Origin: an uncultured Candidatus Saccharibacteria bacterium
GTDB lineage: Bacteria; Patescibacteriota; Minisyncoccia; UBA6257; 2-01-FULL-56-20
Assembly: GCA_964484655.1 (NCBI GenBank)
Contig: CAZAFA010000002.1
Coordinates: 123,860-187,859, forward strand
Length of the DNA: 64,000 nucleotides
Reading direction: 5' to 3'
In this document: positions 1-64,000 of the stretch, one piece after another
Layout of the letters: every line of letters begins with the position of its first letter
Position numbering within the stretch: the first letter of the stretch is position 1
Program-made: the position numbers and the translations under genes
The notes under the pieces: generated by a model
The model's database searches: none
Told to the model about the DNA's origin: nothing
Seen by the model: the letters and a program-made list of their open reading frames with translations, nothing else

Positions 1-1
1 C

Positions 2-91
2 ATCCTCCCCTCGTTGCACGGCGGCTGGAAGGTGGCCGAGCTGCTCGCCGGCGCGACGCTGCCCCCGTCCATCTTTGACGTCCCGGCCTAG
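2..91 (+). CDS. 3' end of an unidentified protein-coding gene (partial, enters from upstream of the window)
   Basis: Open frame from the window edge to TAG at about 89-91 (...ILPSLHGGWKVAELLAGATLPPSIFDVPA*). It is too short to identify. Confidence 0.25.
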   Translation: MLPSLHGGWKVAELLAGATLPPSIFDVPA

Positions 92-177
92 CCGCATTGA
101 CCGCGGGCGGGAGCGGCTCTCTAATACGTGCAGCTAGGCTACCCCATAGCGAAAACTGATGAATAAGGAGACCCCGA

Positions 178-963
178 ATGAATAAGAAGCAATCGGGCGT
201 CCTGACGCCCGACGAGATACTTGAGCAGTACCGCTCCCAGCTCCGGTTCATCACGCCGGAATTCCTGGCGACGGTGGACTTCGGCAGCATGACCGGACTC
301 GGCGACGACATCGTCTTCGCCCTGACCTACATGCAACGCATCGAGGATGCCGTCTGGGGCGTGTATTTCAACGAGCTGATGTCCACGCCGACCGGCAAGA
401 ACCCGTGCGTCGCGGCATTCCTGGAGACGTGGAAGGAGGAGGAAGGGCGCCACGCCGCCGCCCTCGACCGCGTGCTCGCGCTCTACGAGCGTCCCCCGCT
501 CGTTCCCGGACGCAACCGCGACAGCGGCTGGGCGGCCCGCCTGACTGGCGAGCGGCTCTTCGGCGCCGTGCACATGGCGTTCGGCGCGACCAACGAGCTG
601 ATGACCGCATTCGGCTACCGGATGCTCGCGCAGCGGTGCGGCAACCCCGAGCTCGCGCGCCTCCTGCAGGCGATCGCGAAGGAGGAGGCGATCCATTACG
701 CGTTCTACTACCGGATGGCGCGCTACTACCTGGAGCGCTCCCGGGTCGCTCGCTGGCTCACGCTCCATCTGCTCAACCTGTTCGCGATCGGCGTCGGCAT
801 CGGCGTCGTCGCGGCGCGGGACGGGCACCAGGTCATGCGGATACTCTTCGCCGGCAAGCGGGACGAGTTCGTGCAGGCCGTGCAGAAGCCGATCGCGAAG
901 CTGCCGGGACTGGGAGGGTTCACTGCCATGCAGAGCCTCGTGGAACGGGCGCAGATCGCCTGA
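178..963 (+). CDS. ferritin-like diiron-carboxylate protein (hypothetical)
   Basis: Two E-x-x-H motifs (EEEGRH, KEEAIHY) spaced as in ferritin-like diiron proteins. The antisense ORF 139..1008 is Arg-rich, as is typical for GC-rich antisense frames. Confidence 0.5.
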   Translation: MNKKQSGVLTPDEILEQYRSQLRFITPEFLATVDFGSMTGLGDDIVFALTYMQRIEDAVWGVYFNELMSTPTGKNPCVAAFLETWKEEEGRHAAALDRVLALYERPPLVPGRNRDSGWAARLTGERLFGAVHMAFGATNELMTAFGYRMLAQRCGNPELARLLQAIAKEEAIHYAFYYRMARYYLERSRVARWLTLHLLNLFAIGVGIGVVAARDGHQVMRILFAGKRDEFVQAVQKPIAKLPGLGGFTAMQSLVERAQIA

Positions 964-1006
964 GAGAAAGGGACCGCGGAAGCGGTCCCTTTGGTACGAT
1001 TCCTCC

Positions 1007-1654
1007 ATGGAACCGCTGCAGCTGCAGGATATGAAGGCGATCGAGCGGAAGCTCTACCTGAAGCTGGTCATGAAGGGGCACCTGCACCTCGAGGGGTCGG
1101 CCTCACCGGAGGAGCTCCTCTATCTCTACGAGACCGCCCGTCGCGAAGGCGCGCGCCTCATAGGCGAGATCGGCTTCAACGCGGGATTCTCGAGCTACGC
1201 GCTCCTCGCCACGCATCCCGAGGCGCGGGTCGTCTCCTTCGACATCGGCGACCACGGCTACGTCGGCGACGCCAAGGCGCTCATTGACCGCGAGTTCCCG
1301 GGCAGGCACGAGCTCGTCTTCGGCGACTCCCGCGAGACGCTGCCGCGGTTCGCGGACGAGCGTCCGGAGCGCTTCGACTTTTTCTTCATCGACGGCGGGC
1401 ACGACTACGAGGTCGCCTCCGCGGACATACGGAACGCGCGATCGGTCTGCCGCGAGGGCGCGGCGATCGTCATGGACGACCTCGTCCCCTGGCTTCCCTG
1501 GGGCGCGGGACCGACGCGCGCCTGGGAGGAAGCGCTCGCCGCGGGGGCGATACGGCAGGAGGAGCTCGTGCAGGACGGCATGCGCGTCGAGAAGGTTACC
1601 GAGCCCGCGGGACGGGCCTGGGCGCTCGGGAGGTTCAACGGATCAGCAGGATAG
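1007..1654 (+). CDS. class I SAM-dependent methyltransferase (Methyltransf_24 / O-MTase family 3-like)
   Basis: IGEIGFNAGFSS (glycine-rich SAM motif I), VVSFDIG, DFFFIDGGHDYE; about 215 aa. Confidence 0.7.
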   Translation: MEPLQLQDMKAIERKLYLKLVMKGHLHLEGSASPEELLYLYETARREGARLIGEIGFNAGFSSYALLATHPEARVVSFDIGDHGYVGDAKALIDREFPGRHELVFGDSRETLPRFADERPERFDFFFIDGGHDYEVASADIRNARSVCREGAAIVMDDLVPWLPWGAGPTRAWEEALAAGAIRQEELVQDGMRVEKVTEPAGRAWALGRFNGSAG

Positions 1655-2207
1655 CCGCGATGCCCGCTGCGAGTACCAGCGCTTCCAAAAGAAGGAGCCG
1701 GAGGTAGGGCCGCTGCGGACGCAGGTACATGTCCCGCAACCAGTTAGGATTGCCATAGCGCGCCGCGGCCGCGCGCTGCTGCTCCGGCGTCCACACCGCG
1801 ACGAGATTATGGAGCGTGAGCGAGGCGTCTCCCACCGGCTCGCTGAGGAACTTGTAGTAGTTGCGCGAGAAGGGGCGCAGCCAGGCGATGCCCCACCCGA
1901 TGCCGATGCTGTCGTGGACGAAATGCGCAACTGAAAGGAACGCGAACAGCCCTGCGACCGCCGGCCCAGCGACCGCCCATGCGAGCGAGGTCCCGATCGG
2001 CACGTACAGGAGCGGGACGTGCAGGAGGTCGCGATGCTCCATGTCCATCCGGTGCAAGCTGCGACGGCGCACGGCCTGGATCACCGCGTCGAGGTCCGGC
2101 AGGAGCACGAACAGGACCGCCATGAGCTCGCTCGGCAGGAGCGGGATGCCGGTCAGGCGGTGAAAGAGGGCGCCTGCCAGGAGGCCGATGCCGATATCGA
2201 GAGGCAT
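1635..2207 (-). CDS. membrane-bound metal-dependent hydrolase-like protein (YdjM/DUF457-like)
   Basis: Multi-TM hydrophobic profile with His/Asp-rich loops (HRMDMEH, HFVHD). Confidence 0.4.
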   Translation of the reverse strand: MPLDIGIGLLAGALFHRLTGIPLLPSELMAVLFVLLPDLDAVIQAVRRRSLHRMDMEHRDLLHVPLLYVPIGTSLAWAVAGPAVAGLFAFLSVAHFVHDSIGIGWGIAWLRPFSRNYYKFLSEPVGDASLTLHNLVAVWTPEQQRAAAARYGNPNWLRDMYLRPQRPYLRLLLLEALVLAAGIAAILLIR

Positions 2208-2329
2208 AGGCGGAGTATAGGCGATTCTTTGACACCGGAGCCCGCAATACCTAGGATTCGCCCGAACCTGTAGTCATTACGACAGCCATTCAGAAGTATC
2301 GCGTTAACAGCCAGATCACCGCACCCGAA

Positions 2330-2800
2330 GTGCGGATCGTTGGAGAGGACGGCGAGAGCCTCGGGGTGTTCCCCCTGAAGGAGGCGCTCGCCAAGGCGGA
2401 CCCCGAGCGCGGGATTGACCTCATCGAGGTCGTCCCCCACGCGCGGCCGCCCGTCGCCAAGCTCATGAGCTTCGACAAGTTCCGCTACCTCCAGGACAAG
2501 GAGGAGAAGCGGCTGAAGCAGGCGGCGAAGGGTTCCTCCATCAAGCAGATCCAGGTGACCGCCCGTGCCGCCGAGCACGACTGGCTCACCAAGGTGAAGC
2601 AGCTGGACACGTTCCTCGAAGAGGGCCATCCCGTGGAAGTGCAGATGAAACTGCGCGGACGCGAGAAGAGCCCGGGCATGCAGGGATGGGTCAGGGAGCG
2701 CCTCGACGCGTTCCTCGGGATGATCTCCGTCGAGTTCAAGGTGATCATGCCCGCGCGGCCCGGAGGCCGAGGCGTGATCATGCAGATCGGCAAGAAGTAA
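2330..2800 (+). CDS. infC: translation initiation factor IF-3
   Basis: VRIVGEDGESLGVFPLKEALAKA...IDLIEV...AKLMSFDKFRY matches the IF-3 N- and C-domains. The track start is GTG at 2330. The true start is probably an upstream in-frame AUU/ATT near 2276-2288 (IAQKYRVNSQITAPE...), as in IF-3 genes. Confidence 0.85.
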   Translation: MRIVGEDGESLGVFPLKEALAKADPERGIDLIEVVPHARPPVAKLMSFDKFRYLQDKEEKRLKQAAKGSSIKQIQVTARAAEHDWLTKVKQLDTFLEEGHPVEVQMKLRGREKSPGMQGWVRERLDAFLGMISVEFKVIMPARPGGRGVIMQIGKK

Positions 2801-2819
2801 CCACCAAACCACCATCACC

Positions 2820-3008
2820 ATGGCAACGAAGGCAAAGACGAAGGACGCGGTCGGGGACCGCTTCAAGGTAACCAAGAACGGGAAGGTGCTCCGCCGGTCC
2901 ATGGGCATCGGCCATTCGCGCACCCGCCAGACGAAGAAGAGCCTCCTGGCAAAGCGCTCCCACAAGCCGGTCTCCGGCGTCACCCACAAGGAGCTGAAGG
3001 CCTACTAG
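2820..3008 (+). CDS. rpmI: 50S ribosomal protein L35
   Basis: 62 aa, MATKAKTK...GKVLRRSMGIGH...; immediately downstream of infC. Confidence 0.95.
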   Translation: MATKAKTKDAVGDRFKVTKNGKVLRRSMGIGHSRTRQTKKSLLAKRSHKPVSGVTHKELKAY

Positions 3009-3045
3009 CCAAGCGAAATAAGGCCTGTTAGAGTAACCGCCACCA

Positions 3046-3399
3046 ATGCCAAGAGTTAAGCGGGGTACCATAGCCCACAAGCGTCGCGAGAAGATCCTCA
3101 AGCTCACCAAGGGCTTCAAGTGGGGCCGCAAGAGCAAGGAGCGCGCGGCCAAGGAAGCCCTCCTCCACGCCGGCGTCCACGCCTTCCAGGGACGCAAGGA
3201 GAAGAAGCGGACCAACCGCGGCCTCTGGAACATCCGCATCAACGCCTCCCTCCGCGCCGGCGACGAGCCGATGAGCTACAGCGTCTTCATCAAGAAGCTG
3301 AAGGACGCCAACATCGGCCTCAATCGCAAGGTGCTCGCCGAGATGGCGGACAAGCGCCCCGAGGCCTTCGCCGAGGTGGTCGCGATGGTCCGGAAGTAA
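3046..3399 (+). CDS. rplT: 50S ribosomal protein L20
   Basis: MPRVKRGTIAHKRREKILKLTKGF...; 117 aa; canonical infC-rpmI-rplT order. Confidence 0.95.
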   Translation: MPRVKRGTIAHKRREKILKLTKGFKWGRKSKERAAKEALLHAGVHAFQGRKEKKRTNRGLWNIRINASLRAGDEPMSYSVFIKKLKDANIGLNRKVLAEMADKRPEAFAEVVAMVRK

Positions 3400-3414
3400 A
3401 CCCGACCGAGTGTC

Positions 3415-3450
3415 GCAACAGAGCCTGGGATTCCCAGGCTCTGTTGCTAA
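3415..3450 (+). terminator. rho-independent terminator-like hairpin after rplT
   Basis: 15-bp perfect stem GCAACAGAGCCTGGG / CCCAGGCTCTGTTGC with a 3-nt loop, followed by a T-containing tail (taattcg). Confidence 0.6.
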
Positions 3451-3511
3451 TTCGAGGAATTATCGTATAAGAAGGTCAGCTGTCATCCCTGATGACAGGA
3501 GGAAAATAAAT

Positions 3512-3997
3512 ATGAAAGAAAAAGAAGCTTCCATCGTGAAGCGAACGAAATTCAGCGGAAGCGTTCCTGCCCGGCACGGAGCGCGTACGATCAAGAACTG
3601 GCGGAGCGGCCTGCTGCACGAGGTCGTAGGCAGCATCGCCCTTCTTGGCAACGAGCCGGACTGGACGGAAACCGAGGCCGTCGCCGTCGAGGAATACGAG
3701 CTCGTCGGAAGCGGCACGTTCAAGGAAGTCTTCCGCGCCATCGGCAAAGTCTCGGGACTTATCTGGACCGAGGACCAGTTCATCGCGCTGCTCGAGCACA
3801 ACTGCGAGCAGCTCTACGGAGCGCAGTCGTATTTCGCGCTGGTATGGGCGGACGGCCACCAGGTCGCCGTCATGCGCTTCGACAAGGTCGGCGAGTACGC
3901 CTTCGACCACTGCGTATATCCGTGGGAGGATGCGACGAAATGGGATGCGCGCGGAATCCCGCCGCGCTATCTCGTGCCTGAAGTGTCGGCACGCTAG
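3512..3997 (+). CDS. hypothetical protein (161 aa)
   Basis: AGGAGG 8 nt upstream of ATG at about 3512. The upstream 34 codons of the track ORF run through the terminator hairpin and are unlikely to be coding. No recognisable motifs. Confidence 0.5.
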   Translation: MKEKEASIVKRTKFSGSVPARHGARTIKNWRSGLLHEVVGSIALLGNEPDWTETEAVAVEEYELVGSGTFKEVFRAIGKVSGLIWTEDQFIALLEHNCEQLYGAQSYFALVWADGHQVAVMRFDKVGEYAFDHCVYPWEDATKWDARGIPPRYLVPEVSAR

Positions 3998-4002
3998 GAA
4001 AT

Positions 4003-4027
4003 AAAGCAGCCCCGAGGGGCTGCTTTC
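4003..4027. terminator. bidirectional terminator hairpin between convergent genes
   Basis: AAAGCAGCCCC-GAG-GGGCTGCTTT, a perfect 10-bp stem flanked by A-runs and T-runs on both sides. Confidence 0.6.
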
Positions 4028-4029
4028 CG

Positions 4030-4629
4030 TTACTTCCCGTCAGGCGAATGCCGCTTCTGGCCGCCGCGCCGTCCCCGTCCGCGCCGCGAGCGCTTCCTGC
4101 CGGCCCCTGCCGGACGCGGACCCTCCGCGCGCTGCGGACCGCCCTCCTGCTTGCGGATGAAGTCGTGCGCCTGCTTGAGCACGCGCTTGGTGCCCACGTA
4201 CTTGGCGCCCACTACCTTCATCGCGTCCGCGAAGAGGAACCAGGCGTACCCGCTGTGCTCGCGGGGAGAGATCCGGACCTCCGCCTGCTCGGTGAGGGCC
4301 AGGTAGAGGATTACCGTGTCGTAGATGCGCTCGTCCCCGATCTTGAAGTTGTACCGCAGCTGCGTCTTGAAGTTCGGGACGATCGAGAGCTCCTCCTCCT
4401 TGAGCCCGGTCTCCTCGCGCAGCTCGCGCAACGCGGCCGAGAGGTCGTTCTCCCCTTCCTCGAACTTGCCCTTCGGGAAGTTCCAGTACGTGCCGCGCCG
4501 GTACAGGAGGAGGTACTTCGGACCCTCCTCGGTCTTGCGGCATACCACGAAACCGGCGACGGTCTGTCTCTTGACCGTCGCTTCTTTCTTCGTTGTGGGA
4601 GGGGCCTTGGGGCGCTCCTCAGGAGGCAT
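4030..4629 (-). CDS. NUDIX hydrolase with basic C-terminal tail
   Basis: Nudix box GKFEEGENDLSAALRELREETGL (G-x5-E-x7-REUxEExGU). Confidence 0.8.
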   Translation of the reverse strand: MPPEERPKAPPTTKKEATVKRQTVAGFVVCRKTEEGPKYLLLYRRGTYWNFPKGKFEEGENDLSAALRELREETGLKEEELSIVPNFKTQLRYNFKIGDERIYDTVILYLALTEQAEVRISPREHSGYAWFLFADAMKVVGAKYVGTKRVLKQAHDFIRKQEGGPQRAEGPRPAGAGRKRSRRGRGRRGGQKRHSPDGK

Positions 4630-4661
4630 GGGCAGAGTGTAGCATCCGCCCTATGGGCCGG

Positions 4662-5324
4662 CTACCGCGTCCGGTTGAAGTACGCGAGGAACGTGTCCCA
4701 GGGACGGCTCACCTTGCGCAGGCCGCTCGGCATCATGAACGTCGGGCCGTACGTGATGGCGACGACGGCGATCATGCAGAGCACGCCGGTGGCGATGAAG
4801 ACCGTCGGGAAGCCGTACGTGGCCGCAACGACGCCGCCGAGGAGGCCCGAGACGCCGGTGGCGATGCCGCCGACGGACCGGTCGATGGCCCACTCCATGG
4901 CCGTATGGTCCGGATCGACGTGGTGCGTGAAGAGCACGCTCCAGGACGGCACGTAGAGCGCGTAGCCGAGGCCGTTGAGGAACTGGAGCAGGTAGATGTG
5001 CTGCATGGTGGTCGCGAGCGGCGTGAGGAACGCCGCGACGGCCGAGAGGACGAGGCCGAGGACGAGCGCGTGGAAATCGCGCTGCTCGCCAGCCGTCCGG
5101 TCCAGGAACGAGGCGATGGGCACCTGCGCCAGGGCGCGCGTGAACCAGAACACGGCGACCGAGGCGCCGACCGCGCCGAGCGTCCCGCCCGGGATGTTCT
5201 CGAGGATGAAGACGCTCATGATCGGCGTGATCAGCCCCCACCCCGCGAGGAGGGCGAGGTCGGAGAAGATGAGGATCGAGACGATGCGGTTGAGCGTCAG
5301 CCGGTTGCTGGGCTTGGGATCCAT
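4662..5324 (-). CDS. integral membrane protein, MFS-transporter-like 6-TM half
   Basis: Start placed at the internal MDPKPSNR. The upstream 49 codons of the track ORF overlap the neighbouring gene and are Arg-rich. Roughly six hydrophobic helices. Confidence 0.4.
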   Translation of the reverse strand: MDPKPSNRLTLNRIVSILIFSDLALLAGWGLITPIMSVFILENIPGGTLGAVGASVAVFWFTRALAQVPIASFLDRTAGEQRDFHALVLGLVLSAVAAFLTPLATTMQHIYLLQFLNGLGYALYVPSWSVLFTHHVDPDHTAMEWAIDRSVGGIATGVSGLLGGVVAATYGFPTVFIATGVLCMIAVVAITYGPTFMMPSGLRKVSRPWDTFLAYFNRTR

Positions 5325-5329
5325 GGCGC

Positions 5330-7780
5330 TCAGTCTAGCAGAGCGAACGCGCCGTCCCGAGCGGTCAGGGTCACGTGCGCGCCGCGCGAGACCTTGCCCG
5401 CGATCAGGAGCGGCGCGAGCACGCCGTCGAGGGCGGTCTCCGCCGCGCGCCGGAGCGGGCGGGCACCCCACTGCGGGTCGTAGCCGCGCTTCACGATCTC
5501 CCCGAGCGCCGCGTCGTCCGCCTCGAGCGTGACGCCGTACTTCCCTTCGAGCAGGTTGCTGATCGCCGCGACCGTGAGCCCGGCGATGCGGCGCAACTGG
5601 TCAGGCGCGAGGTCCCTGAAGATGACGATGCGCGTGAAGCGGTTGAGGAGCTCCGTCGGGAACACGTCCGAGAGCTTCTCGCGCAGGTATCCCTCCATGC
5701 TCGCGACTCCCTCGCCGCTGCGGAGCGCGTCGCGGAGCAGGTCGGTGTGCGCGTTGCTCGTCGCGACCATGAGCGTGTCGGCGAACGAGACGAGCCTGCC
5801 GAGGCCGTCGGTGATGCGCCCGTCGCCGATCACCTGGAGGAGCAGCCGGATCGCTTCCGGGCTCGCCTTCTCGATCTCGTCGAGGAGCACCAGGCGATGC
5901 GGTGACTGGCGCACCGGCTCGGTGAGCGCGCCTTGGACCTCCTTGGTGCCCAGCAGGCGCGCGATGCTCCCCGCCTCGGCGAACTCGCTCATGTCCAGGC
6001 GCGTGAACGCCTCCTTCCCGTACACGGCGTCCGCGATCGCCTTCGCGAGCTCGGTCTTGCCGACGCCGGTCGGACCCACGAAGAGGAAGCTCGGCGGGTT
6101 GTCGGAGGCGACCAGGCCCGCGCGGTACGCGCGCACCGCCTCCGCGACCGCGGATACCGCCTCGTCCTGCCCGAGGACGCGCTCCTTGAGCATGCCCTCG
6201 AGGCCGAGCAGCACCTCGGCCTCCGCCTCCTGCGCCGCGCCGACCGGCACGTGCGTCTGCTTCTCGATCGCCTTCTCGACGTCGGCGGCGGTCACGCGGC
6301 TGCCGCCCAGGCCGCGGACCATCTGCGCCGTCTCCGCGACCAGGTCCAGCGCGCTTCCCGGCACCGGGCGCGCGGGCGCGAGGTAACGCGCCGCGAGCGA
6401 CGCGGCCTTCTGGAGCGCGCTCACCGAGATGCCGACGCCGTTCTGTCCCTCGATCTCGCGCGCGTGCAAGGCGAGCACTGCCATGGTGTCCTCGACCGAC
6501 AGCGGCTGCAGGCGGATGACCTCGAAGGTGCCGGCCACGTCGCCGCGCGTCTCGAGGATGCGCGCGTACGCCTCCGGCGTGGTCGCGGCGAGCACGGGGA
6601 AGGTGTCGGCGGTGAGGATCGGGAGGAGCACGTCGGCCGCCGCCACGTACGCGCCGGTCGCCTGCGCGAGATGCTCGAAGTCGGGGATGTAGAGCACGAT
6701 GTTGCCCGCGACCACGATCTCGTCCGCCACCGCCTTCACGGCGGAGGCGGGATCGGAGCCGCCCGAGGCGAGCAGGGACGCGACGTCGATCCGCACCAGG
6801 CGCCGGTCCAGGAGCGGCGCAGGCGCGGTGCCGCGCACGATCGCGCGCGCGATCTCCCCTGCCACCGTCTCCTTCCCGCCGGAGACGGGCGCCACCAGGA
6901 GCGCGTGCGGATGCGTCGCCTTGGCGAGCGCCGCGAGCGCGTTCTCGTACGCCTCGGCATGGCCCTGCAGCTCGGGGAGCAGGTCGAGACGCGCGAGGTC
7001 GGTGAGGTCGGAGGAGATCGCGTCGAGCGCCGGGGTCGGGCGGCTCGTCCACGCCTTGTTCATGACGTGGTGCGGCACGACGCGCGGCACGCGACGCGGG
7101 GACCGGGCATCGAGCGTCGCGGCCTTCGCCGCGTACGCGAGCTCGTACCGGTCGAGGCGCGCGCGGGCGGCCTCGCGCACGACGAGCGGGTCGTCCGCGG
7201 CGACGAGCCCGGCCAGGAGCGTCACCGGCGTGATCTCGTCAGCCCCGAGCGACACGGCGACGTCGGCGGCCGCGGCGGCGGTCGCGGCGAGGATCGTCCG
7301 CACCGCCTCGTCGGAGTGCGGCGCGGGCAGCTGCTCGACCGGCGGGTTGGCGAGCGCGTCGAGGTCCGCCTCGGTCCGCGCGAGCGCGCGGAGCACGCTC
7401 TTGTCGCGCATGAGCTGCGCGAGCAGGGCGAGCGGGAGCGGCGCGCGGAGCACGCGGGCGGCATCGTACGCCCGCTCGACGGCGCGGTACGCGGCGGGGG
7501 TGAAGGCGGGCGCCAGGTTGGGCGTGGCCGCGCCGAGGTCGGCGAGGCGCTTGTCCGCGTGGCCGCGGTAGGCGAAGCGCTCGAGGAGGATGAGGAAGGC
7601 GAAGACCGCGGCGCCGCGCACGAGCGGCACGTCGCTGAGGGCGCCCAGGAGCGCCGATGCGCCCAGGACCACGAGCGTGGCGCCGGAAGCTACGCGCACG
7701 AGCATGCGCCCCGGCACGGACAGGCCGAGGCGCGGGTCGGCGTAAACGGCCGCGCGTTCGCTAAAGGAGGCCGACTGCAT
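5330..7780 (-). CDS. membrane-anchored Clp/Hsp100-family AAA+ protein (Clp_N-like repeats, degenerate NBD1, intact NBD2)
   Basis: NBD2 carries Walker A FVGPTGVGKTELAKA, Walker B LVLLDEIEKA and sensor-2 GARPLRR. NBD1 is degenerate: Walker A-like SGGKET and Walker B-like LYIPDFEH. The N-terminus has two predicted TM helices. Confidence 0.8.
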   Translation of the reverse strand: MQSASFSERAAVYADPRLGLSVPGRMLVRVASGATLVVLGASALLGALSDVPLVRGAAVFAFLILLERFAYRGHADKRLADLGAATPNLAPAFTPAAYRAVERAYDAARVLRAPLPLALLAQLMRDKSVLRALARTEADLDALANPPVEQLPAPHSDEAVRTILAATAAAAADVAVSLGADEITPVTLLAGLVAADDPLVVREAARARLDRYELAYAAKAATLDARSPRRVPRVVPHHVMNKAWTSRPTPALDAISSDLTDLARLDLLPELQGHAEAYENALAALAKATHPHALLVAPVSGGKETVAGEIARAIVRGTAPAPLLDRRLVRIDVASLLASGGSDPASAVKAVADEIVVAGNIVLYIPDFEHLAQATGAYVAAADVLLPILTADTFPVLAATTPEAYARILETRGDVAGTFEVIRLQPLSVEDTMAVLALHAREIEGQNGVGISVSALQKAASLAARYLAPARPVPGSALDLVAETAQMVRGLGGSRVTAADVEKAIEKQTHVPVGAAQEAEAEVLLGLEGMLKERVLGQDEAVSAVAEAVRAYRAGLVASDNPPSFLFVGPTGVGKTELAKAIADAVYGKEAFTRLDMSEFAEAGSIARLLGTKEVQGALTEPVRQSPHRLVLLDEIEKASPEAIRLLLQVIGDGRITDGLGRLVSFADTLMVATSNAHTDLLRDALRSGEGVASMEGYLREKLSDVFPTELLNRFTRIVIFRDLAPDQLRRIAGLTVAAISNLLEGKYGVTLEADDAALGEIVKRGYDPQWGARPLRRAAETALDGVLAPLLIAGKVSRGAHVTLTARDGAFALLD

Positions 7781-8162
7781 AGGCGATCGTGAGGAGCGGG
7801 AACGCGGCCCAGAGGAGCCATCCGGCGAGGAAGAGGGATGCGATCAGCGCGTGCGCGGCGAGGCCGCCGGCGAGGCGGCCCATGCGGAAGATCGGGCCGA
7901 TGATCCGGCCGACGAACGAGTAGTCCCCGTACAGCGGGCGGAAGAGCAGGTGGAGCTGCGCGCGGCTCGCCACCGCGTCCTCGAGCGAGCGCGAGACGAG
8001 GCGGTACCGCGCGCGGAAGAACCGGGTCCCGTCGACGTACCAGTGCGCGAAGAACCCGGCGAGTCGGGCGAGGGCGAGCTGCACGAGGTACGAGAGCGCG
8101 AACGTGCCCTGCATGCCCTGAAGTGTAGCACCTAGCCGGATTCGCCCGCGCGTGCGCGGCAC
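7761..8162 (-). CDS. small hypothetical membrane protein
   Basis: Hydrophobic segments; overlaps the start of the Clp-like gene by about 20 nt, which suggests translational coupling. Confidence 0.35.
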
Positions 8163-8707
8163 GCCTCGAGCACCGCCGGCAGCTTCGTGAACGAGGCCTC
8201 GAACAGTCGCATCATCTCCGGGCTGCGGAGCGCGGCCGCAGGATGGAGCATCGGGCAGACGAACCGTCCGCCGATGCGGAACACGGTCCCCTGGTCGCGC
8301 GTGATCTTCGCGTCCGGCAGGAAATGGTTCATCGAGAAGCGCCCGAGCGGCACGACGAGCACGGGCGCGATGATCGCGAGCTGCTCGGCGAGGAACGGCT
8401 GGTACGCGCGGATCTCCTCGGGCAGCGGATCGCGGTTGCCCGGCGGGCGGCGCTTCACGATGTTGGTGATGTACACGTCCTCGCGGCGCCAGCCGATCCG
8501 CTCCAGGTTCCTGTTCAGCAGCTGCCCGCCGCGCCCGACGAACGGGCGCACGAGCTCGTCCTCCTTCGCGCCGGGCGCCTCGCCCACGAACACGACGTCG
8601 GCGTCCGCGCTCCCCTCGCCGAAGACCAGGCTCGCCTCGAGCGGCAGGGTGGCGGCGGCCATGCGGCGATGCAGCGCGTCGAGGTCGGACTGCTTGCTCA
8701 TGACCAC
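8132..8707 (-). CDS. uracil-DNA glycosylase, family 4
   Basis: [10 protein letters not shown] (GEGPG-type motif A) and C-terminal HPAAALR motif B; 191 aa. Confidence 0.8.
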
Positions 8708-8756
8708 AGTGTACAGAAGGACGGGCCGAAGCCCGTCCTTTCTTCCTTGTCGGCGT

Positions 8757-9275
8757 TCACGCCTGGGCTGCCGCGAAGGCGACGCTGCCCTCGCGGACGA
8801 CGGAAGCGAGCAGCGCCTCCTGGTCCCGGACCTGGTCGTCGCGGACGACGCGCATGCGGAGCACTGCCTTGCGGAGCGCGCGCTCTTCCTCGCGCCCGAG
8901 CTCGCGACAGCGGTCCTCGAGCTTGGCGATGAAGTGCCGGCGTTCGGTTCCCGTCATCGTGTCCCAGAGGACGTAGATGGCGCGCACGGTCTGATCCGTG
9001 ATGCCGAGCACCGCGGCGATCTCCTCGCGCAGCAGGTCCTCGTCCGCGGACAGGAACCGGTACAGCACCGACGGGTCAGGGGCGCCGAGCGCCGCCGCGG
9101 TCGCGACCGCCAGCAAGCAGCCGTGCGCGCTGTCGGGGCGGCACCATTCCCGCGTGACCAGGGTGCCGGACCGGCGCGCCTCGAGGATCGCGCGGAAGAC
9201 GACGATGGTCGCTGCGCGCGAAAGCTGGAACTTCCTGACGTGCTTCATCAGATACTTCGACTTATGTGACATTGA
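8757..9275 (-). CDS. hypothetical protein (about 172 aa)
   Basis: AGGAGG, then ATG ([12 protein letters not shown]). The long N-terminal extension in the track ORF lacks an RBS. Confidence 0.45.
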
Positions 9276-9354
9276 GTCACCTCCTTTATTTGGTTTCGAG
9301 CAACACGAGCTTCTAAAGCTGCCCGTAGTAAACCGCTTCCGGGGCCGAAACTCA

Positions 9355-9378
9355 AACGGAGCCCGAAGGCTCCGTTCA
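9355..9378. terminator. terminator-like hairpin
   Basis: AACGGAGCC-CGAA-GGCTCCGTT followed by CATTTTC; sits 3' of the minus-strand secreted-protein gene. Confidence 0.5.
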
Positions 9379-9381
9379 TTT

Positions 9382-9783
9382 TCAGCGGCGACCGCCGAGC
9401 ACGATGCGCGTGGTTCCATACCTGCCGATCCGGTGTCCGTAGTACCCGGAGGGATACGCGTACGTAGTGAGGTATCCCGAGAGCGTCGGGATGACTCCGT
9501 AGCGGACGTACGGGGCGTAGTAGGTCGTGTACCCGTAGCCGGGATCGCGCGGATACCAGACCGGGAAGTCCGGCTCGCGCCTGCGGGGACGTTCCCTGCG
9601 CTTCTGGCAGTCGCAGACGGAAGCGCTCGTGAGCTTCCGGACGGTCGCCTGGGCGACGATGAGCGGCGGAACGGTGTCCCGGTCCACGACGAGCGTGATG
9701 CCGTTGGAAAGCCGCTGTCCGGCGGCGCTCAGAGCGCACGCCAGGAGCAGACAGGCCAACGCCAGCAGCGATGGTCTTTTCAT
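9382..9783 (-). CDS. secreted Tyr/Gly-rich small protein
   Basis: Start at MKRPSLLALACLLLACALSAAG (signal peptide). The C-terminus is rich in Y, G and P (GYGYTTYYAPYVRYG). Confidence 0.5.
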   Translation of the reverse strand: MKRPSLLALACLLLACALSAAGQRLSNGITLVVDRDTVPPLIVAQATVRKLTSASVCDCQKRRERPRRREPDFPVWYPRDPGYGYTTYYAPYVRYGVIPTLSGYLTTYAYPSGYYGHRIGRYGTTRIVLGGRR

Positions 9784-9856
9784 ATCGGTTTTTCCTCGGC
9801 CGCCGGTTGCGGCTTCTGCCCGATATATAGCGCTCCCGGACCCTGTGCTCAAGCGG

Positions 9857-9928
9857 TGCCCCCGGATGGACTCGAACCATCGTTACGGGATTCGGAATCC
9901 CGCGTCCTATCCACTGAACGACAGGGGC
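9857..9928 (-). tRNA. tRNA-Arg (anticodon CCG)
   Basis: Cloverleaf folded by hand: acceptor GCCCCTG/CGGGGGC, anticodon loop TTCCGAA, T-arm GATGG-TTCGAGT-CCATC, discriminator A plus CC encoded. Confidence 0.8.
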
Positions 9929-9940
9929 GTCGGCGCAAGC

Positions 9941-11047
9941 CTAGCGCAGGCCCAGGGACGGCACAACGAAGCTCAGCGCATGGAGCACCGCGGCTGCGCC
10001 GAAGACGACGCTCACCAGGTCGGTCGCGACCTGGTGCCACCCGCGCAGCTTCAGCGCACGCTTGCATACCTGGAGGATGCCGACGTACTGCGCCGCGAGG
10101 AACACGCCGCCCGCTATCTCGACGCCGGCGAGGAAGCTGTTGAAGCCGGCGAGGACGAGCAAGTAGGGCAGGAACAGCGCGACCGTGAACGCGAGCGGGC
10201 GGCGCCAGTGGAGGCCGCTCCGGAACGCGTTCTTCAGCGCGAGATTCATCGGCAGGTAGGAGGTCAGGATCGCGAGTATGCCGGCGGCGAGCAGCGCGCC
10301 TACCTGCCAGTGCGGGAGGTAGAGGACGCCGGAGAGCGTATCGGTCGTCACGGGTCGCCCGGCGGAGCCGAACGCGAGCGCGAAGAGGAGGTAGAGGGCG
10401 GCCACCGAGACCGTGCCGAGCGCGAGGGACGGGATGCGATGCCCGCGCTCGCGCCGGACCACGGCGATCGCCGGCTCGACCGCCGTCCATCCCGCGAGCG
10501 CGAAGAGGATGGGACCGAACGGGAGGAGCAGACTACCCCAGGAGAAGAGCGGGAACGAGCCGAGGCGGATCGGCACGGTCAGGACGAGGATCGCGAAGAG
10601 CAGGGTCATCGCCGCGGTCGCGATCAGCTCGATCCTGATGAAGCGCTTCAGCCGGAACGCGAGCGGCAGCGAGCACACGACCCAGAACAGGAGCGTGGCG
10701 GTCGAGCGGGACATACCCGTGAGGCTCGTCAGGAAGGTCGCGCCGAGCACGAGGTACGCGGTCACGGCGAAGACGAGGCCGAATATGGTCGCGAGGTAGG
10801 TCCCCCGCGCCGCCAGCGGGCCGAGATGCCGCCGCGCCAGCCCGAGGAGGTGCGTCCCGTCCGGCTCGTCGCGCAGGACGCGCCAGTAGAGCGTGTGTGC
10901 GTAGATGACCGCCGCTGAGAGGCCGACGAGGTACGCGGCCGTCGGCAGTATCCCCGATACCGCGGCGAGGTACGGCAGCGCGAAGATGCCCGCGCCGAGC
11001 GTCGTCCCCGCGATCGTTCCGGCAGCGAGGTAGGTGGCTCGCGTCAT
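9941..11047 (-). CDS. amino acid permease-like polytopic membrane protein
   Basis: About 11 TM helices. The N-terminal GTIAGTTLGAGIFALPY resembles amino-acid/aromatic permease signatures. Confidence 0.5.
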   Translation of the reverse strand: MTRATYLAAGTIAGTTLGAGIFALPYLAAVSGILPTAAYLVGLSAAVIYAHTLYWRVLRDEPDGTHLLGLARRHLGPLAARGTYLATIFGLVFAVTAYLVLGATFLTSLTGMSRSTATLLFWVVCSLPLAFRLKRFIRIELIATAAMTLLFAILVLTVPIRLGSFPLFSWGSLLLPFGPILFALAGWTAVEPAIAVVRRERGHRIPSLALGTVSVAALYLLFALAFGSAGRPVTTDTLSGVLYLPHWQVGALLAAGILAILTSYLPMNLALKNAFRSGLHWRRPLAFTVALFLPYLLVLAGFNSFLAGVEIAGGVFLAAQYVGILQVCKRALKLRGWHQVATDLVSVVFGAAAVLHALSFVVPSLGLR

Positions 11048-11054
11048 GCGGTAA

Positions 11055-12401
11055 TTATAGCGTCACGGTCTGCGCCATCTCGGCCGCCGTGGCGGTGATG
11101 CCGTACTCCTCCTTGAGGAGCCCTGAGAGATGCGCCGCCTTGTCCGGCTCGGTATGCACGAGGAAGACGTGCTTCACCGTGTCCTTCGTCGCTGCCGCCC
11201 ACTTGAGGAGCTTCGGCAGGTCCGCGTGCGCGGAGTACGAGGTGATCTGGCGGATCTTGCAGCGCACGTCGATCTCCTCGCCGAAGATCGACACCTTCTT
11301 CTCCCCGTCGAGTATCTTCCGGCCGAGGCTCCCTGCCGCCTGGTACCCGATGATCAGCAGCGTGCTTTTCGGGTCGGAGAGATAGCGCTGCTCGTGATGG
11401 TTGATGCGCCCGCCGTGGCTCATGCCGCTGCCGGCGATGACCACCTTCGGCGGGGGCACGTGGTTGATGGCGCGGCTGAGCTCGGAGGTGAGGGTCAGGT
11501 GCAGCCCGGGGAAGTTGAAGATGTCGTCGCCGTCGGCGATGGCCGCGCGGGCCTGGTCGTTGAAGTAGCGGCGGTACTTGTGATAGACGCTCGTGAGCTT
11601 GATCGCGAGCGGGCTGTCCAGGAAGACCGGGACGCGCGGGATCTTCCCCTCGGCGAAGAGCTCGTTCATGAAGTAGAGGATCTCCTGCGTGCGCTCGAGC
11701 GCGAAGGCCGGGATCATGAGCACGCCGCCGTCCCTCACCGTCTCCTCGAGCACCTCGTGGAGCGCCTCCTTGCGGGTCGCGAGCGGCTGGTGCTCCTCGT
11801 TGCCGTACGTCGCTTCCATGACGACGTAGTCGACCGGCGGCGGCAGCTGCGTCGGCATGATGATCGGAGCCGGCCAGTTGCCGATGTCACCGGAGAAGAC
11901 CACCGTCTTCCCTTCCGCGCGGATCACGATGCTCGCGGAGCCGAGGATGTGGCCGGCGTCGATGAAGGTGACGAAGAAGTCGTTGTGCTGGAGCTCCTTC
12001 CCGTATTCCACGGGGTGCCAGAGCTTCATGAGCCGCTCCACCGTGCCCTCATTGCAGAACTCGCGGTGCCCGTGGCGCTCCGCCGCCTGGCACAGCAGCT
12101 TCTCCGAGTCGAGGAGGATGAGCTCGGCGCAGTCGCGCGTGGCCGGCGTCGAGTAGATCTTGCCGCGGAACCCCTCGTTATAGAGCTTCGGCAGGCGGCC
12201 GACGTGATCGAGGTGCGCGTGCGTGATGAACACCGCCTCGATCTCGCGCGGGTCGTACATGAAGTCCTTGAAGTTGTCGTCCTCGGCGATGCTGCTCCCC
12301 TGGAAGAGGCCGCAGTCGACCAGCACCTTGTGCCGCCCGGTCGTGAGCAGGTAGTTGCTCCCGGTCACCTGCCCGGCGGCGCCGCAGAAGGTAAGGTTCA
12401 T
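11055..12401 (-). CDS. MBL-fold beta-CASP RNA-metabolising hydrolase (RNase J/CPSF-like)
   Basis: HAHLDHVG (HxHxDH) and the metallo-beta-lactamase + beta-CASP architecture; 448 aa. Confidence 0.75.
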   Translation of the reverse strand: MNLTFCGAAGQVTGSNYLLTTGRHKVLVDCGLFQGSSIAEDDNFKDFMYDPREIEAVFITHAHLDHVGRLPKLYNEGFRGKIYSTPATRDCAELILLDSEKLLCQAAERHGHREFCNEGTVERLMKLWHPVEYGKELQHNDFFVTFIDAGHILGSASIVIRAEGKTVVFSGDIGNWPAPIIMPTQLPPPVDYVVMEATYGNEEHQPLATRKEALHEVLEETVRDGGVLMIPAFALERTQEILYFMNELFAEGKIPRVPVFLDSPLAIKLTSVYHKYRRYFNDQARAAIADGDDIFNFPGLHLTLTSELSRAINHVPPPKVVIAGSGMSHGGRINHHEQRYLSDPKSTLLIIGYQAAGSLGRKILDGEKKVSIFGEEIDVRCKIRQITSYSAHADLPKLLKWAAATKDTVKHVFLVHTEPDKAAHLSGLLKEEYGITATAAEMAQTVTL

Positions 12402-12509
12402 TCTGCGCTTAGTGTACAGGAAACGAGCGAAGAAAACCGCGGAATAGTGACAAATTCTATTTTTTGTGTTAATATTTCCGCAGATCTAGGACAAAGGAGG
12501 TTTGCAGAC

Positions 12510-12740
12510 ATGCCGATTACGAGGACGGCGCGTGCCGGCGAACGCTGGAAGCGCGCTATGCCGACCGACGAGGAGTTTGAGAAAATTATGAAAAGTGCGA
12601 AGGAAGCGCCCGCGGACATGATCCGCGAAGCGAACGTCGAGGACGACATGCGTCGTCGCGAGCATAATCCGCGATACTGCGGCAACTGTGGTGCGGACAA
12701 GGGGAACAAGCAGTACCCCTGTCCGAACTGCGATAACTAA
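12510..12740 (+). CDS. small zinc-ribbon protein (76 aa)
   Basis: AAAGGAGG RBS, then ATG (MPITRTARAG). C-terminal CGNCG...CPNC. Upstream promoter-like TGACAA-N16-TAATAT. Confidence 0.45.
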   Translation: MPITRTARAGERWKRAMPTDEEFEKIMKSAKEAPADMIREANVEDDMRRREHNPRYCGNCGADKGNKQYPCPNCDN

Positions 12741-12777
12741 TGACAAGAAGGGCCTCCGCGGAGGTCCTTCGGCTTGC

Positions 12778-13353
12778 CTAGCTCCTGCGCAGGTAGCGGA
12801 GCGCCGCCTTGAGCCGCTCCTCCACACCCTGAACCTCGTCGCCGACGAGCTTGAGCGCGTCCGCGACCTCCTCCCGCTTGTACCCGAGGGACTTGAGCGC
12901 CTCGGTGATGTCGCGGTCCGCGGAGATCTGCTCGCCGTGCGCCGATCCCGTGTACGCCTCGGCCTTGCCCTTGAGCTCGAGCACGATGCGCTCGGCGAGC
13001 TTCTTCCCGACGCCGGGGACCTGCATCACCACGTCCGCCTTCCCCTCCTCGATCGCCGCGGCGAGCGCCGGGATCGGGACCGCGTCCACGACGGTCAGGG
13101 CGAGCCGGGGCCCGATGCCCGATACCGAGATCAGGAGCTGGAAGAAGCCCCGGCTCTCCTCGTCCGCGAACCCGTACAGGTCCAGCACGCCCTCCGCGAC
13201 GTGGAGGTAGGTATGGAGCGCCGCGCTGTCCCCCTCCTGGAGCGAGGCGGCGTGCCGCTTCGGCACGGCGACGAGGTACCCGACGCCGCCGGTCATGAGG
13301 ACGACCCGCCCTTCCTCGGCGGCCGCGACGGTACCTTCGAGACGGGCGATCAC
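12778..13353 (-). CDS. ruvA: Holliday junction DNA helicase RuvA
   Basis: MIARLEGTV..GGVGYLV (OB domain), HhH motifs VSGIGPRLA / VPGVGKKLAERI, C-terminal domain III. Confidence 0.9.
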   Translation of the reverse strand: MIARLEGTVAAAEEGRVVLMTGGVGYLVAVPKRHAASLQEGDSAALHTYLHVAEGVLDLYGFADEESRGFFQLLISVSGIGPRLALTVVDAVPIPALAAAIEEGKADVVMQVPGVGKKLAERIVLELKGKAEAYTGSAHGEQISADRDITEALKSLGYKREEVADALKLVGDEVQGVEERLKAALRYLRRS

Positions 13354-13409
13354 GCCCAGAGGGTACCATTCCTTGCTTTTTCTCCCAATCTCCGTACGAT
13401 ACGCGCGTT

Positions 13410-13676
13410 ATGCCGAATACCTCGTCCGCCCGCAAGGCGATGCGCCAGGCCGCGACCCGCAAGTCGCGGAACATCGAGCGCAAGGAGACCTACAAGAAGG
13501 CGGTGAAGGACCTGCGCAAGCAGGTGGCCAAGGACGCGAACGAGGCCGGCGACAAGCTCAAGGACGCCTTCAAGGCGCTCGACAAGGCAGCGAAGACCGG
13601 CGTGATCAAGCCGAACAAGGCAAGCCGTCTTAAGAGCAGGGCAGCGAAAGCGATCGCCAGGGCGACCGCGAAGTAA
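13410..13676 (+). CDS. rpsT: 30S ribosomal protein S20
   Basis: MPNTSSARKAMRQAATRKSRN...; 88 aa. Confidence 0.9.
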   Translation: MPNTSSARKAMRQAATRKSRNIERKETYKKAVKDLRKQVAKDANEAGDKLKDAFKALDKAAKTGVIKPNKASRLKSRAAKAIARATAK

Positions 13677-13713
13677 GGAATGGGAGCCGGATGGCTCCCG
13701 TTCCTTTTTTTTA

Positions 13714-14499
13714 CTAGTACACCGCGAGCGCGACGAGCGCTTCCTCGTGATCCCAGCCGCCCGTCTTGATGGCGAGGTCCCCTGCCGCGGCGGCGGCCGG
13801 GTGCGCGCTGTACGCGGCCATGTTGAACAGCTTGGCGGCAGCCTCTCCCGAGGCCTCGAGGCGCACGAGTAGCGCGAGGCGTGCGGCCGGAGCGCCGATT
13901 CCGAGCTTCCGCAGGTCGGACCAGCTCGGCGCCCCCGCGCCGGCTCCGCGCGCGGTATGCGATATGCGCGATGCACGCATATCGCCAGGCATCGCGGCGA
14001 GCACGTCCAGCTCGGTCGCGACGCCCCAGCTGTCTCCCGGGAAAGCGTACGCCAGCTGCTGCAGCTGCTGACGGTCGAGCGCGAGGCCGCGCGTCTTCGC
14101 CTCGCGCGCAACGAACGTCGCCCACGCGCTGCCGGTCAAGACCGGGAAGGATTCCTGGATGACGTCCGCGGCGAGGAGGCGCGCGTACGCCTTCGTCGGC
14201 TTGTCCGCATCGGCGACGAGGATCAGGTGCAGGTTCTGGCTGTCCGCGGTCCTCGCGACGAGCGGCTCGAGCTGCCTCGCGTCGAGCTTGAGCGTGTCGG
14301 TGAGCACCAGGAGCGTGCGCGGCGAGAACAGCGAGGCGCTGCCCAGTATGTCCGCCGCTTTCCCCGCCGCGTCCTCGTCGAGTTCCGCGTCGAGGCGGCG
14401 GACACCCACGCCCGGATACTTCTTCAGGAACTGGTCGAGGAGAATGCGCAGGCGCTGGCTCCGCCGGTACCCGTCGCTGCCGTGGAGGAATATCGTCAC
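13714..14499 (-). CDS. DNA polymerase III delta subunit-like
   Basis: Size and position (overlaps the ruvB stop) and weak HolA-like N-terminal pattern (LHGSDGY...LLDQF). Low sequence certainty. Confidence 0.5.
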   Translation of the reverse strand: MTIFLHGSDGYRRSQRLRILLDQFLKKYPGVGVRRLDAELDEDAAGKAADILGSASLFSPRTLLVLTDTLKLDARQLEPLVARTADSQNLHLILVADADKPTKAYARLLAADVIQESFPVLTGSAWATFVAREAKTRGLALDRQQLQQLAYAFPGDSWGVATELDVLAAMPGDMRASRISHTARGAGAGAPSWSDLRKLGIGAPAARLALLVRLEASGEAAAKLFNMAAYSAHPAAAAAGDLAIKTGGWDHEEALVALAVY

Positions 14500-15497
14500 A
14501 GGAGCGGTCCCCGTTCCGGGTGCTGCAGGCCGAGATGCTGGTACGCGGCCGGAAGCAGGACGCGGCCGGCGGTCGTGCGCTGGAGGAAGCCCAGGGACAT
14601 GAGGAACGGCTCGTAGATCTCCTCGATGACGCCCCTATCCTCGGAAAGCGCGGCAGAGAGCGTGGCGATGCCGACCGGTCCCCCGTCGTACTTCTCCGCG
14701 ATCGTGCGCAGAAGCATCCGGTCCTGCGGCTCGAGGCCGCGGTGGTCGACGTCGAGGAGCTTGAGCGTCTCCTGCGCCGCCTCGAGATCGATGGCCGGCC
14801 GGCCGAGCACGTCGGCGTAGTCGCGCGCGCGGCGGAGCAGCCGGTTAGCGACGCGCGGCGTCGCGCGCGCGGCTCCCGCGAGGCATGCCGCCGCCTCGGG
14901 CGTGATTGCGGTGCCGAGCAGGCCGGCGTTGCGCTCGATGATCTGCTGGATCTCACCGGCGTCGTAGTAGTCGAGGCGGAGGATGGCGCCGAAGCGGGTG
15001 CGCAGCGGATGCGAGAGCAGGTTTTCGCGCGTGGTCGCGCCCAGGAGCGTGAACGGCGGCAGGTCGATCACGAGGCTGCGCGCGCTCGGCCCCTTGCCGA
15101 CGACAATCGGCAGCTTGCGCGATTCCATGGCGGGATAGAGGACCTCCTCGATCGCGCGGTTCATGCGATGGATCTCGTCGATGAAGAGGACGTCGCCCGG
15201 CTCGAGGTTGGTCAGTAACGCAGCGAGGTCGCCGGCGCGCTCGAGCGCGGGACCGCTCGTCAGGCGCAGCTGCGATCCCGTCGTCTTCGCGGCGAGGAGC
15301 GCGAGCGTCGTCTTGCCGAGGCCCGCGGGCCCGGCGAAGAGGAGATGGTCCATCGGCTCGCCGCGCTTGGCGGCCGCGTCGATCATCATGCGGAGGTTCC
15401 GCTTGGTCGTCGGCTGCCCGACGTACTCCTCCCAGGCGCCCGGCCGGAGGGCCTGGTCGAACTCTTCTGGCTGGGAGGTGCTGGAAACGGGCTCCAT
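14496..15497 (-). CDS. ruvB: Holliday junction branch migration helicase RuvB
   Basis: LLFAGPAGLGKTTLA Walker A, LFIDEIHR Walker B, RuvB C-terminal winged helix. Confidence 0.95.
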   Translation of the reverse strand: MEPVSSTSQPEEFDQALRPGAWEEYVGQPTTKRNLRMMIDAAAKRGEPMDHLLFAGPAGLGKTTLALLAAKTTGSQLRLTSGPALERAGDLAALLTNLEPGDVLFIDEIHRMNRAIEEVLYPAMESRKLPIVVGKGPSARSLVIDLPPFTLLGATTRENLLSHPLRTRFGAILRLDYYDAGEIQQIIERNAGLLGTAITPEAAACLAGAARATPRVANRLLRRARDYADVLGRPAIDLEAAQETLKLLDVDHRGLEPQDRMLLRTIAEKYDGGPVGIATLSAALSEDRGVIEEIYEPFLMSLGFLQRTTAGRVLLPAAYQHLGLQHPERGPLL

Positions 15498-15537
15498 ACG
15501 CGCGAAAAATACCAGTTTCTAGGCAGCTCCCACCATA

Positions 15538-15566
15538 TTGACAATTATCCACCGATGTACTAGGAT
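15538..15566 (+). promoter_or_regulatory. sigma70-like promoter (TTGACA-N17-TAGGAT)
   Basis: Located in an AT-richer intergenic region divergent from ruvB. Confidence 0.4.
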
Positions 15567-15572
15567 ACCGTT

Positions 15573-15850
15573 GTTCCGACCAGAACTACGTTCTTTCTGA
15601 CCTGGGGGCAGGATGTGGCCTTCAGTCCCTAGGATGATCCGGTTTCGGCTAGGTCATTCCTCGAGGCGCATCCATTTCTTCCGACCTGCTCGGAAGTTAC
15701 CACTCTTTCGCGTGTCCCCAGGTCAGAGGGAAAGTCATTGGAACAAGAACGCTCACCGCACGTTGCGTGAGCCCGAAATGAAATAAAGACTGACACCCGA
15801 ACACAATTGTGAAGAGCCCCCGCTGCGAAGCGGGGGCTCTTGTTCCTCTT
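15573..15850 (+). ncRNA. candidate structured ncRNA (about 280 nt, unidentified)
   Basis: Lies between the promoter-like element and a GC hairpin + U-tract (GAGCCCCCGC-TGCGAA-GCGGGGGCTC TTGTTCCTCTTT). Long-range 11-nt complementarity CTGACCTGGGG (about 15598) with CCCCAGGTCAG (about 15716). Several perfect local hairpins (CTTCCGA-CCTGC-TCGGAAG). No convincing start codon or RBS. Confidence 0.35.
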
Positions 15851-16159
15851 TATGCTCCCTTTATCGGTCTCCTGCAATGGTGCGCGGCACAGCTCATCGC
15901 CTACCTCGACCGGAAGTTCGCCTCTCTCGAGGATATCTTCGCGACCAAGGAAGAATTGCATGATCTTGAATCCTGGTTGATGCTCAGGTTTCGAAAGATC
16001 GATGAGAAATTCGACGCACTCACTGGCTATCTCGACAAGCAGACGACGGAGATGAAGACGTTCTATCAGGAGCTCGCGATGACGCAGGGCCGGGTGGACC
16101 GGCGTGAGCGCTGGCACCATGCGGTCGCCGACAAGCTCGGCATGAAGCTCGAAAGCTGA
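15809..16159 (+). CDS. small hypothetical coiled-coil protein (possibly only the distal about 59 codons, from MLRFRK at about 15980)
   Basis: The GTG start in the track lies inside the terminator hairpin. The distal part has protein-like charged/helical composition. Followed by a strong terminator. Confidence 0.3.
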   Translation: MKSPRCEAGALVPLYAPFIGLLQWCAAQLIAYLDRKFASLEDIFATKEELHDLESWLMLRFRKIDEKFDALTGYLDKQTTEMKTFYQELAMTQGRVDRRERWHHAVADKLGMKLES

Positions 16160-16160
16160 A

Positions 16161-16192
16161 GAAGCGGCGCTCGTGGCGCCGCTTCTTTCTCC
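16161..16192. terminator. bidirectional rho-independent terminator
   Basis: GAAGCGGCGC-TCGTG-GCGCCGCTTC followed by TTTCTCC; sits between convergent genes. Confidence 0.65.
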
Positions 16193-16195
16193 GTC

Positions 16196-16621
16196 TTACG
16201 CAATCATGCTCTCAGCGAGCAGGGCGCGGACAACATTCTCGGTAATCGCGGAAAGGGTCAGGTCGGTCCGGTGGGACCGATACCAGTGCATATCCGTTAT
16301 CTCGGCGCCGTAGCGTCCGAAGTTCCCCACCCTATGCGCCTCGTAGGGCAGCAGGTAGGTCCGCGAGGACATCGGACGGCCCGAGTGCGAGCCATTGCCG
16401 AGGAATGTCCGCCAGTACTGGGCTGATTCGGGATTCCAGGAGAAGTCGGGAAGCTCCTCGGATAGCTCGCGCTGCAGGCACGCTAGGTCGTCCTCGACCG
16501 CTTCGATCTTCCCGCCGGGAAGGATGCAGATACCTCCCTTCTCGACCAGGAGAAGGTTCCTGTGCCGGTCCGTGATAACCAGATGCGCGCACGGAACCGG
16601 TTCTGATGCTTGATTTTCCAT
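16196..16621 (-). CDS. NUDIX hydrolase
   Basis: Nudix box GGKIEAVEDDLACLQRELSEEL. Confidence 0.75.
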   Translation of the reverse strand: MENQASEPVPCAHLVITDRHRNLLLVEKGGICILPGGKIEAVEDDLACLQRELSEELPDFSWNPESAQYWRTFLGNGSHSGRPMSSRTYLLPYEAHRVGNFGRYGAEITDMHWYRSHRTDLTLSAITENVVRALLAESMIA

Positions 16622-16695
16622 ATTCGATTTTCCTCACACGTAGAAATTGAGCCTTAGCTGGCCTCATACAAGCGCTCGGGGAGCAGGCGGTCAAG

Positions 16696-18354
16696 CTAGA
16701 CGATCGGACCCGTCACGGAGACCACCTCGTCGATCGTCGTCAGTCCCAGGATCGCCTTGAGGAGCCCGTCGTACTGCATCGGTACCATCCCCTGCCTGCC
16801 GGCGATCTCCGTGATCTGGAGACCGGAGATCTCCTTGCCGATCGCCGCCTGGATCTCTGAAGTCACCTGGAGGAACTCGAAGATCGCCTTGCGACCCTTG
16901 TAGCCGAACCCGTTGCAGACGTCGCAGCCGACCGGCACGTACTCCACGCCTTTCGCGAGCGCTTCCTCGTAGGGCGCGCGATCCACGCGGGGCGGGAGCT
17001 TCTCGAGCACGGCCTTGAGCTTCTCCTGCATCGCGGGGTCGCGCGGCTGCTCCTTCTTGCAGGCGCAGAGGATGCGGACGAGACGCTGCGCGATGACGAC
17101 GTTGACCGCCGGCGCGATCGTCGCCGGACGCACGCCGAGGTCGACCAGGCGCGGGATCGCGCCTGCCGCGTCGTTGGTGTGCAGCGTCGAGAAGACGAGG
17201 TGTCCGGTGAGCGCTGCCTGGAGCGCGGTCTCCGCGGTCTCGCCGTCGCGGATCTCGCCGACGAGGATGACGTCAGGATCCTGGCGCAGGATGCTGCGCA
17301 GGCCGGACGCGAACGTGTAGCCGCCTTCGGGGTCGACCTGCGTCTGGTCGATGCCGGCCAGCTTGTACTCGATCGGATCCTCGATCGTGATGACCTTCAC
17401 CTCGGGCGAGTTGATGTGCTTGAGGAAGCTGTAGAGCGTCGTCGTCTTTCCGGATCCGGTCGGGCCCGTGTTGAGCACGATGCCGTTCGGCCGCCCGAGC
17501 TCCTGCAGGATGAGCTCCTCGTCGTCCTTGCGCAGGCCGAGGTTCGCGACCTCGACGGAGAGGGATTCCGGATCGAGGACGCGCATGACGATGACCTCGC
17601 CGTTGTCGGACGGGATGATCGAGACGCGCACTTCCGCGCTGGTTCCCGTCGCGAGGTTGATCGTGAAGCGCCCGTCCTGCGCTTCGCTGCGCACGTTGAG
17701 CTTGAGGCTACTCAGGAGCTTGATGCGGTTGGTCAGCGTGATGAAGGTATGGCGCGGCAGGGGCGCTACGTCGTGCAGGATGCCGTCGATGCGCAGACGC
17801 AGGAGCGCGCCCTCGTCCTTCGCCTCGAGGTGGATGTCGCTCGCCTTGCTCGCGAGCGCGCCGGAGGCGACCCACTGGAAGAGCTCGGTCGTGGAGAGGG
17901 TGGAGAAATCCGCGGCCTTGAGGCGATCCTGGAGGTCCTGGAACGAGGACGGCTGGTCCGGCCCGCCTACCTTCACGTCGCCTGTGATGTCCTCCACCTG
18001 CTTCGGGACGAACTTGTAGAACGCCTGCGCCTCGGCGATCGCGTCTTCCGAAGCCAGGAACAGCTTGGTGGTGAACCCCTCGCTCTTGAGCTGCGTCACG
18101 CGGGCCTGCACCTCCGCGCTCGTCGGATGCGAGGCGGCGAGCGCCACGACGCGGTCCTTGCGCTCGATCGCCACGAGTCCGAGCTTCTGCGAATCCGCCT
18201 CCGGGATGACGCCGAGCGCCTCGATGGATACCGGCGCCTTGCGGATGTCCACGTAGGGGACGCCGAGGTGCTCGGCGCGCTGCTGCGCGTCCCGCTCCTC
18301 GGAATCCCGCCTGATGGAGGCGAGCTTGCTCTGGATATCGTCCGGATCGGGCAT
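16696..18354 (-). CDS. pilB: GspE/PilB-family secretion/type IV pilus assembly ATPase
   Basis: N-terminal GSPII_E-like domain, Walker A LNTGPTGSGKTTTLYS, His/Asp boxes, C-terminal tetracysteine CxxC..CxxC; 552 aa. Confidence 0.85.
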   Translation of the reverse strand: MPDPDDIQSKLASIRRDSEERDAQQRAEHLGVPYVDIRKAPVSIEALGVIPEADSQKLGLVAIERKDRVVALAASHPTSAEVQARVTQLKSEGFTTKLFLASEDAIAEAQAFYKFVPKQVEDITGDVKVGGPDQPSSFQDLQDRLKAADFSTLSTTELFQWVASGALASKASDIHLEAKDEGALLRLRIDGILHDVAPLPRHTFITLTNRIKLLSSLKLNVRSEAQDGRFTINLATGTSAEVRVSIIPSDNGEVIVMRVLDPESLSVEVANLGLRKDDEELILQELGRPNGIVLNTGPTGSGKTTTLYSFLKHINSPEVKVITIEDPIEYKLAGIDQTQVDPEGGYTFASGLRSILRQDPDVILVGEIRDGETAETALQAALTGHLVFSTLHTNDAAGAIPRLVDLGVRPATIAPAVNVVIAQRLVRILCACKKEQPRDPAMQEKLKAVLEKLPPRVDRAPYEEALAKGVEYVPVGCDVCNGFGYKGRKAIFEFLQVTSEIQAAIGKEISGLQITEIAGRQGMVPMQYDGLLKAILGLTTIDEVVSVTGPIV

Positions 18355-18398
18355 GAAAGGGCGTTGTAGCGCAAACAGTACGTGGATAGTATACGGCC

Positions 18399-18929
18399 GT
18401 GGCAGGTCACTCGCACTGGGCCGGCATCAAGCACAAGAAGGCCCTCACGGACGCCAAGCGCGCCAAATCCTTCACCAAGCTCCTGAAGGCGGTCTCGACC
18501 GCGGCGCGCATCGAGCCGAATCCCGAGTTCAATCCCCGCCTGCGGACCGCGGTTGCCAAGGCGCGCGAGGCGCAGGTCCCCGCGGACACCATCCAGCGGA
18601 GCATCGACCGCGCGTCCGCCGAGGCGGAGAACCTCGAGGAGCTCACGTTCGAGGCGTACGGGCCGGGCGGCGTCGCCCTCGTCGTCGAGGCGACCACGGA
18701 CAACAGGAACCGCGCGATCGCGGAGGTGAAGAGCGCGCTCAACAAGAACGGCGGGAAGATAGCGAACCCGGGCAGCGTGCTCTGGGCGTTCTCGAAAGCC
18801 GAGGACGGCGGCTACGCGCCCCAGTTCCCCCAGGAGGTCTCCGAGGCGGACGCCGAGGCGCTCATGCGGCTCGTCGAGGCGCTCGAGTCCCTGGAAGACG
18901 TCCAGGAGGTCGTCACGTCCGCGGCATGA
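18399..18929 (+). CDS. yebC: YebC/PmpR-family transcriptional regulator (short form)
   Basis: MAGHSHWAGIKHKKALTDAKR... canonical YebC N-terminus; 176 aa. Confidence 0.8.
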   Translation: MAGHSHWAGIKHKKALTDAKRAKSFTKLLKAVSTAARIEPNPEFNPRLRTAVAKAREAQVPADTIQRSIDRASAEAENLEELTFEAYGPGGVALVVEATTDNRNRAIAEVKSALNKNGGKIANPGSVLWAFSKAEDGGYAPQFPQEVSEADAEALMRLVEALESLEDVQEVVTSAA

Positions 18930-19396
18930 GGGTCCTCGGGATCGATCCCGGATCCCGGCGCATCGGCTTCGGCCTCATCGAGAGCGGCGCGAAGCCGGCG
19001 CTGCTGGAGGCGGGCCTCGTGCCGATCACCGCGGGCGAGGACGCGCCGGCGCTCGCGGAGCTGCGGCAGCGCCTCGCCGCGTTCATCGCGCATCACGAGC
19101 CCGACCTGGTCGCCGTGGAGCGGCTCTTCTTCACGAAGAACCGCACGACCGGCATCGCGGTCGGCCAGGCGCGCGGCGTCGTGCTCGAATGCGCGGCGAG
19201 TGCCGGAATCCGCATTGCCGAATTGACGCCGAACGAGGTGAAGCAGGGCGTCACCGGTTCCGGCAACGCGGACAAGCAGGCGGTAGCGAAGATGGTGCGC
19301 CTCATACTCGGCAAACCCGAGCTGGCCCTCATCGACGACGCCATGGACGCCATCGCGATCGCGCTCGTCGCGGCGCAGCGCGCGCGTCTCGTTTGA
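18926..19396 (+). CDS. ruvC: crossover junction endodeoxyribonuclease RuvC
   Basis: MRVLGIDPGSRRIGFGLIE (catalytic Asp), ...VERLFF...; ATGA overlap with the yebC stop; conserved yebC-ruvC pairing. Confidence 0.9.
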   Translation: MRVLGIDPGSRRIGFGLIESGAKPALLEAGLVPITAGEDAPALAELRQRLAAFIAHHEPDLVAVERLFFTKNRTTGIAVGQARGVVLECAASAGIRIAELTPNEVKQGVTGSGNADKQAVAKMVRLILGKPELALIDDAMDAIAIALVAAQRARLV

Positions 19397-19447
19397 CAGC
19401 GCATGCGCGTGTCGTAAGGTACATCGCGTTACCAAGCTACACATCAC

Positions 19448-19681
19448 ATGGGACCACGTTCAGCAGGATTCGATGACTTGGAAGCGGGAGGGTTCCCGCA
19501 CGTGCAGGAGGAAGAGGAGCACGAGCCCTCGTACGACGACGAGGATGACGAGGACGAAGGCGACGAGGACCTGACGCCGCGCGACGCGGACGAGGACGAG
19601 CTGGCAGTAGCCGAGCGCGAGTACCTCAGCGAGATGCGGACCGGCATGCATATCGCCGAGGAGGACGGCATCGTCATCTGA
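19448..19681 (+). CDS. small highly acidic hypothetical protein
   Basis: 77 aa, D/E-rich (EEEEHEPSYDDEDDEDEGDED). Confidence 0.35.
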   Translation: MGPRSAGFDDLEAGGFPHVQEEEEHEPSYDDEDDEDEGDEDLTPRDADEDELAVAEREYLSEMRTGMHIAEEDGIVI

Positions 19682-19749
19682 GCCTTGGAAACCGGGAATA
19701 GGGGCCGCGATGCGTGGACAGGCATCGCGGCTCTTTCTACTATGCCGTC

Positions 19750-22227
19750 ATGCACAAGCTGTCCACAGACGGCGCGGACGACATACTCGACGAGTTCCGC
19801 GACAAGGGTCATAGGGTACGCCACTTCAAGCAGAACCGGCCCAAGAAGCGCCTCGCGGTGCGCATCCTGGCGTGGGTCGGCATCCTCGCGGGCGCGGGCA
19901 TCGTCGCGGGCGGCATCGCCGTGCTCGCCGTGGCGGCGACGCTCCCGAGCGACAGCGAGATAGCGAACCTCAAGATCCCGGACTCGACCAAGATCTACGA
20001 CCGCACCGGCGAGATCCTGCTGTACGACCTCTCCGGAAACGAGCAGCGCGTCACCGTGCCGCTCTCCGAGTTCCCCGAGGTCCTCAAGCAGGCGACGATC
20101 GCCATCGAGGACGAGCGGTTCTACTCCACGCCGGGCATCGACCCGGTCGGCATCGCGCGCGCGATGCTCAAGAACATCGCGGCAGGCGGCATCGTCGAGG
20201 GCGGGTCCACGATCACGCAGCAGCTCGCGAAGAAGGTCTTCCTCTCCGACGACCGCACCTTCACGCGCAAGGCCAAGGAGGCGCTCCTGGCTATCAAGCT
20301 CGCCCGGTACTACTCCAAGGACCAGATCCTCGAGATGTACCTCAACCAGATCCCCTACGGGCCGACGATCAACGGCGCGGAGACGGCGAGCCAGATGTAC
20401 TTCAACAAGCCGGTGCGCGAGATCTCCCTCGCCCAGGCAGCGCTGCTCGCCGCCCTGCCGCAGTCCCCGGTGCGCTACTCGCCGTGGGGAACCCACACGG
20501 ACGAGCTCTTCGCGCGTCAGAAGCTCATCCTCAAGGCGATGCTCGACCAGGGGAAGATCGACAAGCTCCAGTACGACCAGGCGGTCGCCGAGGAGATCTC
20601 GTTCCAGCCTCGCTTCAACAGCATCAAGGCGCCGCATTTCTCGCTCATGATCCAGGACTACATCACCGAGAAGTACGGCGAGGACGCCATCAACCGCGGC
20701 GGGCTGAAGGTGGTGACCACGCTCGACTGGAAGATGCAGGAGGCCGCCGAGAAGGCGGTCGCGGAAGGCGCGGCGCGCAACGAGAAGCTCTACGGCGGCA
20801 CCAACGCCGCGCTCATGGCTATCGATCCCAAGTCGGGCCAGGTCCTCGCGCTCGCCGGCAGCCGCGACTACTTCGATACCGAGCGCCAGGGCAACTACAA
20901 CGTGCCGATCCAGGCGCTCCGCCAGCCCGGATCCACGCTCAAGCCGTTCTTCTACATGCTCGCGTTCATGAAGGGCCTGACGCCGAACACGAAGATCTTC
21001 GACGTCCCGACCGAGTTCGTCTCAGGAGACCCGAACTGCCCGCCGGCGCCGAACTACGGATCCAGCGGAGGCGGCTGCTTCCATCCGCAGAACTTCGAGG
21101 GCAACTTCGCCGGGCCGATCACCATGCGCCAGGCGCTCGCCGAGTCGCGCAACGTCCCTGCAGTGAAGGTCCTCTACCTCGGCGGCCTCCGCGACGCGCT
21201 CAGTCTCGCCAACAGCCTGGGACTGACGACGCTCGGCTCGGCGGAGCGGCTCGGCCTCTCCCTGGTGCTCGGCGGCGGCGAGGTGCATCTCGCCGACCTC
21301 GTGCGCGCCTACGGCGTGTTCCCGGGCGACGGTTCCATCCGCGATTCGGCGACCATCCTGAAGGTCACCGACGCCCGCGGCCAGACGCTCGAGGAGTTCC
21401 GCGAGAAGGCGGTGAAGGTCGTCGATGCGGAGTACGCGCGGCAGGTCAACAGCATCCTCGCCGACACCCAGGCGCGCGCAGGCCTGCTCGGGTCGAGCCT
21501 GTCGTCGACGATCTTCCCGGGCTACGACGTCGCCCTGAAGACCGGCACCACGAACGACTACCGCGACGCCTGGGCCATCGGCTACACGCCGTCGATCGTC
21601 GCGGGCGTCTGGGCGGGCAACAACAGCAACAAGCCCATGATCTCGCAGGGCTCGTCGCTGGTAGCCGCCATCCCGATCTGGTCGCAGTTCATGCGCGAGG
21701 CGCTCCCGATGACGCCGACCGGCGAGTCGCTCAACAAGAGCAACGGCCCGACGACCGGAAAGGCGTTCCTCGACGGCGACTACGCGCCGGGAGGCGTCGT
21801 GCACAACGAGCTCCACTGGATAGACCGCAGCGACCCGAGAGGCGCGCCGCCCGGAAATCCCGCATCGGACGCGCAGTACCGCAACTGGGAGTACGGCGTC
21901 CAGGCATGGCTCGGCAGCGTCGTCGCCTCGTCCTCCGAGCCCGTAGGCGACGAGATCCGCATCGAGACGCCGCTGATCACCTCGAACGGGAACACCGTCG
22001 CTTTCAGCGGGAAGGTCTCCGTAGGTCCCGACGCCGGGGAGATCCAGGAGATCGGCGTGGAATGGGACGGGGAGACGGTGCGTACCTACAGCGGGTCCTT
22101 CGGGCTCAGCTACCAGTACGCGGACACCTTCGCCAATGACGCGGGTTCAGGTGATCATACCTTCCGCGTGACGGTGCGGACCGCGAACGGCAGCGGGAGC
22201 CAGTCCGTGCGGGTGACTACCCAGTAG
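19750..22227 (+). CDS. class A penicillin-binding protein (glycosyltransferase + transpeptidase), PBP1A-like
   Basis: N-terminal TM helix; GT51 motifs EDERFYSTPGID and GGSTITQQ; transpeptidase motifs SxxK (STLKPF), SxN, KTG (KTGTTND). About 150 aa C-terminal extension. Confidence 0.9.
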   Translation: MHKLSTDGADDILDEFRDKGHRVRHFKQNRPKKRLAVRILAWVGILAGAGIVAGGIAVLAVAATLPSDSEIANLKIPDSTKIYDRTGEILLYDLSGNEQRVTVPLSEFPEVLKQATIAIEDERFYSTPGIDPVGIARAMLKNIAAGGIVEGGSTITQQLAKKVFLSDDRTFTRKAKEALLAIKLARYYSKDQILEMYLNQIPYGPTINGAETASQMYFNKPVREISLAQAALLAALPQSPVRYSPWGTHTDELFARQKLILKAMLDQGKIDKLQYDQAVAEEISFQPRFNSIKAPHFSLMIQDYITEKYGEDAINRGGLKVVTTLDWKMQEAAEKAVAEGAARNEKLYGGTNAALMAIDPKSGQVLALAGSRDYFDTERQGNYNVPIQALRQPGSTLKPFFYMLAFMKGLTPNTKIFDVPTEFVSGDPNCPPAPNYGSSGGGCFHPQNFEGNFAGPITMRQALAESRNVPAVKVLYLGGLRDALSLANSLGLTTLGSAERLGLSLVLGGGEVHLADLVRAYGVFPGDGSIRDSATILKVTDARGQTLEEFREKAVKVVDAEYARQVNSILADTQARAGLLGSSLSSTIFPGYDVALKTGTTNDYRDAWAIGYTPSIVAGVWAGNNSNKPMISQGSSLVAAIPIWSQFMREALPMTPTGESLNKSNGPTTGKAFLDGDYAPGGVVHNELHWIDRSDPRGAPPGNPASDAQYRNWEYGVQAWLGSVVASSSEPVGDEIRIETPLITSNGNTVAFSGKVSVGPDAGEIQEIGVEWDGETVRTYSGSFGLSYQYADTFANDAGSGDHTFRVTVRTANGSGSQSVRVTTQ

Positions 22228-22900
22228 CCTCCGCCGCGCGATGCGCGCGGATATCGGCAACCAGCGCCGCCCAGGTCCCGTACCGGGCGGCGTTGCCGTA
22301 CTCCTTCCCGTGCACGCCGTGATCGAACACGTACTGCCGCCCCGCGTACCCTCTCGCGAGGAGTTCATCCATGAGCGCGGGCGCGTCGTCGACGATTCCC
22401 GTCACGTGCGGATGAAGGTTGCAGAGGACGTCCGCCTTCCAAGCGTGCATCGCGCGGTGCTCGCCGCCCGGGGGCCGCATGACCAGCGGCGCGGCGGGAA
22501 ATCCGTGCCGCCGGAGCCAGGAAGCGGTCGTGTCCGCGAGCGTCGCCGGACGCGCGGTGATATACGCCGCCAGGGGCACGGTCTCCGAGAGCTCGTTCAC
22601 CCCGGAGACGGCATCGGAGACAGGCTGGAACGTCTCGTGGAAGAGATCGTCATAGACGTATCCTAGGATGGCGGCATGGCCCTCGGGCGAATCCCAGTAC
22701 GGGACGGTGAAGACGTTCCGGTACCGCTCCAGGAGCTCGCGTCCGGTGAGCCCTTCCGGGTTGCTGTGACGCTCGGCCATGACCTCGAACCAGCGCAGGT
22801 CCGTCATGCAGAGCGTGTCGTCGATATCGAGCGCTATGCCGGAGCTGCCCGCAGCGGCGAGCCGCCTGCCGAGCTCGTCGGCCTCGAGCAGCTCGAACAT
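22217..22900 (-). CDS. HAD-superfamily hydrolase
   Basis: DIDDTL (HAD motif I, DxDxT). Start coupled to the dnaN stop. Confidence 0.55.
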   Translation of the reverse strand: MFELLEADELGRRLAAAGSSGIALDIDDTLCMTDLRWFEVMAERHSNPEGLTGRELLERYRNVFTVPYWDSPEGHAAILGYVYDDLFHETFQPVSDAVSGVNELSETVPLAAYITARPATLADTTASWLRRHGFPAAPLVMRPPGGEHRAMHAWKADVLCNLHPHVTGIVDDAPALMDELLARGYAGRQYVFDHGVHGKEYGNAARYGTWAALVADIRAHRAAEATG

Positions 22901-24006
22901 CAGGAGACGAGGGGCGCGAGCACGTAGCGGTACGTGCCCTCTCCCGCGCCGCGCAGGAGCGCCGGCTTGTCGGGATTTATGCCGAGCGTGACCCGCTCCG
23001 TAGGTACCGCGCGAAGGCCGTCCGCGAGCTGGCGCCAGTTGAAGGTCACGGACTGGAACGGTCCCGAGACTACCGCCGGAACGGTCGCCGTGTGCTCGCC
23101 GACCGCGTCGCTGCCGGCGGAGAGCGAGAGCTCCGCCTTGCTGCCTTCCCCCTCGGGGGCTAGGCGCACCTCGCTGCCCTTCGCGGCGAACACGCTGGCG
23201 AGCTTGAGCGCCGCCAGGAAAGCCTCGCGGTCCAGAGTGACCTCGGCGACGAAGCCCTTCGGGATGATCTGCTCGTAATCCGGGAAGTTCGCGGCGATCA
23301 GGCGCGTCACGACCTGCCAGCGGGAGGTCTCGAAGCTCGCCTGGTGCGCCTCGAAGTAGCAGGACACGTCCTCGTCGTCCCTGAGGACCCGTGAGAGCTC
23401 CGAAGCCACCTTCGCGGGGACGAGGGCCCGGACGGGATCTTCGGGCAGCACAGCGCCGTCTACGGCCGCCTCCGCGAGCCTGAAGGAGTCGGTCGCGACC
23501 AGCCGGAGGACGCCGCCCTCGGTGGAGAACAGGACCGAGGCCAGCTCGGGCGAGTAGTCGGCGGCGCCCTGCGCGGCGAAGGCGACTCTCCCGAGCGCCT
23601 CGCGCAGGAGCGCTCCGGGTACGGTCACCGCGGTGACGTCGGCGCCGCGCGTCGGGATAGCAGGGAAATCCTCGATCGAGGCGCCCGCGAGCGTCCCCTT
23701 GTAGTGATCGGTGGCTATGGCGAGGCTCGCGTCCTGAGCCTCGAGCGATACCCGCTCCCCCGTCAGCGCCGCCACCAGCTGCGCGAGCAGGGCGGAGGGG
23801 ACGGCGACCTTGCCGTGTCCCGAGACCTTCGCGGGAACCGACGCGCGGACCGCGAGCTCGAGGTTGGTGGCGGTGAGGACGAGCTGGTCCCCTTCGGTCT
23901 CGATGAGGACGTTGCGGAGCGCGGGGAGCTGGGCGCCCGAGCCGCTGGCGCGCTCCACCAGGGACAGCGCCGCGGAGAGCGTGTCACGGAGCGTCACGGC
24001 TTTCAT
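22900..24006 (-). CDS. dnaN: DNA polymerase III beta sliding clamp
   Basis: 368 aa, three-domain clamp pattern; immediately downstream of dnaA. Confidence 0.9.
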   Translation of the reverse strand: MKAVTLRDTLSAALSLVERASGSGAQLPALRNVLIETEGDQLVLTATNLELAVRASVPAKVSGHGKVAVPSALLAQLVAALTGERVSLEAQDASLAIATDHYKGTLAGASIEDFPAIPTRGADVTAVTVPGALLREALGRVAFAAQGAADYSPELASVLFSTEGGVLRLVATDSFRLAEAAVDGAVLPEDPVRALVPAKVASELSRVLRDDEDVSCYFEAHQASFETSRWQVVTRLIAANFPDYEQIIPKGFVAEVTLDREAFLAALKLASVFAAKGSEVRLAPEGEGSKAELSLSAGSDAVGEHTATVPAVVSGPFQSVTFNWRQLADGLRAVPTERVTLGINPDKPALLRGAGEGTYRYVLAPLVS

Positions 24007-24134
24007 GACGGTTACTATAACGTAGTAATAACTAGGAGTAGTAGGTGTAGGGCCTGGGGATTGTGGGGATAACCATGCCCTGCCGGGATTCCGCCCTTCA
24101 CCCGCAATTCATGCCGGATGCCCTGCCGCGTGGA
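24007..24134. promoter_or_regulatory. candidate oriC element (dnaA-dnaN intergenic)
   Basis: AT-rich stretch tactataacgtagtaataactagg followed by the DnaA-box-like TTGTGGGGATAA (reverse complement TTATCCCCACAA; one mismatch to TTATCCACA). A further TTTTCCACA box lies in the rpmH-dnaA intergenic region (about 25540). Confidence 0.35.
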
Positions 24135-25478
24135 TTACTTCTTGGAGAGCAGTTCGCGGACGCGGAATATCTTCTGGTTCAGGATGGCGTTCCGGTCGGC
24201 CTCGTGGTTGATCTTCTCGTAGGAATGGATCGCTGTCGTATGGTCCCTCCCCAGCTTTTCCCCGATGGTCGGGTACGAGAGGTCGAGCATGTCGCGCAGG
24301 AGGTACATCGCCACCTGCCGCGGCTCCACGACCTCCTTGCGCCGCGAGCGGCTGGCGAGGTCGCGCGGGCTGATGCCGTAGACCTCGGCCACGGCGGCGA
24401 GGACCTGGTCGTCGGTGACCGGCTTGGTGAGCGCGCGCATGGTCTTCTCGATGAGCTCGTCGGCGAGCGCCGCCGTGATCTCGTGGCCGCGCTTCTCCTG
24501 GTAGAACAGGAGCTTCGTGAGGATGCCTTCGAGCTCGCGGACGCTCTTCTTCATCTTCCGGGCGATGAGCTCGACGACGTCGTCGCCGAGGTGCGCCTTC
24601 CGTTCGTCGAGCTTGTTGCGGATGATCGCGACCCGCGTCTCGAAGTCGTACGCGGTGATGTCGGCGATCAGGCCCGCCTCGAAGCGGCTCCGGAGGCGCT
24701 CCTCGAGCGTCGGGATGGCCTGGGGCGGCCGGTCCGAGGAGATGATGATCTGCTTGCTCTGCTCGTGGAGCGCGTTGAAGGTGTGGAAGAACTCCTCCTC
24801 GGTGGAGTTCTTGCCGCCGATGAACTGGATGTCGTCGATGATGAGGACGTCGGTCTCGCGGTACTTCTTCTTGAGGTCCTCGGTGCGCTTGTTGCGGATG
24901 GCCCAGATGACGTCGTTGGTGAACTTCTCGCTGGTGACGTACTGCGTCCGGATGTTCGGCCGGCTCTTGCGGAGCTCGTTGCCGATTGCCTGGATCAGGT
25001 GCGTCTTGCCGAGTCCGACGCCGCCGTAGATGAAGAACGGGTTGTACTTCGTGCCGACCTCCTCGACGATCGCCGCCGCGGCAGCGGCCGCGAACTCGTT
25101 GGACTGGCCGACGACGAAGGAATCGAGCGTGTAGCGCGGGTTGAGGCCGGTTGCCGCGTCTATGCGGACCTCGAGCGGCACGGCCGCGGGCGCGGCAGGC
25201 GCGCGCGCCGGCTTCTTCGGCATGACGGCAACGCTGCTGCTGATGACCACCTCGATCCGCTTCACGGTCGGGTTGAAGGTCCGCACGATGCCGAGGATGT
25301 CCTTCTGGTACTTCTCCTCGACCCAGCTCTTGGCGAACGCGTTGTCCACGGCGACGCCCAGCGCGTCCCCGGACACGTGCGAGACCGACGTGCTCTTCAG
25401 CCACATGGAGAAGTTGGTGCGGGAGATGCGCTTTTCCATCTCCTTGAGTACCGCATTCCAGAGCTCCTGGTGTTCCAT
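24135..25478 (-). CDS. dnaA: chromosomal replication initiator DnaA
   Basis: Walker [11 protein letters not shown], Walker [11 protein letters not shown]-terminal DnaA-box binding HTH ([18 protein letters not shown]). Confidence 0.95.
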
Positions 25479-25625
25479 GTGAGGCGTGTTGATCAGAAGA
25501 GGAGGTCTCGTTGCGGAGGTATTGTACGGGCTGAAGGTCCCGCGTCAAAGTTTTCCACAGACCAGGAAACAGAACCCGCGAGCTGTCCATTTACATCCGG
25601 AAACCCCTCCTGTATGCTCGGCCCC

Positions 25626-25760
25626 ATGTCAGTGACCTACCAGCCCAAGAAGCGCAAGCGCGCCCGCACCCACGGGTTCCTTACGCGCAGCAGCACGCCG
25701 GGGGGTCGCCGCGTGCTCCAGCGCCGCCGGCGCAAGGGACGCGCCAAGCTCTCCGTCTAG
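25626..25760 (+). CDS. rpmH: 50S ribosomal protein L34
   Basis: [21 protein letters not shown]...; 44 aa. Confidence 0.9.
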
Positions 25761-25778
25761 GAGGGCTTTTTCGCCGTC

Positions 25779-26105
25779 ATGATACCGCGCGCCCTCCGAG
25801 CGGACGTTCCTGCCGTGCTCGCGGCGAATCCGCGGCCGCTGCGCCTCCCGTGGGCGAGCGTGCGCGTGCTCGGTACCGAAGGGGAGGGAGGCATCGCGGT
25901 CGTGGTTCCCAAGAAAGCCGCGCGCCTGGCGGTCGATCGCCACAGGGCGAAGCGCCGCGTGGCGGCGGCGCTCTTGGCTTCGCGGAAGCCAGGATATATG
26001 GTCGTGGTGACGCTCATGCCGCCCGGCACGCGCGTCCGCGGACCCCGTCTGCGGGCGTGGTGCGACGAGCTGTGGGCCCGTATACTCGACTCCACGCATG
26101 CTTGA
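25779..26105 (+). CDS. rnpA: RNase P protein component
   Basis: 108 aa, basic, VVPKKAARLAVDRHRAKRR (RNR motif region); canonical position after rpmH. Confidence 0.75.
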   Translation: MIPRALRADVPAVLAANPRPLRLPWASVRVLGTEGEGGIAVVVPKKAARLAVDRHRAKRRVAAALLASRKPGYMVVVTLMPPGTRVRGPRLRAWCDELWARILDSTHA

Positions 26106-26808
26106 GATCTATCACGCCGTCATCGCGGCGCCCCTCCTGAATATCCTCATCGGCCTCTACCAGACCGTGGCGTTCCGCGACCTGGGCCTCGCTATCGCCG
26201 CGCTCACCATCCTCATCCGTCTCGCGTTCTACCCGCTCTTCCAGCGCGGCCTCGAGCAGCAGGCGAAGATGCAGAAGCTGCAGCCGAAGATCAAGGAGAT
26301 CCAGGCCAAGCACAAGGGCAACCATCAGGCGCACTCCCAAGCGCTCATGGCCTTGTATAAGGAGCATGACTTCAACCCGTTCTCGGGCATCCTGATGATG
26401 CTCGTGCAGATCCCGATCCTCATCGCGCTCTACCATCTCTTCCTCGGCATCTTCAGCGCCGACGCGCTCACGCGGCTCTATTCCTTCATCCCGAGCCCGG
26501 GAAGCCTCGATTCCGTCTCCCTCGGACTGATCGATCTCGCGCATCCCTATCTCCCGCTCGTCCTCGTCACCGCGGTCCTGCAGTTCTTCCAGACCAAGCT
26601 CGCGCTCAGCGGGGCGAGGGTCACGGACAAGGCGCAGAGGGTCACCGGCCAGGTCATGTCGCTCGTGGCGCCGCTCATAACGCTCGTCATCTTCTGGAAG
26701 CTACCTGCGGCGGTTTCCGTGTACTGGTTCGTGACCACCGTATTCTCGCTGTTCCAGCAGTACGTCGCGAACAAGAAGATAGAACGGAGCGATGTCGCGG
26801 CCGCTTGA
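26098..26808 (+). CDS. yidC: membrane protein insertase YidC (short Gram-positive/CPR-type)
   Basis: Five TM helices, conserved PLFQRG...KMQKLQP...LYKEH...NP motifs; 236 aa. Confidence 0.85.
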   Translation: MLEIYHAVIAAPLLNILIGLYQTVAFRDLGLAIAALTILIRLAFYPLFQRGLEQQAKMQKLQPKIKEIQAKHKGNHQAHSQALMALYKEHDFNPFSGILMMLVQIPILIALYHLFLGIFSADALTRLYSFIPSPGSLDSVSLGLIDLAHPYLPLVLVTAVLQFFQTKLALSGARVTDKAQRVTGQVMSLVAPLITLVIFWKLPAAVSVYWFVTTVFSLFQQYVANKKIERSDVAAA

Positions 26809-27223
26809 GGAATTCGTCCGCGAGCTGGTAGCGCGGCTCGGCTTCCCCGAGGCCGGCGTCACGGCTGACGCGGAGACCCGCAAGGGCGAGGTGACCGTGC
26901 TCATCGAGCTCGAGGGACGCGATTTGCAGGAGGCGGTCGAGGCGCTCAACCACCTCGCGGCGCGCTACGCCGAGAAGATCGAGCTCCCCTCGGTGTTCTT
27001 CGATATCAACGGCTATCGCGCGGAACGCGAGCAGCTGATCCTCAAGCTCGCGGAGGCGGCGGCAGAGAAGGTCCGGCGCTCAGGCGGCGTCGTGGAGCTG
27101 CCGAGCATGAACTCGTACGAGCGCCGGCTCGTGCACGGCTTCATCGGCGACCAGGAAGGCGTCGAGAGCGAGAGCGCCGGCCTCGGCAAGGAGCGGCGCG
27201 TGACGATCCGGAAAGGCTCCTAG
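26792..27223 (+). CDS. Jag/KhpB-like R3H RNA-binding protein
   Basis: C-terminal R3H: YERRLVHGFIGDQEGVESESAGLGKERRVTIRK. Confidence 0.75.
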   Translation: MSRPLEEFVRELVARLGFPEAGVTADAETRKGEVTVLIELEGRDLQEAVEALNHLAARYAEKIELPSVFFDINGYRAEREQLILKLAEAAAEKVRRSGGVVELPSMNSYERRLVHGFIGDQEGVESESAGLGKERRVTIRKGS

Positions 27224-28359
27224 ATCTCCGACTTGTACAGCTTGTCGCTGACGCGGTCGGTGTAATAGATCGCATTCCCTACCACCTGCAGGCGCGTCGC
27301 GTCGAGGGCGAGCGGAGGCGCGATCGTGAAATCCACCTGCTTGGTATCCAGGTTCACGCCGACCAGGATGTCGTCGGTGAAGGCCTCATAGCGCAGCCAG
27401 GCGTCAGGCAGCTCGAGTCGCTGGAAGGCGTCCTGGTCGCGCGGCACCGCGCAGACGAGATAGGGCGTCGTCGAGGTACCGATGTTCGACAATGAGGCGA
27501 ATACGCACTTCTGCGGCACAGTCGCAAAAGCCAGCTTCGCGGTCGGGACGTAGTCTGAGATGATTCGCAGGATAGCGCCGCGGCCGGGAATCCTCCCTTC
27601 GATGGAGATGCCGTTCCTGCCAGTGCCGTCCCAGAGAGCGTCGAACCCGTTGCCGCCTCGCGCGGCGAGCGTGACGCGCTTGCTCGCGATGTCGATCGCC
27701 CATGCGCTTCCCTGCGAGAAGGCGTTCGGCTTGTCCGAGACGATGATCGTTCCCGCTGCCGGCCAGGAGATGGCAGCGTCCCCGAGCGCGAGGGACGTGA
27801 CGGTCTGCACGGCGCGTCCCGTGCCCGCGTCGTAGATGGCGATGGCCGTCTTGCCGTTCTTCTCGTTCGGGATCAGCGCGGCGATCTGCGAGCCGCGCGG
27901 AGACCAGGTCGCGCCGCGGAATCCGCCGGGAATCACGCGCCAGGAAGCGGTCACTATGTCGAATACGTTCACCTCGCTTCGGGGCTGTCCGCCGATGAGT
28001 ACCAGTATCTTGCTACCGTCGCTCGAGAAGGTCGCGGAGGCGAGATCGGCGATCGGGCTCGCCGAGAGGGAAATGACGCTTAATCCGTTAGTCCGCGTGA
28101 TCTTCCCTTCCCGGCTCATGGAGATGACCGTGCCGTCCTCGGAAGCATGGAATGCGATGACGGGATCAGAGGATACGGTAGACGAGGCAAGGCTGGACTC
28201 GTCAGGCTGTAGAGAGGCGAAATCGGCGCCGATCTCGGGAAGCGTGCCCGAGGTGTCCGTTTCCGATGATGAGCGGTTCTTGATGAGGTAGGCCGCGACA
28301 GCAATCAAGCCGATCAGGATGACGATTGCCAGCACGAGGAGGATCCGGCGGCGGTACAT
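27220..28359 (-). CDS. membrane-anchored TolB-like beta-propeller (PD40/WD40-like repeats)
   Basis: N-terminal TM (ILLVLAIVILIGLIAVAAYLI), then repeated strand-turn blocks rich in G/S/D/W typical of PD40 propellers. Last gene of the T4SS-like gene run. Confidence 0.5.
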   Translation of the reverse strand: MYRRRILLVLAIVILIGLIAVAAYLIKNRSSSETDTSGTLPEIGADFASLQPDESSLASSTVSSDPVIAFHASEDGTVISMSREGKITRTNGLSVISLSASPIADLASATFSSDGSKILVLIGGQPRSEVNVFDIVTASWRVIPGGFRGATWSPRGSQIAALIPNEKNGKTAIAIYDAGTGRAVQTVTSLALGDAAISWPAAGTIIVSDKPNAFSQGSAWAIDIASKRVTLAARGGNGFDALWDGTGRNGISIEGRIPGRGAILRIISDYVPTAKLAFATVPQKCVFASLSNIGTSTTPYLVCAVPRDQDAFQRLELPDAWLRYEAFTDDILVGVNLDTKQVDFTIAPPLALDATRLQVVGNAIYYTDRVSDKLYKSEI

Positions 28360-28380
28360 GGGTGAAGTATAAGCTATTGC

Positions 28381-28818
28381 CTAGAAGTCCTGGCTTTCTG
28401 CCAGTCTCTTGGCTATGTCCTCCGGCACGCCGACCTCGACGAGCAACTCGTATTCCCAGGCTCCGCCGGTATTGATGAGAAGCACCCAGCGACCCTTGTC
28501 GTCCTTGCGCATCAGGGCCTGGCCTCCGCCTACGCCATCGGACCAGTCTTGAAGCGCGTAGTTCCCGGCGATACGCGTTTTGCCATATTCGAATATGTTC
28601 GTATCGACATCATCCATCTGTATGCGGAGGTCGTCGATGACCCTGCCCGTCGGACTGAAGTCGGTCGCGGGAGGCTGGTTCAACGGAATCTCCGGCAACG
28701 CTCCCGCGTCGGGAGCGTCGACGATCGCAGGCTCCTTCTGCGAGAGGCGCACGTAGGCAGCGAGAGCGATGCCGATGAAGAGCAAGGCGAGGGCCGCGAT
28801 GAGGATGATTCTCTTCAT
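28381..28818 (-). CDS. small secreted/membrane-anchored hypothetical protein
   Basis: N-terminal hydrophobic signal (MKRIILIAALALLFIGIALAAYV). Confidence 0.45.
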   Translation of the reverse strand: MKRIILIAALALLFIGIALAAYVRLSQKEPAIVDAPDAGALPEIPLNQPPATDFSPTGRVIDDLRIQMDDVDTNIFEYGKTRIAGNYALQDWSDGVGGGQALMRKDDKGRWVLLINTGGAWEYELLVEVGVPEDIAKRLAESQDF

Positions 28819-28825
28819 GTGGATA

Positions 28826-29659
28826 TTATTTCAGGACGCGATAGATGCGGTAAGGGCCTCCTCTAGGGTAGGGTCCGCCATTGAAATAGAAATCAGGAGC
28901 GCTGCGCCAGACGAACTTTTTCTGGCCTGAGGAATTCGAGATGACGCTCGTACACCCCTGATTAAGGCAGATGCCGGTGTGATTCGACCTGGATCCGGTC
29001 ACGGCCACGATGTCTCCGCATTTGGCGTCCGATTGGGAGATCTCCTGGCCACGACCACCCCGGAATATGCTCTCCATGCCTCTGACGGTATTCCCCACGG
29101 GGATGAGACCCGCATTTTTCATGATATTGCTGACAGACCAAGCGCATGCCTGCCTCCCCCCTCCCGGTCCGGAACTGGTATCCGTCCCGTAATATGCATT
29201 CGCTGCATTGCAGATGAGTCCGGGGATATTGTCGGCTCCGCCGATCTGCTGGACCTGCTGGTCCGTGAATCCTGCCCGCATGTCCTTGATGGAGTATCCG
29301 CCGAACGAGCTCTCCACCTTCGAGTCCCGTATCCGGGGAAGCTCGAGGTAGTTGAGCCCGGGGTTGATGATCCCGAGGAGCGTCGCCGCCCCCACCAGCA
29401 GCAGGAGGCCGATGAGCGCCTGCACGATCCGGTCCCAGGCGTCGGCGAGCTTCCCCGGGTTCCCCCGCGAGGCCGTGTACTCCACCGCCCCGTAGACGAT
29501 CGAGGCCACCGCGAGGATCGAGGCCGCCCCGAGCGCCAGCAGGTACCCGTTCTGGATGAACCCGAGGATCCCGTACTGGTTGATGTCCACCGGGCCGGGC
29601 ACGGCGGTGATGACGCGGAAGGCGTCGGCGGCGTGCGCGGGAGAGACGAGCGATATCAC
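28826..29659 (-). CDS. CHAP-domain peptidoglycan hydrolase with N-terminal membrane segment
   Basis: Catalytic Cys in QACAWSVSNIM and His in SNHTGICLNQGC; spacing and context match the CHAP (Cys,His amidohydrolase/peptidase) fold. Confidence 0.6.
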   Translation of the reverse strand: MISLVSPAHAADAFRVITAVPGPVDINQYGILGFIQNGYLLALGAASILAVASIVYGAVEYTASRGNPGKLADAWDRIVQALIGLLLLVGAATLLGIINPGLNYLELPRIRDSKVESSFGGYSIKDMRAGFTDQQVQQIGGADNIPGLICNAANAYYGTDTSSGPGGGRQACAWSVSNIMKNAGLIPVGNTVRGMESIFRGGRGQEISQSDAKCGDIVAVTGSRSNHTGICLNQGCTSVISNSSGQKKFVWRSAPDFYFNGGPYPRGGPYRIYRVLK

Positions 29660-29661
29660 GA

Positions 29662-30351
29662 TCAGAACGTCGCCGCGGGAAGCACGCGCACGGATCCGCG
29701 CACGGATTCTTCCTTGTTCTGGGGATGCGTGATTGAGAGGCTTAGGAGGACGGCCTCAGGCGGACCTTCTACGGTGAGGACGAGCTGCTGGGGATTCTCG
29801 TTAGCGGAGGGGGGCTGGTTGTCCACGGACCAGCGGTAGATGAGGTCCGTGGCCCTGATGACATTGAATGCGTACGGCACCGCGACGAAGGTGTTCTCGC
29901 CCTCGCTCAGCCGCGGGCTGCTGATGGGGCGTATGACCGCCTTCGGTTTGGTCAGAGGCACGGATATGGACTTGAGCGTGTCCGTGAAAGGCGCGCCGAT
30001 GATCTCAACGCGGGCATCGAGGCTGTCTTGATGGAAGCGCTGGATCGGAACAGTGATCGCCTGCAGGCCGAAGCCGGTCTCGTAGAGCTCGTCGTTCACG
30101 TACCAGCGCACCTCGTATCGGGAAAGGTCAGCCGGCTGCCCGTTCACCAGGGCTTCTGCCAGGATGATGACCGTTCCTCCGCCAGCGGCGGCCACCCTGC
30201 CCTGATAGCTGGCCGGCGCGAAGCCGTTGCTGCGCCAGGACATCATGATCTCGCTGCTCGCGGACTGCCGGGCGACCGGGGTCTGGGCAAGCGCGGTCCG
30301 GATGCCCGCCAAGGACGCGACAAGCGCCAATAACGCGAGCAGCCTGTGCAT
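29662..30351 (-). CDS. secreted hypothetical protein
   Basis: Signal peptide MHRLLALLALVASLAGIRTALAQ. Confidence 0.45.
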   Translation of the reverse strand: MHRLLALLALVASLAGIRTALAQTPVARQSASSEIMMSWRSNGFAPASYQGRVAAAGGGTVIILAEALVNGQPADLSRYEVRWYVNDELYETGFGLQAITVPIQRFHQDSLDARVEIIGAPFTDTLKSISVPLTKPKAVIRPISSPRLSEGENTFVAVPYAFNVIRATDLIYRWSVDNQPPSANENPQQLVLTVEGPPEAVLLSLSITHPQNKEESVRGSVRVLPAATF

Positions 30352-30368
30352 GGGCGGATTATACCCGA

Positions 30369-31160
30369 TTACGAGGAGTTAGGCGTATTATGGGCCCTGC
30401 GTTCCGCCTCGCGCGTCGCCTGTTCGCCGGAGACGTCGATGTTGGCCAGGAGCTCAGTGAAGCCAGGATTGATCTCCCGCTCGACGTCGGCATATATGTC
30501 TGGGCCTGAGTCCCCGTCGGGGCGGTTACGGAGCTTGCCAGGGATGCGCTGGCTCTGCGTCGCGATCCGCTGACGATGCCGTTCAGGGAGGCCGCGGAGC
30601 TTCCCCGGAAGCTTCCGGTTGATACGGTTCCATTCGTGGTCGAACTGCTTGAGGCGTTCCTCTGACGCCGCCCCGAAGATCTTGTTCTTCGAGAGGCGGC
30701 TTCCCGGCTTGCCTCCTCCTGCAAGGGTCCCCTTCTGGGTCATCCTTCCGCGAGCTCCAGTCGGGACCTTGCCCTTCGGAGCCGGCACCTTCTCGGCAAC
30801 CCGCCGGAGCGTCTCGTTCCTGTCGATGGCGATAACTATGAGGATACCGAGCGTATAGAGCGGGAGGAGATCGACGATAGGAATCAGCTCAGCAAGCCAT
30901 GTAAGTACGTTGGCTGCGATCTGCCGGAACTGCGAAGCTCCGACGTAATAGAGATATCCGATGATGGCGATCTCGCAGATCCAGGCGATCGCATCGGTGA
31001 TCGGGATGCCGAGTTCCGCGTAGTTTATCGCGTCCAGGACTATCGTGAATATGAGCAGCGCGACTGCCCCGATCGTGCCGATCTTATGCTGCTTCGCCGC
31101 CGCGTGCTCACGATCGGCTTCGGATGGTATGCCCAGGGCCTTTTCCTGGTATGGGTCCAT
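30369..31160 (-). CDS. hypothetical integral membrane protein with basic C-terminal tail
   Basis: About 3 TM helices, then an R/K-rich region; T4SS-locus context. Confidence 0.45.
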   Translation of the reverse strand: MDPYQEKALGIPSEADREHAAAKQHKIGTIGAVALLIFTIVLDAINYAELGIPITDAIAWICEIAIIGYLYYVGASQFRQIAANVLTWLAELIPIVDLLPLYTLGILIVIAIDRNETLRRVAEKVPAPKGKVPTGARGRMTQKGTLAGGGKPGSRLSKNKIFGAASEERLKQFDHEWNRINRKLPGKLRGLPERHRQRIATQSQRIPGKLRNRPDGDSGPDIYADVEREINPGFTELLANIDVSGEQATREAERRAHNTPNSS

Positions 31161-31163
31161 CTT

Positions 31164-32885
31164 CTATATGAGCCCGGATTCCTCCAGGAGCTGCTGCGGG
31201 TTGGTGGTGATGAGCTTGTCCTCGTAGAACGAGGGGATGATCTGGATCGCGATATGCCGCTGTCCGGCGAAGAAGAGGCCGGTGCCGACCTCGGCGGTCA
31301 GCAGCAGGTTCTTCTCCGAGTCGGTCAGGTTGAAGGCCTTGCCGACGATGTCGATCGTCGCCGGAGCCTGCTTGAGGAGCAGCTGCGAGGACGAGTTCGT
31401 GATGATCGGGCGTCCGAACGGCGAGCGCAGGAAGTCTTCGACGTCCTGCGTGATTGTCGAGACGCCGAGATAGTACTTGCGCGCGCGCTTCACGAGCCCG
31501 AAGAGGAAGTTCGCCGAGTCCTCGTTCTTCATCATGATCCATGCCTCGTCGATGATGAGGATGCGCTTCTGGAACTGGGCTCGGATGAGGTTCCAGATGA
31601 AGTTCAGGATGACGTACATGGCGATCGGGCGGAGCTGCTCTTCGAGGTCGCGGATGCAGAAGACGATGAGGCGGTTGCTCAGGTCGATGTTGGTCGCCTT
31701 GTTCATGAAGCCGGCGAAGCTGCCCTCCGTGTACTTGTAGAGCCGCTCGGCGAGGGCGCGGCCGCCGTCGATGCTCCGCAGGACCGTCTCGAGGTCCTTA
31801 AGGACCGGCGGCTGGGCGTTGGCGAAGTCCTCGCCTGCGACGATCTCGCGGCTGGCGTAGGTCTCGGTGATGGCGCGGTCGATGAGCGCGTCCTCCTCGT
31901 TGGTGATGTTGCCGAGCATGAGGCGGACCAGGCCCGCGACGGAGACGATATGGCTGCGCAGCACGTCGGACGCCGCCTCGTCCTTCGGGATGATCGGGAT
32001 GTCGAACGGGTTGATCGTGTGCTCGCTCGTGAGCGAGATATTGAAGAAGCTGCCGCCGAACGCCTCCGTCAGGCGCTGGTACTCGTTCTCCGGATCGATG
32101 ACGATGACGTGCGTGCCCATCATCAGGGAGCGGATGATCTCGAGCTTGGTCGCGTAGCTCTTGCCGGAGCCGGACTTCGCGAAGACGACCTGGTTCGCGT
32201 TCTCGAGGCTGAAGCGGTCGAAGATGACGAGGCTGTTGTTGTGGCGGTTCACGCCGTACAGGATCCCCTCCTCGCTCATGAGGTCTTCCGAGACGAAGGG
32301 GTAGAAGCTGGAGAGCGGGCCCGAGTTCATCGGCGAGGTAACGTTGATCTTGTCCTGCGCGAGCGGGACCGTGCTCAGGAGTCCCTGCAGCTGCTGGAAG
32401 AGCGCCGGCTTCACGTAGACGAGCTTGGCCTCGAGGATCGAGACGACCTTGTTCTCGAGCTTGGCGAGCAGCTGCTCGGACTCGGCGTAGATCGTGATGT
32501 AGACGCCGACCGTGAAGAGGCGCTCCTCTGCCTGCTGGAGCGTGTCGCGGAGCGATTCCACGTTGTCGAGCGCGGTCTCGAGCATCGGGTCGCGGACCAG
32601 GCCCTTGTCCTGGTTGGTCGCGAGCTGGGCCTCGACCTGCGCCGCCTTCTTCCGGAGGTTCTTGAGCGCGAGGCCCGTATCGAACGGATTGACGAATATG
32701 GCGATGTCGAGCAGCTCGGCGAGGTTCACGATCGGCTCGAACCATCCCGTGACGAGGTAGTTCGGGTAGCCGAAGAAGAACAGGGTCTTGGCGTACTTCG
32801 TCCCGACCTTGAGGAACGAGGAATGCACCTCGACGCCTGCGGGCGAGATGATCGGCTTGGCAGCGTTGAAGGCGGAATCAGGCAT
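31164..32885 (-). CDS. type IV secretion system ATPase, VirB4/TrbE/CagE family
   Basis: Walker A FAKSGSGKSYATK, Walker B-like ILIIDEAW, VirB4 C-terminal ATPase domain pattern; 573 aa. Confidence 0.85.
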   Translation of the reverse strand: MPDSAFNAAKPIISPAGVEVHSSFLKVGTKYAKTLFFFGYPNYLVTGWFEPIVNLAELLDIAIFVNPFDTGLALKNLRKKAAQVEAQLATNQDKGLVRDPMLETALDNVESLRDTLQQAEERLFTVGVYITIYAESEQLLAKLENKVVSILEAKLVYVKPALFQQLQGLLSTVPLAQDKINVTSPMNSGPLSSFYPFVSEDLMSEEGILYGVNRHNNSLVIFDRFSLENANQVVFAKSGSGKSYATKLEIIRSLMMGTHVIVIDPENEYQRLTEAFGGSFFNISLTSEHTINPFDIPIIPKDEAASDVLRSHIVSVAGLVRLMLGNITNEEDALIDRAITETYASREIVAGEDFANAQPPVLKDLETVLRSIDGGRALAERLYKYTEGSFAGFMNKATNIDLSNRLIVFCIRDLEEQLRPIAMYVILNFIWNLIRAQFQKRILIIDEAWIMMKNEDSANFLFGLVKRARKYYLGVSTITQDVEDFLRSPFGRPIITNSSSQLLLKQAPATIDIVGKAFNLTDSEKNLLLTAEVGTGLFFAGQRHIAIQIIPSFYEDKLITTNPQQLLEESGLI

Positions 32886-33549
32886 CGGTCTTTTCGGGGG
32901 CGGCTACGGGGAGGTTGTCCCGCTCGACCGAGTCGGGATTGTAGAAGTTGTAGTAGAGCTCGATGAGCTCCTGGTCGCTCAGGACCGTCGTCTCGAGGCC
33001 GATCTGGTGGATTCCCTCCACCACTGCGTCAACGCGCTGCTGGAGCTGGCTCGCGTTCTCCTTGAACTGCTGCTCGGCGTTCGCCTTCCCCTGCTCGGGG
33101 TCCTTCTTGCGTCCGAAGAACGGCAGCGAGCTCGTGAGGGAGGTCGCCGAAGGCAGCGTCGTCGGATAGAACGGGACCACGACCAGGAAGATCTTGCGCA
33201 TGATGGCGAACTGCGCGACGAAGTCCCTGACGAACTTCTGGTACTCCGTGATCTGGTTGCGGAGGAGGCCGCTCGGCTCGTTGTTGCGACGGGATTCGAG
33301 CATGGCAAGGTAGCGCTCGATGTTGACCTTCCGGGAGTGCACGACGATCTGGAGCTGATAGTCGAGGCTGTTGAGGAATCCCTGGAAGGACTGGATCATG
33401 ACCCCCTGCTCCTCCTCGCTCTTGAGCGCGAAGTTCGTGCCGCCGACCATGACCACGCGGAGCAGGCCGCCGGCCTTGAGGATGACGATGCCGTCGCGGA
33501 TGTCCGCGATGTCGACCAGGTCCTGGGAATTCGCCGCGTTAGCCGCCAT
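32878..33549 (-). CDS. hypothetical protein (T4SS-locus)
   Basis: Coupled (8-nt overlap) to the VirB4 start; no recognisable motif. Confidence 0.4.
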   Translation of the reverse strand: MAANAANSQDLVDIADIRDGIVILKAGGLLRVVMVGGTNFALKSEEEQGVMIQSFQGFLNSLDYQLQIVVHSRKVNIERYLAMLESRRNNEPSGLLRNQITEYQKFVRDFVAQFAIMRKIFLVVVPFYPTTLPSATSLTSSLPFFGRKKDPEQGKANAEQQFKENASQLQQRVDAVVEGIHQIGLETTVLSDQELIELYYNFYNPDSVERDNLPVAAPEKTDA

Positions 33550-33583
33550 ATGCGCTCATTATTCGCGATAGAGTGCGGCCGCG

Positions 33584-34090
33584 CTAGGCGCTGAAGTCCA
33601 CGCGCTTGGCGGCGCGGAGCTCGCCGGTGACCTGGCGGAACACCTCGAAGCGGCTGGAAGGCGCTTCCGTGGCGAGCTGCTTCGCCTCGACCTTGCTGCC
33701 GGTCTCCACGTACTGCCAGGCCTTCTTCAGGCTCGTGCCCGAGATGATGCTCTCCAGGTTGAGCCCGCTTCCCGTCGTGCTCATGGTCTCAGGCGTCTTC
33801 GGCAGGTTCGGGCGCTCTGGCTGCCAGAGATAGAGCTGCGGGTTCCAGTAGAAGAAGAAGCCCAGGACGGCGATCTTCGAGAGCGGCTGTCCGTTGACCT
33901 TGAGGAAGGCCATGCTGCCTCCCGCTGCGCCAACGAGGATCGCGAATACGATGAAGAAGAAGCTCTGGAATACGAAATACAGGGCGAAGATGACGCCTGC
34001 CGTGATACAGAGATAGATGAACTGCCGGATCGTGAACGGTCCGGCGATCTTGTCCTCCGTGTCGATGAACTGGGGTACCTGGTACTGCAT
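33584..34090 (-). CDS. small two-TM membrane protein, possible VirB3/PrgI-like
   Basis: Two adjacent hydrophobic helices (FIYLCITAGVIFALYFVF / FFFIVFAILVGAAGGSMAF). Sits just upstream of the VirB4 module, as VirB3-like genes do. Confidence 0.45.
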   Translation of the reverse strand: MQYQVPQFIDTEDKIAGPFTIRQFIYLCITAGVIFALYFVFQSFFFIVFAILVGAAGGSMAFLKVNGQPLSKIAVLGFFFYWNPQLYLWQPERPNLPKTPETMSTTGSGLNLESIISGTSLKKAWQYVETGSKVEAKQLATEAPSSRFEVFRQVTGELRAAKRVDFSA

Positions 34091-34111
34091 GCGCCTTCTG
34101 GCGCAAGTCTA

Positions 34112-35104
34112 TCACGCCGCAGGCGGCGGCGAAGCGGGAGGAACGTCCTGGATCGGAGCGGGCGCCGGCATCGGCGGAGCGCTCGCAGGCTCGCTGTAGT
34201 TCACGGTCGGGAGCGGCTTGCGGCCGAAGCGGCGCGCGTGCCACGGAGCGATACGGTGCAGGAACGTGCCGAAGATTCCGCTCGCAGGGGGATCGTCGTT
34301 CGGGGGCGTCGCCTGCTGCGTGGTGACGACCTCGATGCTGGGTTGGACGGCGGGCGTGTCGAAGACGGGTGCCGGGGCAGCGGAAAGCGGGACGGGCGCC
34401 GGAATCTCCGCGGGGAGCGGCTGCGGCGGCACGTAGTCGACCGCGCTGATCTCCGGAAGCGGCGTGGCGCGCTCGACGAACACCGAGCGGAACTCCGCGT
34501 CCTTGCGCGGCGCGGCAGGGATGCCGAGGTCGATATGTGCTGCCCGCTGCGGGCCAGGGGTCGCCACAGTGCTGCGGGAGATGTCGCCGGTGTCCTTGAT
34601 GTCGAAGCGGGCGGTCGGCAGAGCGGTTTCCGAGGCTATCGTATCGCGATAGAGCGGGACGGGTGCCGGGATCCCGGAGGGCATCGGGAAGCCCTGCGGG
34701 GGCTTGATGTCCCCGACCGGAAGGGATGCGGGAACGACAGGCGATACCGGGACCGGCAGCGGGAGCTCGGTGGCGCCGCTCGGCTCGGTCGAGAGTTCGC
34801 CGACGCCGATGCCGAAGGCGACGAAGTCGCGCGCGAGCGGCATGAAGATGCGCGCCTTCACGTCCTCGTACAGCGCCGAGGCCTTCTCGCTGGGGAGGCC
34901 CAGCTCGTCCTCGATCACGTCGCGAAGGTCCGAGAAGTCGAGGTCCTTGATCTCGACGTCGAAGAGAATGACGGGGAGGTCCGTCTCGGATTCCGGAAGC
35001 CCGTACTTCTGCTCCAGGTCGGCGATGATCTGGTCCATCTCGTCGCTCCAGAACCAGTCGCGGATGCGACGGGGTACGGATTGGAATTTCTCCTCGATAG
35101 TCAT
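34112..35104 (-). CDS. proline-rich hypothetical protein
   Basis: Acidic N-terminal domain, then P/A/V-rich repeats (PLPVPVSPVVPASLPV, PAPVPL...). Confidence 0.45.
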   Translation of the reverse strand: MTIEEKFQSVPRRIRDWFWSDEMDQIIADLEQKYGLPESETDLPVILFDVEIKDLDFSDLRDVIEDELGLPSEKASALYEDVKARIFMPLARDFVAFGIGVGELSTEPSGATELPLPVPVSPVVPASLPVGDIKPPQGFPMPSGIPAPVPLYRDTIASETALPTARFDIKDTGDISRSTVATPGPQRAAHIDLGIPAAPRKDAEFRSVFVERATPLPEISAVDYVPPQPLPAEIPAPVPLSAAPAPVFDTPAVQPSIEVVTTQQATPPNDDPPASGIFGTFLHRIAPWHARRFGRKPLPTVNYSEPASAPPMPAPAPIQDVPPASPPPAA

Positions 35105-35113
35105 AGGAATCTT

Positions 35114-37465
35114 TTATTTTCCCTTCTCTTTACCCTTCGCTTTTTCCGCCCGGCTCTCACGGCGTGCTTTGCTAAGCTGTTCCATCTTGGCTGTATCAAT
35201 ACGACCAGTGAAATTCACATTATTTTTAAGTGTCTTATACATTGACGTGATGCGAGTCTTAGCATCCTTTATTGAGATACGGTTTGTTTTCTGCTCTGAA
35301 GTGAGATTGACATTGGAATCTTCGTTGTAGAAGAAATCACCAAAAAGGCCAATTTCTTTCTTCTTTTCTTCGGAAAGGGCTTCGAACTTCTGTATTTTCT
35401 GTCGAGCTCTTTCGATTACTTCCGTAATTCGCTCAATTTGTTCGATATTCATATCACCAATTTGCTTGAGCTGAGAATTATTGAGAGCTGTTGTACGTAG
35501 AACGACGCCCTGTCGGGTTTCCAATCCTTCATCCTTTTGATAGTCGAATAGCGAATCATCGAGTGCAAGAGTTGATATATCGTCCCCTTTCACCGAAGGA
35601 ATTTGTGCTGCGACTGCTTCCTGAGTCGTCATTGTACGACTCTTGTCTTTCGTCTTGCCGCGCGGGGCGAGGGCTGCAAGTTGCGGAGCCGAGGGAAGGA
35701 TTTCCTTCAGTACCCCGGAATCCTGGGCCCGCTTAAGTTGACGCTCGAGATCTTTCTTATAAGCTTCTTCGACTTTCTTATATTGCTCACTAGATTGCAG
35801 TCTTTTCTTCTCTTCCTTCACCGCCTTCTTGAGATCCTTACCTTTTAGGCCATCAGCCTTCGCTTTCTTCTCGTAGTCAGCTAGTGCTTTCTCGACTTCC
35901 GGGCTCGCAGATGTCGCGAGGCCGCCGAGCGCCTTCTTCTCCTTGAGGAGCTTGAAGATGGCCGCCTCGCGGTCGGGGTTCGCGGCGAGCTGGCCGGAAG
36001 CCAGCCGGCGCCGCTCCGCGAGCAACGCGCTGGTAGTGAGGTTCTTGAGGCTGTCCTGCTCGTCCTGCACGCGCTGCTCGACCGACTTCTTGTTCGCGAC
36101 GCCGGCGTCCGCCATGTAGCGTCCTACCGTACCCGCGCCTGCCATGCGCGCGATCCTGCTGTTAGAGGAGAGCGTGGAGAGCCTGCTGCCCATGCGCTGC
36201 AAGCGCGAGTTCCCATCCTTGTCCTTGCCCGACGTGCGCACGCGATCGAGCGTCCGCATGCCTGCCGCCGACGCTCTTCGCTTGACAGAGTTACCTACGG
36301 AAGCGAACGCAGCCTTGCCGGAGTCCATGAACTTGATGCCGAGCTTCGAGGAGAAGTACAGGCCGCCGTAGAGCGTCCCGGAGATGAGGATGAAATTGAG
36401 GCTGCTCGTGATGATCGGCTTCGCCGCCGCGCCGAAGGTCTTGAAGAGGAACCCGCTGATGCCGCCGCCAGCGGTATCGGCGCTGCCGAGACCCGTCAGC
36501 TGGGCGTCGTCGAGGACGTGGGCGCCATTGATGAAGGCCGCGGTCTTCATGCTCAGGTAGAGGAAGAACATCGCCATGGGGGCGAAGAAGGTCCACTTCA
36601 CGAACTTGTCCGACCAGTAGCTCACGAGGCCCCTGCCGAAGGGGAATATCCAGGCGAGCCATACCGCGGGCATGATGATGAGCAGGAGCGAGAGCGTCAC
36701 GTAGCGCGCGGCGAATGCGGCGAGCATGATGCCGAAGAAGATCACGAGCAGGATGCTCATGATGACGGTCATGTAGATGCCGGCGATCGCCGCGAACATG
36801 CCTGCGGTGTCGGCAGCGAACTTGCTCGTCGCGTCCGAGAAGATAGTCTCCTCCTTCACCTCGGTGCTGAATCCGGCGTTCAGGAAGGCCTTCTGGGGAT
36901 TGAAGGCTCCCGCGAGGTTGTCCGCGAATTCGAGGATGCCCACCCCGATATCCGCCGTGGGATTGGGGACGGAATTGTTGATGAAGAATTCCGTAAGCCT
37001 GTCCGAGAAGTTGATGGCGGTGCCTGCCAGGATGAGGCTGAAGTTCACGCCAATGGCGGCGATCACGATCTTCCAGAGCAGCTGCTTCGCGCCGTAGGTG
37101 TCGTACCGGATGATCGTCGCGACCGCCATGATGATCACCGCGGCGACGAAGGCAATGTTCGCGAAGGCGAGGACAATCGAGAATCCGAACTGGACCGAGG
37201 TTGAATTGACGAGGTCGAAGTTGAGCTTGAGGAGGAACTGGAAGAAGAAGACCTCGATGATCGTGATGATGTTCAGGAGGATGCCTATGAGGTAGGCGAT
37301 GTAGTAGGCAACCTTCTGGACGAGCGAGAAGGCGACATCGGATATGCCCGTGAGTTCGCCGACCCAGCCCAGGATGCCCGCGTGCGCTTCTTGAGGAACC
37401 AGAAAGGCAGCGCCTGCGAGGACCGCAGCCAGGACGAGAGAGACGGGTTTGATGCGCTTATTCAT
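35114..37465 (-). CDS. VirB6/TrbL-like polytopic membrane protein with long K/E-rich coiled-coil C-terminal domain
   Basis: About 8-9 TM helices in the N-terminal 420 aa. The C-terminal 360 aa are Lys/Glu-rich heptad-like; this AT-rich DNA is at 35150-35900. Confidence 0.65.
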   Translation of the reverse strand: MNKRIKPVSLVLAAVLAGAAFLVPQEAHAGILGWVGELTGISDVAFSLVQKVAYYIAYLIGILLNIITIIEVFFFQFLLKLNFDLVNSTSVQFGFSIVLAFANIAFVAAVIIMAVATIIRYDTYGAKQLLWKIVIAAIGVNFSLILAGTAINFSDRLTEFFINNSVPNPTADIGVGILEFADNLAGAFNPQKAFLNAGFSTEVKEETIFSDATSKFAADTAGMFAAIAGIYMTVIMSILLVIFFGIMLAAFAARYVTLSLLLIIMPAVWLAWIFPFGRGLVSYWSDKFVKWTFFAPMAMFFLYLSMKTAAFINGAHVLDDAQLTGLGSADTAGGGISGFLFKTFGAAAKPIITSSLNFILISGTLYGGLYFSSKLGIKFMDSGKAAFASVGNSVKRRASAAGMRTLDRVRTSGKDKDGNSRLQRMGSRLSTLSSNSRIARMAGAGTVGRYMADAGVANKKSVEQRVQDEQDSLKNLTTSALLAERRRLASGQLAANPDREAAIFKLLKEKKALGGLATSASPEVEKALADYEKKAKADGLKGKDLKKAVKEEKKRLQSSEQYKKVEEAYKKDLERQLKRAQDSGVLKEILPSAPQLAALAPRGKTKDKSRTMTTQEAVAAQIPSVKGDDISTLALDDSLFDYQKDEGLETRQGVVLRTTALNNSQLKQIGDMNIEQIERITEVIERARQKIQKFEALSEEKKKEIGLFGDFFYNEDSNVNLTSEQKTNRISIKDAKTRITSMYKTLKNNVNFTGRIDTAKMEQLSKARRESRAEKAKGKEKGK

Positions 37466-39785
37466 CGAGCAGAGTGAGCGGCAGGTTGCACGCCCTGTCC
37501 TTGAGGTTGTCCCGGGCGTCCTGGGCGAGCGACTGCATCTGGCCGTTCCGCGTGGTGGCGCGCGTCGCGAGAGTGGCGACCTGCGAATTGATGATGTCGA
37601 GGGAGCCGATGAGATCGGAGATCGCCATAGCGCTCGTCGCCGTATTGATGGCTTCCGTCGTGGAAGCGAGCTGCGCGATCACGGTCCCGATCGAGGTGCC
37701 GTCGGTGCTGACGCGCGGCGCGATCCGGTCTATGGCTCCGAGTCGCTGGCTCGCCGTCTCGGCGAGCGCAGGGCAGGTAGCGCCGACGGATATCAGGAGC
37801 GGCTGGGTCGAAGAGGCGTGCCCCGTCCAGGCCGCGATGTCGTTGCGGACGCTGCTCGCGCGACCCTGGTGGGCAGTAGCGAGCTGCAGGGCCTGCGCGC
37901 GGACCGAAGCGAGGCTCGACTGGTCCTCGCCGCCCCCGCTGGTGCTCGTGCCGTTGCCGTTCCCCGATCCGCCTCCGCTTCCGGACTCGCCGTTGAACAG
38001 GCCGAGCAACCCTCCTACCGCGAGATTGGTCAGTCGCGAGATCGCAGCATCCACTACCGCGGCGACGAGGCCGGCGAGATCGTTCGCGTTGACCACGTTG
38101 TCGAGCGTGCCGCCCAGCGACTTGGATACCTGGTCGGCGACAGCGCCGCCCGGAGTCGTCTGTTGCCAGCCGTCCGAGGCACACATCTCTACCTCGCAGG
38201 TCTGAAGATAGGGGTCACCGCCGTCGTAACAACGGATAAGCCTACGGAAGTTAGGGTCTCGCCTGAGCTCGTCAGCTTCGCGTTCATCAGCAGTTATAAC
38301 CTCCGTTTTAACGCACCGCCTCATACCCGTGTAGCCGCGGTTCGACTCCGCATTCGTTGAAGCGGATTCCTTCGCGCCGGCCGCTTCGTGCATGGCGGTC
38401 TCGCCGGCTACGACGATTGCGCCCCAGGCGTTGTTCTGCGGTTCGAGGATGAGAGTCGCGAATCCGATCCAGCCTCCTGACCTGAAGTCCTCGTAGAAAT
38501 CCTTCACGCTCGCGACGATCTGGTCCAGGGTGCAGGTGAATTGCTGATAGGGGTCGCGGGAGCCGCTGACGCTATTGGGGGCCGTAGCTCTGAGGAAGTC
38601 GGTCGTGAATGCGCGCAGGTTCTGGCAGAGCTTCGGCTCGATCTTGTTGATGAGCGTGTTGACCGCGCCTACCGCGCTGTCCTTAAGGAAGCCCTTCCAG
38701 TTGGTGATGAACTGCGGCTTACCGCCTCCTTGTACCCATTTGATCGTCTGTTGGATGAGACGGCCTACGATCTGGTTCTTGAGGATCTGCAGCGCGATGC
38801 TCTTAAGTTCCCTCACAATGAGCTGACCCCATGTGCCGTAGTCCGCGATGCCGTTGATGATCGTCTTGACGATGTGCCCGAAGTCGATGACCGGCCAGCC
38901 CGCGTTGGCGCGCGGGATACCAAGCAGCGAAGCCAGGAGGAGCGGCTTGTGCGCTCCTGAAGAGAGCGACTCGTACTGCAGCTGTTCGGCTTCCGCTTGG
39001 AGCTTGTTGCCCTCGTACGCGAGGAGCTCCGGATACTTCGTCGTGAAGACCACCGCCTTGAGCGGGTCGGTCGTGTAGTCGAGGTCGGTGAGCTTCCGGT
39101 TGAGCTCGAAGTAGGTCAGCGCCTGCTCGTGGAGCTTCTGCGCGGGAGCGGGCACGACCGCGTTGTAGAGCTTCTCCTGCGCCTGCGCGAGGAGGAAGTT
39201 GCTCGCCTCGATCGCCGCGGGCGTCGGCTGGCTCCCGCTCCGCGCCATCACTGCGCTCATGCCGCCGGACGTGGTGCTCGCCATGGAGAAGGTCTCCTCG
39301 AGCGTCGAGAGGTAAGCGTCGAGCTGCTCCTGGGTGTAGTTCTTGGCGACCTTCAGTCTGCTGCGGTCGATGGCGTACGTGGTCGGCGTGAGGGCAGCGT
39401 CGGTGACGTACTGGTCCACGACGTCCTGGAGGTTGTTCGGGAGGAGCACGCCGGTACCTTGGGTCAGGTCGGGGCCTTCAGGGTTGGCTTTGACGAAGTT
39501 GTAGGCGAGGCCCTTCGCGAGCTCGTCCGTGTAGTTCCCCTCGACATCGGTCCGCGGCGTGAACTCGGCTGCGAGGTCGTAGCCCTCGATGCGCGTCGTC
39601 GCGATATCCTCTACGAAAGCGCGGTCGCCGATCTTCGGGACCTGCTTCTGCGCCTGCTGCGTAGCGGCCGCAGGTCCCTCTCCTTTCTGCCGCGCGAGGC
39701 TCGTGAAGGCCAGGGACGCGGATCCGGCCAGGAGCGCGAGCACCAGGAACGTCGTGATGAGTTTACGGAGCTCGTGAGCCTGCAT
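37458..39785 (-). CDS. large secreted/surface protein of the T4SS-like locus
   Basis: Start placed at MQAHELRKLITTFLVLALLAGSASLA (signal/anchor). A G/S/N-rich linker (GESGSGGGSGNGNGTSTSGGGED) separates two domains; several conserved Cys residues. Confidence 0.55.
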   Translation of the reverse strand: MQAHELRKLITTFLVLALLAGSASLAFTSLARQKGEGPAAATQQAQKQVPKIGDRAFVEDIATTRIEGYDLAAEFTPRTDVEGNYTDELAKGLAYNFVKANPEGPDLTQGTGVLLPNNLQDVVDQYVTDAALTPTTYAIDRSRLKVAKNYTQEQLDAYLSTLEETFSMASTTSGGMSAVMARSGSQPTPAAIEASNFLLAQAQEKLYNAVVPAPAQKLHEQALTYFELNRKLTDLDYTTDPLKAVVFTTKYPELLAYEGNKLQAEAEQLQYESLSSGAHKPLLLASLLGIPRANAGWPVIDFGHIVKTIINGIADYGTWGQLIVRELKSIALQILKNQIVGRLIQQTIKWVQGGGKPQFITNWKGFLKDSAVGAVNTLINKIEPKLCQNLRAFTTDFLRATAPNSVSGSRDPYQQFTCTLDQIVASVKDFYEDFRSGGWIGFATLILEPQNNAWGAIVVAGETAMHEAAGAKESASTNAESNRGYTGMRRCVKTEVITADEREADELRRDPNFRRLIRCYDGGDPYLQTCEVEMCASDGWQQTTPGGAVADQVSKSLGGTLDNVVNANDLAGLVAAVVDAAISRLTNLAVGGLLGLFNGESGSGGGSGNGNGTSTSGGGEDQSSLASVRAQALQLATAHQGRASSVRNDIAAWTGHASSTQPLLISVGATCPALAETASQRLGAIDRIAPRVSTDGTSIGTVIAQLASTTEAINTATSAMAISDLIGSLDIINSQVATLATRATTRNGQMQSLAQDARDNLKDRACNLPLTLLDE

Positions 39786-39839
39786 AGTCTCTGATGAATT
39801 GTACGTTAAGCAGGCGCTACCGCACAACGAAAATGGGGA

Positions 39840-40613
39840 TTACGTCCAGAGACCGGTTCGGCCCAGCGCCTCGATCCGCTCGACGGACAGGTCGTGAGGC
39901 CGCGCCTGGTCGGGAAGTCCCGCTTCCCGGAGGATCTCGATGAGCCGTTCCTTCGTCATGCCAGGAAGGGCGAGGTTGTTCGCAAGCACTTTCCGGGGCT
40001 GCGAGAAGGCGGCGCGCGTCACGGCTTCGTACGCAGGCCGGTCCGCGACCTGCGTCCCCTTCCTTATAAAGGAGAGGATCGCCGACTCTACCTTGGGCGG
40101 GGGCGAGAACGCCGAGCGCGGCACCTTGGCGACGATCTCCGTCTCGGCCCAGAGGCCGGCGAACGCGGCGAGCTTGGTGAAGCGCCCCGGAGCCGCACTG
40201 ATGCGTTCGGCGACCTCGAGCTGCATCAGGAGCGCGGCTCGCGCCGGAGGGTTGGGCAGGTCGCCCATGAGGCGGACCAGGTAGCTGGTGAGGTAGTACG
40301 GGATGTTGCCAGCGAGCTTCCACGAGTCTCCCAGCGAAGCGGTCGTCTCGGCGAGCACCTCGCGCACGTCACCGTGCACGACGGTCACGCGGTCGTCGCT
40401 CTCGTAGCGGCGGACGAGCGAGGCCGCGAGGCGCACGTCGCGCTCGATGCAGATCAGGCGCGCGATCGGCGCCTCGGCGATGAAGCGCGTGAGCTCACCG
40501 TGGCCGGGGCCGACCTCGACGACCGTGTCCCCTTCCGTCAGCGCGAGCGCGCGCACGAGGGCCCGGGCGGGACCGGGCGTCGAGAGGAAATGCTGACCGA
40601 GCGGGGCGGGCAT
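39840..40613 (-). CDS. rsmA: 16S rRNA (adenine1518/1519-N6)-dimethyltransferase RsmA/KsgA
   Basis: LGQHFL, VVEVGPGHGELT (SAM motif), ...NIPYYLT. Confidence 0.85.
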   Translation of the reverse strand: MPAPLGQHFLSTPGPARALVRALALTEGDTVVEVGPGHGELTRFIAEAPIARLICIERDVRLAASLVRRYESDDRVTVVHGDVREVLAETTASLGDSWKLAGNIPYYLTSYLVRLMGDLPNPPARAALLMQLEVAERISAAPGRFTKLAAFAGLWAETEIVAKVPRSAFSPPPKVESAILSFIRKGTQVADRPAYEAVTRAAFSQPRKVLANNLALPGMTKERLIEILREAGLPDQARPHDLSVERIEALGRTGLWT

Positions 40614-40614
40614 G

Positions 40615-42384
40615 TCACCAGAGTACGTCAATGTAGCGCTCCTCGTCATCGAGCGAGAGGTTCCGCCGCCGCCCTTCCATGACGAGATACTCCTCGGGGA
40701 TCTCGAGGATGAAGCGGCTCGGCACGTGCACGAAGCTGATCGAGAGCTCGTGCCGCGCGCGCGTCATCGCGACGTAGAAGAGGCGGCGTTCCTCCTCGAG
40801 CTCCGCCTCGGTGACGAGCGCGCGGCTGTGCGGCATCGTCCCCTCGCTCGCGCCGGCGATGTGCACGCGGTCGAACTCGAGGCCCTTGGCCATGTGCGCC
40901 GTCATGAGCGTGACGCCCTGCGGCGCGTCCTGGCCGCGCGTGTCGGTCGCCTGCACGAGCGAGACGTGCTCGAGGAACTCGGCCACGTCGGCGAACGTTG
41001 CCGCGAACTTGCGCAGCTCGCCGACGTTCTCGATGCGGTCCTCGGCGTTGTCGAACGTCTCCTCAAGATGTTCCGCGTACCTGCTTTCCGCGAGGAAGGT
41101 GTCGATGATCCGTGCCGGCTCCGCCGGGCCGAGCGCGCGGAGAGCGTCGATAAGCGGCAGGCCGCGGCGCTTACGGAACGTCTTGAGGAGGCGGTCCGCG
41201 CCGAGCGTGTCCTGCGGATTCGCCGCGACGCGGATGGCGGCGAGCACGTCGCGCACCTCGAGGCGGTCGTAGAACTGCACGCCGCCGTAGACGTGATAGG
41301 GCACGCGCGCCCGGACCAGGGCGTGCTCGAGCGCCCGCGCCTGCGCGTTCGTTCGGTAGAGCACCGCCGCGGTCCCCTCGCCCCTCCTTATATAGGCGCC
41401 GAGCTCCTGCGCGATCCAGAGCGCTTCGTCGAGCTCCGTGTAGTGCTCGATCACCTTGATGGGAGGGCCCTGCTCCTTCGTGGAGACCAGGGTCTTCGGC
41501 AGCTGGTTGCGATTGTTCCCGATCACCGCGTTGCTCGCGTTGATGATCGTCTGGGTCGAGCGGTAGTTCTGCTCGAGACGCACGACCTTCGCGTTCGCGA
41601 AGTCGCGCTCGAATGCCATGAAGATCCCGATGTCGCTTCCCCGCCAGCTGTAGATGGTCTGATGGTCGTCGCCCACGACGGTCAGGTGCCCGCGCGGACC
41701 GACGAGCGCGCGCACCAGGCGGTACTGCGCCTCGTTGATGTCCTGGTACTCGTCGACGAGCACGTAGCCGATCTCCCCGCGGTAGCGGTCGCGCACATGC
41801 TCGTGCTCCTCGAGGATGCGCGCCGGCCAGATGATGAGGTCGTCGAAGTCGAACGCGTTGTTCTCGCGCAGCGCCTCCTCGTACTGCCGATAGGCCTGCA
41901 CCGTCGCGACCGCGGCGGAGGACATATCGCGCTCAAGCTCGGACAGCGGCGTCGCGCCGTTCTTGATCCCGCTGATCCGGTTGCGGAGCGTCGCCGGCGT
42001 GACCTTCCCGGGCATCGTCTTCGCGATGCGTCGGAAGAGGGTCATCATGTCCCCTTCGTCGTAGATGGTGAACTCGCGCGTGCGTCCGGCGAGCGGCGCG
42101 TGCTTGCGGAGGAAGCGGGCGCCGAAGCTGTGAAAGGTGCCGATCCAAGGCGTCATGCCCGGTCGGGCGCCATGGAGCGCGCGCTCGCGCATCTCCTTGG
42201 CAGCCTTGTTGGTGAACGTCACCGCGATGATGGTCGCTGGATCGACGCCGATCTCGAGCAGGTGCTTGATGCGCTCGGTGAGGGTGCGCGTCTTCCCCGT
42301 CCCGGCGCCCGCGATGATCAGGAGCGGGTCGGTGCCGGCTTCGACAGCCGCTTTCTGGGCGGGATTGAGGGGCGTCTGGCTCAT
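40615..42384 (-). CDS. uvrD: ATP-dependent DNA helicase, UvrD/PcrA/Rep family (compact 589 aa)
   Basis: Walker A AGAGTGKTRTLT, motif II VLVDEYQD, motif VI region; SF1 helicase. Confidence 0.9.
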   Translation of the reverse strand: MSQTPLNPAQKAAVEAGTDPLLIIAGAGTGKTRTLTERIKHLLEIGVDPATIIAVTFTNKAAKEMRERALHGARPGMTPWIGTFHSFGARFLRKHAPLAGRTREFTIYDEGDMMTLFRRIAKTMPGKVTPATLRNRISGIKNGATPLSELERDMSSAAVATVQAYRQYEEALRENNAFDFDDLIIWPARILEEHEHVRDRYRGEIGYVLVDEYQDINEAQYRLVRALVGPRGHLTVVGDDHQTIYSWRGSDIGIFMAFERDFANAKVVRLEQNYRSTQTIINASNAVIGNNRNQLPKTLVSTKEQGPPIKVIEHYTELDEALWIAQELGAYIRRGEGTAAVLYRTNAQARALEHALVRARVPYHVYGGVQFYDRLEVRDVLAAIRVAANPQDTLGADRLLKTFRKRRGLPLIDALRALGPAEPARIIDTFLAESRYAEHLEETFDNAEDRIENVGELRKFAATFADVAEFLEHVSLVQATDTRGQDAPQGVTLMTAHMAKGLEFDRVHIAGASEGTMPHSRALVTEAELEEERRLFYVAMTRARHELSISFVHVPSRFILEIPEEYLVMEGRRRNLSLDDEERYIDVLW

Positions 42385-42423
42385 GCTTGCGCGGATACTC
42401 GGGCCTGCTAACCTGGAGCCCTC

Positions 42424-43026
42424 GTGCTGACCCAGCCTAGCACTCCGGTCCCGATACGCCTAGCAAAACGGGCCCTCGCAGGAATCATCATCGTTTCCAG
42501 CGCCGCCGTGGCATCCGCCACGCTGAACAAGGGACTCCAGTTCGCCTATCAGGTGGACGTCAACACGTCGCTTTCTCGCGCGGTGGCCGCCGCAGCTCCT
42601 GCGAAGGCGCATGCCGCGGAGATAGAGAAGGAAAAGGAGCAGGAGAAGAAAAAGGAGGAGGCGAAGAAGAAGGCCGCAGCAGGACCATATTTTATCGTTC
42701 CTGCCAAGGGCATCGACTGGGGCATCATCCACTCGAACAACGGCGTCGATATCGCCAACAGCTGCGGTACCGCGATCAAGGCCGCCGCTGCGGGAACCGT
42801 CATTGAGGTCAGCGGCGGCTGGAATGGCGGCTACGGCAACGCCGTAGGAATCCGGCATGGAAACGGGACCGTCACCTACTACGCGCACCTGCAAACCATC
42901 GCTGTCGAATCTGGCGAGAAAGTCTCACAGGGAGAGAAGATCGGCACCATGGGCCAGACCGGGCAATCGACGGGATGCCACCTCCATTTCGAGGTTCATG
43001 GCGGCAGGAACCCATTCGGCAAATAG
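42424..43026 (+). CDS. M23-family (LytM) metallopeptidase
   Basis: HxxxD and HLH motifs (GIRHGNG...YAHLQ...GCHLHFEV); N-terminal anchor; K/E-rich linker. Confidence 0.8.
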   Translation: MLTQPSTPVPIRLAKRALAGIIIVSSAAVASATLNKGLQFAYQVDVNTSLSRAVAAAAPAKAHAAEIEKEKEQEKKKEEAKKKAAAGPYFIVPAKGIDWGIIHSNNGVDIANSCGTAIKAAAAGTVIEVSGGWNGGYGNAVGIRHGNGTVTYYAHLQTIAVESGEKVSQGEKIGTMGQTGQSTGCHLHFEVHGGRNPFGK

Positions 43027-43054
43027 GTAATAATCCGGCTATACGTCGCAAAAT

Positions 43055-43299
43055 CCTGACAAACATATTTGTCAGGATTTTTCGTAGATGTTTAGCGATA
43101 AACATCTAAAGTGCGAAAAATGTTTAGCGACAAACATTTTTTGCTCGATTTCAGACAATTTTGTTTAGCGACAAACATTTTTCCGCTGACAAACATGTTT
43201 GTCAGACAAAAATTTGTTTAGCGACAAACATTTTCTTGAAAAATACGCATAGGAATGTTTAGCGACAAACATTTTTCCTCTGACAAACATGTTTGTCAG
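43055..43299. repeat. AT-rich array of eight palindromic sites: five B-type and three A-type
   Basis: B-type: ATGTTTAGCGA[C/T]AAACAT, five direct copies at about 43087, 43119, 43161, 43213 and 43254. A-type: CTGACAAACAT[G/A]TTTGTCAG, two perfect 20-bp palindromes at about 43186 and 43280, plus the variant CCTGACAAACATATTTGTCAGG at 43055. Confidence 0.85.
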
Positions 43300-43426
43300 A
43301 TGTCGCAAAATATCAATCTGTATTCTCTTTATTCCGGAATGGCGCATCCGGATTGCCTCGGTTCGAAAGTGAAGGCAATAATAGGTGCGTACTAAAACCA
43401 AATAGGTACAACTCAATAACAATCTA

Positions 43427-44806
43427 ATGCTTAACATCAAAGACATCGGCAAGGCTCTCAAGCAGATCGCTGAGGAGAAGGGCCTTCCCCAGGAGAAGGT
43501 GCTCGAGGCTATCGAGTACGCCATCGCGACCGCTTATAAGCGCGAGTACGCGACCAAGAACGAGATCGTGAAGTCGACGCTCAACCTCGACACCGGCGCC
43601 CTCGAGTTCTGGAAGGAGAAGACCGTCGTGGACGAGACCCTCGTCCGTTTCGTCACGCCGGAGGAGGAGGCGGCCGAGGAGGAGGCTCGGCAGCAGATGC
43701 TCCAGCAGGGGCTCCGCCCGCCGCATCCCGACCAGGAGGTCGGCGAGGACGGCGAGCCCAAGCTCCCGCGCTTCAACCCGGAGCGGCATCTTCTGCTCGA
43801 CGAGGCGCGCGCCATCAAGAAGGATGCGCAGATCGGCGAGGTGCTCACCTTCCCGCTCGAGGTTCACGAGGACTTCGGCCGCATCGCGGCGCAGGCTGCC
43901 AAACAGGTGGTCATGCAGCGCCTCCGCGAGTCGGAGCGCTCGCTCATCCTCGACGAGTGGCGCGGCAAGGAGGGTCAGATCGTCAGCGGCATCGTCCAGC
44001 GCTACGAGCGCGGGCACGTGTACGTCGACTTCGGCCGCGCGACCGGCGTGATGTTCTACAACGAGTCGATCCCGAGCGAGCATTACCGCTCGGGGGACCG
44101 CCTGCGCTTCTACGTGCTCGCGGTGCAGGAGGACACGCGCATGCCGGGCATCATCCTGTCGCGCTCGCATCCGATGTTCGTGCAGAAGCTGTTCGACCTC
44201 GAGGTTCCTGAGCTTTCAGAGGGAGCGGTCGAGATCAAGGGCATCGCGCGCGAGGCGGGGAGCCGCACGAAGGTTGCGGTGCAGTCCCATGCGCCGGGCG
44301 TCGATCCGATCGGCTCGTTCGTCGGGCAGCGCGGCACGCGCGTCATGGCGGTGACCAACGAGCTCGGCCAGGAGAAGATCGACATCATCGAGTGGTCCGA
44401 CGAGCCGGAGGTGTTCATAGCGCACGCGCTCAGCCCTGCGCGCGTGAACGCGGTCGAGACGTACGACCGCCGCGAGGCGCGCGTCTTCGTCCCGGACGAC
44501 CAGCTGTCGCTCGCGATCGGCAAGGGAGGCCAGAACGTCCGCCTGGCCGCGAAGCTCACCGGCTGGAAGATCGACGTCCGCTCCAGCGCCGATCCTGAAG
44601 CGACCCAGGAAGGCGGCGTCGCCACGAGCGAGGGCGAGACGTTCGCCGAGGAGACGGCGCGCGAGATCGAGGACAGCCTCGAGCAGGTCGCCGAGGAGGT
44701 GGCCGTCGCGCCGGATGCGGGGGATACCCCCGAGGAGATGGCCGAGGATCGCGCCGGCGAGCCGGTCGACCTGACCGAGGAGGATTCAGTCACTACGTCA
44801 TCCTGA
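43427..44806 (+). CDS. nusA: transcription termination/antitermination factor NusA
   Basis: N-terminal domain, S1 and two KH domains, acidic C-terminal tail; 459 aa. Confidence 0.9.
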   Translation: MLNIKDIGKALKQIAEEKGLPQEKVLEAIEYAIATAYKREYATKNEIVKSTLNLDTGALEFWKEKTVVDETLVRFVTPEEEAAEEEARQQMLQQGLRPPHPDQEVGEDGEPKLPRFNPERHLLLDEARAIKKDAQIGEVLTFPLEVHEDFGRIAAQAAKQVVMQRLRESERSLILDEWRGKEGQIVSGIVQRYERGHVYVDFGRATGVMFYNESIPSEHYRSGDRLRFYVLAVQEDTRMPGIILSRSHPMFVQKLFDLEVPELSEGAVEIKGIAREAGSRTKVAVQSHAPGVDPIGSFVGQRGTRVMAVTNELGQEKIDIIEWSDEPEVFIAHALSPARVNAVETYDRREARVFVPDDQLSLAIGKGGQNVRLAAKLTGWKIDVRSSADPEATQEGGVATSEGETFAEETAREIEDSLEQVAEEVAVAPDAGDTPEEMAEDRAGEPVDLTEEDSVTTSS

Positions 44807-44808
44807 CC

Positions 44809-45348
44809 ATGAGCAGCCCTATCCATAATCTTCCCATCGGGAAGAAGGCTCCGGACGAGGTCTACGCCGTCATCGAGATCCCGCGCGGGAGCCACAACAA
44901 GTACGAGTACGACGAGGAGCTCGGCGTCTTCATGCTGGACCGCGTGCTGTACTCGCAGGTCCACTATCCGCTCGACTACGGATTCATCCCGGGCACGCGC
45001 TCGGAGGACGGCGACCACCTCGACATCATGGTCATCGGCAGCGACCCGCTCGCGCAGGGATCGGTCGCTGCAGCGCGCCCGGTCGCGATGCTCGAGATGA
45101 TCGACGGCGGCGAGAAGGACTACAAGATCCTCGCCGTGCAGGTGAAGAACCCGCGCCTGACGCACCTCCAGGATCTCAGGGACGTTGAGGCGTGGAACGG
45201 GCATCTCCTGAAGGAGATCCAGCACTTCATGGAGTCGTACAAGCATCTCGAAGGCAAGAGCACCGAGATAGCCGGCTGGAAGGACGCGGCCGCCGCGCGC
45301 GCCGAGATCGTGGCCGCGAAGGAGGCTTTCGAGAAAGAAAACAGCTAA
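44809..45348 (+). CDS. ppa: inorganic pyrophosphatase (family I)
   Basis: [22 protein letters not shown] (DxDxxD signature); 179 aa. Confidence 0.9.
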
Positions 45349-45358
45349 GCAGAAACAC

Positions 45359-45946
45359 ATGAACCTCATCCCAACCGTCATCGAGAAGTCGCCGTTCGGC
45401 GAGCGCGCGTACGACATCTACTCGCGCCTCCTCAACGAGCGCATCATCTTCCTGGGCGACGGCATCAACGACGACGTCGCGAACACGGTGATCGCGCAGC
45501 TCCTGTTCCTGGACTACCAGGACCCGAAGAAGGACATCCAGATGTACATCAACAGCCCGGGCGGCTCCGTGCCTGCCGGCCTCGCGATCTACGACGTCAT
45601 GCAGTACGTGAAGGCGGACGTCTCCACCATCTGCGTCGGCATGGCCGCGTCCATGGGCGCGCTGCTGCTCGCGGCGGGCAAGAAAGGGAAGCGCTTCGCG
45701 CTTCCGAACGCGGAAGTCATGATCCACCAGGTCCTCGGCGGCGCCGAAGGACAGGTGTCCGACATCGAGATCCGCGCGAACTTCCTCATCCGGACCAAGA
45801 ACAAGGTCAACGAGATCATCGCCAAGCACTCCGGCCAGCCTCTGGCGAAGGTCACCAAGGACACGGACCGCGACAACTTCATGACCGCCGAGGAGGCGAA
45901 GAAGTACGGCATCATCGACGGAATAGTGAAGCCGAACGGAAAGTAG
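45359..45946 (+). CDS. clpP: ATP-dependent Clp protease proteolytic subunit
   Basis: Catalytic triad context [11 protein letters not shown] (Ser), MIHQVLGG (His), ...D; 195 aa. Confidence 0.9.
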
Positions 45947-45995
45947 TCCATTGATGGATCTAAGAAGACCCCGGCCAAGCCGGGGCCTTCTTAGG

Positions 45996-46412
45996 TCAGC
46001 GCGGCAGGACGTACAGGTAGTCGTAGACGTGCGGCCCGAAGACGAGGAAAGCTACGACGAGCGCCGTGATCGCGGAGAGCAGCACGGCGCCCGCGGCCAC
46101 GTCCTTCGTGTCGCGCGCGAACGGGTGATGGTCCGGCGAGGTGAGGTTGATGTCGATCTCGATGGCGGTGTTGATGGCCTCCGCGGTCAGAACGAGTCCG
46201 GAGGCGAGGACGAGCGCGAGCCACTCCGTGCGCGAGATGTCGAAGGCGATGCCGCCGATGACGGCGATGATCAGGATCGCGATCTGGACCCAGGCGTTGT
46301 GCGTGGTCGCGAAGAAGATCCGGAGACCGCGGCCTGCGTGCACGAAGCTCTTCGCTCTCCTGACGATCGAGAAGCGCTCGCGCTCGGGAAGGGTGTGCTC
46401 GGCGATCCGCAT
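45996..46412 (-). CDS. diacylglycerol/undecaprenol kinase (DgkA family)
   Basis: 138 aa, 3 TM, EAINTAIE (DgkA signature). Confidence 0.7.
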   Translation of the reverse strand: MRIAEHTLPERERFSIVRRAKSFVHAGRGLRIFFATTHNAWVQIAILIIAVIGGIAFDISRTEWLALVLASGLVLTAEAINTAIEIDINLTSPDHHPFARDTKDVAAGAVLLSAITALVVAFLVFGPHVYDYLYVLPR

Positions 46413-47623
46413 CAGGCCGTGAATGTCGCGAACCGGTGCTTGCCGACCTTCACCGTGATTGAGCCGGAAACCGGCGTTCCGGGATCGCCGATCTTCGCTC
46501 CGCTGCCCAGGTCGGTGACCGCTCCTTGGTCGAAGAGGCGCCTGCCGTCGGTCTTGGAATCGACGAGCGCGTGCATGACGAGCGCGTCGAGGAGCGCCGT
46601 CCCGGCGGGAACCGGGTATGACGGGATATCCGTCGGGATGCCACGCTCGCTGAAGGCTGCGATCCAGGATTCCTTCGCATGCTCCGCTGCCGCATCGTCG
46701 TGATACATGCGGACGATCTCCGTAGCGAGCTCGAGCTTGAGGTCCTTCGGGTTCGCGCCCTCGTCGAGTCGGCGCTTGATCGCCTCGACCTCGGCGACCG
46801 GCAGGCGCGTGCAGTCCAGGAAGACCTGCACGATGCCCTCGTCGGGAAGCGCCATGACCTTGCCGAACATGTCGGCAGGGGATTCGCCGAGTCCGACGCC
46901 CGTTCCCTTGCTCTTGCTCATGAGCGCCTCGCCGGTCGCGGGATTCTCCAGCAGCGTGGTCGCGAGGACGAACTTCTCGCGGTCCTGGTATCGCTTCACG
47001 AGCGTCCGGCCGGCCAGCATGTTGAAGGTCTGGTCGGTTCCGCCGATCTCCAGGTCCACCTCGAGCGCCACAGAGTCGTATCCTTGCATGAGCGGGTACA
47101 TGAATTCATGGACGTACAGCGGCTTCCGCTCTTTCAGCCGGCGCTCGAAGAGGTCGCGCTCGATCATGTGCTGGACCGTGAAGTTCGAGGCCAGGTCGAG
47201 CAGTTCCTCGAAGCCGAGCTTCGAGAGCCACTCGCTGTTGAAGCGGAACTCGATGGGGTTCTCCTGGTCGTCGAAGGGGAGTACCTTGCCGATCTGCTGC
47301 TTGAACGTCGCGAGGTTCTCCTGGACCTGCTCCTTGGTCAGGCGCGTGCGGACCGCGCCCTTGTCCGGGTCGCCGATCATGGCCGTGAAGTCGCCGACGA
47401 GCACGATGATGCGGTGACCGAGCTTGTGGAGCCGCTCGAGGAGGAGATAGTTCGTGGAGTGCCCCAGGTGGACGTAGGTGGAGGTCGGGTCGATGCCGAC
47501 GTAGGCCGTCAGGCGGCGTCCCGTGAGGAGCTCGGTCCTGAGCGCGTCGGCGCCCGGATAGACTGCTGCCACGGAGCGGGTGAGCAGCTCGTCGATCAGG
47601 GCGGGGTCGGTGACGGTCTTCAT
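46412..47623 (-). CDS. tyrS: tyrosyl-tRNA synthetase
   Basis: YVGIDPTSTYVHLGH (HIGH-type), KMSKS as EALMSKSKG; start at MKTVTD. Confidence 0.9.
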   Translation of the reverse strand: MKTVTDPALIDELLTRSVAAVYPGADALRTELLTGRRLTAYVGIDPTSTYVHLGHSTNYLLLERLHKLGHRIIVLVGDFTAMIGDPDKGAVRTRLTKEQVQENLATFKQQIGKVLPFDDQENPIEFRFNSEWLSKLGFEELLDLASNFTVQHMIERDLFERRLKERKPLYVHEFMYPLMQGYDSVALEVDLEIGGTDQTFNMLAGRTLVKRYQDREKFVLATTLLENPATGEALMSKSKGTGVGLGESPADMFGKVMALPDEGIVQVFLDCTRLPVAEVEAIKRRLDEGANPKDLKLELATEIVRMYHDDAAAEHAKESWIAAFSERGIPTDIPSYPVPAGTALLDALVMHALVDSKTDGRRLFDQGAVTDLGSGAKIGDPGTPVSGSITVKVGKHRFATFTA

Positions 47624-47670
47624 GAAGCAGAGTGTACCAGGCGTTGGCGGCTGCCTCACGCCGATTCCCG

Positions 47671-47733
47671 GGAATGTTTAGCGCCAAACATTCCTGACAA
47701 ACATGTTTGTCGCCCGGATTTGCTCGATTTCTG
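47671..47733. promoter_or_regulatory. second copy of the B+A palindrome module plus the shared 12-mer TTGCTCGATTTC
   Basis: GGAATGTTTAGCGCCAAACATTCC immediately followed by CTGACAAACATGTTTGTCG and TTTGCTCGATTTC; same arrangement as at 43119-43152 and 43254-43299. Confidence 0.8.
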
Positions 47734-47805
47734 AGCGGGTAAGGGGAGTCGAACCCCTGCCTTCTCCTTGGAAGGGAGACGCACTACCGCTATGCAATAC
47801 CCGCG
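47734..47805 (-). tRNA. tRNA-Gly (anticodon TCC)
   Basis: Folded by hand: acceptor GCGGGTA/TACCCGC, anticodon stem-loop TCTCC-CTTCCAA-GGAGA, T-arm GGGGT-TCGACTC-CCCCT. Confidence 0.8.
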
Positions 47806-47897
47806 GATGCCCGGTAATACTAGGGAGGCAGGAGGGCGCCTACAACCCGGTTCCGGAGGCTTCCCGCCTCCCGGGTCCAGGCCTACAATCCCTGTGC

Positions 47898-47971
47898 GGC
47901 ACCCATAGCTCAACGGTTAGAGCAGTCGTCTTATACACGACCGGTTCCTGGTTCGAGTCCAGGTGGGTGCA
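47898..47971 (+). tRNA. tRNA with anticodon TAT (Ile-UAU type)
   Basis: Acceptor GCACCCA/TGGGTGC, D-arm GCTC-AACGGTTA-GAGC, anticodon arm GTCGT-CTTATAC-ACGAC, T-arm CCTGG-TTCGAGT-CCAGG, discriminator A; CCA not encoded. Confidence 0.7.
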
Positions 47972-47974
47972 CAG

Positions 47975-48751
47975 CTAGGCGGCCTCGGAGGCCTCCCAGA
48001 TGAACATGAACCAGCTGCGGAGCATGCCCGCGAGCATCTCGTTCTCGACGAGTATCCCGAAGAGCTGGCGGTCCTTCAGCGCGTAGAAGGCGACCTGGTC
48101 GTCCCAGATCATGAGGTTGGACCAGAGGCGGATCGTCCCCTCAGGCTTCACCCGGATCTCGCGCAGGTACGTCGCGTCGTCGTTGAACTCGGCGCCCGGC
48201 AGCCGCTTCGGGCCGGGACGCAGCGCGAGGAGCCGCGTACCGAACTTCCTGCGGTACGCGTGATACTCGCGGAGGAAGGGCGTGCCGATCGACTTGTGTA
48301 TGTCGTACTCGGACCCTGCCACGAGCACTTCCTTAGAGCCGGCGTTCACGCTTCGCCAGAGCATCTTCTTGATGTTCTCCGCGCCGTCGAAGTACGAGAC
48401 GCGCGAGAAAGGGGAGGGTCCCGCGTCCAGCGCGGCGAACGCAGGGAGCAGCTCCTCGAGATCCTTCTCGAGCGAGCGCGTGGCTTCCACGCGCTCGCGT
48501 ATCAGAGCCTTGAGCTCGCCGGGCGGGTTCGCCTTGATGCGTCGCCCGTAGGCGGCGCCGACCTGATGGACGAAGCCCTTCTCCTCGAGCTTGCGGACGA
48601 CGTCGTACGCGTTCGTGCGGGTGAGGCCGAGCCTCTTCGCGAGCTGGCTCACGGCCACGGGCCCGGCCTTAAGGCAGAAGAGGTAGGTCTCCGATTCTCG
48701 TCCGGAGAGTCCCATGCGATCGAGGAAGGCAGCGAGGCCGCGGGCTGACAT
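47975..48751 (-). CDS. TrmB-family-like transcriptional regulator (N-terminal wHTH + C-terminal domain)
   Basis: Start at MSARGL; HTH region VAVSQLAKRLGLTRTNAYDVVRKLEEKGFV. Confidence 0.55.
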   Translation of the reverse strand: MSARGLAAFLDRMGLSGRESETYLFCLKAGPVAVSQLAKRLGLTRTNAYDVVRKLEEKGFVHQVGAAYGRRIKANPPGELKALIRERVEATRSLEKDLEELLPAFAALDAGPSPFSRVSYFDGAENIKKMLWRSVNAGSKEVLVAGSEYDIHKSIGTPFLREYHAYRRKFGTRLLALRPGPKRLPGAEFNDDATYLREIRVKPEGTIRLWSNLMIWDDQVAFYALKDRQLFGILVENEMLAGMLRSWFMFIWEASEAA

Positions 48752-48830
48752 GTTGTCGAAATTATATCGACACATATACGGATAGGAAGGAGTGCGGTTA
48801 CCTGTCCGCAGTCATGGAGGACAACCAAAT

Positions 48831-49376
48831 ATGAATATGAATATGAATACATACGAACTTAGAAAAGTATCGCCGTATACGAAGGAGCCCTGGCTGAGCC
48901 TCGTCGAGGTCATGGGTGAGATGACGACGGAGCTGACGAGGAAGTTCCGCTCGGAAGGCCTGCTGCCGTTCCTCGACCTGTGGGGAATGGACGTGTACCG
49001 CACGAGCTTCCGGCGCGTGCCGATCTGGCAGCGCGAGCTCAAGCGGTGGGCGGATCGCATCAACCTGGACGAGATGGCTGCCGAGGTCATCTGGACGCTC
49101 GATGACAGCGCCGAGGTGCACTGGCACGACAACGCGTACGCGCTGCTGACCGTTCTCGGTCCGCATGAAGGCGTCGCGGAGCCGGAGGGCACGATCTACT
49201 TCAAGGAGCTCGCGATCCCGGCCGTGTCAGGCATCACGCTCGACGTGCCGCCGGGCACGAAGCACGGGTTCAGCGTCCCCAGCGGCGATCCGCTCCAGGG
49301 TGACGAGCCGGAGAACCCGATCGTCTTCCTGAGCATCCAGTCGCGGAAGATCGGCGACGACTTCCACGTCGCGTGA
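48831..49376 (+). CDS. hypothetical protein, possible cupin fold
   Basis: GGAGGA RBS, then ATG at the (ATGAAT)x3 repeat. Two His-containing motifs (VHWHDNAY, PPGTKHGF) hint at a cupin fold. Confidence 0.4.
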   Translation: MNMNMNTYELRKVSPYTKEPWLSLVEVMGEMTTELTRKFRSEGLLPFLDLWGMDVYRTSFRRVPIWQRELKRWADRINLDEMAAEVIWTLDDSAEVHWHDNAYALLTVLGPHEGVAEPEGTIYFKELAIPAVSGITLDVPPGTKHGFSVPSGDPLQGDEPENPIVFLSIQSRKIGDDFHVA

Positions 49377-49413
49377 TTGAGAAAGAAGCCAGGCGCATGC
49401 CTGGCTTCTTCGC

Positions 49414-50145
49414 TTAGAACGTGACGATGGTCGTCGTCGGCGTTGCGCTCGTTCCCGGAAGCGTCAGGGTCGAGGTCGTGCCGTCGACCGTCGAGGTCGT
49501 CGACGTGGTGACCAGCGGAGGCTCGAAGAAGATGCGGCGCGAGTCGGAACGGCTCCTGCCGAGGAACTTCGTCGCCTGCACGGTGAAGTCGTTCGGCACG
49601 TTCGGCTGGAGCGTGACCTCCTTGCTCCACGCGCCGTCGCTCGTGAGCGGCACCGCCTCGCCGTTGATCGTGACGCGCGATCCCGGCGTCGCGGTTCCCG
49701 CGAGCGTGGCAGGGCTCTCCGTCATGACGACGCCGTCGCGGTCAGGGGTGACTATCGCGAGCTCGGGCAGCCCGATGATGGCCGCGAAGCGGAACGCGAG
49801 GTAGGCGAGCGCGGCGAGCAGGAGCGGGATGCCCCAGAGCACCCAGCCGGGGATGCGGTTGCGCGAGAAGCGGTTGCGCGGCATGCGGTCCGCGGTTCCC
49901 GAGCTCGGGACCGGGGCGGTACGCTTGAGCTGCTGCCACCAGGACTCGCCGTCGAACTGGAGGTACTCGCCCAGCTTCACGAGGTAGCCGTGCATGTAGG
50001 GCGCGGCAGGAAGGCCCGCCGGATCGCCCGCGACGAGCTGCTCGAGGACGTGCTCGGGGATGCCCGTCGCATGGGCCGTCCGGTGGACGGTCTCCTTGCG
50101 CTCGCGCAGCTGGCTGTTCAGGAAGGCGGCGAATTCGTCGTACAT
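49414..50145 (-). CDS. RodZ-like protein (N-terminal HTH, single TM, Thr/Ser-rich C-terminal domain)
   Basis: N-terminal helix-turn-helix-like segment (TVHRTAHATGIPEHVLEQLVAGD), TM WVLWGIPLLLAALAYLAF, then a periplasmic region ending in a T/S-rich stretch. Confidence 0.45.
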   Translation of the reverse strand: MYDEFAAFLNSQLRERKETVHRTAHATGIPEHVLEQLVAGDPAGLPAAPYMHGYLVKLGEYLQFDGESWWQQLKRTAPVPSSGTADRMPRNRFSRNRIPGWVLWGIPLLLAALAYLAFRFAAIIGLPELAIVTPDRDGVVMTESPATLAGTATPGSRVTINGEAVPLTSDGAWSKEVTLQPNVPNDFTVQATKFLGRSRSDSRRIFFEPPLVTTSTTSTVDGTTSTLTLPGTSATPTTTIVTF

Positions 50146-50149
50146 GCCG

Positions 50150-52321
50150 CTATCCTTCCAGATAGTCCTCTATCTTGTCCATGTAGACCTCCCGGGGCTT
50201 GGCGCCCTCGCCCGGGCCTATGAAATCCTTGGCCTCCATGATGTCCAGGAGACGCGCCGCGCGGGCGTAGCCCACCTTGAGCCTGCGCTGGAGCAGGGAG
50301 GCAGAGGCCTTCTGAGCCATGGCAACGGTCGTCACGGCCTCCTTCAGGAGCTCGTCCTCCTCTTCGCCGTCCTCGAGGAAGGTGTCGAGGTCCTCGAGCG
50401 AGTTCGCGGCAGGCCGCTCCTCGCCCTCCTCGACGTCGGCGCCCGAAGGGATGATGTCGTTGTGCTCCTTCACGTAGTCGGTGACCTTCTGGATCTCCTC
50501 CTCGGAGACGAAGGCGCCCTGGATGCGCTTCGGCTGCGTGTGCTGCGGGGAGAGGAAGAGGAGGTCGCCGCCGCCGAGGAGGCGCTCGGCGCCGGACGCG
50601 TCGAGGATGGTGCGCGAGTCGATCTGGCTCGCGACCTGGAGCGCGACGCGGTTGGTGATGTTCGCCTTGATGAGGCCCGTGATGACCTCCACGCTCGGGC
50701 GCTGGGTCGCGAGTATGAGGTGGATGCCGGTCGCGCGCGCCATCTGCGCGAGGCGGATGATGTAGCCCTCGACCTCGCGGCCGAAGGTGGCCATGAGGTC
50801 CGCCATCTCGTCGATGACGATGACGATGTAGGGCATGGACGAGTCCTTGTGCTTGGCGTTGTACGAGCCGATGTCGCGGCTGCCGACCTGCGCGAAGAGC
50901 TCGTAGCGCTGCTCCATCTCCTGGATCGCCCAGCGGAGCACCGCGAGCGCCTTCTTGTTCTCGGTCACCACCGGAAGCGCGAGGTGCGGCAGGCTCGCGT
51001 ACATGGACAGCTCCACGCGCTTGGGGTCGACGAGGACCAGGCGAAGGGTTGCCGGCGAGTTCTTGAACAGCAGCGAGGTGAGCACGGTGTGCACGAAGAT
51101 GGACTTGCCCGACCCGGTGGCGCCCGCGATCAGCAGATGCGGCATCTTCGCGATGTTGGCGAAGATCGGCTCGCCGCTGACGTCGCGGCCGAGCGGTACG
51201 CCGAGCGGGCCGCTCGCCATGAACTCCGGATAGTTGAGCAGGTTGCCGAGGCGCACCGTCGCGGCGGACTTGTTCGGGACCTCGATGCCGACGAGGCTCT
51301 TGCCCGGGATAGGCGCCTCGATGCGGATCGGATGCGCGGCCAGAGCGAGCGAGAGATCCTGGTTGAGGCCCGTGATGCGGGCGAGCTTCACGCCATCCGC
51401 GGGCTTGAGCGCGTACCGGGTGACCTTCGGGCCGACGGTGATCTCGCCCATGTCGACGGCGATGCCGAAGCTCTCGAGCGTGCGCTTGATGATGTTCGCG
51501 TTCGCGCGCAGGTCCTCCGTGCCCGGCTTCTCCGAGGCCGATACCAGCAGCGAGATCGGCGGCGGGTTGTAGTCCGCGGGGAGGCCCTGGAGCACCTCGC
51601 CCTTCTTCGGCTTCACGTCAGCCGCGGCCTTGCGGCTGCCGCGGCGGGGCGCCTCTTCCTCCTCGTCTTCCTCGATTTCCTCGCCGTCCGCCGCGATCGT
51701 CGGGTCCTCCTCGATCTCTTCCTCCTCGTCGATCGGGAAGTCCTCGTACTCGTCGACGAACGGCTCGGCGCCATCCTCCGGCTCCGTCTCTGCCCGCGGG
51801 GCGCGGAACGAGGCCCAGAGGCCGGACAGGTGCAGCGGGCGGTTCGCGGCGATGAGGATGCCCGCGATCAGGAAGATCGCGTTGAGGATGCCCGCGGCGA
51901 GGCGGCCGAAGGGGAACACGAGGAAGCCGAACGTGAGCCCCAGGTAGCCGCCCGCGAGATGCGCGTAGACCTCGAGGAGGCCGAGGCTCGCGAAGAGCGC
52001 GAGCGCCGCGCCGGCGAGGACGGTCTTGAGGATGCCGCGCTTCCGCGAGAGCAGGAGCAGGGTCGCCGCGCCCACGAGGATCAGCGGGAAGATCATGTAG
52101 CCGAGGCCGAAGAGCGCCGTGAGGACCGCGGCGATCCACGCGCCCGCCGGGCCCGCCTTCCCGAACTTCGCGAGGAGCAGGATCACGGCGATGCCGAAGA
52201 GGAGCACGCCGGCGACGTTCGCGCGCGTGTCAGGGTGCAGGTCGGCGTAGACGCCCTTGATCGGGGCGACCGCGCGTGCGCCGAGCTTCCGCTCGGTCTC
52301 GGGGGCTTTCTTCCTCGCCAT
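50150..52321 (-). CDS. ftsK: DNA translocase FtsK/SpoIIIE
   Basis: Four N-terminal TM helices, acidic linker, motor domain with Walker A LIAGATGSGKS and Walker B VIVIDEMADL, C-terminal gamma winged helix. Confidence 0.9.
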   Translation of the reverse strand: MARKKAPETERKLGARAVAPIKGVYADLHPDTRANVAGVLLFGIAVILLLAKFGKAGPAGAWIAAVLTALFGLGYMIFPLILVGAATLLLLSRKRGILKTVLAGAALALFASLGLLEVYAHLAGGYLGLTFGFLVFPFGRLAAGILNAIFLIAGILIAANRPLHLSGLWASFRAPRAETEPEDGAEPFVDEYEDFPIDEEEEIEEDPTIAADGEEIEEDEEEEAPRRGSRKAAADVKPKKGEVLQGLPADYNPPPISLLVSASEKPGTEDLRANANIIKRTLESFGIAVDMGEITVGPKVTRYALKPADGVKLARITGLNQDLSLALAAHPIRIEAPIPGKSLVGIEVPNKSAATVRLGNLLNYPEFMASGPLGVPLGRDVSGEPIFANIAKMPHLLIAGATGSGKSIFVHTVLTSLLFKNSPATLRLVLVDPKRVELSMYASLPHLALPVVTENKKALAVLRWAIQEMEQRYELFAQVGSRDIGSYNAKHKDSSMPYIVIVIDEMADLMATFGREVEGYIIRLAQMARATGIHLILATQRPSVEVITGLIKANITNRVALQVASQIDSRTILDASGAERLLGGGDLLFLSPQHTQPKRIQGAFVSEEEIQKVTDYVKEHNDIIPSGADVEEGEERPAANSLEDLDTFLEDGEEEDELLKEAVTTVAMAQKASASLLQRRLKVGYARAARLLDIMEAKDFIGPGEGAKPREVYMDKIEDYLEG

Positions 52322-52449
52322 GGATATCTGAATTAAATAGGAAAACGGACGCTACGGGAAGGACGCATCCGTACGCGCTATGGACACGGCATTGGGTGCG
52401 TGTCATAAGGTGAGCGCTCTGAGACAACTGAAGAAAGGAGGACAAGGAC

Positions 52450-53010
52450 TTGAAGAGAGCGATAATCACGGTGACCGGCCTCGCGGGCACGGGCACCTCG
52501 ACGGCGGCGAAGAACGCCGCGCAGAAGCTGCTGCTGAGCTACTGGTCGTCCGGGGACCACTTCCGGAAGATCGCGCAGGAACGCGGGATCAGCCTTCCCG
52601 AGCTCGTCGAGCTCGCGAAGACGGACGCCTCCGTGGACGACCTGATAGACGGCACGATCAAGGAACTAGGGAAGGGGCGCGGATACGCGATCGATTCGCG
52701 TATCGCGTACCACTTCATCCCGGACTCGTTCAAGGTGCGGCTGCACGCGTCTCCCGAGGCGACGGCGCAGCGCATCTACGCGCAGCTCGTCGCGAAGGAC
52801 CGCATCAGCGAGAGCGCGGAGAGCCTCGAGGAGGTGCTCGCCGCGAACGAGCGGCGGCGCGTCAGCGACCGCGAGCGGTATCTCGGGAAGTACGGCGTGG
52901 ACCTCGAGGACGTGTCCGGGTTCGATCTCGAGATCGATACCGGGGTCGTCGGCATCGAGGAGATGACCGAGCTGATATGCGCGCGCTACCGCGCATGGCT
53001 GCAGGCCTGA
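52450..53010 (+). CDS. cmk: cytidylate kinase, short archaeal-type
   Basis: P-loop TGLAGTGTSTAAK; overall similarity to archaeal-type CMP kinases (...SSGDHFRKIAQERGISLPEL...); 186 aa. Confidence 0.65.
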   Translation: MKRAIITVTGLAGTGTSTAAKNAAQKLLLSYWSSGDHFRKIAQERGISLPELVELAKTDASVDDLIDGTIKELGKGRGYAIDSRIAYHFIPDSFKVRLHASPEATAQRIYAQLVAKDRISESAESLEEVLAANERRRVSDRERYLGKYGVDLEDVSGFDLEIDTGVVGIEEMTELICARYRAWLQA

Positions 53011-53074
53011 GGAGGAAAAGGAGGCGTGAAAGCGCCTCTTTTGCATTTCGCGAGCGGGCGCCTAGAGTGTCCCT

Positions 53075-53674
53075 ATGGCAGTGCAGGGGGACACGGTCGT
53101 CTTCGACATCGAGACGAGCAACTTCTTCACCAGCCCCGAGGTGGGCTGGGGCAACTTCGCCGCGCTCAAGGTCTCGGTCGTGGGCATGTACTCCTACGAC
53201 CGTGACGAGTACCGCTGCGTGGGTCCGGACGATCAGGACGTCCTCCGGGAGTGGTTCGGCGCTGCGCGGCGCATCGTCGGGTTCGCCTCGAACCGGTACG
53301 ACGTGCCCGTGATGAACCTCCTCTTCAAGGAATGGGGCGCCGAGGCGGGCGGATCGCTCGACCTCTGGCGCAAGGACCGCGTCGACCTCCTCGAGGAGAT
53401 CGAGCTCGCGACCGGGCGGCGCGTCGGCCTCGGGCGTCTCGCCGAGGCGAACCTGGGCGAGGCGAAGTCGGGCCACGGCAGCGAGGCGATCGCGCTCTAC
53501 GAGCAGGGCCGCATCGAGGAGCTCAAGGCGTACTGCCTCAAGGACGTGGAGCTCACCAAGCGCCTCTACGACCAGTTCCTCGCCGAGCGCGCCTTCCTGG
53601 TGCCCGACCCCTACACCGACGAGCCGAAACGGATCACCTTCGATGCGCCTTCCCTCCAGCTACCGCTATTTTGA
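53075..53674 (+). CDS. DEDD-type 3'-5' exonuclease-like protein (RNase H-like fold)
   Basis: Exo I-like VFDIETS and Exo III-like YCLKDVELTKRLY motifs. Confidence 0.5.
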   Translation: MAVQGDTVVFDIETSNFFTSPEVGWGNFAALKVSVVGMYSYDRDEYRCVGPDDQDVLREWFGAARRIVGFASNRYDVPVMNLLFKEWGAEAGGSLDLWRKDRVDLLEEIELATGRRVGLGRLAEANLGEAKSGHGSEAIALYEQGRIEELKAYCLKDVELTKRLYDQFLAERAFLVPDPYTDEPKRITFDAPSLQLPLF

Positions 53675-54797
53675 TCACGCGGCCGGATGGCCCGTGCGCG
53701 AGGAGGCGCTGACCGCCTATGTCGCGGCGGCGCGCGCTTTCGGCAACCCGGGCTCGGTGCACCGCGCGGGGCAGCGCGCGCTCGCGCTGCTCGACGCGGC
53801 CCGCGAGGAGCTCGCCGGCGCGATCGGGTGCGAGCCGGGAGAGGTCGTCTTCGCCGCCACCGCGACCGAGGCGGACAACCTCGCCGTGCTCGGCACGGTG
53901 AAGGCTTGGAAGCGGCTGCACCCGGGAAGGAAGCCGAAGGTCGTCATCTCGGCGCTCGAGCATGACGCGGTGCGCGTGCCCGCGGAGCGTCTCGCCGAAG
54001 CCGGCGCGATCGAGCTCGTCGTGATCCCGGTGGACCAGGAGCGCGGCCTCGACCTCAAGGAGCTCGAGGCGCATCTCGGCGACGACGCTGCGCTGGTCTC
54101 CGTCATGCACGCGAGCAACGAGACCGGCACGCTCCTTCCGATAGCGCGCGTCGCGCGCCTCGTCGCGGACTACCGGGACGGGGACGCATGGCCGCGCTTC
54201 CACGTCGACGCGGCGCAGGCGCTCGCGTACGTTCCCGAGCTCGCGACCGCGCACGCCGATCTCGTGACCTACTCCGGGTACAAGGTCGGCGGCGTCGCGG
54301 GAAGCGCCTGCCTGGTCGTGAAGGACCGCAGCCTCCTCGACGCAACGGTCGTCGGCGGGGGACAGGAGCGCGGCATGCGCGCGGGGACGGAAGACGTCGC
54401 TGCCGCTGCGGCGTTCGCGCGCGCCGCGACGCTGGTGCGGAAGGACGTAGCTCATGAGACGAAGCGGTTGGAGAAGCTGAAGACGCTCCTTATAAAGGAG
54501 CTCGCGGATAAGTCGCCGCGCATCGAGCAGAACGCTGCTGAGATGGAGAGCGCGCCGCATATCTCGAGCTTGTGGGTGCCGGGCACGCACGCGCAGCAGA
54601 CCGTCGCGCGCCTCGATCTCGCAGGATTCGCGCTCGGCGCTGGGTCGGCATGCAGCGCGCGGAGCCTCGAGCCGAGCAAGGCGCTGCTGGCCCTGGGATA
54701 CGGAAAGGCTCGCGCGGAGGAATCCGTGCGCGTCAGCTTCGGGCCTGAGACGAGCGATGACGACGTGCGGGCGCTTGCCGAGGCGTTGGGGCAGTAG
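53643..54797 (+). CDS. cysteine desulfurase (class V aminotransferase, NifS/IscS family)
   Basis: PLP-lysine region SGYKVGG, catalytic Cys loop GSACSARS; 384 aa. Confidence 0.85.
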   Translation: MRLPSSYRYFDHAAGWPVREEALTAYVAAARAFGNPGSVHRAGQRALALLDAAREELAGAIGCEPGEVVFAATATEADNLAVLGTVKAWKRLHPGRKPKVVISALEHDAVRVPAERLAEAGAIELVVIPVDQERGLDLKELEAHLGDDAALVSVMHASNETGTLLPIARVARLVADYRDGDAWPRFHVDAAQALAYVPELATAHADLVTYSGYKVGGVAGSACLVVKDRSLLDATVVGGGQERGMRAGTEDVAAAAAFARAATLVRKDVAHETKRLEKLKTLLIKELADKSPRIEQNAAEMESAPHISSLWVPGTHAQQTVARLDLAGFALGAGSACSARSLEPSKALLALGYGKARAEESVRVSFGPETSDDDVRALAEALGQ

Positions 54798-54820
54798 CGA
54801 TCAGCCGGTATAGTGCTTGC

Positions 54821-55219
54821 ATGACCAAGCAACCGAACCGGGAGAAGTACGTGGATGGATTCGTTTTCTCGGTGCCCGAGAAGAACGTGGCCGCATACAA
54901 GAAGATGGCGCGCGAAGGAGCGCGGATCTGGAAGCAGTTCGGCGCTCTCGATTACAAGGAGTGCAAGGGAGATGAGCTCGTTCCCAAGAAGGCGCCGGGC
55001 ATGCCCGTGCCGCTCACGTTCACGAAGATCGCCGGCGCGAAGAAGGGAGAGACCGTGTGGTTCTCGTTCATCACGTTCAAGAGCAAGGCGCACCGCAATC
55101 AGGTGAACAAGAAGGTCATGCAGTACTTCAACGAGAAGTACGCGGACAAGAAGGACGAGCCGATGCCGTTCGACGTTAGGCGGATGGCGTACGGAGGATT
55201 CTCGGTCGAGGTCGATTGA
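54821..55219 (+). CDS. DUF1428-family protein
   Basis: EKYVDGFVFSVPEKNVAAYKKMAREGARIWKQFGAL resembles the DUF1428 family; 132 aa. Confidence 0.65.
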   Translation: MTKQPNREKYVDGFVFSVPEKNVAAYKKMAREGARIWKQFGALDYKECKGDELVPKKAPGMPVPLTFTKIAGAKKGETVWFSFITFKSKAHRNQVNKKVMQYFNEKYADKKDEPMPFDVRRMAYGGFSVEVD

Positions 55220-55241
55220 GGAAGAGGCCAGGCCAGAAATC

Positions 55242-55272
55242 TTGACTTACAACATATAAGTCAGCATTATCC
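55242..55272 (+). promoter_or_regulatory. sigma70-like promoter (TTGACT-N17-CATTAT) inside a near-palindrome
   Basis: CTTGACTTACAACATATAAGTCAGCATTAT. Confidence 0.4.
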
Positions 55273-55625
55273 TCCTCGGTAGATTGGTAACTCAAAGCAA
55301 GGGTCGCGAAGACGGCTTGGCGTCTCGGGGTTCGATCCCCCGTGGAGAACGGTTCCAGCTGACTGATGCGAGGGTGTGAGCAGTAGATAAGGAGGGAGAG
55401 TATGAAACCCGGAAACGAACCGGTGTGGACTCGCCACTGAAAAACCTCCTCTCACATCTGCGTCAGCTCATCGGTATCAGGGACGAGTATACGCGGTGCG
55501 TGCCGGTCCAGGTTATCGGCAGCTCTTACGAGCATTCGCTACTGCAGGCCACGGTCTGATGCAGATATCGCAGGGAACCCCAACTATGGAACAGGCTCAC
55601 CGCACGGTGAGCCTGTTTTCGTTTC
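55273..55625 (+). ncRNA. candidate structured RNA with tRNA-like T-arm and an SD/uORF/anti-SD unit (unidentified)
   Basis: T-arm-like CGGGG-TTCGATC-CCCCG at about 55326-55342. AAGGAGGG, then ATG opening a 12-codon ORF (MKPGNEPVWTRH*). The downstream CCUCCU is complementary to the SD. Terminal hairpin CAGGCTCACCG-CAC-GGTGAGCCTG + TTTTCGTTT (about 55591-55625). No plus-strand gene downstream. Confidence 0.35.
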
Positions 55626-55632
55626 CGCCAGC

Positions 55633-56982
55633 CTAGAAGTCCTCGGCGACCTCGCGCTGCGGCACGCGGCGCTGGTCCGTCGCAAGCGTGAACCAGAACG
55701 TCGAGCCGCGCCCGACCTCCGATCCGACGCCCATCTGGCCGCCGTGCGCGCGGACGATGTTGCTCGCGATGAAGAGGCCGAGGCCCGTGCCGCCCGCCAC
55801 CGCCTTGCGCGCGTTCTCGGCGCGGAAGAACTTCGTGAAGAGCTTGCCGACATCCTTCGCGTCGATGCCGATGCCGGTGTCGCGGACGGAGATCTTCACG
55901 TACGGCTCGTTCGGGACAGCCTCCGCTTTCACCGTGATCTCGCCGCCCCTCACGTTGTAGCGCATCGCGTTCTCGATGAGATTGTTGATGACCATCGAGA
56001 TCTTCCCCTTGTCGAGGAACGCTGGCGGAAGCTGGACGGTCGGGCGGTCGAAGTAGAGCTTGAGCCCGGCCGCCTCGACCACCGGCATCGCCCTGCCGAG
56101 CTCCTCGTCGAGCATGGCCACGACGTCCGTCGGCGCGAAGGCGTAGCCGAAGCGGCCCTCCTCGATCTTGGCGACGCCGAGCAGGTCTTCGGCAGTGCGG
56201 ATGAGGCTGCGCACCGAGGAGAGCGTCTGGTCCGCGAGCGACTTGTCGTCCGGCCCGAGGGTAGCGCTGCTCGCGAGCGACTCGAGCGCCCAGCTGATCT
56301 CGGTGAGCGGCGTGCGGATCTGATGGCTCGCGACGGTGACGAACTCGCCCTTGCTGCGGATGAGCTCGATCTGGCGCGTGCGGTCGCGGACGATCTTGAG
56401 GAAGCCCCGGTGCTCGGGAAGCGTGATCGTGCTGACCCGGTAGTGGAGCTCCGGGTCGGAGAAGGTGAGGTCGACGACCTGCACGCCCTGGCCGGTCGTC
56501 TCGCGCGGGATCGCGAGCGGCGCGAGCGAGGGATACACGATCTGCACGAGACGGACGTACCGCGCGTCCTTCTGGGTGAGTTGCGGCGTGATGAGGAAGT
56601 TGCCGAGCTCCTCGCGCGGGATGCCGAGGAGTGCGACCGCCGCCTCGTTGGCGAACGTGATGCGGAAGAGGCCGTCGTACGCGAAGGCCGCGTCGTCGAG
56701 CGCGTTGAGTATGGCGTCGGCGTCGCCGAGATGGCCGCCGAGGCTTCCGGTCGCGTGCGATTCGGCCGGAGCGCTCGCGGACGAGGCCGGGGAGGAGAAG
56801 TACCGCTCGAGGAGCGCTCCCACGAGCACGAGCGTCGCGAACGCGGCGAGCGGCACGGCGAACAGGCCGAGCTGGAAGCCGACGGTCAGCCAGATGGCGA
56901 CCGAGGCTGCGGCGACGAGGCCGATGCGGACGAGAAGAGCAGGAGTGGGACGGATCATGCGAATCGTTCCAGCGATCCCCAA
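55633..56982 (-). CDS. two-component sensor histidine kinase (2 TM, PAS-like, HisKA, HATPase_c)
   Basis: H-box HQIRTPLTEI; N, G1 and G2 boxes (NLIENAMRY, DTGIGI, GGTGLGL). Confidence 0.85.
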   Translation of the reverse strand: MGIAGTIRMIRPTPALLVRIGLVAAASVAIWLTVGFQLGLFAVPLAAFATLVLVGALLERYFSSPASSASAPAESHATGSLGGHLGDADAILNALDDAAFAYDGLFRITFANEAAVALLGIPREELGNFLITPQLTQKDARYVRLVQIVYPSLAPLAIPRETTGQGVQVVDLTFSDPELHYRVSTITLPEHRGFLKIVRDRTRQIELIRSKGEFVTVASHQIRTPLTEISWALESLASSATLGPDDKSLADQTLSSVRSLIRTAEDLLGVAKIEEGRFGYAFAPTDVVAMLDEELGRAMPVVEAAGLKLYFDRPTVQLPPAFLDKGKISMVINNLIENAMRYNVRGGEITVKAEAVPNEPYVKISVRDTGIGIDAKDVGKLFTKFFRAENARKAVAGGTGLGLFIASNIVRAHGGQMGVGSEVGRGSTFWFTLATDQRRVPQREVAEDF

Positions 56983-59423
56983 CGGGATCCGGCGCGCACG
57001 TCGACCGAGAGCGGCACGCCGAGCTCCGGCATCACCCCCTCCATCGCCGCGCGGATGCGCGGAACGAGCTCCTTCATGCTACCCGTCCGCACCTCGAGCA
57101 GCAATTCGTCATGGATCGTGAGGAGGATATGCGCGTCGTCGCCGGCGCTCACGAGGTCGCGTACCGCGATCATGGCCAGCTTGGCGATGTCGCCGCCGAG
57201 GCCCTGCACGGGCTGGTTGATGGCTGCGCGCTCGATCTCGGCCATGCGCCACGAGGGCGCGCTGCTCGCGAGCTCGGGGAAGTAGCGCCGCCTGCCCGTG
57301 CGCGTCTCGGTGTAGCCGGTCTTCCGCGCGGCGGCGAGGATCTCCTCCTGCCAGCGCTTCACGGCACCGAACCGCTCGAAGTAGCGCGCGATGAACGTGG
57401 CCGCCTCGTTCTTGGGAAGGCCGCTCGCCTTCGCGAACGCGGTAACGCCCATGCCGTAGACGAGGCCGAAGTTCAGCGTCTTGGCGATGCGCCGCTCCTC
57501 CTTGGTGACGGCGTCCTGGTCCTTGCCGAGCACGACCGCCGCGGTGGCCGCGTGGATGTCCTCACCGTTGCGGAACGCGCGCGTCATGGCCTCGTCGCCC
57601 GAGAGCGCCGCGACGATGCGCAGCTCCAGCTGCGAGTAGTCGAACGAGACGAGGCGGTAGCCGCGGCGCGCCACGAAGCAGTCGCGCAGGGGACGGCTCC
57701 ACGCGCTCTCCTGGGGGATGTTCTGGAGGTTGGGGTTGCGCGAGGAGAGGCGTCCCGTCGCCGCGCCGGTCTGGACGTACTCGGTGCGGAGCGTGCCTGC
57801 CTCGTCGACGCGCTCGAGGAGCGGCTCGACGAACGCGGTGCGGATCTTGAAGTGCTCGCGGTACGCGAGGATGAGCGGCACGACCGGATGCTGGTCGGTG
57901 ATCTCCTCGAGGATCTCCGCGCGCGTGGACTCCTTCCGCTTGCCCTTAACCTGGAGGTTGAGCGTGCGGAAGAGCACGTCGCCGACCTGCTTGGGGGAGT
58001 TGAGGTTGAACGTGCTGCCGGCGAGCGCGTAGACCTGCTGCTCGACCGAGGCGCAGGTTGCCGCGATCTCGCCCGCGAGCTTCTCGAGCGCCGCGCGGTC
58101 GACCTGGATGCCGCGCATCTCGGTCTCGGCGAGCACGCGGAGGACCGGCAGCTCGATATCCTCGTAGACGCGCGTCATGCCTTCGCGCTCGAGCGCGGCG
58201 CGCAGCTGGTGGCGCAGCGCGGCCGTATCCGCGTCATCGCCCGAGGCCACGACGCTGCGTACCGCATCCTCGCCGTACGCCTTCAGGTCCGGGTAGAGGA
58301 GCCAGGTGATGATGCCGAGGTCGTCGTAAGGCGGCAGGAGGTCGCGGCCGTTCGCCCAGAGCTCCTGCAGCGCTTCCTTGAGCGCGTAGCCCGCGACCGG
58401 CATGTCCGCTGGCCGCGAGTCCGGGTTCTCGAGATAGCTGTCGAGGTCGCAGACGGGCGCGGCATCGCCGCCAGCTTCCGCCTCCGTGCGCGCGAAAGAG
58501 CTCACGCGCGGCGCGGATTTCCGCGCGGCCTTCTTCGGCGCGACCGGCTTCGCGAGCGGATCCTTGGAGGCGAGCGCGGCGGCGAGGCTCTGGAAGCCGA
58601 CCTCGAAGAAGTAGTCGCGGAGGCCGCGGCGGTCCAGCTCGGTGACCGCCATCTCGTCGAAGCTCGGGAGCTCCACGTCGACGTTGGGCTCGAGGGTCGC
58701 GAGGACCAGCGACGCCCGCAGCTGCGTGCCGTCGTCGGGAAGCTTCGCCTTGAGCTTCGGCAGCTCGTCGAGGTGCGCGAGCAGCTCCTCGACCGTCGGA
58801 TACGTGTTCAGGAGCTGCGCCGCGGTCTTCGGGCCGATGCCCGGCACGCCCGGGATGTTGTCCGAAGTGTCGCCGACGAGCGCCTTGTAGTCGGGGATCT
58901 GCTTGGGGCGGATGCCGTACTTCTCGATGACGCCCGCCGTGTCCATCACGGCCGTGTCGGTCACGCCCTTCCTGAGGGTCCGCGCGACCACGGTGCCGTC
59001 GTCGACCAGCTGCAGCAGGTCCGAGTCGCTCGAGAGCATCTCGATGCGCAGGTCGGGCGTGCCGCGCAGGCGCGTCACGATCGTCGCGATCACGTCGTCC
59101 GCCTCGTAGCCGGCCATCTCCCGGAGCGGCACGCCGTATCGCGCGAAGAGCTCCTTGGCTTCGTCCATCTGGCTCGCGAGGTCGTCAGGCATCGGCGCGC
59201 GGTGCGCCTTGTAGCGGTCGTCGAGCGTCTTGCGGAAGGTAGGCGCCGGCGTGTCGGATGCCGCGACGACGTAGTCGGGGCCGGTGCGCAGGATCGCGAG
59301 GAGCAGCCGCGCGAGGCCGTATACCGCCTGGATGGGGCGGCCGTCGGGCGTGGTCAGCGGCGGCAGCGCGTGATAGGCGCGGTGGATGATCGAATGCGCG
59401 TCGATGATTAGGAGCTTCTTCAT
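56955..59423 (-). CDS. polA: DNA polymerase I (5'-3' exonuclease + polymerase; no recognisable 3'-5' proofreading motifs)
   Basis: Start at MKKLLIIDAHSIIHRAYHAL (FEN domain). Polymerase motifs A (DYSQLELR), B (RRIAKTLNFGLVYG) and C (HDELLLE). Length 822 aa. Confidence 0.9.
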   Translation of the reverse strand: MKKLLIIDAHSIIHRAYHALPPLTTPDGRPIQAVYGLARLLLAILRTGPDYVVAASDTPAPTFRKTLDDRYKAHRAPMPDDLASQMDEAKELFARYGVPLREMAGYEADDVIATIVTRLRGTPDLRIEMLSSDSDLLQLVDDGTVVARTLRKGVTDTAVMDTAGVIEKYGIRPKQIPDYKALVGDTSDNIPGVPGIGPKTAAQLLNTYPTVEELLAHLDELPKLKAKLPDDGTQLRASLVLATLEPNVDVELPSFDEMAVTELDRRGLRDYFFEVGFQSLAAALASKDPLAKPVAPKKAARKSAPRVSSFARTEAEAGGDAAPVCDLDSYLENPDSRPADMPVAGYALKEALQELWANGRDLLPPYDDLGIITWLLYPDLKAYGEDAVRSVVASGDDADTAALRHQLRAALEREGMTRVYEDIELPVLRVLAETEMRGIQVDRAALEKLAGEIAATCASVEQQVYALAGSTFNLNSPKQVGDVLFRTLNLQVKGKRKESTRAEILEEITDQHPVVPLILAYREHFKIRTAFVEPLLERVDEAGTLRTEYVQTGAATGRLSSRNPNLQNIPQESAWSRPLRDCFVARRGYRLVSFDYSQLELRIVAALSGDEAMTRAFRNGEDIHAATAAVVLGKDQDAVTKEERRIAKTLNFGLVYGMGVTAFAKASGLPKNEAATFIARYFERFGAVKRWQEEILAAARKTGYTETRTGRRRYFPELASSAPSWRMAEIERAAINQPVQGLGGDIAKLAMIAVRDLVSAGDDAHILLTIHDELLLEVRTGSMKELVPRIRAAMEGVMPELGVPLSVDVRAGSRWGSLERFA

Positions 59424-59875
59424 GACTCGTCCCAGGTCAGCGTGATGCGGCGCTCGCGCTCGTGCGCGCCGTGCTCGATCCGCACGTCGAGCTGCGGACC
59501 GAAGAGCTCGCCGCCGATCTCCGGCCATTCGACGACGACCAGGTTCTTCCGCTCGGCGAGGACCTCCTCCAGTCCGAGGCTCGCGAGCTCCTCGACGCTC
59601 CGCAGGCGGTACGCGTCGACGTGGTACGCATCGCGGAACGGGCCTCCCGCGAGCGGGTAGCGGTGCATGAGCAGGAAGGTCGGGCTCGCGATGGTCCCCT
59701 GGACGCCGAGCGCTCCCAGGAGGCCCTGCGTGAACGCCGTCTTCCCGGCGCCGAGCTCGCCGCGGAGCGTGACCAGGAAGGCGCGCTCACGCGGCATGCG
59801 CGCCAGGCGCTCCGCCGCGGCTGCGGCGAGCGCTTCGGTCTCCTCCGGCGCGTTCGTGATGACGGTCTCGTGCAT
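59420..59875 (-). CDS. tsaE: tRNA threonylcarbamoyladenosine biosynthesis protein TsaE
   Basis: P-loop GELGAGKTAFTQGL, conserved N-terminal ...EEATEALAAA...; stop overlaps the polA start. Confidence 0.8.
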   Translation of the reverse strand: MHETVITNAPEETEALAAAAAERLARMPRERAFLVTLRGELGAGKTAFTQGLLGALGVQGTIASPTFLLMHRYPLAGGPFRDAYHVDAYRLRSVEELASLGLEEVLAERKNLVVVEWPEIGGELFGPQLDVRIEHGAHERERRITLTWDES

Positions 59876-60338
59876 GGCGGAAAGCCGCGATGGCTAGCGC
59901 GGTCAGGATACCAGCCGTGCAGACGGCTGTCCCCAGAAGCCCGGGAATCATGCTTCCGCGCTCGAGCGGCGGCAGCGGCGGGATGGCGAAGCCGGGCCCG
60001 GCCGCGATGCCCGGCGTGGAACTCGCCCAGTAGCCGGCGTCGCCGACATGGAAGCCGTATCCCTCAGGCGCGGATCCGGCCCCGCGGACGGCCTGGACCG
60101 CCACATCCTTATAAAGGAGGGAGATCTCAGGCTCGCGGTTGCGGATCGAGGCGGTGCCGGCATAGGCGAGGCTGCAGCCGCCCGCCTGCAGGGAGCCCGA
60201 GAGCGCGAGCGTGCGCGGGCCGACCGTGAGCGCGTAGCCGTCGAGAAGGACGGGCGCATCTGTGCAGAACTCGACCCATTCCTTCCCTCGGTCGGTGCCG
60301 GGCGGGTTCGGGAGGATCTCGGTGATGCGCGGGTGCAT
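59787..60338 (-). CDS. lamin-tail-domain (LTD) protein with C-terminal TM + Arg-rich tail
   Basis: ITEILPNPPGTDRGKEWVEF (LTD signature). The C-terminal PPLPPLERG + hydrophobic helix + RHARDRHHER resembles a sorting-signal-like tail. Overlaps tsaE by about 88 nt. Confidence 0.55.
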   Translation of the reverse strand: MHPRITEILPNPPGTDRGKEWVEFCTDAPVLLDGYALTVGPRTLALSGSLQAGGCSLAYAGTASIRNREPEISLLYKDVAVQAVRGAGSAPEGYGFHVGDAGYWASSTPGIAAGPGFAIPPLPPLERGSMIPGLLGTAVCTAGILTALAIAAFRHARDRHHERAGGDRSARRSRGGAPGAHAA

Positions 60339-60382
60339 GACGGCAGTGTGACTGCGCGCATGCCGAGGCGTATGCTTCAGGC

Positions 60383-60598
60383 ATGAACGAGCTGCAGGAG
60401 ATCAGGGACCGCCTCGCGCGTCTCGAGGAGAGAACGGAGGCGATCTTCGCATCGGCGGAGAAGACGCGGAAGTACCTCAAGGCCGCCTTCTACGTCACCG
60501 TGATCACGGTCGTGCTCCCGCTGCTCGGCGTCCTGTTGCTGGTCCCGTACCTGATGCGGACGCTCGGCGCGTACGGCGACCTGCTCAACGGATTGTGA
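60383..60598 (+). CDS. small coiled-coil/TM hypothetical protein (71 aa)
   Basis: Charged helix followed by TM VTVITVVLPLLGVLLLVPYL; ends at a strong terminator. Confidence 0.4.
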   Translation: MNELQEIRDRLARLEERTEAIFASAEKTRKYLKAAFYVTVITVVLPLLGVLLLVPYLMRTLGAYGDLLNGL

Positions 60599-60613
60599 GA
60601 GCGGGCCGTTGAG

Positions 60614-60647
60614 AAAGGGACAGGCGCGAGCCTGTCCCTTTCTCCTC
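60614..60647. terminator. bidirectional rho-independent terminator
   Basis: AAAGGGACAGGC-GCGA-GCCTGTCCCTTT + CTCCTCT; also lies 3' of the minus-strand tRNA-His. Confidence 0.65.
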
Positions 60648-60649
60648 TG

Positions 60650-60722
60650 GGTGTCCGACCGGATTCGAACCGGCAACCGCCAGAGCCACAATCTGGAGCT
60701 CTACCATTAAGCTACGGACACC
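60650..60722 (-). tRNA. tRNA-His (anticodon GTG) with encoded G-1
   Basis: G(-1) + acceptor GTGTCCG/CGGACAC, anticodon arm CCAGA-TTGTGGC-TCTGG, T-arm GCCGG-TTCGAAT-CCGGT, discriminator C. Confidence 0.8.
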
Positions 60723-60792
60723 ATGCCGCGGAACTGTAGCATGCGTCCCAAATAGTGACAACAACAAACATACGTGGTATGGTTGCGCGCAC

Positions 60793-61299
60793 ATGCCTGA
60801 ATACGCGGCGGATATCCTCACCCAGGTCGAAGCGACCCGAGCCGTCTCGCCGGTCGCGTTCGCTCTCGTGGCGTTCGGGACCACCTTCTTCGGCAACCTG
60901 GTCGCGATTCCTGCGATGGTCCTCGGCTTCAGCGGCAAGCTCGGGCACAACGGCTGGTTCATGGCGCCACTTGCGGTCCTCAGCGGGCATTACTTCGGCG
61001 ACGCGAGCTGGTACACGATTGGCCGCGGCCTCTCCGAGACGCGCGCCGGTGACTGGATCCGCCGCAAGCTCCCCCGCCACAAGCGCATCGAGCGGTTCTT
61101 CGAGACGGGGAGCGTGACGATCCTCGCGGTCTCGAAGCTCCTCGCGGGCACGACCATGCCGATCCTCTTCCTCCTCGGCTGGTACCGGACGCGCCCGGAG
61201 CGGTACCTGCGGCTCTCGTTCCTGACCGGCCTCCTCTGGTTCGTGGTCGCGCTGACGGCAGCGCTGCTCGTCTATTCGGGCATCCGCCTCGTGTTCTGA
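60793..61299 (+). CDS. DedA/VTT-family membrane protein
   Basis: 168 aa, about 4 TM, conserved G-x-x-x-[GA]-containing VTT-like core (SGHYFGDASWYTIGRGL). Confidence 0.5.
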   Translation: MPEYAADILTQVEATRAVSPVAFALVAFGTTFFGNLVAIPAMVLGFSGKLGHNGWFMAPLAVLSGHYFGDASWYTIGRGLSETRAGDWIRRKLPRHKRIERFFETGSVTILAVSKLLAGTTMPILFLLGWYRTRPERYLRLSFLTGLLWFVVALTAALLVYSGIRLVF

Positions 61300-61359
61300 G
61301 GACCATGAAGAGAGCGATAGTCTATACTGTCCGTATTACCCCGTAACCTCCCTCCGCCC

Positions 61360-64000
61360 ATGCCAAACCCCGATCAGATCCCCCCGGTAGATCCTCAGGA
61401 GAAGAACGAACTTCCTGCTTCTGAGCCGACGCCGGCGCCCGAGCTCATCCGCATCACTGACGACGAGCCCGTCATAGAGAGCGAGGCGCAGCGGCAGGCA
61501 CGACTCAGCGAGCTGCGCTCAGAACTCAAGGGCGGCTTGGGCGACGAGGAGATCGACAGTATGGTCGAGGGCATCGGGGCCCAGAAGGAGGGCCCGGTCC
61601 GCGACATAGCGGCGATCGAATCCGACCTCCGCCGCGCGAGCGAGGAGTCGCAACGGATCCTCCAGGAGCAGGGGAAGGAGGCTTTCGAAAAGTACGTCGC
61701 CGCGAACGAGCATCTCATCGACGAGTACAAGGCCGCCGGCGGCCAGCGTCAGAACGCGCAGATCGACATGGGCGAGCGGGTCGGATACAAGGGCGCGGAG
61801 CAGCCGACTCAGGAGCCGCAGAAGGGCGAGGTCGTCAGCGACCAGGATCTGGAGAAGGCCGTCCGGAAGGAGATGGGAAGCGAGGCCGGCCTTCTGCCGC
61901 ACGAGCAGGCGGAGATCGTCCATCGCGCGGCCGACGAGATCATCGAGAACGTCGGCGACGTCCTGGCGTTCATCCAGGATCCGAAGGCCGTGCAGCGGTT
62001 CGGCAACCTCATGGCAGGCAAGATGGATCTCCCGACCGGCGCCATCGGGATGAAGGAACTCGACGAGGTGCTCTATAACAGCCTTCAGGAAGTGAAGCAG
62101 CGCCTTCCGGAAGTCCGCCGCCAGCTTCTGGCAGAACCGGCGATTGGGACTGTGGAGCGGGATCTCAGGGACAGCAAGCTCCAGCAGCTCGCCAATCTCG
62201 AGCAGATCATCGACGCCAAGAGCGCTGCCGCCGCGAAGCCGCTGGATCTCGAGGGAATCAGTGAGCAGGAATTGAATAAGGCCTTCCCTGGAGATGCGAA
62301 GGATGCGATGCCGGACGCGACGCCCCCGACCCATCTGAATGAGAAGGGCGAATGGGATGCCCAGGGCTCTGCTCGCGCGGGTGCGCCGGAGAGCGCGAGC
62401 TCGGAGGAGCAGGCCCTCCAATCAGCGATCGAGCGCCTGGATGCCGAGGCATCCGAGCAACATGCGAGGTATCTTGAGCTGAAGGACGCCGGCGACCTCG
62501 ACGGCGCTGAAGCTGCCAAGAATCGGGCGATAGAGCTGCTGAACCAGAAATACGGCGAGGAGGATCGCCTCAAGGAGCTCAGGGACAAGGAAGCTACGGC
62601 TCCCGGCAGCGCTCCGCTCCCAGGTGAGCCCGAGCTGGTGCGCATCACCGACGAGGACGAGCCGATGGAGGACGGCTCGTGGAAGATGCCCGCGCCTAGG
62701 TTCGTGTCGACGCCGGGAGAGAATCCGGCCGACAAGGCGAAGGAAAGCGCCCCACAGGCCGACGCGCTCCCGGATAAGTTCGAGGAAGAGGCTCCGCAAG
62801 CCATTACGGATTACGCAGAATGGGCGAAGGGTGAGATCTCCGTGCGCGACGGCGGCGATTATCTCAACCAGCTCCAGGAGCAGATGTTCCGCGAGACGGA
62901 CGAGGATAAGAAGCTCGATCTCGCGCAGAAGATCAGCGCCGGCGAGGCTCGGTTGAACGAGCTGCGTGCTGAAGCGCAGGCCATCGCGAACAACGCCGCG
63001 ACGCCGGAGACGACGCCGGCAGGAGAGCCGCCGGTCGAGCCTCTGGAAGCTGCCGCGGCCGAGCAGGCGCCAGAGCTCAAGACGCTCCGCAACGCGAAGG
63101 TCGACGCTGCCGATCGCCTGACCGCCTGGTTCCGCGGGCAGGACAAGGAATCCGAGTTCCGCGGGAAGTTCGGCAACCTGAAGCAGAAGCTCTACAGCGG
63201 CATCAACGCGCTCACGAAGTCGGAGTGGCAGGGCCGCCCCGCGAACCAGGCGCAAGCCGTGGTCAAGGAGCTTGTCGCGAAGATGATCGAGGACCCGACG
63301 CTCGACCCGAAGGCCGCGCTCGCGGAGAAGCTCGCCGAGAACCCCAAGGGCATCGAGAACATCGATCCGGAATCGGAATCGGCCCGCATCATCCTGGACG
63401 CCGTCCGCGCGGAGCACGCGTACAAGGCGCAGCGCGCCGAGCTCGTCTCAGAGTTCCGCGCAGGGTATCCGGCCGGCATCGACGCGTACAATAAGGCGCA
63501 TCGCGAGGAGGACCTCTTCAAGAAGTTCGTACTCGCCGAGCTCGACCGCGAGCAGGATTACCGCGAGCAGAAGCTCGAAGCGGAGCGCAGCAAGGCAGGG
63601 AAGCTCGCGCGGAAGGCCGCGGGCGTCATGGGCCGTGCCTACAAGGGGACGTTCGGCAAGCTCACGCCTGCCCAGCGCATCGCCGTCGGCGTGGTCGTCG
63701 GTTCCGCGATCGGTATCGCCCTCACCGGTGGCGTCGCGGGAGCTGGCGCGATCATCGGATACCGCGCGTTCCGCGGTGCCGGATCGTACCTGACCGCCAA
63801 GGGTTCGGCTTCCATCTACGAGAAGGTTGCCGGCTTCTTCCACGGCACGAAGGACAGCCGCGAGATGGCGGCGGACGCAGCGAAGGACCTTGAGAAGGCC
63901 GAGGACAAGCTCGAGCTCTTCCAGGCTATCGAGAAGGCTACCGCCGAGGCCGCGCGTGCGCGGAGCGTCGAGGCGAAGATAAACCGCCGGAAGGGCATCG
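61360..64000 (+). CDS. very large coiled-coil protein, E/K/A/D-rich, with C-terminal TM region (partial: runs off the window end; more than 880 codons)
   Basis: Manual translation from ATG at about 61360 (MPNPDQIPPVDPQEKNELPASEPTPAPELIRITDDEPVIE...) stays open to the window edge. The composition is consistently protein-like. A hydrophobic stretch IAVGVVVGSAIGIALTGGVAGAGAIIGYRAF lies near 63660-63760. It is not in the ORF track, which lists only stop-delimited ORFs; the track ORFs over this span are all antisense. Confidence 0.6.
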   Translation, partial: MPNPDQIPPVDPQEKNELPASEPTPAPELIRITDDEPVIESEAQRQARLSELRSELKGGLGDEEIDSMVEGIGAQKEGPVRDIAAIESDLRRASEESQRILQEQGKEAFEKYVAANEHLIDEYKAAGGQRQNAQIDMGERVGYKGAEQPTQEPQKGEVVSDQDLEKAVRKEMGSEAGLLPHEQAEIVHRAADEIIENVGDVLAFIQDPKAVQRFGNLMAGKMDLPTGAIGMKELDEVLYNSLQEVKQRLPEVRRQLLAEPAIGTVERDLRDSKLQQLANLEQIIDAKSAAAAKPLDLEGISEQELNKAFPGDAKDAMPDATPPTHLNEKGEWDAQGSARAGAPESASSEEQALQSAIERLDAEASEQHARYLELKDAGDLDGAEAAKNRAIELLNQKYGEEDRLKELRDKEATAPGSAPLPGEPELVRITDEDEPMEDGSWKMPAPRFVSTPGENPADKAKESAPQADALPDKFEEEAPQAITDYAEWAKGEISVRDGGDYLNQLQEQMFRETDEDKKLDLAQKISAGEARLNELRAEAQAIANNAATPETTPAGEPPVEPLEAAAAEQAPELKTLRNAKVDAADRLTAWFRGQDKESEFRGKFGNLKQKLYSGINALTKSEWQGRPANQAQAVVKELVAKMIEDPTLDPKAALAEKLAENPKGIENIDPESESARIILDAVRAEHAYKAQRAELVSEFRAGYPAGIDAYNKAHREEDLFKKFVLAELDREQDYREQKLEAERSKAGKLARKAAGVMGRAYKGTFGKLTPAQRIAVGVVVGSAIGIALTGGVAGAGAIIGYRAFRGAGSYLTAKGSASIYEKVAGFFHGTKDSREMAADAAKDLEKAEDKLELFQAIEKATAEAARARSVEAKINRRKGI

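Follow-up and report, generated by a model that had tools for sequence, protein, structure and literature searches.

A predicted stand-alone structured RNA at a fixed position between a pilB-like gene and ruvB in Patescibacteria

6S RNA (ssrS; RF00013) is a stand-alone ncRNA, a few hundred nucleotides long and driven by a strong promoter, in which distal segments of the molecule pair into a long closing stem. It is conserved in structure more than in sequence; its sequence conservation is poor, and it is often missed. Orphan structured ncRNAs discovered by comparative genomics, including the raiA motif RNA and further motifs described by the Breaker and Weinberg laboratories, are lineage-restricted, multi-stemmed molecules of 150–300 nt with covariation, a promoter and terminator of their own, and conserved junction nucleotides. 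Three-way-junction riboswitch aptamers, for example TPP, join three helices at a junction where the adjoining nucleotides are invariant. For the CPR/Patescibacteria, whose tiny genomes leave scant room for non-essential DNA, to our knowledge almost nothing is known about non-coding RNAs.

The locus described here lies upstream of ruvB in the window (the whole 64-kb stretch of DNA that was analysed), and it shares the above traits with each of these systems while matching none. Relative to 6S RNA, it lacks an RF00013 match at E ≤ 10, has a three-way junction in place of a rod with a two-sided central bubble, and has no known link to RNA polymerase. It differs from the orphan motifs in having no match in Rfam 15, in occurring in Patescibacteria (CPR), and in its fixed synteny of pilB-like ATPase gene, RNA and ruvB. 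Unlike three-way-junction riboswitches, it mostly has no co-directional regulated gene, its terminator is set apart by a hairpin and a linker, and no riboswitch family matches it. From sequence analysis, we conclude that ~15573–15851 (+) very probably encodes a stand-alone, independently transcribed structured ncRNA of a family absent from Rfam 15, with a near-consensus sigma-70 promoter and an intrinsic terminator of its own, a fixed pilB–ruvB position in Paceibacteria (probably also in Saccharibacteria and further Patescibacteria), a presumed protein-binding role in trans, and a small ORF behind it that is a separate entity.

Transcription unit and fold of the RNA

A sequence-only reading of the window had pointed to a low-GC island at this place, and GC content is indeed 0.52–0.56 over 15500–16000, versus 0.67–0.76 in ruvB and 0.62–0.72 further to the right. 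Across the family, the GC content of the RNA core is 0.43–0.60 while the loci span 0.48–0.66; the low GC of the RNA part is that of a structured RNA, whose composition follows genome GC only weakly. The island would thereby be an ordinary one, composed of an RNA gene and a small inserted accessory gene.

A promoter scan of 15300–16800 gave TTGACA-N17-TAGGAT at 15538–15566 as its sole sigma-70-like site, in agreement with what had been read there before. The pattern TTGACA-N17-TAnnAT is found in the window and in 10/10 distinct Paceibacteria relatives, and two more distant loci, L026 and L012, have TTGACA-N16/17-TATATT/TACTAT promoters. Start, 3′ end and abundance of the RNA are all derived from sequence: the transcript is taken to begin 6–8 nt past the -10 box and to finish at the U-tract that follows the terminator. 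The + strand of 15572–15852 folds with -123.5 kcal/mol (z = -6.9), versus z = -4.2 for the - strand. The GC-clamp hairpin and U-tract previously located at 15823–15850 do form a terminator, but with a slight offset, as the 13-bp perfect hairpin occupies 15812–15841 and is followed by GTTCCTCTTT. Hairpins of differing sequence are located at the terminator position in 7/7 members of the close clade, as well as in L098, L099, L026 and L012; no terminator was seen in the stretch of L096 that was read, and that of L101 is weak. From start to terminator, the length is 210–315 nt across the family. With a promoter of its own, an intrinsic terminator and no conserved ORF, the window locus and most of its relatives have the makeup of a stand-alone sRNA gene.

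The fold is organized by a long-range pairing (Table 1). As the earlier reading had it, an 11-nt stretch, CTGACCTGGGG at 15597–15607, is exactly complementary to 15716–15726 and encloses 108 nt, where chance would give 0.03 such matches per window; this pairing grows into an imperfect 23-nt stem (15588–15610 with 15713–15735). The functional module is shown to be a three-way junction of ~150 nt, consisting of the closing stem P1, the long arm P2 and the variable hairpin P3, and the same junction appears in the own minimum-energy fold of each homolog. Compensatory changes occur in 8/19 pairs of P1 (for example, ACC/GGU to AUC/GAU) and in 7/11 pairs of the P2 basal helix; on the 5′ strand, a single unpaired nucleotide separates P1 from P2. 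Further out on P2, the asymmetric internal loop reads CAGUCCCU in the window and UUAGUCUC in most relatives, and the AGGA/UCCU helix is invariant. The junction helix ends, CUGGGGRCAGG, UCCA and CCCCAG, are invariant beyond what base-pairing requires. The single-stranded J3/1 is identical among the seven close relatives and different in distant ones, being C/U-rich also in L098 and L099, of unrelated sequence in L096 and L101, and all but missing from L026. A search for tertiary pairing or pseudoknots that would join the P2 internal loop to J3/1, to J2/3 or to the loop of P3 gave no stable or consistent duplex.

Outside of the core, a hairpin of 4–7 bp and differing sequence stands right before P1 in 7/7 close relatives. 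On the 3′ side, ~75 nt with a conserved hairpin inside separate the junction from the terminator; P4 has 8 pairs, 3 of which show compensatory changes among the seven close relatives.

Table 1. Features of the locus, in window coordinates.
Feature	Position	Strand	Basis or remark
ruvB	14496–15497	-	divergent neighbour of the RNA at all RNA-bearing loci
RNA-gene promoter (-35 TTGACA 15538–15543, 17-nt spacer, -10 TAGGAT 15561–15566)	15538–15566	+	promoter scan
Predicted structured ncRNA transcript, ~280 nt	15573–15851	+	fold z = -6.9; homologs in all relatives
P0, putative small 5′ hairpin (GUUC...GAAC)	15573–15586	+	read from the sequences, unscored
Three-way-junction core, covered by covariance model R1	15588–15737	+	alignment A5, RNAalifold, pair counts, cmsearch
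P1, 5′ strand, CGUUCUUUCUGACCUGGGGGCA; includes the 11-mer and the invariant CUGGGG	15589–15610	+	
P2 arm: basal helix, asymmetric internal loop, AGGA/UCCU helix, upper helix, apical GGUUUCGGC (UNCG-type loop)	15611–15673	+	
P3 hairpin, sequence-variable, 5/5 pairs covarying	15678–15696	+	helix 4 of the pair counts
J3/1, 16-nt single-stranded, C/U-rich, UUACCACUCUUUCGCG	15697–15712	+	
P1, 3′ strand, UGUCCCCAGGUCAGAGGGAAAGU	15713–15735	+	
P4 hairpin, GCUCACCGC...GCGUGAGC, 3′ domain	15751–15772	+	
A-rich single-stranded linker, semi-conserved AGAC...GAAC	15773–15811	+	read from the alignment, no statistics
RNA-gene intrinsic terminator: 13-bp perfect GC-rich hairpin 15812–15841 and U-rich tail	15812–15851	+	
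ORF cassette, insertion relative to L088	15852–16195	+	
Conserved part of the coiled-coil ORF (AQLIAYLDRKF... to stop)	15887–16159	+	homolog comparison
12-bp perfect hairpin between the convergent ORF and NUDIX gene	16159–16187	.	probable bidirectional terminator

Relatives, covariation and selection

Ten distinct relatives fetched via RuvB (65–89% identical, Paceibacteria/Parcubacteria) all bear the homologous RNA, and in 10/10 a gap of 300–460 nt upstream of ruvB holds the promoter and the RNA on the opposite strand. All recovered relatives, mostly Patescibacteria (CPR), have the RNA between ruvB and the gene for a pilB-like T2SSE ATPase. Weaker R1 matches (E ~1e-4 to 3e-3) were obtained from L026, a Saccharibacteria MAG, and from L012, whose source MAG is labelled Bdellovibrionales and is of uncertain taxonomic placement. 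Both are flanked by a T2SSE gene and ruvB and possess a promoter and a terminator of their own; they came from a RuvB scan of genome contigs in which the only matches were ≤56% identical and from unrelated phyla. R2, which models the P2 arm, gives 77 bits for the window, 53 for L012 and 41 for L026, the latter two scores being partly circular in that both loci were included in its build. Near ruvB, neither R1 nor R2 matched in Saccharibacteria L031 and L063 or in Doudnabacteria L013, so the family is either not universal in Patescibacteria or located elsewhere in those genomes. Both models over 80 diverse ruvB loci gave nothing beyond the known matches, a NUDIX-protein scan of metagenome contigs returned one irrelevant locus, and a regular expression for the apical motif was too unspecific for use. 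RNA divergence tracks RuvB divergence, and the RNA is apparently inherited vertically and in synteny. The gene downstream of it varies (the small ORF, a 172-aa protein, NUDIX, a 150-aa protein, HIT or T2SSE), and it is convergent in 8/12 other loci.

Covariation against homologous intergenic regions had been suggested as a check on the structure, and the comparison bears it out. In the RNAalifold consensus of the 150-nt core, 25 of 46 pairs have compensatory changes, although part of these counts represents shared ancestry, as seven of the 11 distinct family members (two additional members are weak) are close relatives. Paired cells amount to 96.2% versus 81.8% in shuffles, double-change cells number 79 versus an expected 26.5, and 0/500 shuffles match the observed value on any of five measures. 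Sliding the pair partners by 1–3 columns lowers pairing to 35–56%. The signal is also strand-specific, with cmsearch using R1 giving 105–165 bits on the RNA strand versus 25–33 bits on the reverse strand, and in the window 150.9 bits on the + strand versus 25.6 bits on the - strand. Finally, the RNA differs from that of the sibling strain L001 at 1 position in 228 nt, while the neighbouring NUDIX gene has 17 differences in 370 nt, of which 14 fall on third codon positions; within the close clade, the RNA core is 80–91% identical and ruvB third positions 42–68%. Taken with the conserved promoter and the terminator of most relatives, the covarying structure supports the sRNA reading that had been among those offered for this stretch.

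The small coiled-coil ORF

Behind the RNA is an ORF at 15809–16159 (+), whose previously stated range of 59–116 codons is accurate: 116 codons from GTG 15809 or 59 from ATG 15981, with TTG 15957 and TTG 15978 as other in-frame starts. It belongs to a patchy, fast-evolving family of ~100-aa coiled-coil proteins with a variable repeat region. Homologs begin MxxDxSELxxYLDxKF, and the first 26 residues of the 116-aa version have no counterpart among them. A 10-nt deletion between 15886 and 15887 took out the ORF's ATG in the window strain. In L001, a stop at L001 186–188, read directly from the sequence, lies in frame upstream of the ORF's ATG. The GTG at 15809 lacks a Shine-Dalgarno sequence, and its place is at the base of the 13-bp GC hairpin. 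Because the ATG was lost through the deletion, the 116-codon reading from the terminator's GTG looks like a frame accident.

The ORF is found only in the window strain and its sibling L001. In L088 there is no ORF cassette, and the orthologous NUDIX gene ends ~20 nt past the RNA terminator. By this comparison, the ORF is a putative separate and recently inserted accessory gene that lacks a start codon here. No separate promoter was found in front of it by the scan of 15300–16800, and it would be expressed only if transcription read through the RNA terminator. The second strong terminator attributed to its end is there as a perfect 12-bp hairpin, 35/36 nt of this region being kept in L001; its T-run was too weak for the terminator scanner. 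Searches of Pfam with the ORF and its family gave nothing past threshold, and PHROGs gave weak matches (E ~1e-3) that represent sub-threshold coiled-coil noise. By sequence profile, the closest chain with a solved structure is 7o97_A, a hypothetical protein of Candidatus Giovannonibacteria, with a weak E = 0.004. Like other small coiled-coil proteins, the ORF product is ~100 aa of mostly helical repeats, and the likeness probably stems from coiled-coil composition alone.

Competing readings and biological meaning

Could the RNA be a known one in disguise? Rfam 15 at gathering thresholds over the whole window, and at E ≤ 10 over the window region plus L097, L087, the L098 region, L012 and L026, returned only terminator look-alikes, and no description of such an RNA was found in the literature. 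A highly diverged 6S, SRP, RNase P or tmRNA missed by the Rfam models (a 6S-, SRP- or RNase-P-like sRNA had been entertained for this stretch) would be in keeping with the strong constitutive-type promoter, the deep-lineage conservation, the length of 210–315 nt and the closing stem from distant segments; moreover, AGAGGGAAAGUCA (15726–15738) resembles the RNase P CR-I motif GAGGAAAGUCC. However, none of the four is matched at E ≤ 10 in the six loci, and ARAGORN reported only four tRNAs and no tmRNA in the window. The 5′ strand passes from P1 straight into the covarying P2 (7/11), which leaves no two-sided central bubble for 6S RNA; the CR-I-like segment is not kept in L096, L098, L099 and L101, contrary to RNase P; and no GNRA-capped domain IV of the SRP kind is seen, the apical loop being of the UNCG type (UUCG/UCCG). 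This identity is accordingly quite improbable, and it is hardly credible that the region is protein-coding, either through the 116-codon ORF from GTG 15809 or through a 57-codon ORF (15613–15786) within the RNA. Both frames exist and the 116-aa product is annotated by gene callers in three assemblies, but the longer one meets the objections of its 26 N-terminal residues without homology, the upstream stop of L001 and the missing Shine-Dalgarno sequence, and the shorter is disrupted in relatives by single-nucleotide indels, its ATG being gone in L090 and L092 (GGAUGU to GGGCAC). Other element types were rejected, chiefly because each locus has one copy, at one syntenic position: a MITE or DNA-level inverted repeat (single copy in 64 kb, with G-U pairs that keep the pairing strand-specifically), a retron msr/msd (no reverse transcriptase nearby), and a guide RNA of the omega, bridge or tracr type (no associated nuclease or recombinase gene).

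The remaining alternatives accept an RNA and disagree about its mode of action. A cis-regulatory leader, whether riboswitch or attenuator, that acts on the small ORF through the terminator at 15812–15841 is suggested by the co-directional order of promoter, structured domain, terminator and an ORF without a separate promoter, and by a junction whose invariant nucleotides resemble an aptamer. Since the downstream gene differs among relatives and is usually convergent, with the ORF confined to the window strain and L001, the RNA is not expected to be a leader or riboswitch; the junction is also parted from the terminator by those ~75 nt and their conserved hairpin, and a 9-nt complementarity (15740–15748/15838–15846), found in a non-systematic search for alternative pairing, is window-specific and was not seen in relatives. 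This earlier proposal has become highly improbable. We give slightly less credence still to a horizontally acquired sRNA–protein module (toxin–antitoxin, defence or phage remnant), for which one may cite the low GC of both parts and the patchy, fast-evolving ORF family with its weak PHROG matches. Only half of that idea survives, in that the ORF cassette looks inserted and is lineage-specific, whereas the RNA is syntenic in all relatives and diverges along with RuvB. A blastn search against 50,697 phage records gave no match, and a pattern scan of viral contigs gave two matches inside ORFs with no CM score, which were dismissed as chance. Better placed, though in our view still unlikely, is a base-pairing regulatory sRNA in which the junction is a scaffold and the seed lies in J3/1 (15697–15712) or in the A-rich linker (15773–15811). 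The constancy of J3/1 in seven relatives and its C/U-rich character in L098 and L099, the semi-conserved AGAC...GAAC of the linker, and a 5′ hairpin and terminator typical of sRNAs all accord with it. On the other hand, the strongest family-wide conservation falls on paired, junction-proximal nucleotides and the P2 arm rather than on unpaired segments, and J3/1 is not retained in L096, L101 and L026.

Our preferred reading is that the RNA would act in trans as an abundant, protein-binding (RNP-forming) RNA of the housekeeping type and not as a cis-regulator. The combination of invariant junction helix ends, a strong constitutive-type promoter and vertical inheritance points in this direction, and a protein-binding, housekeeping-type function is our best guess from the pattern of conservation. 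More tentatively, and with clearly less than even expectation, it is conceivable that this is an unrecognised core housekeeping-type RNA of the Patescibacteria/CPR: an abundant, RNP-forming molecule with a new three-way-junction fold, passed on vertically at the pilB–ruvB position from a time before Paceibacteria and Saccharibacteria diverged. Such an RNA could replace a missing regulator (6S-like or another global RNA), or it could serve the flanking DNA-uptake and recombination genes.

The RNA is defined well enough for a new RNA family entry, and annotation stands to gain as well, since three assemblies call a 116-aa "protein" that runs through the RNA terminator. For experimentalists with cultivable Saccharibacteria, it offers a concrete target. 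Its covarying 150-nt core with invariant junction nucleotides, its near-consensus promoter, and a position kept among relatives with RuvB identity down to 65%, and probably between classes as well, make it a strong candidate for a functional RNA specific to this lineage.

The structured RNA beside ruvB

The sequence-only reading had described a GC dip beside ruvB with a promoter, an 11-nt long-range pairing and several hairpins, and all of these features were confirmed (see table). GC content is 0.52–0.56 across approximately 15500–16000 of the window versus 0.67–0.76 within ruvB, and because the GC of the RNA core varies less than that of the loci carrying it (0.43–0.60 versus 0.48–0.66), the RNA stands out by its low GC from a genome of 66% GC. 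The segment CTGACCTGGGG (15597–15607) is perfectly complementary to 15716–15726, where 0.03 matches are expected by chance, and the pairing belongs to a 23-nt stem joining 15588–15610 with 15713–15735. Upon folding, 15572–15852 reached −123.5 kcal/mol on the forward strand (z = −6.9 versus shuffles), compared with z = −4.2 on the reverse strand.

Features of the ruvB–pilB interval and elements of the RNA (window positions)
Feature	Position	Strand	Description
ruvB	14496–15497	−	
Promoter	15538–15566	+	sigma-70-like, TTGACA-N17-TAGGAT; sole such site in 15300–16800
RNA core	15588–15737	+	150 nt
P1			long closing stem; CUGGGG/CCCCAG invariant
P1–P2 link			single unpaired A
P2			basal helix; 5–8 nt asymmetric internal loop (UUAGUCUC-like); invariant AGGA/UCCU helix; upper helix; UNCG-type cap inside GGUUUCGGC
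J2/3			short
P3			hairpin, sequence free
J3/1	15697–15712	+	16 nt in the window
P4	15751–15772	+	covarying hairpin, close clade
RNA terminator	15812–15851	+	GC-rich 13-bp perfect hairpin and U-rich tail
Small ORF, as annotated	15809–16159	+	116 codons from GTG
Second hairpin	16159–16187		12-bp perfect, immediately 3′ of the small-ORF stop
NUDIX hydrolase gene	16196–16621	−	
pilB-like T2SSE ATPase gene	16696–18354	−	

By the source names of its RuvB relatives, the organism belongs to the Paceibacteria/Parcubacteria-type CPR. Relatives were drawn from contigs encoding RuvB proteins 65–89% identical to that of the window, comprising ten distinct loci, and in all ten a gap of 300–460 nt precedes ruvB. 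When these gaps were reverse-complemented and aligned with 15498–15900, both a TTGACA-N17-TAnnAT promoter and, strongly, the RNA core were found to be conserved. A terminator hairpin of variable sequence occurs in most loci, being weak in L101 and absent from the stretch read of L096. Inside the 11-nt pairing, the window's ACC/GGU is replaced by a compensatory AUC/GAU in most relatives.

Every homolog, folded alone, yields the same architecture, and RNAalifold applied to the core (alignment A5) predicted a three-way junction of 46 pairs, 25 of them with compensatory changes. By pair counting, 96.2% of cells are paired versus 81.8 ± 1.1% in shuffles and 79 cells carry double changes versus 26.5 ± 4.8 expected, cell counts that common descent inflates, because seven of the eleven sequences are closely related; none of 500 shuffles matched the observed value on any of five measures. 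When the 3′ partners are shifted by 1–3 columns, pairing falls to 35–56% and double-change pairs to 4–13. Covarying pairs are present in all four helices, and the four distant sequences keep the fold at only ~50% core identity. A full-length alignment of the close clade adds P4 and the terminator, and in each member, as far as can be read from the alignments, P1 is preceded by a short 5′ hairpin whose sequence differs from one to the next. A perfect 9-nt complementarity between 15740–15748, following P1, and 15838–15846, in the terminator 3′ arm and tail, could compete with terminator formation; it is not conserved among the relatives.

A covariance model of the core (R1) scores 105–165 bits on the RNA strand versus 25–33 bits on the reverse strand, and finds one copy in the window. 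Comparison with the sibling strain L001 gives one difference over 228 RNA positions and 17 over 370 positions of the adjacent NUDIX gene, 14 of these at third codon positions, while core identity within the close clade is 80–91% versus 42–68% at ruvB third positions. A 57-codon ORF inside the RNA was excluded by frame-breaking 1-nt indels and loss of an internal ATG in relatives.

Family assignment and phylogenetic range

Proposed identities as 6S, SRP or RNase P RNA were not borne out. Rfam 15 at gathering thresholds found four tRNAs and nothing else in the whole 64-kb window, ARAGORN called no tmRNA there, and in the RNA region permissive filters (E ≤ 10) returned nothing but terminator look-alikes; the homologous loci L097, L087, L098, L012 and L026 likewise matched no family. 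The segment AGAGGGAAAGUCA (15726–15738) resembles the RNase P CR-I motif, yet in the close clade it amounts to the P1 3′ strand and nothing more, and distant homologs do not keep it. Among the tRNAs, the forward-strand gene at 47899–47972 encodes tRNA-Ile and has the anticodon TAT (UAU); both ARAGORN and the Rfam tRNA model recognised it. In bacteria, AUA is more often decoded by a modified CAU anticodon.

When 80 diverse ruvB loci were searched with R1, matches were confined to the Saccharibacteria MAG L026 and a second MAG, L012, whose label is Bdellovibrionales (E ~1e-4 in a small unfiltered search; 2e-3 to 3e-3 in a 1.1-Mb search). Both sit immediately upstream of ruvB and on the strand opposite to it, each with its own TTGACA promoter and terminator, and a T2SSE ATPase gene on the far side of the RNA reproduces the Paceibacteria synteny. 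The minimum-energy fold of L026 is the same three-way junction, and in L012 clear likeness is limited to the P2 arm. A model of that arm (R2), with L026 and L012 among its sequences, found no further match in the 80 loci, and none was seen near ruvB in L031 and L063 (other Saccharibacteria) or L013 (a Doudnabacteria MAG). L012 (CAYYET010000017.1) combines a Bdellovibrionales label with a Patescibacteria-type T2SSE–RNA–ruvB order and a matching P2 arm; either the label is doubtful or the RNA reaches beyond the CPR. Separately, L063, from a goat-gut MAG, carries a rod-like structured stretch of ~130 nt upstream of ruvB (~4860–4990, reverse strand; closing stem AACUUUUCUUC...GAAGAAAAGUU), unmatched by R1 and R2 and neighboured by dnaK rather than pilB.

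On the ruvB side, the non-coding block that separates the RNA −35 box from the start codon (15498–15537, reverse strand) is conserved in L085, L089, L090 and L092. It bears the ruvB-strand motif TTGGTAC/TGGTATTTT (15514–15506), 8 nt before the ATG, and the −35 box lies 40 nt from that codon. The motif may be an extended −10 from which ruvB is transcribed with almost no leader; the two promoters would then stand back to back, and one might speculate that this layout couples them.

The small ORF as a separate insertion

A single protein, P0002 of L001 (101 aa, starting METAQLIAYLDRKF), is closely homologous to the 116-aa product. Ten nucleotides present in L001 (CATGGAGACC; 262–271) are missing in the window between 15886 and 15887, a deletion that removes the ATG and shifts the upstream frame, which by chance is open back to the GTG at 15809 within the RNA terminator. 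Assembly error is discounted because three assemblies independent of one another (the NCBI MAG, SRR11845634 and SRR11845619) yield the same predicted product. In an exhaustive profile-free search, 58 representative clusters were recovered of proteins that are 80–135 aa long and align end to end. This unannotated coiled-coil family (P0125–P0178, P0123, P0124; window member 15887–16159) begins MxxDxSELxEYLDxKF and ends VDRHEKWxHQIAEKLGxKLEY, with a variable number of short helical IDxRF-like repeats between; the first 26 annotated residues therefore have no homologous counterpart. Pfam, PHROG and PDB yielded no significant family for it, and two very large proteins, of 1048 and 2965 aa, match the small ORF over 8–9 separate stretches.

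Between the window and L001, the 27 conserved N-terminal residues are identical despite five synonymous differences, indicating purifying selection until recently; the window copy has either decayed into a pseudogene lately or relies on a non-canonical start. No promoter was seen in front of it, so any expression would need read-through from the RNA gene. The L088 ortholog of the NUDIX gene (51% identity) ends ~20 nt past the RNA terminator, which points to the ~340-nt ORF cassette (15852–16195, with its own hairpin) as an insertion in the window lineage.

Weighing the possible roles

The conserved promoter, covarying junction and strong purifying selection uphold the earlier sRNA reading, and very probably the locus encodes a real, independent structured RNA of an uncatalogued family. 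The analyses show a stand-alone gene, with a terminator in most relatives and fixed synteny with ruvB and pilB. A riboswitch or attenuator leader was also proposed and is not supported: the genes 3′ of the RNA in relatives are diverse (a 172-aa protein, NUDIX, a 150-aa protein, HIT or T2SSE), and in 8 of the 12 other loci that neighbour is convergent. Nor does a horizontally acquired sRNA–protein pair, or a mobile module, fit an RNA fixed in position beside ruvB; phage records gave no match, two viral-contig pattern matches are attributed to chance, and the ORF cassette alone is an insertion.

Invariant nucleotides are concentrated in the junction-abutting helices and the P2 arm, and P3 and outer P1 are free to covary, a pattern typical of protein-recognised or tertiary-core RNAs rather than seed-pairing sRNAs. 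The invariant nucleotides lie outside single-stranded segments, and a role in base pairing, through J3/1 with its C/U-rich sequence or through the A-rich linker, is less likely. A protein-binding mode is favoured, if tentatively; the RNA would then act in trans as a housekeeping-type RNA. In sum, the RNA defines a new family of structured bacterial sRNAs, and what makes it of moderate interest is the lineage it comes from, how well it is conserved and how clean its structure is.

Follow-up and report, generated by a model that had tools for sequence, protein, structure and literature searches.

What is a tightly packed 15-kb run of secretion-like genes doing in the origin-proximal part of a chromosome, and is it a mobile element or a fixed part of that chromosome? 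The run comprises 13 consecutive minus-strand ORFs (uvrD, rsmA and then 11 genes) from 42384 down to 27220 of the 64-kb stretch of DNA analysed here (the window), which agrees with the single-strand run claimed in a preliminary description of this DNA. Gaps among the 11 genes downstream of rsmA are −8, 9, 21, 34, −8, 3, 17, 2, 7 and 21 nt, a maximum of 34 nt where none above 35 nt had been claimed, and with its two 8-nt overlaps the packing is operon-like. The first of these genes begins 12 nt after rsmA if a TTG is taken as its start, and 54 nt after it if the start is the ATG that yields a 775-aa protein. All 13 of 13 ORFs are intact and carry the coding signature of a ~65% GC genome (GC3 0.74-0.95). 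Terminator-like sites within the run show no excess (10 against 11.4 expected from shuffles), and the 39-nt divergent gap between uvrD and M23 yielded no sigma-70-like promoter. By its layout the run, together with uvrD and rsmA, is predicted probably to share one or a few long transcripts.

The motor is a VirB4 ATPase whose C-terminal 573 aa are encoded at 31164..32885, and both the Walker A GSGKS already named for it and a Walker B ILIIDEAW can be read in it. It passes the cut-off of NCBIfam NF045971 conju_CD1110 (378 bits against 325 bits, profile positions 187-733 of 752), matches Pfam P-loop_TraG at 2.7e-29 and is assigned by these profiles to the Firmicute CD1110/MPF-FATA type. Homologues number more than 8000; the best 120 show 71-93% identity, and the named sources among those 120 are Patescibacteria, Parcubacteria or Liptonbacteria. 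Conservation this strong points to vertical descent under purifying selection. A separate gene (32878..33549), overlapped for 8 nt by the start of the motor gene, encodes the N-terminal domain of VirB4 as a TrsD-like protein of 223 aa. This protein had been listed as having no recognisable homology, which is not so, since it matches NCBIfam VirB4_plasma (1.7e-11, profile positions 101-209), TrsD (1.2e-6) and positions 11-93 of the CD1110 profile, and has a precomputed PF26593 TraC-like assignment. On profile grounds VirB4 is thus encoded by two genes, one for the TrsD-like N-terminal part and one for the CD1110-type motor. Among 80 GTDB species-level loci from Paceibacterota, Parcubacteria and similar lineages, 66 of 72 encode the N-terminal part as its own ORF, and the other 6 of 72 carry a fusion of 768-790 aa.

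Upstream of the split motor lies the gene for a PrgI/VirB3-like two-TM protein of 168 aa (33584..34090), recognised as such beforehand and matching Pfam PF12666 above its gathering score (4.8e-11, 43.5 bits against a 27-bit cut-off); tblastn finds prgI in 73 of 80 loci. More difficult to place is the 'extended VirB6-like' polytopic membrane protein of 783 aa (35114..37465), the start of whose gene overlaps the stop of the 775-aa gene by 8 nt. No Pfam match was obtained in 21 members of its family, and sequence profiles give no VirB6 support. Its AF2 model (pLDDT 70.6), when run through Foldseek against the PDB, has as top matches the TrwI/VirB6 chains of R388 (8rt9_F, 8rtd_L, 7o3v_F/G/J), with probabilities of 0.91-1.0 and TM(target) of at most 0.50 over ~310 columns. 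A VirB6-like identity is therefore supported for the modelled protein, by fold alone, in a pLDDT-70 model and at modest E-values of 0.075-0.56. The earlier assignment as VirB6/TrbL-like stands as to fold and not as to the 8-9 TM helices proposed, the number being probably ~6-8, and the K/E-rich tail of roughly 360 aa that had been described is borne out by composition (363 aa, helical and K/E/R-rich, with K at 12.9% and E at 8.8%). The gene is present in 41 of 50 loci.

A pilin had been thought missing from the window, and this proves to be wrong. The 277-aa protein encoded at 28826..29659 starts with a VirB2-like T4SS pilin hairpin (TM segments 41-59 and 80-98), for which residues 35-98 match Pfam PF18895 T4SS_pilin at 2.1e-5 and 24.9 bits, just under the 26.6-bit cut-off. 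The same PF18895 profile is matched by 11 of 11 family members tested (best 2e-10), one of which also matches TrbC/VirB2, and NCBIfam Mbov_0395 pilin-like is matched at 1e-3. For the C-terminal part there is an alignment to the His motif of the CwlO NlpC/P60 domain (E 0.0085) and no Pfam CHAP match, so that of the CHAP hydrolase first proposed the papain-like superfamily is weakly upheld and CHAP itself is not. This part may belong to the NlpC/P60-CHAP papain-like superfamily, weakly indicated by this alignment, as a putative cell-wall hydrolase. Relatives have the pilin part alone in common and differ in their C-terminal domains; the family is present in 59 of 64 loci.

Six accessory envelope proteins complete the set. 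The 775-aa envelope protein (37458..39785, alternative TTG start at 39827) starts with a TM/signal helix, followed by a helical domain, a conserved core, a small beta domain, the GS linker noticed before and visible in the sequence, and a C-terminal 3-helix bundle. Its core is strongly conserved (..QQTIKWVQGGGKPQFITNWKGFL..) with four conserved Cys, and mean pLDDT of its AF2 model is 62 with ~92 in the C-terminal bundle. No sequence match was found in Pfam, NCBIfam or PDB; searched with its own profile, the family has 5183 cluster representatives at E ≤ 1e-3. Residues ~290-320 correspond to weak DUF4141 matches in relatives (best 7.1e-5, below cut-off), and the family, in 32 of 46 loci, is always immediately 5' of the VirB6-like gene. 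The protein is a candidate for the component in the VirB5/TraI position. A Pro-rich protein of 330 aa without TM segment (34112..35104; 16.7% Pro, as its earlier label implies) has a conserved ~95-aa N-terminal domain followed by a variable Pro-rich region; iterative HMM searches place its family in 49 of 64 loci, in each case with the VirB6-like gene on one side and prgI on the other, and it has no match in Pfam, NCBIfam or PDB. Directly 3' of virB4 a 263-aa membrane protein (30369..31160; ~4 predicted TM segments, with a tail that is basic and disordered) has its TM region conserved in 65 of 77 loci, with no Pfam or NCBIfam match and no profile relation to pilin or PrgI families. Next comes a secreted beta-rich protein of 229 aa with a signal peptide (29662..30351), conserved in 61 of 72 loci and probably made of tandem Ig-like domains, its family profile giving a weak Ig-domain match (CEA, E 3e-4) and no other. 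A small, fast-evolving 145-aa protein anchored by one TM at residues 4-22 (28381..28818) gave no homologue, whether in the 80 loci or in profile libraries. The last gene of the run (27220..28359) encodes the N-terminally anchored TolB-like beta-propeller of 379 aa that had been claimed, its family profile matching the TolB propeller 4r40_A at 7.7e-11 and 11 further TolB chains; the propeller is found in 51 of 59 loci, at the cluster end.

The stop of the propeller gene overlaps that of the convergent jag, and from there an origin-type neighbourhood (22900..27223, mixed strands) fixes the locus in the chromosome. It contains jag/R3H (26792-27223, plus), yidC (26098-26808, plus), rnpA (25779-26105, plus), rpmH (25626-25760, plus), dnaA (24135-25478, minus) and dnaN (22900-24006, minus), of which rnpA and rpmH were read from translations and the others identified by Pfam. 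The order uvrD-rsmA-…-virB4-…-propeller / jag-yidC-rnpA-rpmH / dnaA-dnaN is seen in dozens of Paceibacteria-type genomes, and gene order, strands and the jag-yidC and dnaA-dnaN neighbours are shared by most of the 80 loci, an outcome of the synteny comparison suggested at the outset. DnaA is within 10 kb of virB4 in 43 of 47 loci, and yidC is on the strand opposite to virB4 in 44 of 47. At the other end of the run uvrD (40615..42384; an SF1 helicase of 589 aa, UvrD-helicase 2.1e-77, UvrD_C 3.3e-63) and rsmA/ksgA (39840..40649; a 16S rRNA dimethyltransferase of 269 aa, or 257 aa from a downstream ATG, RrnaAD 5.4e-42) are clear Pfam matches with the identities first given, and KsgA near virB4 has been reported (PMC12102498). 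The preliminary description coupled both to the secretion genes, and a shared regulation and task could be argued from their overlapping or abutting ORFs on the same strand, from the lack of excess terminator-like sites and from a conserved synteny that places rsmA before the T4SS genes in 34 of 46 loci. We regard such functional coupling as doubtful, however, because uvrD and rsmA are housekeeping genes of nearly all bacteria, rsmA was not found upstream in 12 of 46 loci, unrelated genes routinely share transcription units in compact genomes, and the entire origin region is syntenic, so that these two genes are not singled out by their conservation. The linkage itself stands and is most simply a conserved origin-proximal gene order.

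Whether the locus could instead be an ordinary integrated conjugative element, or its decaying remnant, placed near the origin by chance, turns on what surrounds it. Its VirB4, PrgI and TrsD have their homologues in Firmicute and Mollicute conjugative elements, tRNA genes lie ~5 kb upstream, and GC in the run (58-63%) is slightly below that of the flanks (64-70%), although this dip is consistent with K/I/F/N-rich membrane and coiled-coil proteins. Against this, Pfam scans of the ~65 window ORFs found no relaxase, VirD4/TcpA-type coupling protein (T4CP), VirB9/10 or ComEC, as had been claimed for VirD4, relaxase and the VirB9/10 core, and within the 64 kb there is no integrase, repeat-bounded island or complete conjugative module. 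No VirB8-like protein was identified in the run. The sole FtsK-like protein of the window carries alpha and gamma domains, which mark it as the division FtsK; a coupling protein or relaxase may be encoded elsewhere in the genome, outside the window, which covers 64 kb of a 219,649-bp source contig. The recurring gene order with its chromosomal neighbours, the very strong conservation of VirB4 and the intactness of every ORF argue for a locus that is vertically kept, and make a mobile element highly improbable.

With a probability of roughly 0.85, then, the run is a chromosomal, origin-proximal patescibacterial T4SS of Paceibacteria-type order, monoderm and descended from MPF-FATA conjugation systems of Gram-positive bacteria, with its DNA-processing parts lost. 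The minimal monoderm/CPR-type T4SS proposed earlier is upheld by the CD1110-type VirB4, PrgI, the VirB6-like fold and the lack of a conjugation module in the 64 kb, and the VirB4 clade of Patescibacteria has been found nested in monoderm MPF-FATA (Quiñonero-Coronel et al. 2025, PMC12102498). Epibiotic growth of Southlakia requires its T4SS and pilin array, and deletion of comEC there abolishes competence and leaves viability unaffected (Wang et al. 2023, PMC10633639; PMC12857230). Given the parts (split VirB4, PrgI/VirB3, a VirB6-like channel protein whose tail is long and charged, and a fusion of pilin hairpin and putative hydrolase), VirB4 and its TrsD-like partner, anchored by VirB3, would energise assembly of a VirB6-based channel in a single membrane, and the pilin-domain and secreted accessory proteins may form an extracellular conduit or attachment structure across the cell wall. 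The machine would then move macromolecules at a site of host-cell contact and would not be a conjugation apparatus; classical conjugation is probably not the use of this locus. Such a function is extrapolated by analogy to a Paceibacteria-type locus from Saccharimonadia, a different class.

The ComB T4SS of Helicobacter works without relaxase or T4CP, and both are likewise missing at this locus, so that DNA uptake may, by analogy, be one option among several. As a nucleic-acid importer like ComB or archaeal Ced the system would feed a nucleotide-auxotrophic cell with host DNA or RNA, uvrD processing the incoming strands, and 25 or more of 46 related loci have uvrD upstream in the same orientation (a lower bound, the loci being cut at 10 kb). 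In class ABY1 comF, recG and radA are found together with the T4SS (PMC12102498), and a 2026 preprint describes a cultivated patescibacterium that feeds on the RNA of its host, with interface tubules suggested as possible T4SS pili (10.64898/2026.06.21.733656). VirB4 also matches CedB, weakly (NCBIfam, 2.1e-12) and far under cut-off. This importer seems to us unlikely, if less so than the coupling of uvrD and rsmA to secretion, because competence in Southlakia needs type IV pili and ComEC, of which comEC is dispensable for viability while the T4SS is essential, none of the run's products was recognised as a DNA-binding or nuclease component, and the uvrD-rsmA adjacency is explicable by conserved origin-proximal order; sequence alone, moreover, cannot tell the direction of transport.

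Set beside known systems, the run resembles ComB and Ced in combining membrane channel proteins with an ATPase of VirB4 type while lacking relaxase and coupling protein, and in being chromosomal and non-mobile, whereas ComB- or Ced-specific components were not recognised in it. With the stalk/pilus module of MPF-T systems (VirB2, VirB5, VirB6; TrwL/TrwJ/TrwI of R388) it shares a VirB6-like fold, there the top PDB match, and a VirB2-like pilin hairpin, and the 775-aa gene, directly 5' of the VirB6-like gene, sits in the place of virB5. The 775-aa protein has a weak DUF4141 motif, as has Bacteroides TraI, but it has no sequence-level PDB match to VirB5, TraC or TrwJ, exceeds VirB5 more than threefold in size and has parts not collinear with it, and the VirB7/9/10 core of MPF-T is lacking. 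With MPF-FATA conjugative systems (CTn/Tn916-type CD1110 VirB4; PrgH/I/J/K of pCF10; TrsC/D/E of pGO1) the run shares a VirB4 that passes the CD1110 cut-off, PrgI and TrsD homologues, a putative hydrolase in the cluster and the lack of an outer-membrane core. In contrast to these mobile systems it is chromosomal and origin-fixed, it showed neither a relaxase or coupling protein nor a VirB8-like protein or PrgB-type adhesin, and it has a VirB2-like pilin domain that monoderm conjugation systems lack.

The closest likeness is to the T4SS of the Patescibacteria clade, including SEML1_0006-0019 of Southlakia epibionticum (PMC12102498; PMC10633639), with the same CPR-type VirB4 and separate TrsD-like protein, and with PrgI/VirB3, VirB6 and a VirB2-like pilin (PF18895) in common. 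TrsD, PrgI, VirB6 and VirB2-like pilins have been reported for these systems, as have the mostly absent relaxase, the closeness of dnaA, dnaN, rnpA, rpmH and ksgA and, in Paceibacteria, VirB1 (CD419) near virB4 (PMC12102498); the run likewise has a putative cell-wall hydrolase, no relaxase or T4CP nearby and the same five neighbours. The run has one pilin-domain gene only, in fusion with a hydrolase-like domain, where Saccharimonadia and Microgenomatia have tandem pilin arrays. The 775-aa, Pro-rich, 4-TM, Ig-like and TolB-like propeller genes are not named in PMC12102498 or PMC10633639, and the main text of the former does not mention UvrD, TolB or a propeller. Overall the locus is one more copy of the T4SS already described across Patescibacteria, a reading that matches both reports, and what it adds are unannotated accessory families, chiefly the 775-aa family with its weak VirB5/TraI-like hints.

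The gene run lies on the minus strand of a window of about 65% GC and comprises 13 successive ORFs between 42384 and 27220, namely uvrD, rsmA and then eleven further genes, with GC3 values of 0.74-0.95 that carry the coding signature of the genome. Gaps between the eleven genes are −8, 9, 21, 34, −8, 3, 17, 2, 7 and 21 nt, and so the tight packing reported in the preliminary description, which was made from sequence alone, holds, the largest gap being 34 nt; rsmA is separated from the gene for the 775-aa protein by 12 nt if a TTG start is used and by 54 nt with the ATG start that gives 775 aa. Terminator-like hairpins are no commoner in the run than in shuffled sequence (10 vs 11.4), no sigma-70-like site was found on the minus strand within the run, and it is reasonable to expect that the run would be co-transcribed. 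Upstream, the start codons of uvrD and of a divergent M23 peptidase gene (42424-43026, plus strand) are 39 nt apart, with no sigma-70-like promoter in that gap (42385-42423). The M23 gene recurs in this divergent upstream position in a few related loci, and its product may be a wall-hydrolase partner. Measured per 2 kb, the GC content of the secretion genes (28001-40000) is 0.585-0.632 and that of the flanks a few points higher (0.64-0.70), a dip most likely compositional, arising from membrane and coiled-coil proteins rich in K/I/F/N rather than from recent transfer.

UvrD and RsmA/KsgA are unambiguous by Pfam, and the 573-aa VirB4 is the ATPase with a GSGKS Walker A motif that had been read from the sequence: it also carries ILIIDEAW, matches P-loop_TraG (2.7e-29) and scores 378 bits against NF045971 of NCBIfam (‘VirB4-like conjugal transfer ATPase, CD1110 family’; curated cut-off 325), covering only profile positions 187-733. 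The N-terminus absent from this protein is supplied by a 223-aa ORF that overlaps virB4 by 8 nt and that had been thought to be without recognisable homology, but which in NCBIfam matches VirB4 N-terminal regions (1.7e-11; CD1110 positions 11-93) and TrsD (1.2e-6), and carries a TraC-like label (PF26593) in precomputed data. The split of virB4 is not a sequencing artefact: the TrsD-like part is a separate ORF in 66/72 related loci and is fused to VirB4 in 6. Assignment of the two-TM 168-aa protein to PrgI/VirB3 is confirmed by PF12666 (43.5 bits against a cut-off of 27). The VirB6/TrbL-like assignment of the 783-aa protein has tentative support at the level of fold and none from sequence: a Pfam search of 21 family members returned no TrbL/VirB6 match at E<=0.1 and did not reproduce the PF19590 labels precomputed for four homologues, and a sequence-profile search of the PDB gave nothing meaningful. 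Nevertheless the top PDB fold matches (Foldseek) of its AlphaFold model (pLDDT 70.6) are the TrwI/VirB6 chains of R388, with probabilities of 0.91-1.0, E values of 0.075-0.56 and around 310 aligned columns, and so the modelled protein is taken as probably VirB6-like in fold, the charged tail (residues 421-783; K 12.9%, E 8.8%) making it a putative ‘extended VirB6’. The 379-aa protein has an N-terminal membrane anchor and a low-complexity linker followed by a propeller, as first described, and its family profile matches 12 TolB chains (7.7e-11 to 1.6e-7) over profile positions 117-280. What is matched is the C-terminal six-bladed beta-propeller of the Tol-Pal protein, whereas the TolA-binding N-terminal domain of TolB is absent; because the match covers the propeller only and no tol/pal genes were found in the window, the protein is predicted to have a TolB-like fold and not to be a TolB orthologue.

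The run converges on jag, beyond which come yidC, rnpA and rpmH and then the divergent dnaA-dnaN pair, the classical neighbourhood of an origin, with dnaA starting 1.7 kb beyond the run; the DnaA-box consensus is not enriched (4 matches against 2.65 expected). Some 9 kb from the run is the gene for a PilB-type ATPase (16696-18354, minus strand; T2SSE 5.6e-110 and an MshEN domain), and therefore the origin has both the T4SS and a type IV pilus motor in its vicinity. On the other side of the run a tRNA-Ile with the anticodon UAU (47899-47972, plus strand) has as its neighbour tRNA-Gly(UCC), transcribed divergently at 47733-47804. Bacteria seldom keep a separate UAU tRNA to read AUA codons, for which they normally use a CAU tRNA modified with lysidine. 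Homologues of VirB4 number over 8000; the 120 best are 71-93% identical and, where named, come from Patescibacteria, Parcubacteria or Liptonbacteria, and by sequence the protein can be placed in the MPF-FATA-derived clade of Patescibacteria. Scanning one genome per GTDB species yielded 80 loci from Paceibacterota-type MAGs, the ORFs of which were searched by tblastn and iterative HMMs, with only loci having enough flank entering the denominators. Order and strand are the same throughout, running uvrD-rsmA-775-783-ProRich-prgI-trsD-virB4-4TM-Ig-pilin-(small)-propeller, then jag and yidC, then dnaA and dnaN. Among the components, the 263-aa 4-TM protein is present in 65/77 loci, the 229-aa Ig-like protein in 61/72, the pilin family in 59/64, the TolB-like propeller in 51/59, the 330-aa Pro-rich protein in 49/64, the VirB6-like protein in 41/50 and the 775-aa family in 32/46, with rsmA upstream in 34/46 and dnaA within 10 kb in 43/47.

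The synteny comparison proposed at the outset finds that most of the 80 species loci keep the gene order and the neighbours, and from this conservation the run can be taken as a vertically inherited chromosomal system. The rival view, that it is an ordinary integrative conjugative element, would predict an integrase and variable presence, and a complete conjugative module close by. Neither an integrase nor such a module was found in the 64 kb: Pfam searches of the roughly 65 window ORFs gave no relaxase, VirD4/TcpA coupling protein, VirB8/9/10, integrase or ComEC, in agreement with the earlier reading that VirD4, relaxase and VirB9/10 are missing from the window. With no relaxase, T4CP or integrase in the 64 kb and with a fixed chromosomal position, the element reading is rejected. 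The sole FtsK-family protein of the window (50150-52321, minus strand; 723 aa) has alpha, motor and gamma domains, and is the division FtsK because of its alpha and gamma domains. A 758-aa plus-strand ORF across it (50060-52336), considered as a possible novel protein, has no family match and was rejected as an artefact of reading ftsK on its antisense strand, and the same high-GC antisense effect produces spurious ORFs at 9629-10918, 12688-13506 and 61519-63417. Running off the end of the window is an open frame (61321-63999, plus strand) of 893 codons or more, Pro-rich at its start and without a match in Pfam; it may encode a large surface protein.

Two features seem most worth passing on, a putative pilin-hydrolase fusion, in whose relatives the C-terminal domains are swappable, and the large 775-aa family with its VirB5/TraI-like hints. 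The fusion is the 277-aa protein, previously described as a CHAP-domain hydrolase in a window without a pilin. Its N-terminus is a two-TM hairpin, for which PF18895 (T4SS_pilin) gives 24.9 bits, just below the 26.6-bit cut-off, and the protein also matches the Mbov_0395 pilin-like family of NCBIfam. Since all of the 11 positional homologues tested match PF18895 (best 2e-10), one of them also matching TrbC/VirB2, a predicted pilin module is present in the run and the claim of its absence falls. No CHAP or NLPC_P60 match was obtained in Pfam at E<=0.01, and what is left of the hydrolase reading is a weak phmmer match of the C-terminal domain to the NlpC/P60 domain of CwlO (0.0085), in which a His motif is aligned (GDIVAV..NHTGICL with GDLVFF..GHVGIYL), together with a weak match to the papain-like YebB of NCBIfam (0.0086). 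A candidate Cys (ACAWSV) can be read upstream of the His motif, and the domain is only weakly predicted to be papain-like. In the related loci (L002-L081) the ORFs of the pilin family, some 3 kb downstream of virB4, have the same VirB2-like hairpin and very different C-terminal domains by species, weakly papain-like in the window and elsewhere Cys-rich modules or segments with HIHIQ/HIHV motifs, the last read by eye as VanY/M15-like. This pattern suggests that domains have been shuffled while the membrane or pilus scaffold stayed constant.

Sequence change is much faster in the accessory proteins than in VirB4, and word-based searching found only 17-22 homologues for the two large proteins (775-aa and 783-aa). 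A sequence-profile search of the PDB with the N-terminal domain family of the Pro-rich protein gave nothing meaningful, the 4-TM protein has no detectable kinship with VirB2 or VirB3 (all hhalign probabilities <10%), the 145-aa protein found no homologue in any search run, and all-against-all hhalign comparison of eight cluster families revealed no hidden paralogy. At least six accessory genes, unannotated in published surveys, are conserved and ordered components, and their products may therefore belong to the extracellular part of the machine.

The 775-aa family is the most interesting of these, its profile collecting 5183 cluster representatives at E<=1e-3 (953 remain when the threshold is tightened to 1e-30). 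The protein has no match in Pfam, NCBIfam or PDB sequences (PDB profile searches with two alignments), and tblastn of its conserved core against 72,556 plasmids gave none. Its model (mean pLDDT 62) is mediocre outside a helical domain and a confident C-terminal three-helix bundle, and in Foldseek it meets only generic helical bundles of the PDB, all at E>0.1; a likeness to ClyA-type pore-forming toxins (E 0.5-1.2) was judged non-specific. The gene is always directly upstream of that for the VirB6-like protein and overlaps it, which is also the position of virB5 next to VirB6 in MPF-T, and comparable to the placement of a DUF4141 gene adjoining traJ in Bacteroides elements (PMC10434189). Matches to DUF4141 itself appear in several relatives only, over 25-32 residues and at best 7.1e-5 (22.6 bits against a 30-bit cut-off), and fall at a conserved internal ‘..TAHA QWVVxDP..’ segment corresponding to residues ~290-320 of the window protein. 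Family-wide this motif is a hydrophobic stretch, A-x-A and then W/P-V-x-D (38826-38916 in the window; relatives P0201, P0228, P0230 and P0260), and it looks like a signal-peptidase site with a mature N-terminus, some 290 residues in, so that it could be a gene-fusion relic or an internal processing site. Gene position and the DUF4141 matches are weak pointers to a VirB5-like protein. A discoidin or PKD domain at the C-terminus of some members would be compatible with exposure at the surface. The proposal, to which we give a probability of only about 0.2, is that the family may be the VirB5-type stalk or pilus-tip subunit missing from the patescibacterial T4SS, arisen by fusion of a secreted TraI/VirB5-like module, the old signal-peptide end of which would survive as the internal ‘..TAHA|QWVVxDP..’, to an N-terminal anchored domain, and that with the exchangeable-domain pilin hairpins it might form a monoderm VirB2/VirB5-type pilus bearing wall-degrading and host-binding modules. 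If true, surface or tip modules of a monoderm pilus would breach the host envelope.

In established T4SS architecture terms, VirB4 hexamers anchored by VirB3/PrgI would energise a VirB6-based channel, and the pilin-domain and secreted accessory proteins would make up an extracellular part passing through the wall, which may be opened by the putative hydrolase domain of the 277-aa protein and possibly also by the divergent M23 peptidase (42424-43026). The patescibacterial T4SS is thought central to the life of these ultrasmall host-dependent bacteria, and in Southlakia, the one species tested, Tn-seq showed the T4SS (SEML1_0006-0019) and a pilin array to be essential for epibiotic growth, with no coupling protein or relaxase recognisable (Wang et al. 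2023; PMC10633639). By analogy with Southlakia genetics the machine in the window would serve the host interface rather than conjugation. It may export effectors or import nucleic acids or nutrients, nucleic-acid import being rated at about one in four. A 2026 preprint ties VirB4 monophyly to host-RNA feeding and describes tubular structures at the interface (10.64898/2026.06.21.733656).

The system in the window is already known, and the finding reproduces published work; the T4SS interpretation first offered was essentially right, with the pilin and the 223-aa protein as details that were wrong. Surveying 3,035 genomes, Quiñonero-Coronel et al. (2025; PMC12102498) place most VirB4 in a single clade within MPF-FATA and find TrsD-like proteins to be their commonest partners; PrgI, VirB6 and VirB2-like pilins (PF18895) occur frequently, VirB1 (CD419) is close to virB4 chiefly in Paceibacteria, relaxases are seldom found, and the locus is close to dnaA, dnaN, rnpA, rpmH and ksgA. 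The main text of that survey makes no mention of UvrD, TolB or a propeller, and names VirB5 once, for a rare MPF-T-type locus. A 2025 review calls the patescibacterial systems unique among monoderm T4SSs (PMC12857230). Their features recur in the window, with a TrsD-like gene beside virB4, PrgI, a pilin match, an origin-proximal site and no nearby relaxase or coupling protein, and the window is a clean and complete example of the Paceibacteria type rather than a new kind of system.

Follow-up and report, generated by a model that had tools for sequence, protein, structure and literature searches.

A conserved, helically phased array of parS-like sites upstream of nusA in a CPR chromosome

RESULTS

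Eight sites with a common half-site lie between an M23 peptidase gene and nusA

The window (the whole stretch of 64,000 nucleotides analyzed here, from an uncultivated, Parcubacteria-type CPR bacterium) contains an intergenic spacer flanked on the left by a gene for a Peptidase_M23 protein (42424-43026) and on the right by nusA (43427-44806); by Pfam, the neighbors of the array described below are UvrD, KsgA, M23, NusA, PPase, and ClpP. The nusA-proximal spacer has a GC content of 0.357 compared to 0.655 for the window, in agreement with the preliminary description of the spacer as unusually AT-rich. That description also reported eight sites of two classes with a common half-site. We located all eight in the M23/nusA gap at 43056-43299, i.e., five B sites (TGTTTAGCGAYAAACA) and three A sites (CTGACAAACAT[G/A]TTTGTCAG) that share one 8-bp half-site, TGTTTRNC. 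The sites and the elements around them, from left to right, are as follows.

43045..43054, plus strand: F1, GTCGCAAAAT within TATACGTCGCAAAAT; left copy of a bracketing direct repeat (repeat finding)
43056..43075, no strand: A1, everted half-site pair CTGACAAACATATTTGTCAG with one central mismatch
43089..43104, plus strand: B1, TGTTTAGCGATAAACA; 16-bp site of the parS class
43121..43136, plus strand: B2, TGTTTAGCGACAAACA; starts 32 bp past the B1 start
43162..43177, plus strand: B3, TGTTTAGCGACAAACA; starts 41 bp past the B2 start
43186..43205, no strand: A2, CTGACAAACATGTTTGTCAG; everted half-sites, perfect 20-bp palindrome
43215..43230, plus strand: B4, TGTTTAGCGACAAACA; starts 53 bp past the B3 start
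43256..43271, plus strand: B5, TGTTTAGCGACAAACA; starts 41 bp past the B4 start
43280..43299, no strand: A3, CTGACAAACATGTTTGTCAG; perfect 20-bp palindrome at the right edge of the array
43302..43311, plus strand: F2, GTCGCAAAAT; right-hand copy of the direct repeat around the array, without variation across the five-lineage alignment
43353..43382, plus strand: predicted nusA promoter (promoter scan) downstream of the array, with −35 TTGCCT, an 18-nt spacer, and −10 AATAAT
43388..43426, plus strand: nusA leader, CGTACTAAAACCAAATAGGTACAACTCAATAACAATCTA; nearly invariant (alignment)

B1 to B5 have identical orientation and fit in 183 bp, and the nonconserved stretches between repeats vary from 16 to 37 nt. 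This array far exceeds chance: GACAAACAT occurs 11 times compared to 0.11 occurrences expected, the B 17-mer has 8 matches compared to 0.01 expected, and the A 20-mer has 4 matches compared to 0.00 expected. The claim that two of the three A sites are perfect 20-bp palindromes holds for A2 and A3. The B motif had been given as starting with ATGTTT; its five copies are present, but the leading A is found in only three of the five (B3 and B4 read TTGTTT), and the 17-mer TGTTTAGCGAYAAACAT is valid for 5/5 B sites. The ATTCCGGAAT palindrome said to end the array is found at 43331-43340 but is not conserved in relatives. The direct repeat GTCGCAAAAT that brackets the array was absent from the earlier account.

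The array ends ~55 bp upstream of the predicted nusA −35 hexamer. In an alignment of five lineages, the predicted nusA −10 hexamer is invariant, and the −35 region reads TTGCC or TTGCG.

A second B+A pair, also absent from the preliminary description, lies at 47675-47713 between the genes for tRNA-Gly and tyrS:

47621-47623, minus strand: ATG of tyrS
47675..47690, no strand: B6 (satellite), TGTTTAGCGCCAAACA; 52 nt upstream of the tyrS start codon
47694..47713, no strand: A4 (satellite), CTGACAAACATGTTTGTCGC with the perfect core GACAAACATGTTTGTC; just 3' of tRNA-Gly
47733-47804, minus strand: tRNA-Gly

The tRNA-Gly/tyrS spacer contains an equivalent A+B pair in the relative L004 and none in the rearranged relative L002. 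The main array and the tyrS satellite are the only two array loci in 74 kb.

The array is conserved and independent of its flanking genes

The preliminary description allowed for the possibility that alignment with relatives would reveal an unconserved low-complexity insertion. We found that every relative examined keeps the array, including 5/5 of those fetched through NusA, and that it is not such an insertion. These five have the layout F-A-[B]n-A-F in common, with the F motif at both array ends in all five lineages; their GC contents range from 50 to 66%, and the spacers between sites are not conserved. In more distant Parcubacteria, ATTTTGCGAC, the reverse complement of the bracketing motif, adjoins the arrays.

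From a metagenome scan, we obtained at least 120 loci in which TGTTTRNCGNYAAACA is arrayed, in most cases between comM/dksA-like genes and yraN-nusA among the matches listed. In those loci that hold nusA, among the matches listed, NusA is 48 to 85% identical to NusA of the window. The usual order among the matches listed is comM/dksA-like, array, yraN(-nusA), while elsewhere it is S20-yraN, array, and other genes; in most related lineages among these matches, the array adjoins yraN and comM and not nusA. Among the matches listed, yraN is next to the array in 42 loci, and in 11 of these 42, a B site lies within the yraN coding sequence, where it encodes the conserved peptide xF[VS][AG]KH. In most lineages, the last B site is located 0 to 25 nt from the yraN start codon and overlaps −35-like hexamers. 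The 64-kb window contains no yraN, comM, or dksA-like gene, and the array is nonetheless kept. Based on the varied neighborhoods, the retention of the array in this genome without these three genes, and the B sites inside yraN, we conclude that the array is independent of its flanking genes. The earlier proposal of a high-occupancy operator array stands in part: the array is conserved and dense and is best read as a multi-site platform, but a dedicated nusA operator is too narrow a reading because the array is mostly found beside yraN/comM and, in this genome, lies upstream of the nusA promoter and not over it.

Short palindromic repeats with nonconserved spacers between them could also be a selfish or adaptive repeat, such as a REP/BIME element, a MITE, or a CRISPR- or TIGR-like guide array; TIGR arrays have been reported from CPR bacteria (PMC12045711). 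However, there are only two loci in 74 kb, the syntenic position is kept across deep divergence, spacer length is inconstant (16 to 37 nt), Pfam detected no cas or tas (Nop-domain) genes nearby, there is no dual-repeat or box C/D pattern, and the arrays have zero matches in viral contigs. We consider this explanation effectively refuted and give it a negligible probability.

The B and A sequences were not found in any paper of the literature searched. In a genome collection of 596 Gb, the 16-mer GAYAAACATGTTTRTC, which is too short a pattern for a collection of this size, gave at least 120 single chance matches in unrelated taxa and no clusters among the matches listed.

Half-sites pair independently and are helically phased

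The consensus of 509 clustered sites is TGTTT-R-N-C-G-N-Y-AAACA, in which the central G is 85% conserved, unforced by the search pattern. Perfect palindromes make up 114 of 295 sites, compared to 145 expected under random half-site pairing. Because perfect palindromes are fewer than random pairing predicts, there is no selection for self-complementarity, and half-sites pair independently of one another. Half-site variants, which have AG, GT, GC, or AA at positions 6-7, are lineage specific, with an identity probability of 0.47 within a locus versus 0.21 globally.

Neighboring sites are spaced at multiples of ~10.4 bp. In the lineage of the window, helical phasing has R = 0.72 at 10.3 bp (n = 33), and over all loci, the spacings form a ladder of 21, 32, 42, 52, 63, 73, 83, 104, 115, and 125 bp. 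The five B sites of the window (spacings 32, 41, 53, and 41 bp) share one helix face. Given the independent pairing, the lack of an excess of perfect palindromes, and the helical phasing, the sequence data are best read as a probable multi-site platform for a dimeric DNA-binding protein, as the preliminary description had suggested.

A different explanation is that the array acts through RNA or single-stranded DNA structure, with the palindromes serving as terminators, nusA attenuators, or a small RNA. A1 lies within a longer palindrome (43047-43084) that is followed by TTTTT and folds at −20.9 kcal/mol (z = −5.5), and this terminator arrangement is repeated in L002; these strong hairpins (about −21 kcal/mol) followed by U-runs very probably end transcription of the M23 gene. 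Moreover, NusA is autoregulated through terminators in other bacteria. However, only A1 has the makeup of an intrinsic terminator, while at A2, A3, and the B sites, either the U-run or sufficient stability is missing (the A2 hairpin is weak at −8.7 kcal/mol, and A3 likewise forms a weak hairpin without a U-run). Perfect palindromes are not in excess, the B sites of the window pair at only 5/8 positions per arm, their flanks are mostly not complementary, the conserved nusA promoter is downstream of the array, and the sequence itself is conserved beyond pairing alone. In searches of Rfam at gathering and permissive thresholds, no family reached the gathering threshold, and the only sub-threshold matches were to hairpin-shaped miRNA/sRNA models. 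An RNA-level or single-stranded DNA function of the array is therefore very unlikely. Given flank noncomplementarity and random half-site pairing, we rejected the B sites as hairpins or covarying stems, and the array is a duplex DNA site rather than a hairpin.

B sites resemble parS

By sequence, the B site belongs to the parS class. It forms a palindrome of 16 bp in which the 5' end is rich in T and the GC-rich core of 6 bp has CG at its center. The outer arms of the B site, TGTTT...AAACA, are identical to those of the universal chromosomal parS TGTTTCACGTGAAACA, and the central CG is common to both. Compared to the canonical parS of the chromosomal ParB-parS centromere, TGTTNCACGTGAAACA (PMC7022226), the B site of the window differs at 4/16 positions (6-7 and 10-11), and the window contains no canonical parS when up to 3 mismatches are allowed. 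Related arrays contain variants with 2 mismatches from canonical parS, and canonical parS half-sites are mixed into them, e.g., TGTTTGCCGTGAAACA. The array also resembles chromosomal parS in its location in the dnaA-proximal region, in having a main cluster with a satellite a few kb away, and in the possible presence of intragenic sites. Unlike chromosomal parS, it comprises 5 to 11 copies in 250 to 600 bp, is helically phased, and includes everted A sites, and no parAB was found in the sequence searched here. Dense clusters and strict helical phasing are atypical of chromosomal parS and are known from plasmid centromeres and from transcription factor and origin arrays.

Among plasmid centromeres, sopC of the F plasmid consists of tandem 16-bp inverted repeats ~4 helical turns apart, each bound by a dimer of a ParB-family protein. 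In P1 parS, the heptamer ATTTCAC occurs in several orientations and is contacted by freely rotating helix-turn-helix modules, which makes P1 parS a precedent for inverted and everted half-sites in one centromere. Both differ from the array in being plasmid elements with adjoining sopAB or parAB; in addition, the sopC repeats are exact 43-bp units, and P1 parS requires IHF and a second (box B) motif. The array shares with multi-copy plasmid centromeres the clustering of sites at regular spacing and lacks an adjoining partition operon.

The Bsr class of parS is defined by a palindrome of 16 bp whose 5' end is T rich and whose 6-bp core (2C/2G/1A/1T) has a central CG, and a natural asymmetric parS in identical repeats has been described for it (PMC5450999). 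The B site (core AGCGCT) fits this definition exactly (PMC5450999), and TGTTTAGC|GACAAACA is the counterpart here of the asymmetric, identically repeated parS. As for the half-sites of the array, Bsr variants are replicon or lineage specific. However, Bsr sites in Burkholderiales occur next to the cognate parAB on secondary replicons, while the array belongs to the main chromosome of a CPR bacterium and has no par genes adjoining. The operator OB of KorB from RK2 is TTTAGCGGCTAAA (PMC11790492, PMC5577506), and its half-site TTTAGC equals the inner part of the most common B half-site (PMC11790492). KorB is a ParB-family protein that functions in partition and as a repressor, a dual role as proposed below for the binder of the array. 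OB differs from the B site in being 13 bp with an extra central base, and its 12 sites are scattered over the plasmid and do not form a phased array.

Searches with Pfam, tblastn, and phmmer detected neither a ParB nor a ParA gene in the 74 kb covered of this genome or in ~350 kb from 55 array-carrying CPR loci. The 74 kb include extensions of the contig by ~10 kb on the left side and ~2.5 kb on the right side, in which no par genes were found. In many bacteria, parAB adjoins jag/gidAB; in this genome, type IV secretion genes follow jag. In non-CPR contigs, parS-class sites are found directly upstream of parB (L205) and of parA-parB (L208, L209, and L245).

The array is origin proximal and is unlikely to be the origin

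The array is located 17.5 kb from dnaA-dnaN, and in other lineages among the matches listed, it is 4 to 11 kb from dnaN or dnaA. An iteron-type origin role had been raised in the preliminary description. On such a reading, the array would be part of the origin or an iteron-like accessory element, with a replication regulator bound to the B and A sites beside the DnaA boxes and DNA unwinding in the AT-rich spacer. The array has in common with oriC clusters and iterons an AT-rich island, multiple phased sites, and, in some relatives, adjoining DnaA boxes. Array-bearing spacers of related lineages are enriched for DnaA boxes (36 observed versus 10.5 ± 3.3 in shuffled sequences); in one clade, a conserved pair, TGTGGATAA-N23-TGTGGACAA, and tandem TGTTTACACA repeats adjoin the array, and L169 has three canonical DnaA boxes by the array. 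In the window, gene orientation diverges at 42.4 kb, and the flanks of dnaA contain only two near-canonical DnaA boxes.

Several observations argue against this explanation. There is no DnaA box with 0 to 1 mismatch in 42950-43450, although the base-contact residues of DnaA in this genome are canonical. GC skew does not change sign at the array and is positive to its left (+0.058) and to its right (+0.056); it is positive on both sides in the close relative L002 as well. The cumulative minimum lies ~43 kb to the left at window position ~778 (joined sequence of 73.8 kb), a position that is approximate because the left arm of the skew profile is only 10 kb long. Pfam detected no rep gene among the neighbors, and the sites are palindromes at variable multiples of the helical turn and not 17- to 22-bp direct repeats. 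With no DnaA box, no rep gene, and no skew switch at the array in this genome, we consider an origin or iteron role improbable.

The array half-site TGTTT is not the DnaA box TGTGG. Within the B site, the 9-mer TTAGCGACA departs from a DnaA box at 2 positions; we rejected a DnaA-box reading of the site because conserved arms lie outside the 9-mer, L007 has GCTA there, and canonical boxes coexist with B sites in relatives.

Gene-proximal sites and candidate regulators

The sites could alternatively be operators of a lineage-specific transcription factor that is not ParB, i.e., a dimeric repressor or activator that binds cooperatively to the B sites and perhaps to the A sites. It would control the flanking promoters, those of yraN and dksA-like/comM across most Parcubacteria and those of nusA and tyrS in the lineage of the window. 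In line with this possibility, the sites are intergenic and near gene starts, the last B site being 0 to 25 nt from the yraN ATG, B6/A4 being 52 to 90 nt upstream of tyrS as a pair conserved in L004, and the array being located before the conserved nusA promoter. Transcription factors that bind cooperatively typically have helically phased sites, LacI/CcpA-type operators share the central AGCGCT, and no ParB was found nearby. However, five to eleven sites are unusually many for a single divergent promoter, and some sites are intragenic. In this lineage, the array has persisted although yraN, comM, and dksA were lost. The array also travels with yraN into unrelated neighborhoods. The number of sites and their positions relative to promoters are not conserved, and no candidate transcription factor gene is consistently next to the array. 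A lineage-specific transcription factor is a serious rival to the centromere-like function discussed below, and we regard it as possible though somewhat unlikely.

Two candidate binders were rejected. The TrmB-like regulator encoded at 47975-48775 has no homolog in the array loci. YraN is attractive as a binder since its gene adjoins or contains sites; we rejected it because it is absent from the 64-kb window and has been reported to be an ssDNA endonuclease that is a partner of ComM in transformation (bioRxiv 10.1101/2024.02.06.579203). A CRP-S-like reading of TCGCAAAA was set aside because it covers a half-site only.

DISCUSSION

We tentatively propose that the array is a phased, high-occupancy, centromere-like platform for a dimeric protein of the ParB/KorB type, possibly affecting nearby promoters, and we give this reading of the sequence somewhat less than an even chance. 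The array would be a cis-acting protein-docking platform built from the half-site TGTTTRNC, in which two facing half-sites form a B site and each B site would be bound by one dimer of a ParB/KorB-type helix-turn-helix protein. The five B sites, together with the satellite B+A pair 4.4 kb away, may nucleate a higher-order nucleoprotein complex in the dnaA-proximal part of the chromosome. Such a complex would be a chromosomal centromere or organizing center with the multi-copy architecture of plasmid centromeres. The everted A sites that bracket the array may be bound in a different, bridging geometry or serve as boundaries, and A1 very probably doubles as the terminator of the upstream M23 gene. 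Occupancy of the array may modulate the nusA promoter (relative to which the array is at about −70 to −300) and the tyrS promoter region. We infer this binder, the formation of the complex, and a segregation or organizing function from the sites and their conservation, the independent pairing of half-sites, the phasing, the likeness to parS, and the position relative to dnaA and the GC-skew minimum. Besides the negative searches for par genes, the distance from canonical parS, and the atypical architecture, two observations count against a centromere: a dimer of fixed geometry would not bind the everted A sites, and the locations of the last B site near the yraN ATG and of B6 near tyrS are repressor-like.

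A broader form of the centromere-like reading, which goes further beyond the sequence and which we consider doubtful, is that the array represents a Parcubacteria-type CPR organizing element, i.e., a phased array of parS-class sites with everted "bookends" whose binder would not be a conventional ParB encoded nearby. The binder could be a highly diverged ParB-family clamp or a protein of a different fold. The element is coupled to yraN/comM in many lineages and to origin DnaA boxes in some clades, and it would be a new origin-region nucleoprotein hub through which these bacteria, with their minimal regulatory repertoires, connect the control of segregation or replication with DNA uptake and recombination.

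Much of bacterial diversity belongs to the CPR/Patescibacteria, and the organization, segregation, and regulation of their tiny chromosomes are almost unstudied. The array is a sharply defined and deeply conserved cis element in these bacteria; its defined consensus (TGTTTRNCGNYAAACA), lineage-specific half-site variants, and strict helical phasing thus offer a direct handle for finding the binding protein. If the array is a centromere, a plasmid-style multi-copy parS architecture would serve a main chromosome, and the known specificity range of ParB-family proteins would be wider. If its function is instead regulatory, the array would reveal one of the first Parcubacteria regulons, tying together nusA, tyrS, and the transformation genes yraN and comM. 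In fragmented MAGs, the motif also serves to mark a conserved landmark of the chromosome.

A conserved array of palindromic sites lies upstream of nusA

The 400-bp spacer between an M23-peptidase gene and nusA has a GC content of 35.7% compared to a window mean of 65.5%, bearing out its preliminary description as AT-rich. It contains two classes of sites, i.e., B sites, in which two half-sites face inward in a 16-bp parS-like palindrome, and A sites, in which they are everted over 20 bp.

Features of the array and its surroundings (window positions)
42424-43026: M23-peptidase gene
43045 and 43302: direct repeat GTCGCAAAAT (F), bracketing the array
43056, 43186, 43280: A sites, CTGACAAACAT[G/A]TTTGTCAG
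43089, 43121, 43162, 43215, 43256: B sites, core TGTTTAGCGAYAAACA, all in the same orientation
43427-44806: nusA
47675-47713: second B+A pair, flanked by tRNA-Gly and the start codon of tyrS

The three A sites, two of them perfect 20-bp palindromes, are as first described. Five direct B copies beginning with ATGTTT had also been reported; the number and single orientation hold, but two sites begin with TTGTTT. Neither the tyrS-proximal pair nor the bracketing repeat had been noted. The shared 9-mer occurs 11 times compared to 0.11 expected in shuffled sequence, in which the B 17-mer and the A 20-mer are expected 0.01 and 0.00 times, respectively, i.e., essentially no array sites are expected. 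A generic scan of the 64 kb for TGTTT-N6-AAACA gave no site beyond the array and the tyrS-proximal pair. A tRNA-Ile with the anticodon TAT (UAU), an uncommon bacterial means of reading AUA codons, is located at 47899-47972.

NusA homologues bear names such as Candidatus Paceibacterota, Liptonbacteria, and Minisyncoccia, identifying the source of the window as a Parcubacteria-type bacterium within the Patescibacteria/CPR. Comparison with relatives had been suggested as a check, and all those fetched, based on NusA proteins of 82-90% identity (locus GC, 50-66%), retain the M23-AT-rich spacer-nusA arrangement and the layout F-A-[B]n-A-F with 5-7 B and 2-3 A sites. The array is real and conserved; the sequence between the sites is not conserved. 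Half-sites differ by lineage: the relative's locus L007 has the perfect palindrome TGTTTAGCGCTAAACA, and L004 has TGTTTATCGGTAAACA and the A form TGATAAACATGTTTATCA. The tyrS-proximal pair is present in L004 and absent in L002, in which tyrS is rearranged.

A conserved, predicted sigma-70-type promoter (−35 TTGCCT at 43353; −10 AATAAT at 43377) is located 3' of the array; the sites, therefore, precede the nusA promoter and do not cover it. The nusA 5' leader (CGTACTAAAACCAAATAGGTACAACTCAATAACAA...; 43388-43426) is almost invariant in five lineages (window, L002, L004, L005, and L007; GC, 50-66%), with a conservation far above that of the rest of the spacer; it has no match in Rfam and may function in translational control or autoregulation. 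Between the right-hand GTCGCAAAAT and the −35 element, there is a short GC-rich palindrome that differs per lineage (ATTCCGGAAT, AGAATCCGGAAGGATTCT, and CGCTCCGCACTGCGGAGCG; window 43331-43340, L004 ~1184-1201, and L007 ~2278-2296) and of which the structure, not the sequence, appears to be conserved.

Related arrays in metagenomes

A scan of metagenome contigs for pairs of B-class sites separated by 8-38 bp identified at least 120 loci, with a GC content of 21-64% among the matches listed. The consensus of the clustered B sites among these matches (n = 509) is TGTTT-R-N-C-G-N-Y-AAACA; the central G, which the search pattern did not demand, is conserved in 85% of the sites, and the 5' flank is rich in A and the 3' flank in T. 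Among the matches listed, the most common context is comM <- dksA/TraR-like <- array -> yraN (UPF0102) -> nusA; a second one is S20 <- yraN <- array -> various genes, and yraN adjoins the array in at least 42 loci. In the window lineage, yraN, comM, and the dksA-like gene were not found anywhere in the 64 kb while the array is kept; array function is therefore independent of these genes. YraN, reported to be an ssDNA endonuclease acting with ComM in transformation (bioRxiv 10.1101/2024.02.06.579203), is an unlikely binder of the array, based on this role and its absence from the window.

A B site is also present within the coding sequence of 11 of 42 yraN genes among the matches listed, at ~nt 250-275, encoding xF[VS][AG]KH (as in L128, L143, L145, L167, L169, L195, L211, L234, L239, and L241). 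Because TTT and AAA codons are kept even in a 60% GC genome, this site is suggested to be under DNA-level selection. In most lineages among the matches listed, an everted A-like element, TGAYAAACA-N4-5-TGTTTRTCA, is located 5' of the first B site; its two halves abut in the window lineage. Related Parcubacteria (L128-L247) have a further repeat family, two copies of AATCCGGCAA followed by two of inverted TTGCCGGATT, in the stretch from the dksA-like gene to the A-like element (e.g., L195 8300-8460, L163 2260-2340, and L183 2410-2470), of which the window has only degenerate copies (AATCCGGCTA at 43032).

The half-site as the probable unit of recognition

Perfect palindromes account for 114 of 295 B sites compared to 145 expected if the half-sites within each locus were paired at random; thus, the halves pair independently. 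Together with the mostly non-complementary flanks, this speaks against a hairpin and argues for recognition in duplex DNA of the 8-bp half-site TGTTTRNC by a protein. The first A site (A1) and its L002 counterpart do form strong hairpins with U-runs and very probably end M23 transcription; A2 and A3 do not resemble terminators, and no Rfam family reached threshold anywhere in the region. A function of the array as an RNA structure is effectively excluded.

Half-site variants are lineage-specific (identity probability, 0.47 within a locus vs 0.21 globally), a pattern that would be expected from a co-evolving binding protein. In the window, the B sites are spaced by 32, 41, 53, and 41 bp. Spacings in this lineage are helically phased (Rayleigh R 0.72 at 10.3 bp; n = 33), and those in all listed loci form a ladder of 21, 32, 42, 52, 63, 73, 83, 104, 115, and 125 bp with an off-phase class at 36-37 bp; these counts are phylogenetically non-independent, yet the spacer sequences have turned over. 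That the sites are selfish repeats is also effectively excluded.

The B sites resemble parS

The universal chromosomal parS is TGTTNCACGTGAAACA (PMC7022226), the arms of which are the same as in the B consensus; the B sites of the window lie outside the 3-mismatch range, and no canonical parS with ≤3 mismatches was found in the window. The description published for the Bsr parS family (PMC5450999, which also describes a natural asymmetric parS repeated identically) applies to the B consensus word for word, and the inner TTTAGC of the B site is identical to the KorB operator half-site (PMC11790492). Canonical parS half-sites are mixed into related arrays (e.g., TGTTTGCCGTGAAACA). Moreover, same-class sites are located directly upstream of par genes in four loci among the matches listed, three of them evidently non-CPR: three copies of TGTTTAACGTTAAACA precede parB in L205, and two copies of TGTTTGTCGATAAACA lie between rsmG and parA-parB in L208, L209, and L245.

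ParB/ParA was not found in the called genes of the window, including those flanking the array (Pfam scans), in the flanking extensions, or in six-frame ORFs of the window and CPR loci (tblastn and phmmer). The TrmB-like regulator at 47975-48775 was rejected as binder; the array loci among the matches listed lack a homologue of it.

The best-supported reading, which we put forward tentatively, is that the parS-class sites, present in phased multiple copies, may form a platform for a dimeric protein of the ParB/KorB type. Such a platform would be a chromosomal centromere or organizing center built in the manner of a plasmid and might secondarily affect the promoters of nusA and tyrS. Its main rival, a cooperative operator array for a lineage-specific transcription factor, we consider rather unlikely; of the operator array for a dimeric regulator or nucleoid protein proposed earlier, the dense multi-site platform stands. 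We found no description of the array in the literature searched.

Position relative to the origin

Pfam scans identified a classic origin-region gene set, dnaN (minus strand), dnaA (minus strand), rpmH, rnpA, yidC, and jag, at 22900-27223 (22.9-27.2 kb), placing the array 17.5 kb from dnaA; in other lineages among the matches listed, the array is 4-11 kb from dnaN or dnaA. The gene set has short spacers and only two near-canonical DnaA boxes (24064, minus; 25551, plus). GC skew is positive across the window, has the same value to the left and right of the array, and shows no switch at the dnaN-jag cluster. With the window extended ~10 kb to the left via a Logan contig (L248; joined length, 73.8 kb), the cumulative skew minimum is at window position ~778, an approximate origin position given the short left arm of the profile. 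The array is thus origin-proximal (~43 kb off), not at the skew switch.

In some related clades among the matches listed, array spacers contain 36 DnaA boxes vs 10.5 ± 3.3 in shuffles, and the L169 spacer contains three canonical boxes, suggesting that the array may adjoin oriC in those clades. In one clade, a conserved TGTGGATAA-N23-TGTGGACAA pair plus tandem TGTTTACACA repeats lies beside the array; the module, TGTGGATAA-CTATGGGTATAACTAGGNCTTTN-TGTGGACAA-GTGTCCAAG, then ATTTTGCGAC and TGTTTACACA in 2-3 tandem copies (L133, L190, L217, L219, L222, L171, and L132), looks like an oriC core. The window's array has no DnaA box with 0-1 mismatch, and the window's DnaA retains the canonical base-contact residues, which, with the skew result, speaks against 43 kb as the site of the origin. 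The iteron-type origin of the preliminary description, for which a GC-skew analysis had been proposed, is therefore unsupported in this genome; an origin or origin-accessory role is improbable overall but conceivable for the element class.

Other genes in the window

A type IV secretion-like cluster (27.2-39.8 kb) includes a 783-aa gene without a Pfam match, the 3' part of which has a low-GC segment (~0.42-0.45) at 35139-35879. A 1312-aa ORF, also without a Pfam match, runs past the right end of the window (61360-64000, continuing at 5411-9349 of the right-hand extension contig L250); its opposite strand has long Arg/Leu-rich shadow ORFs that simple ORF calling miscalled as genes.
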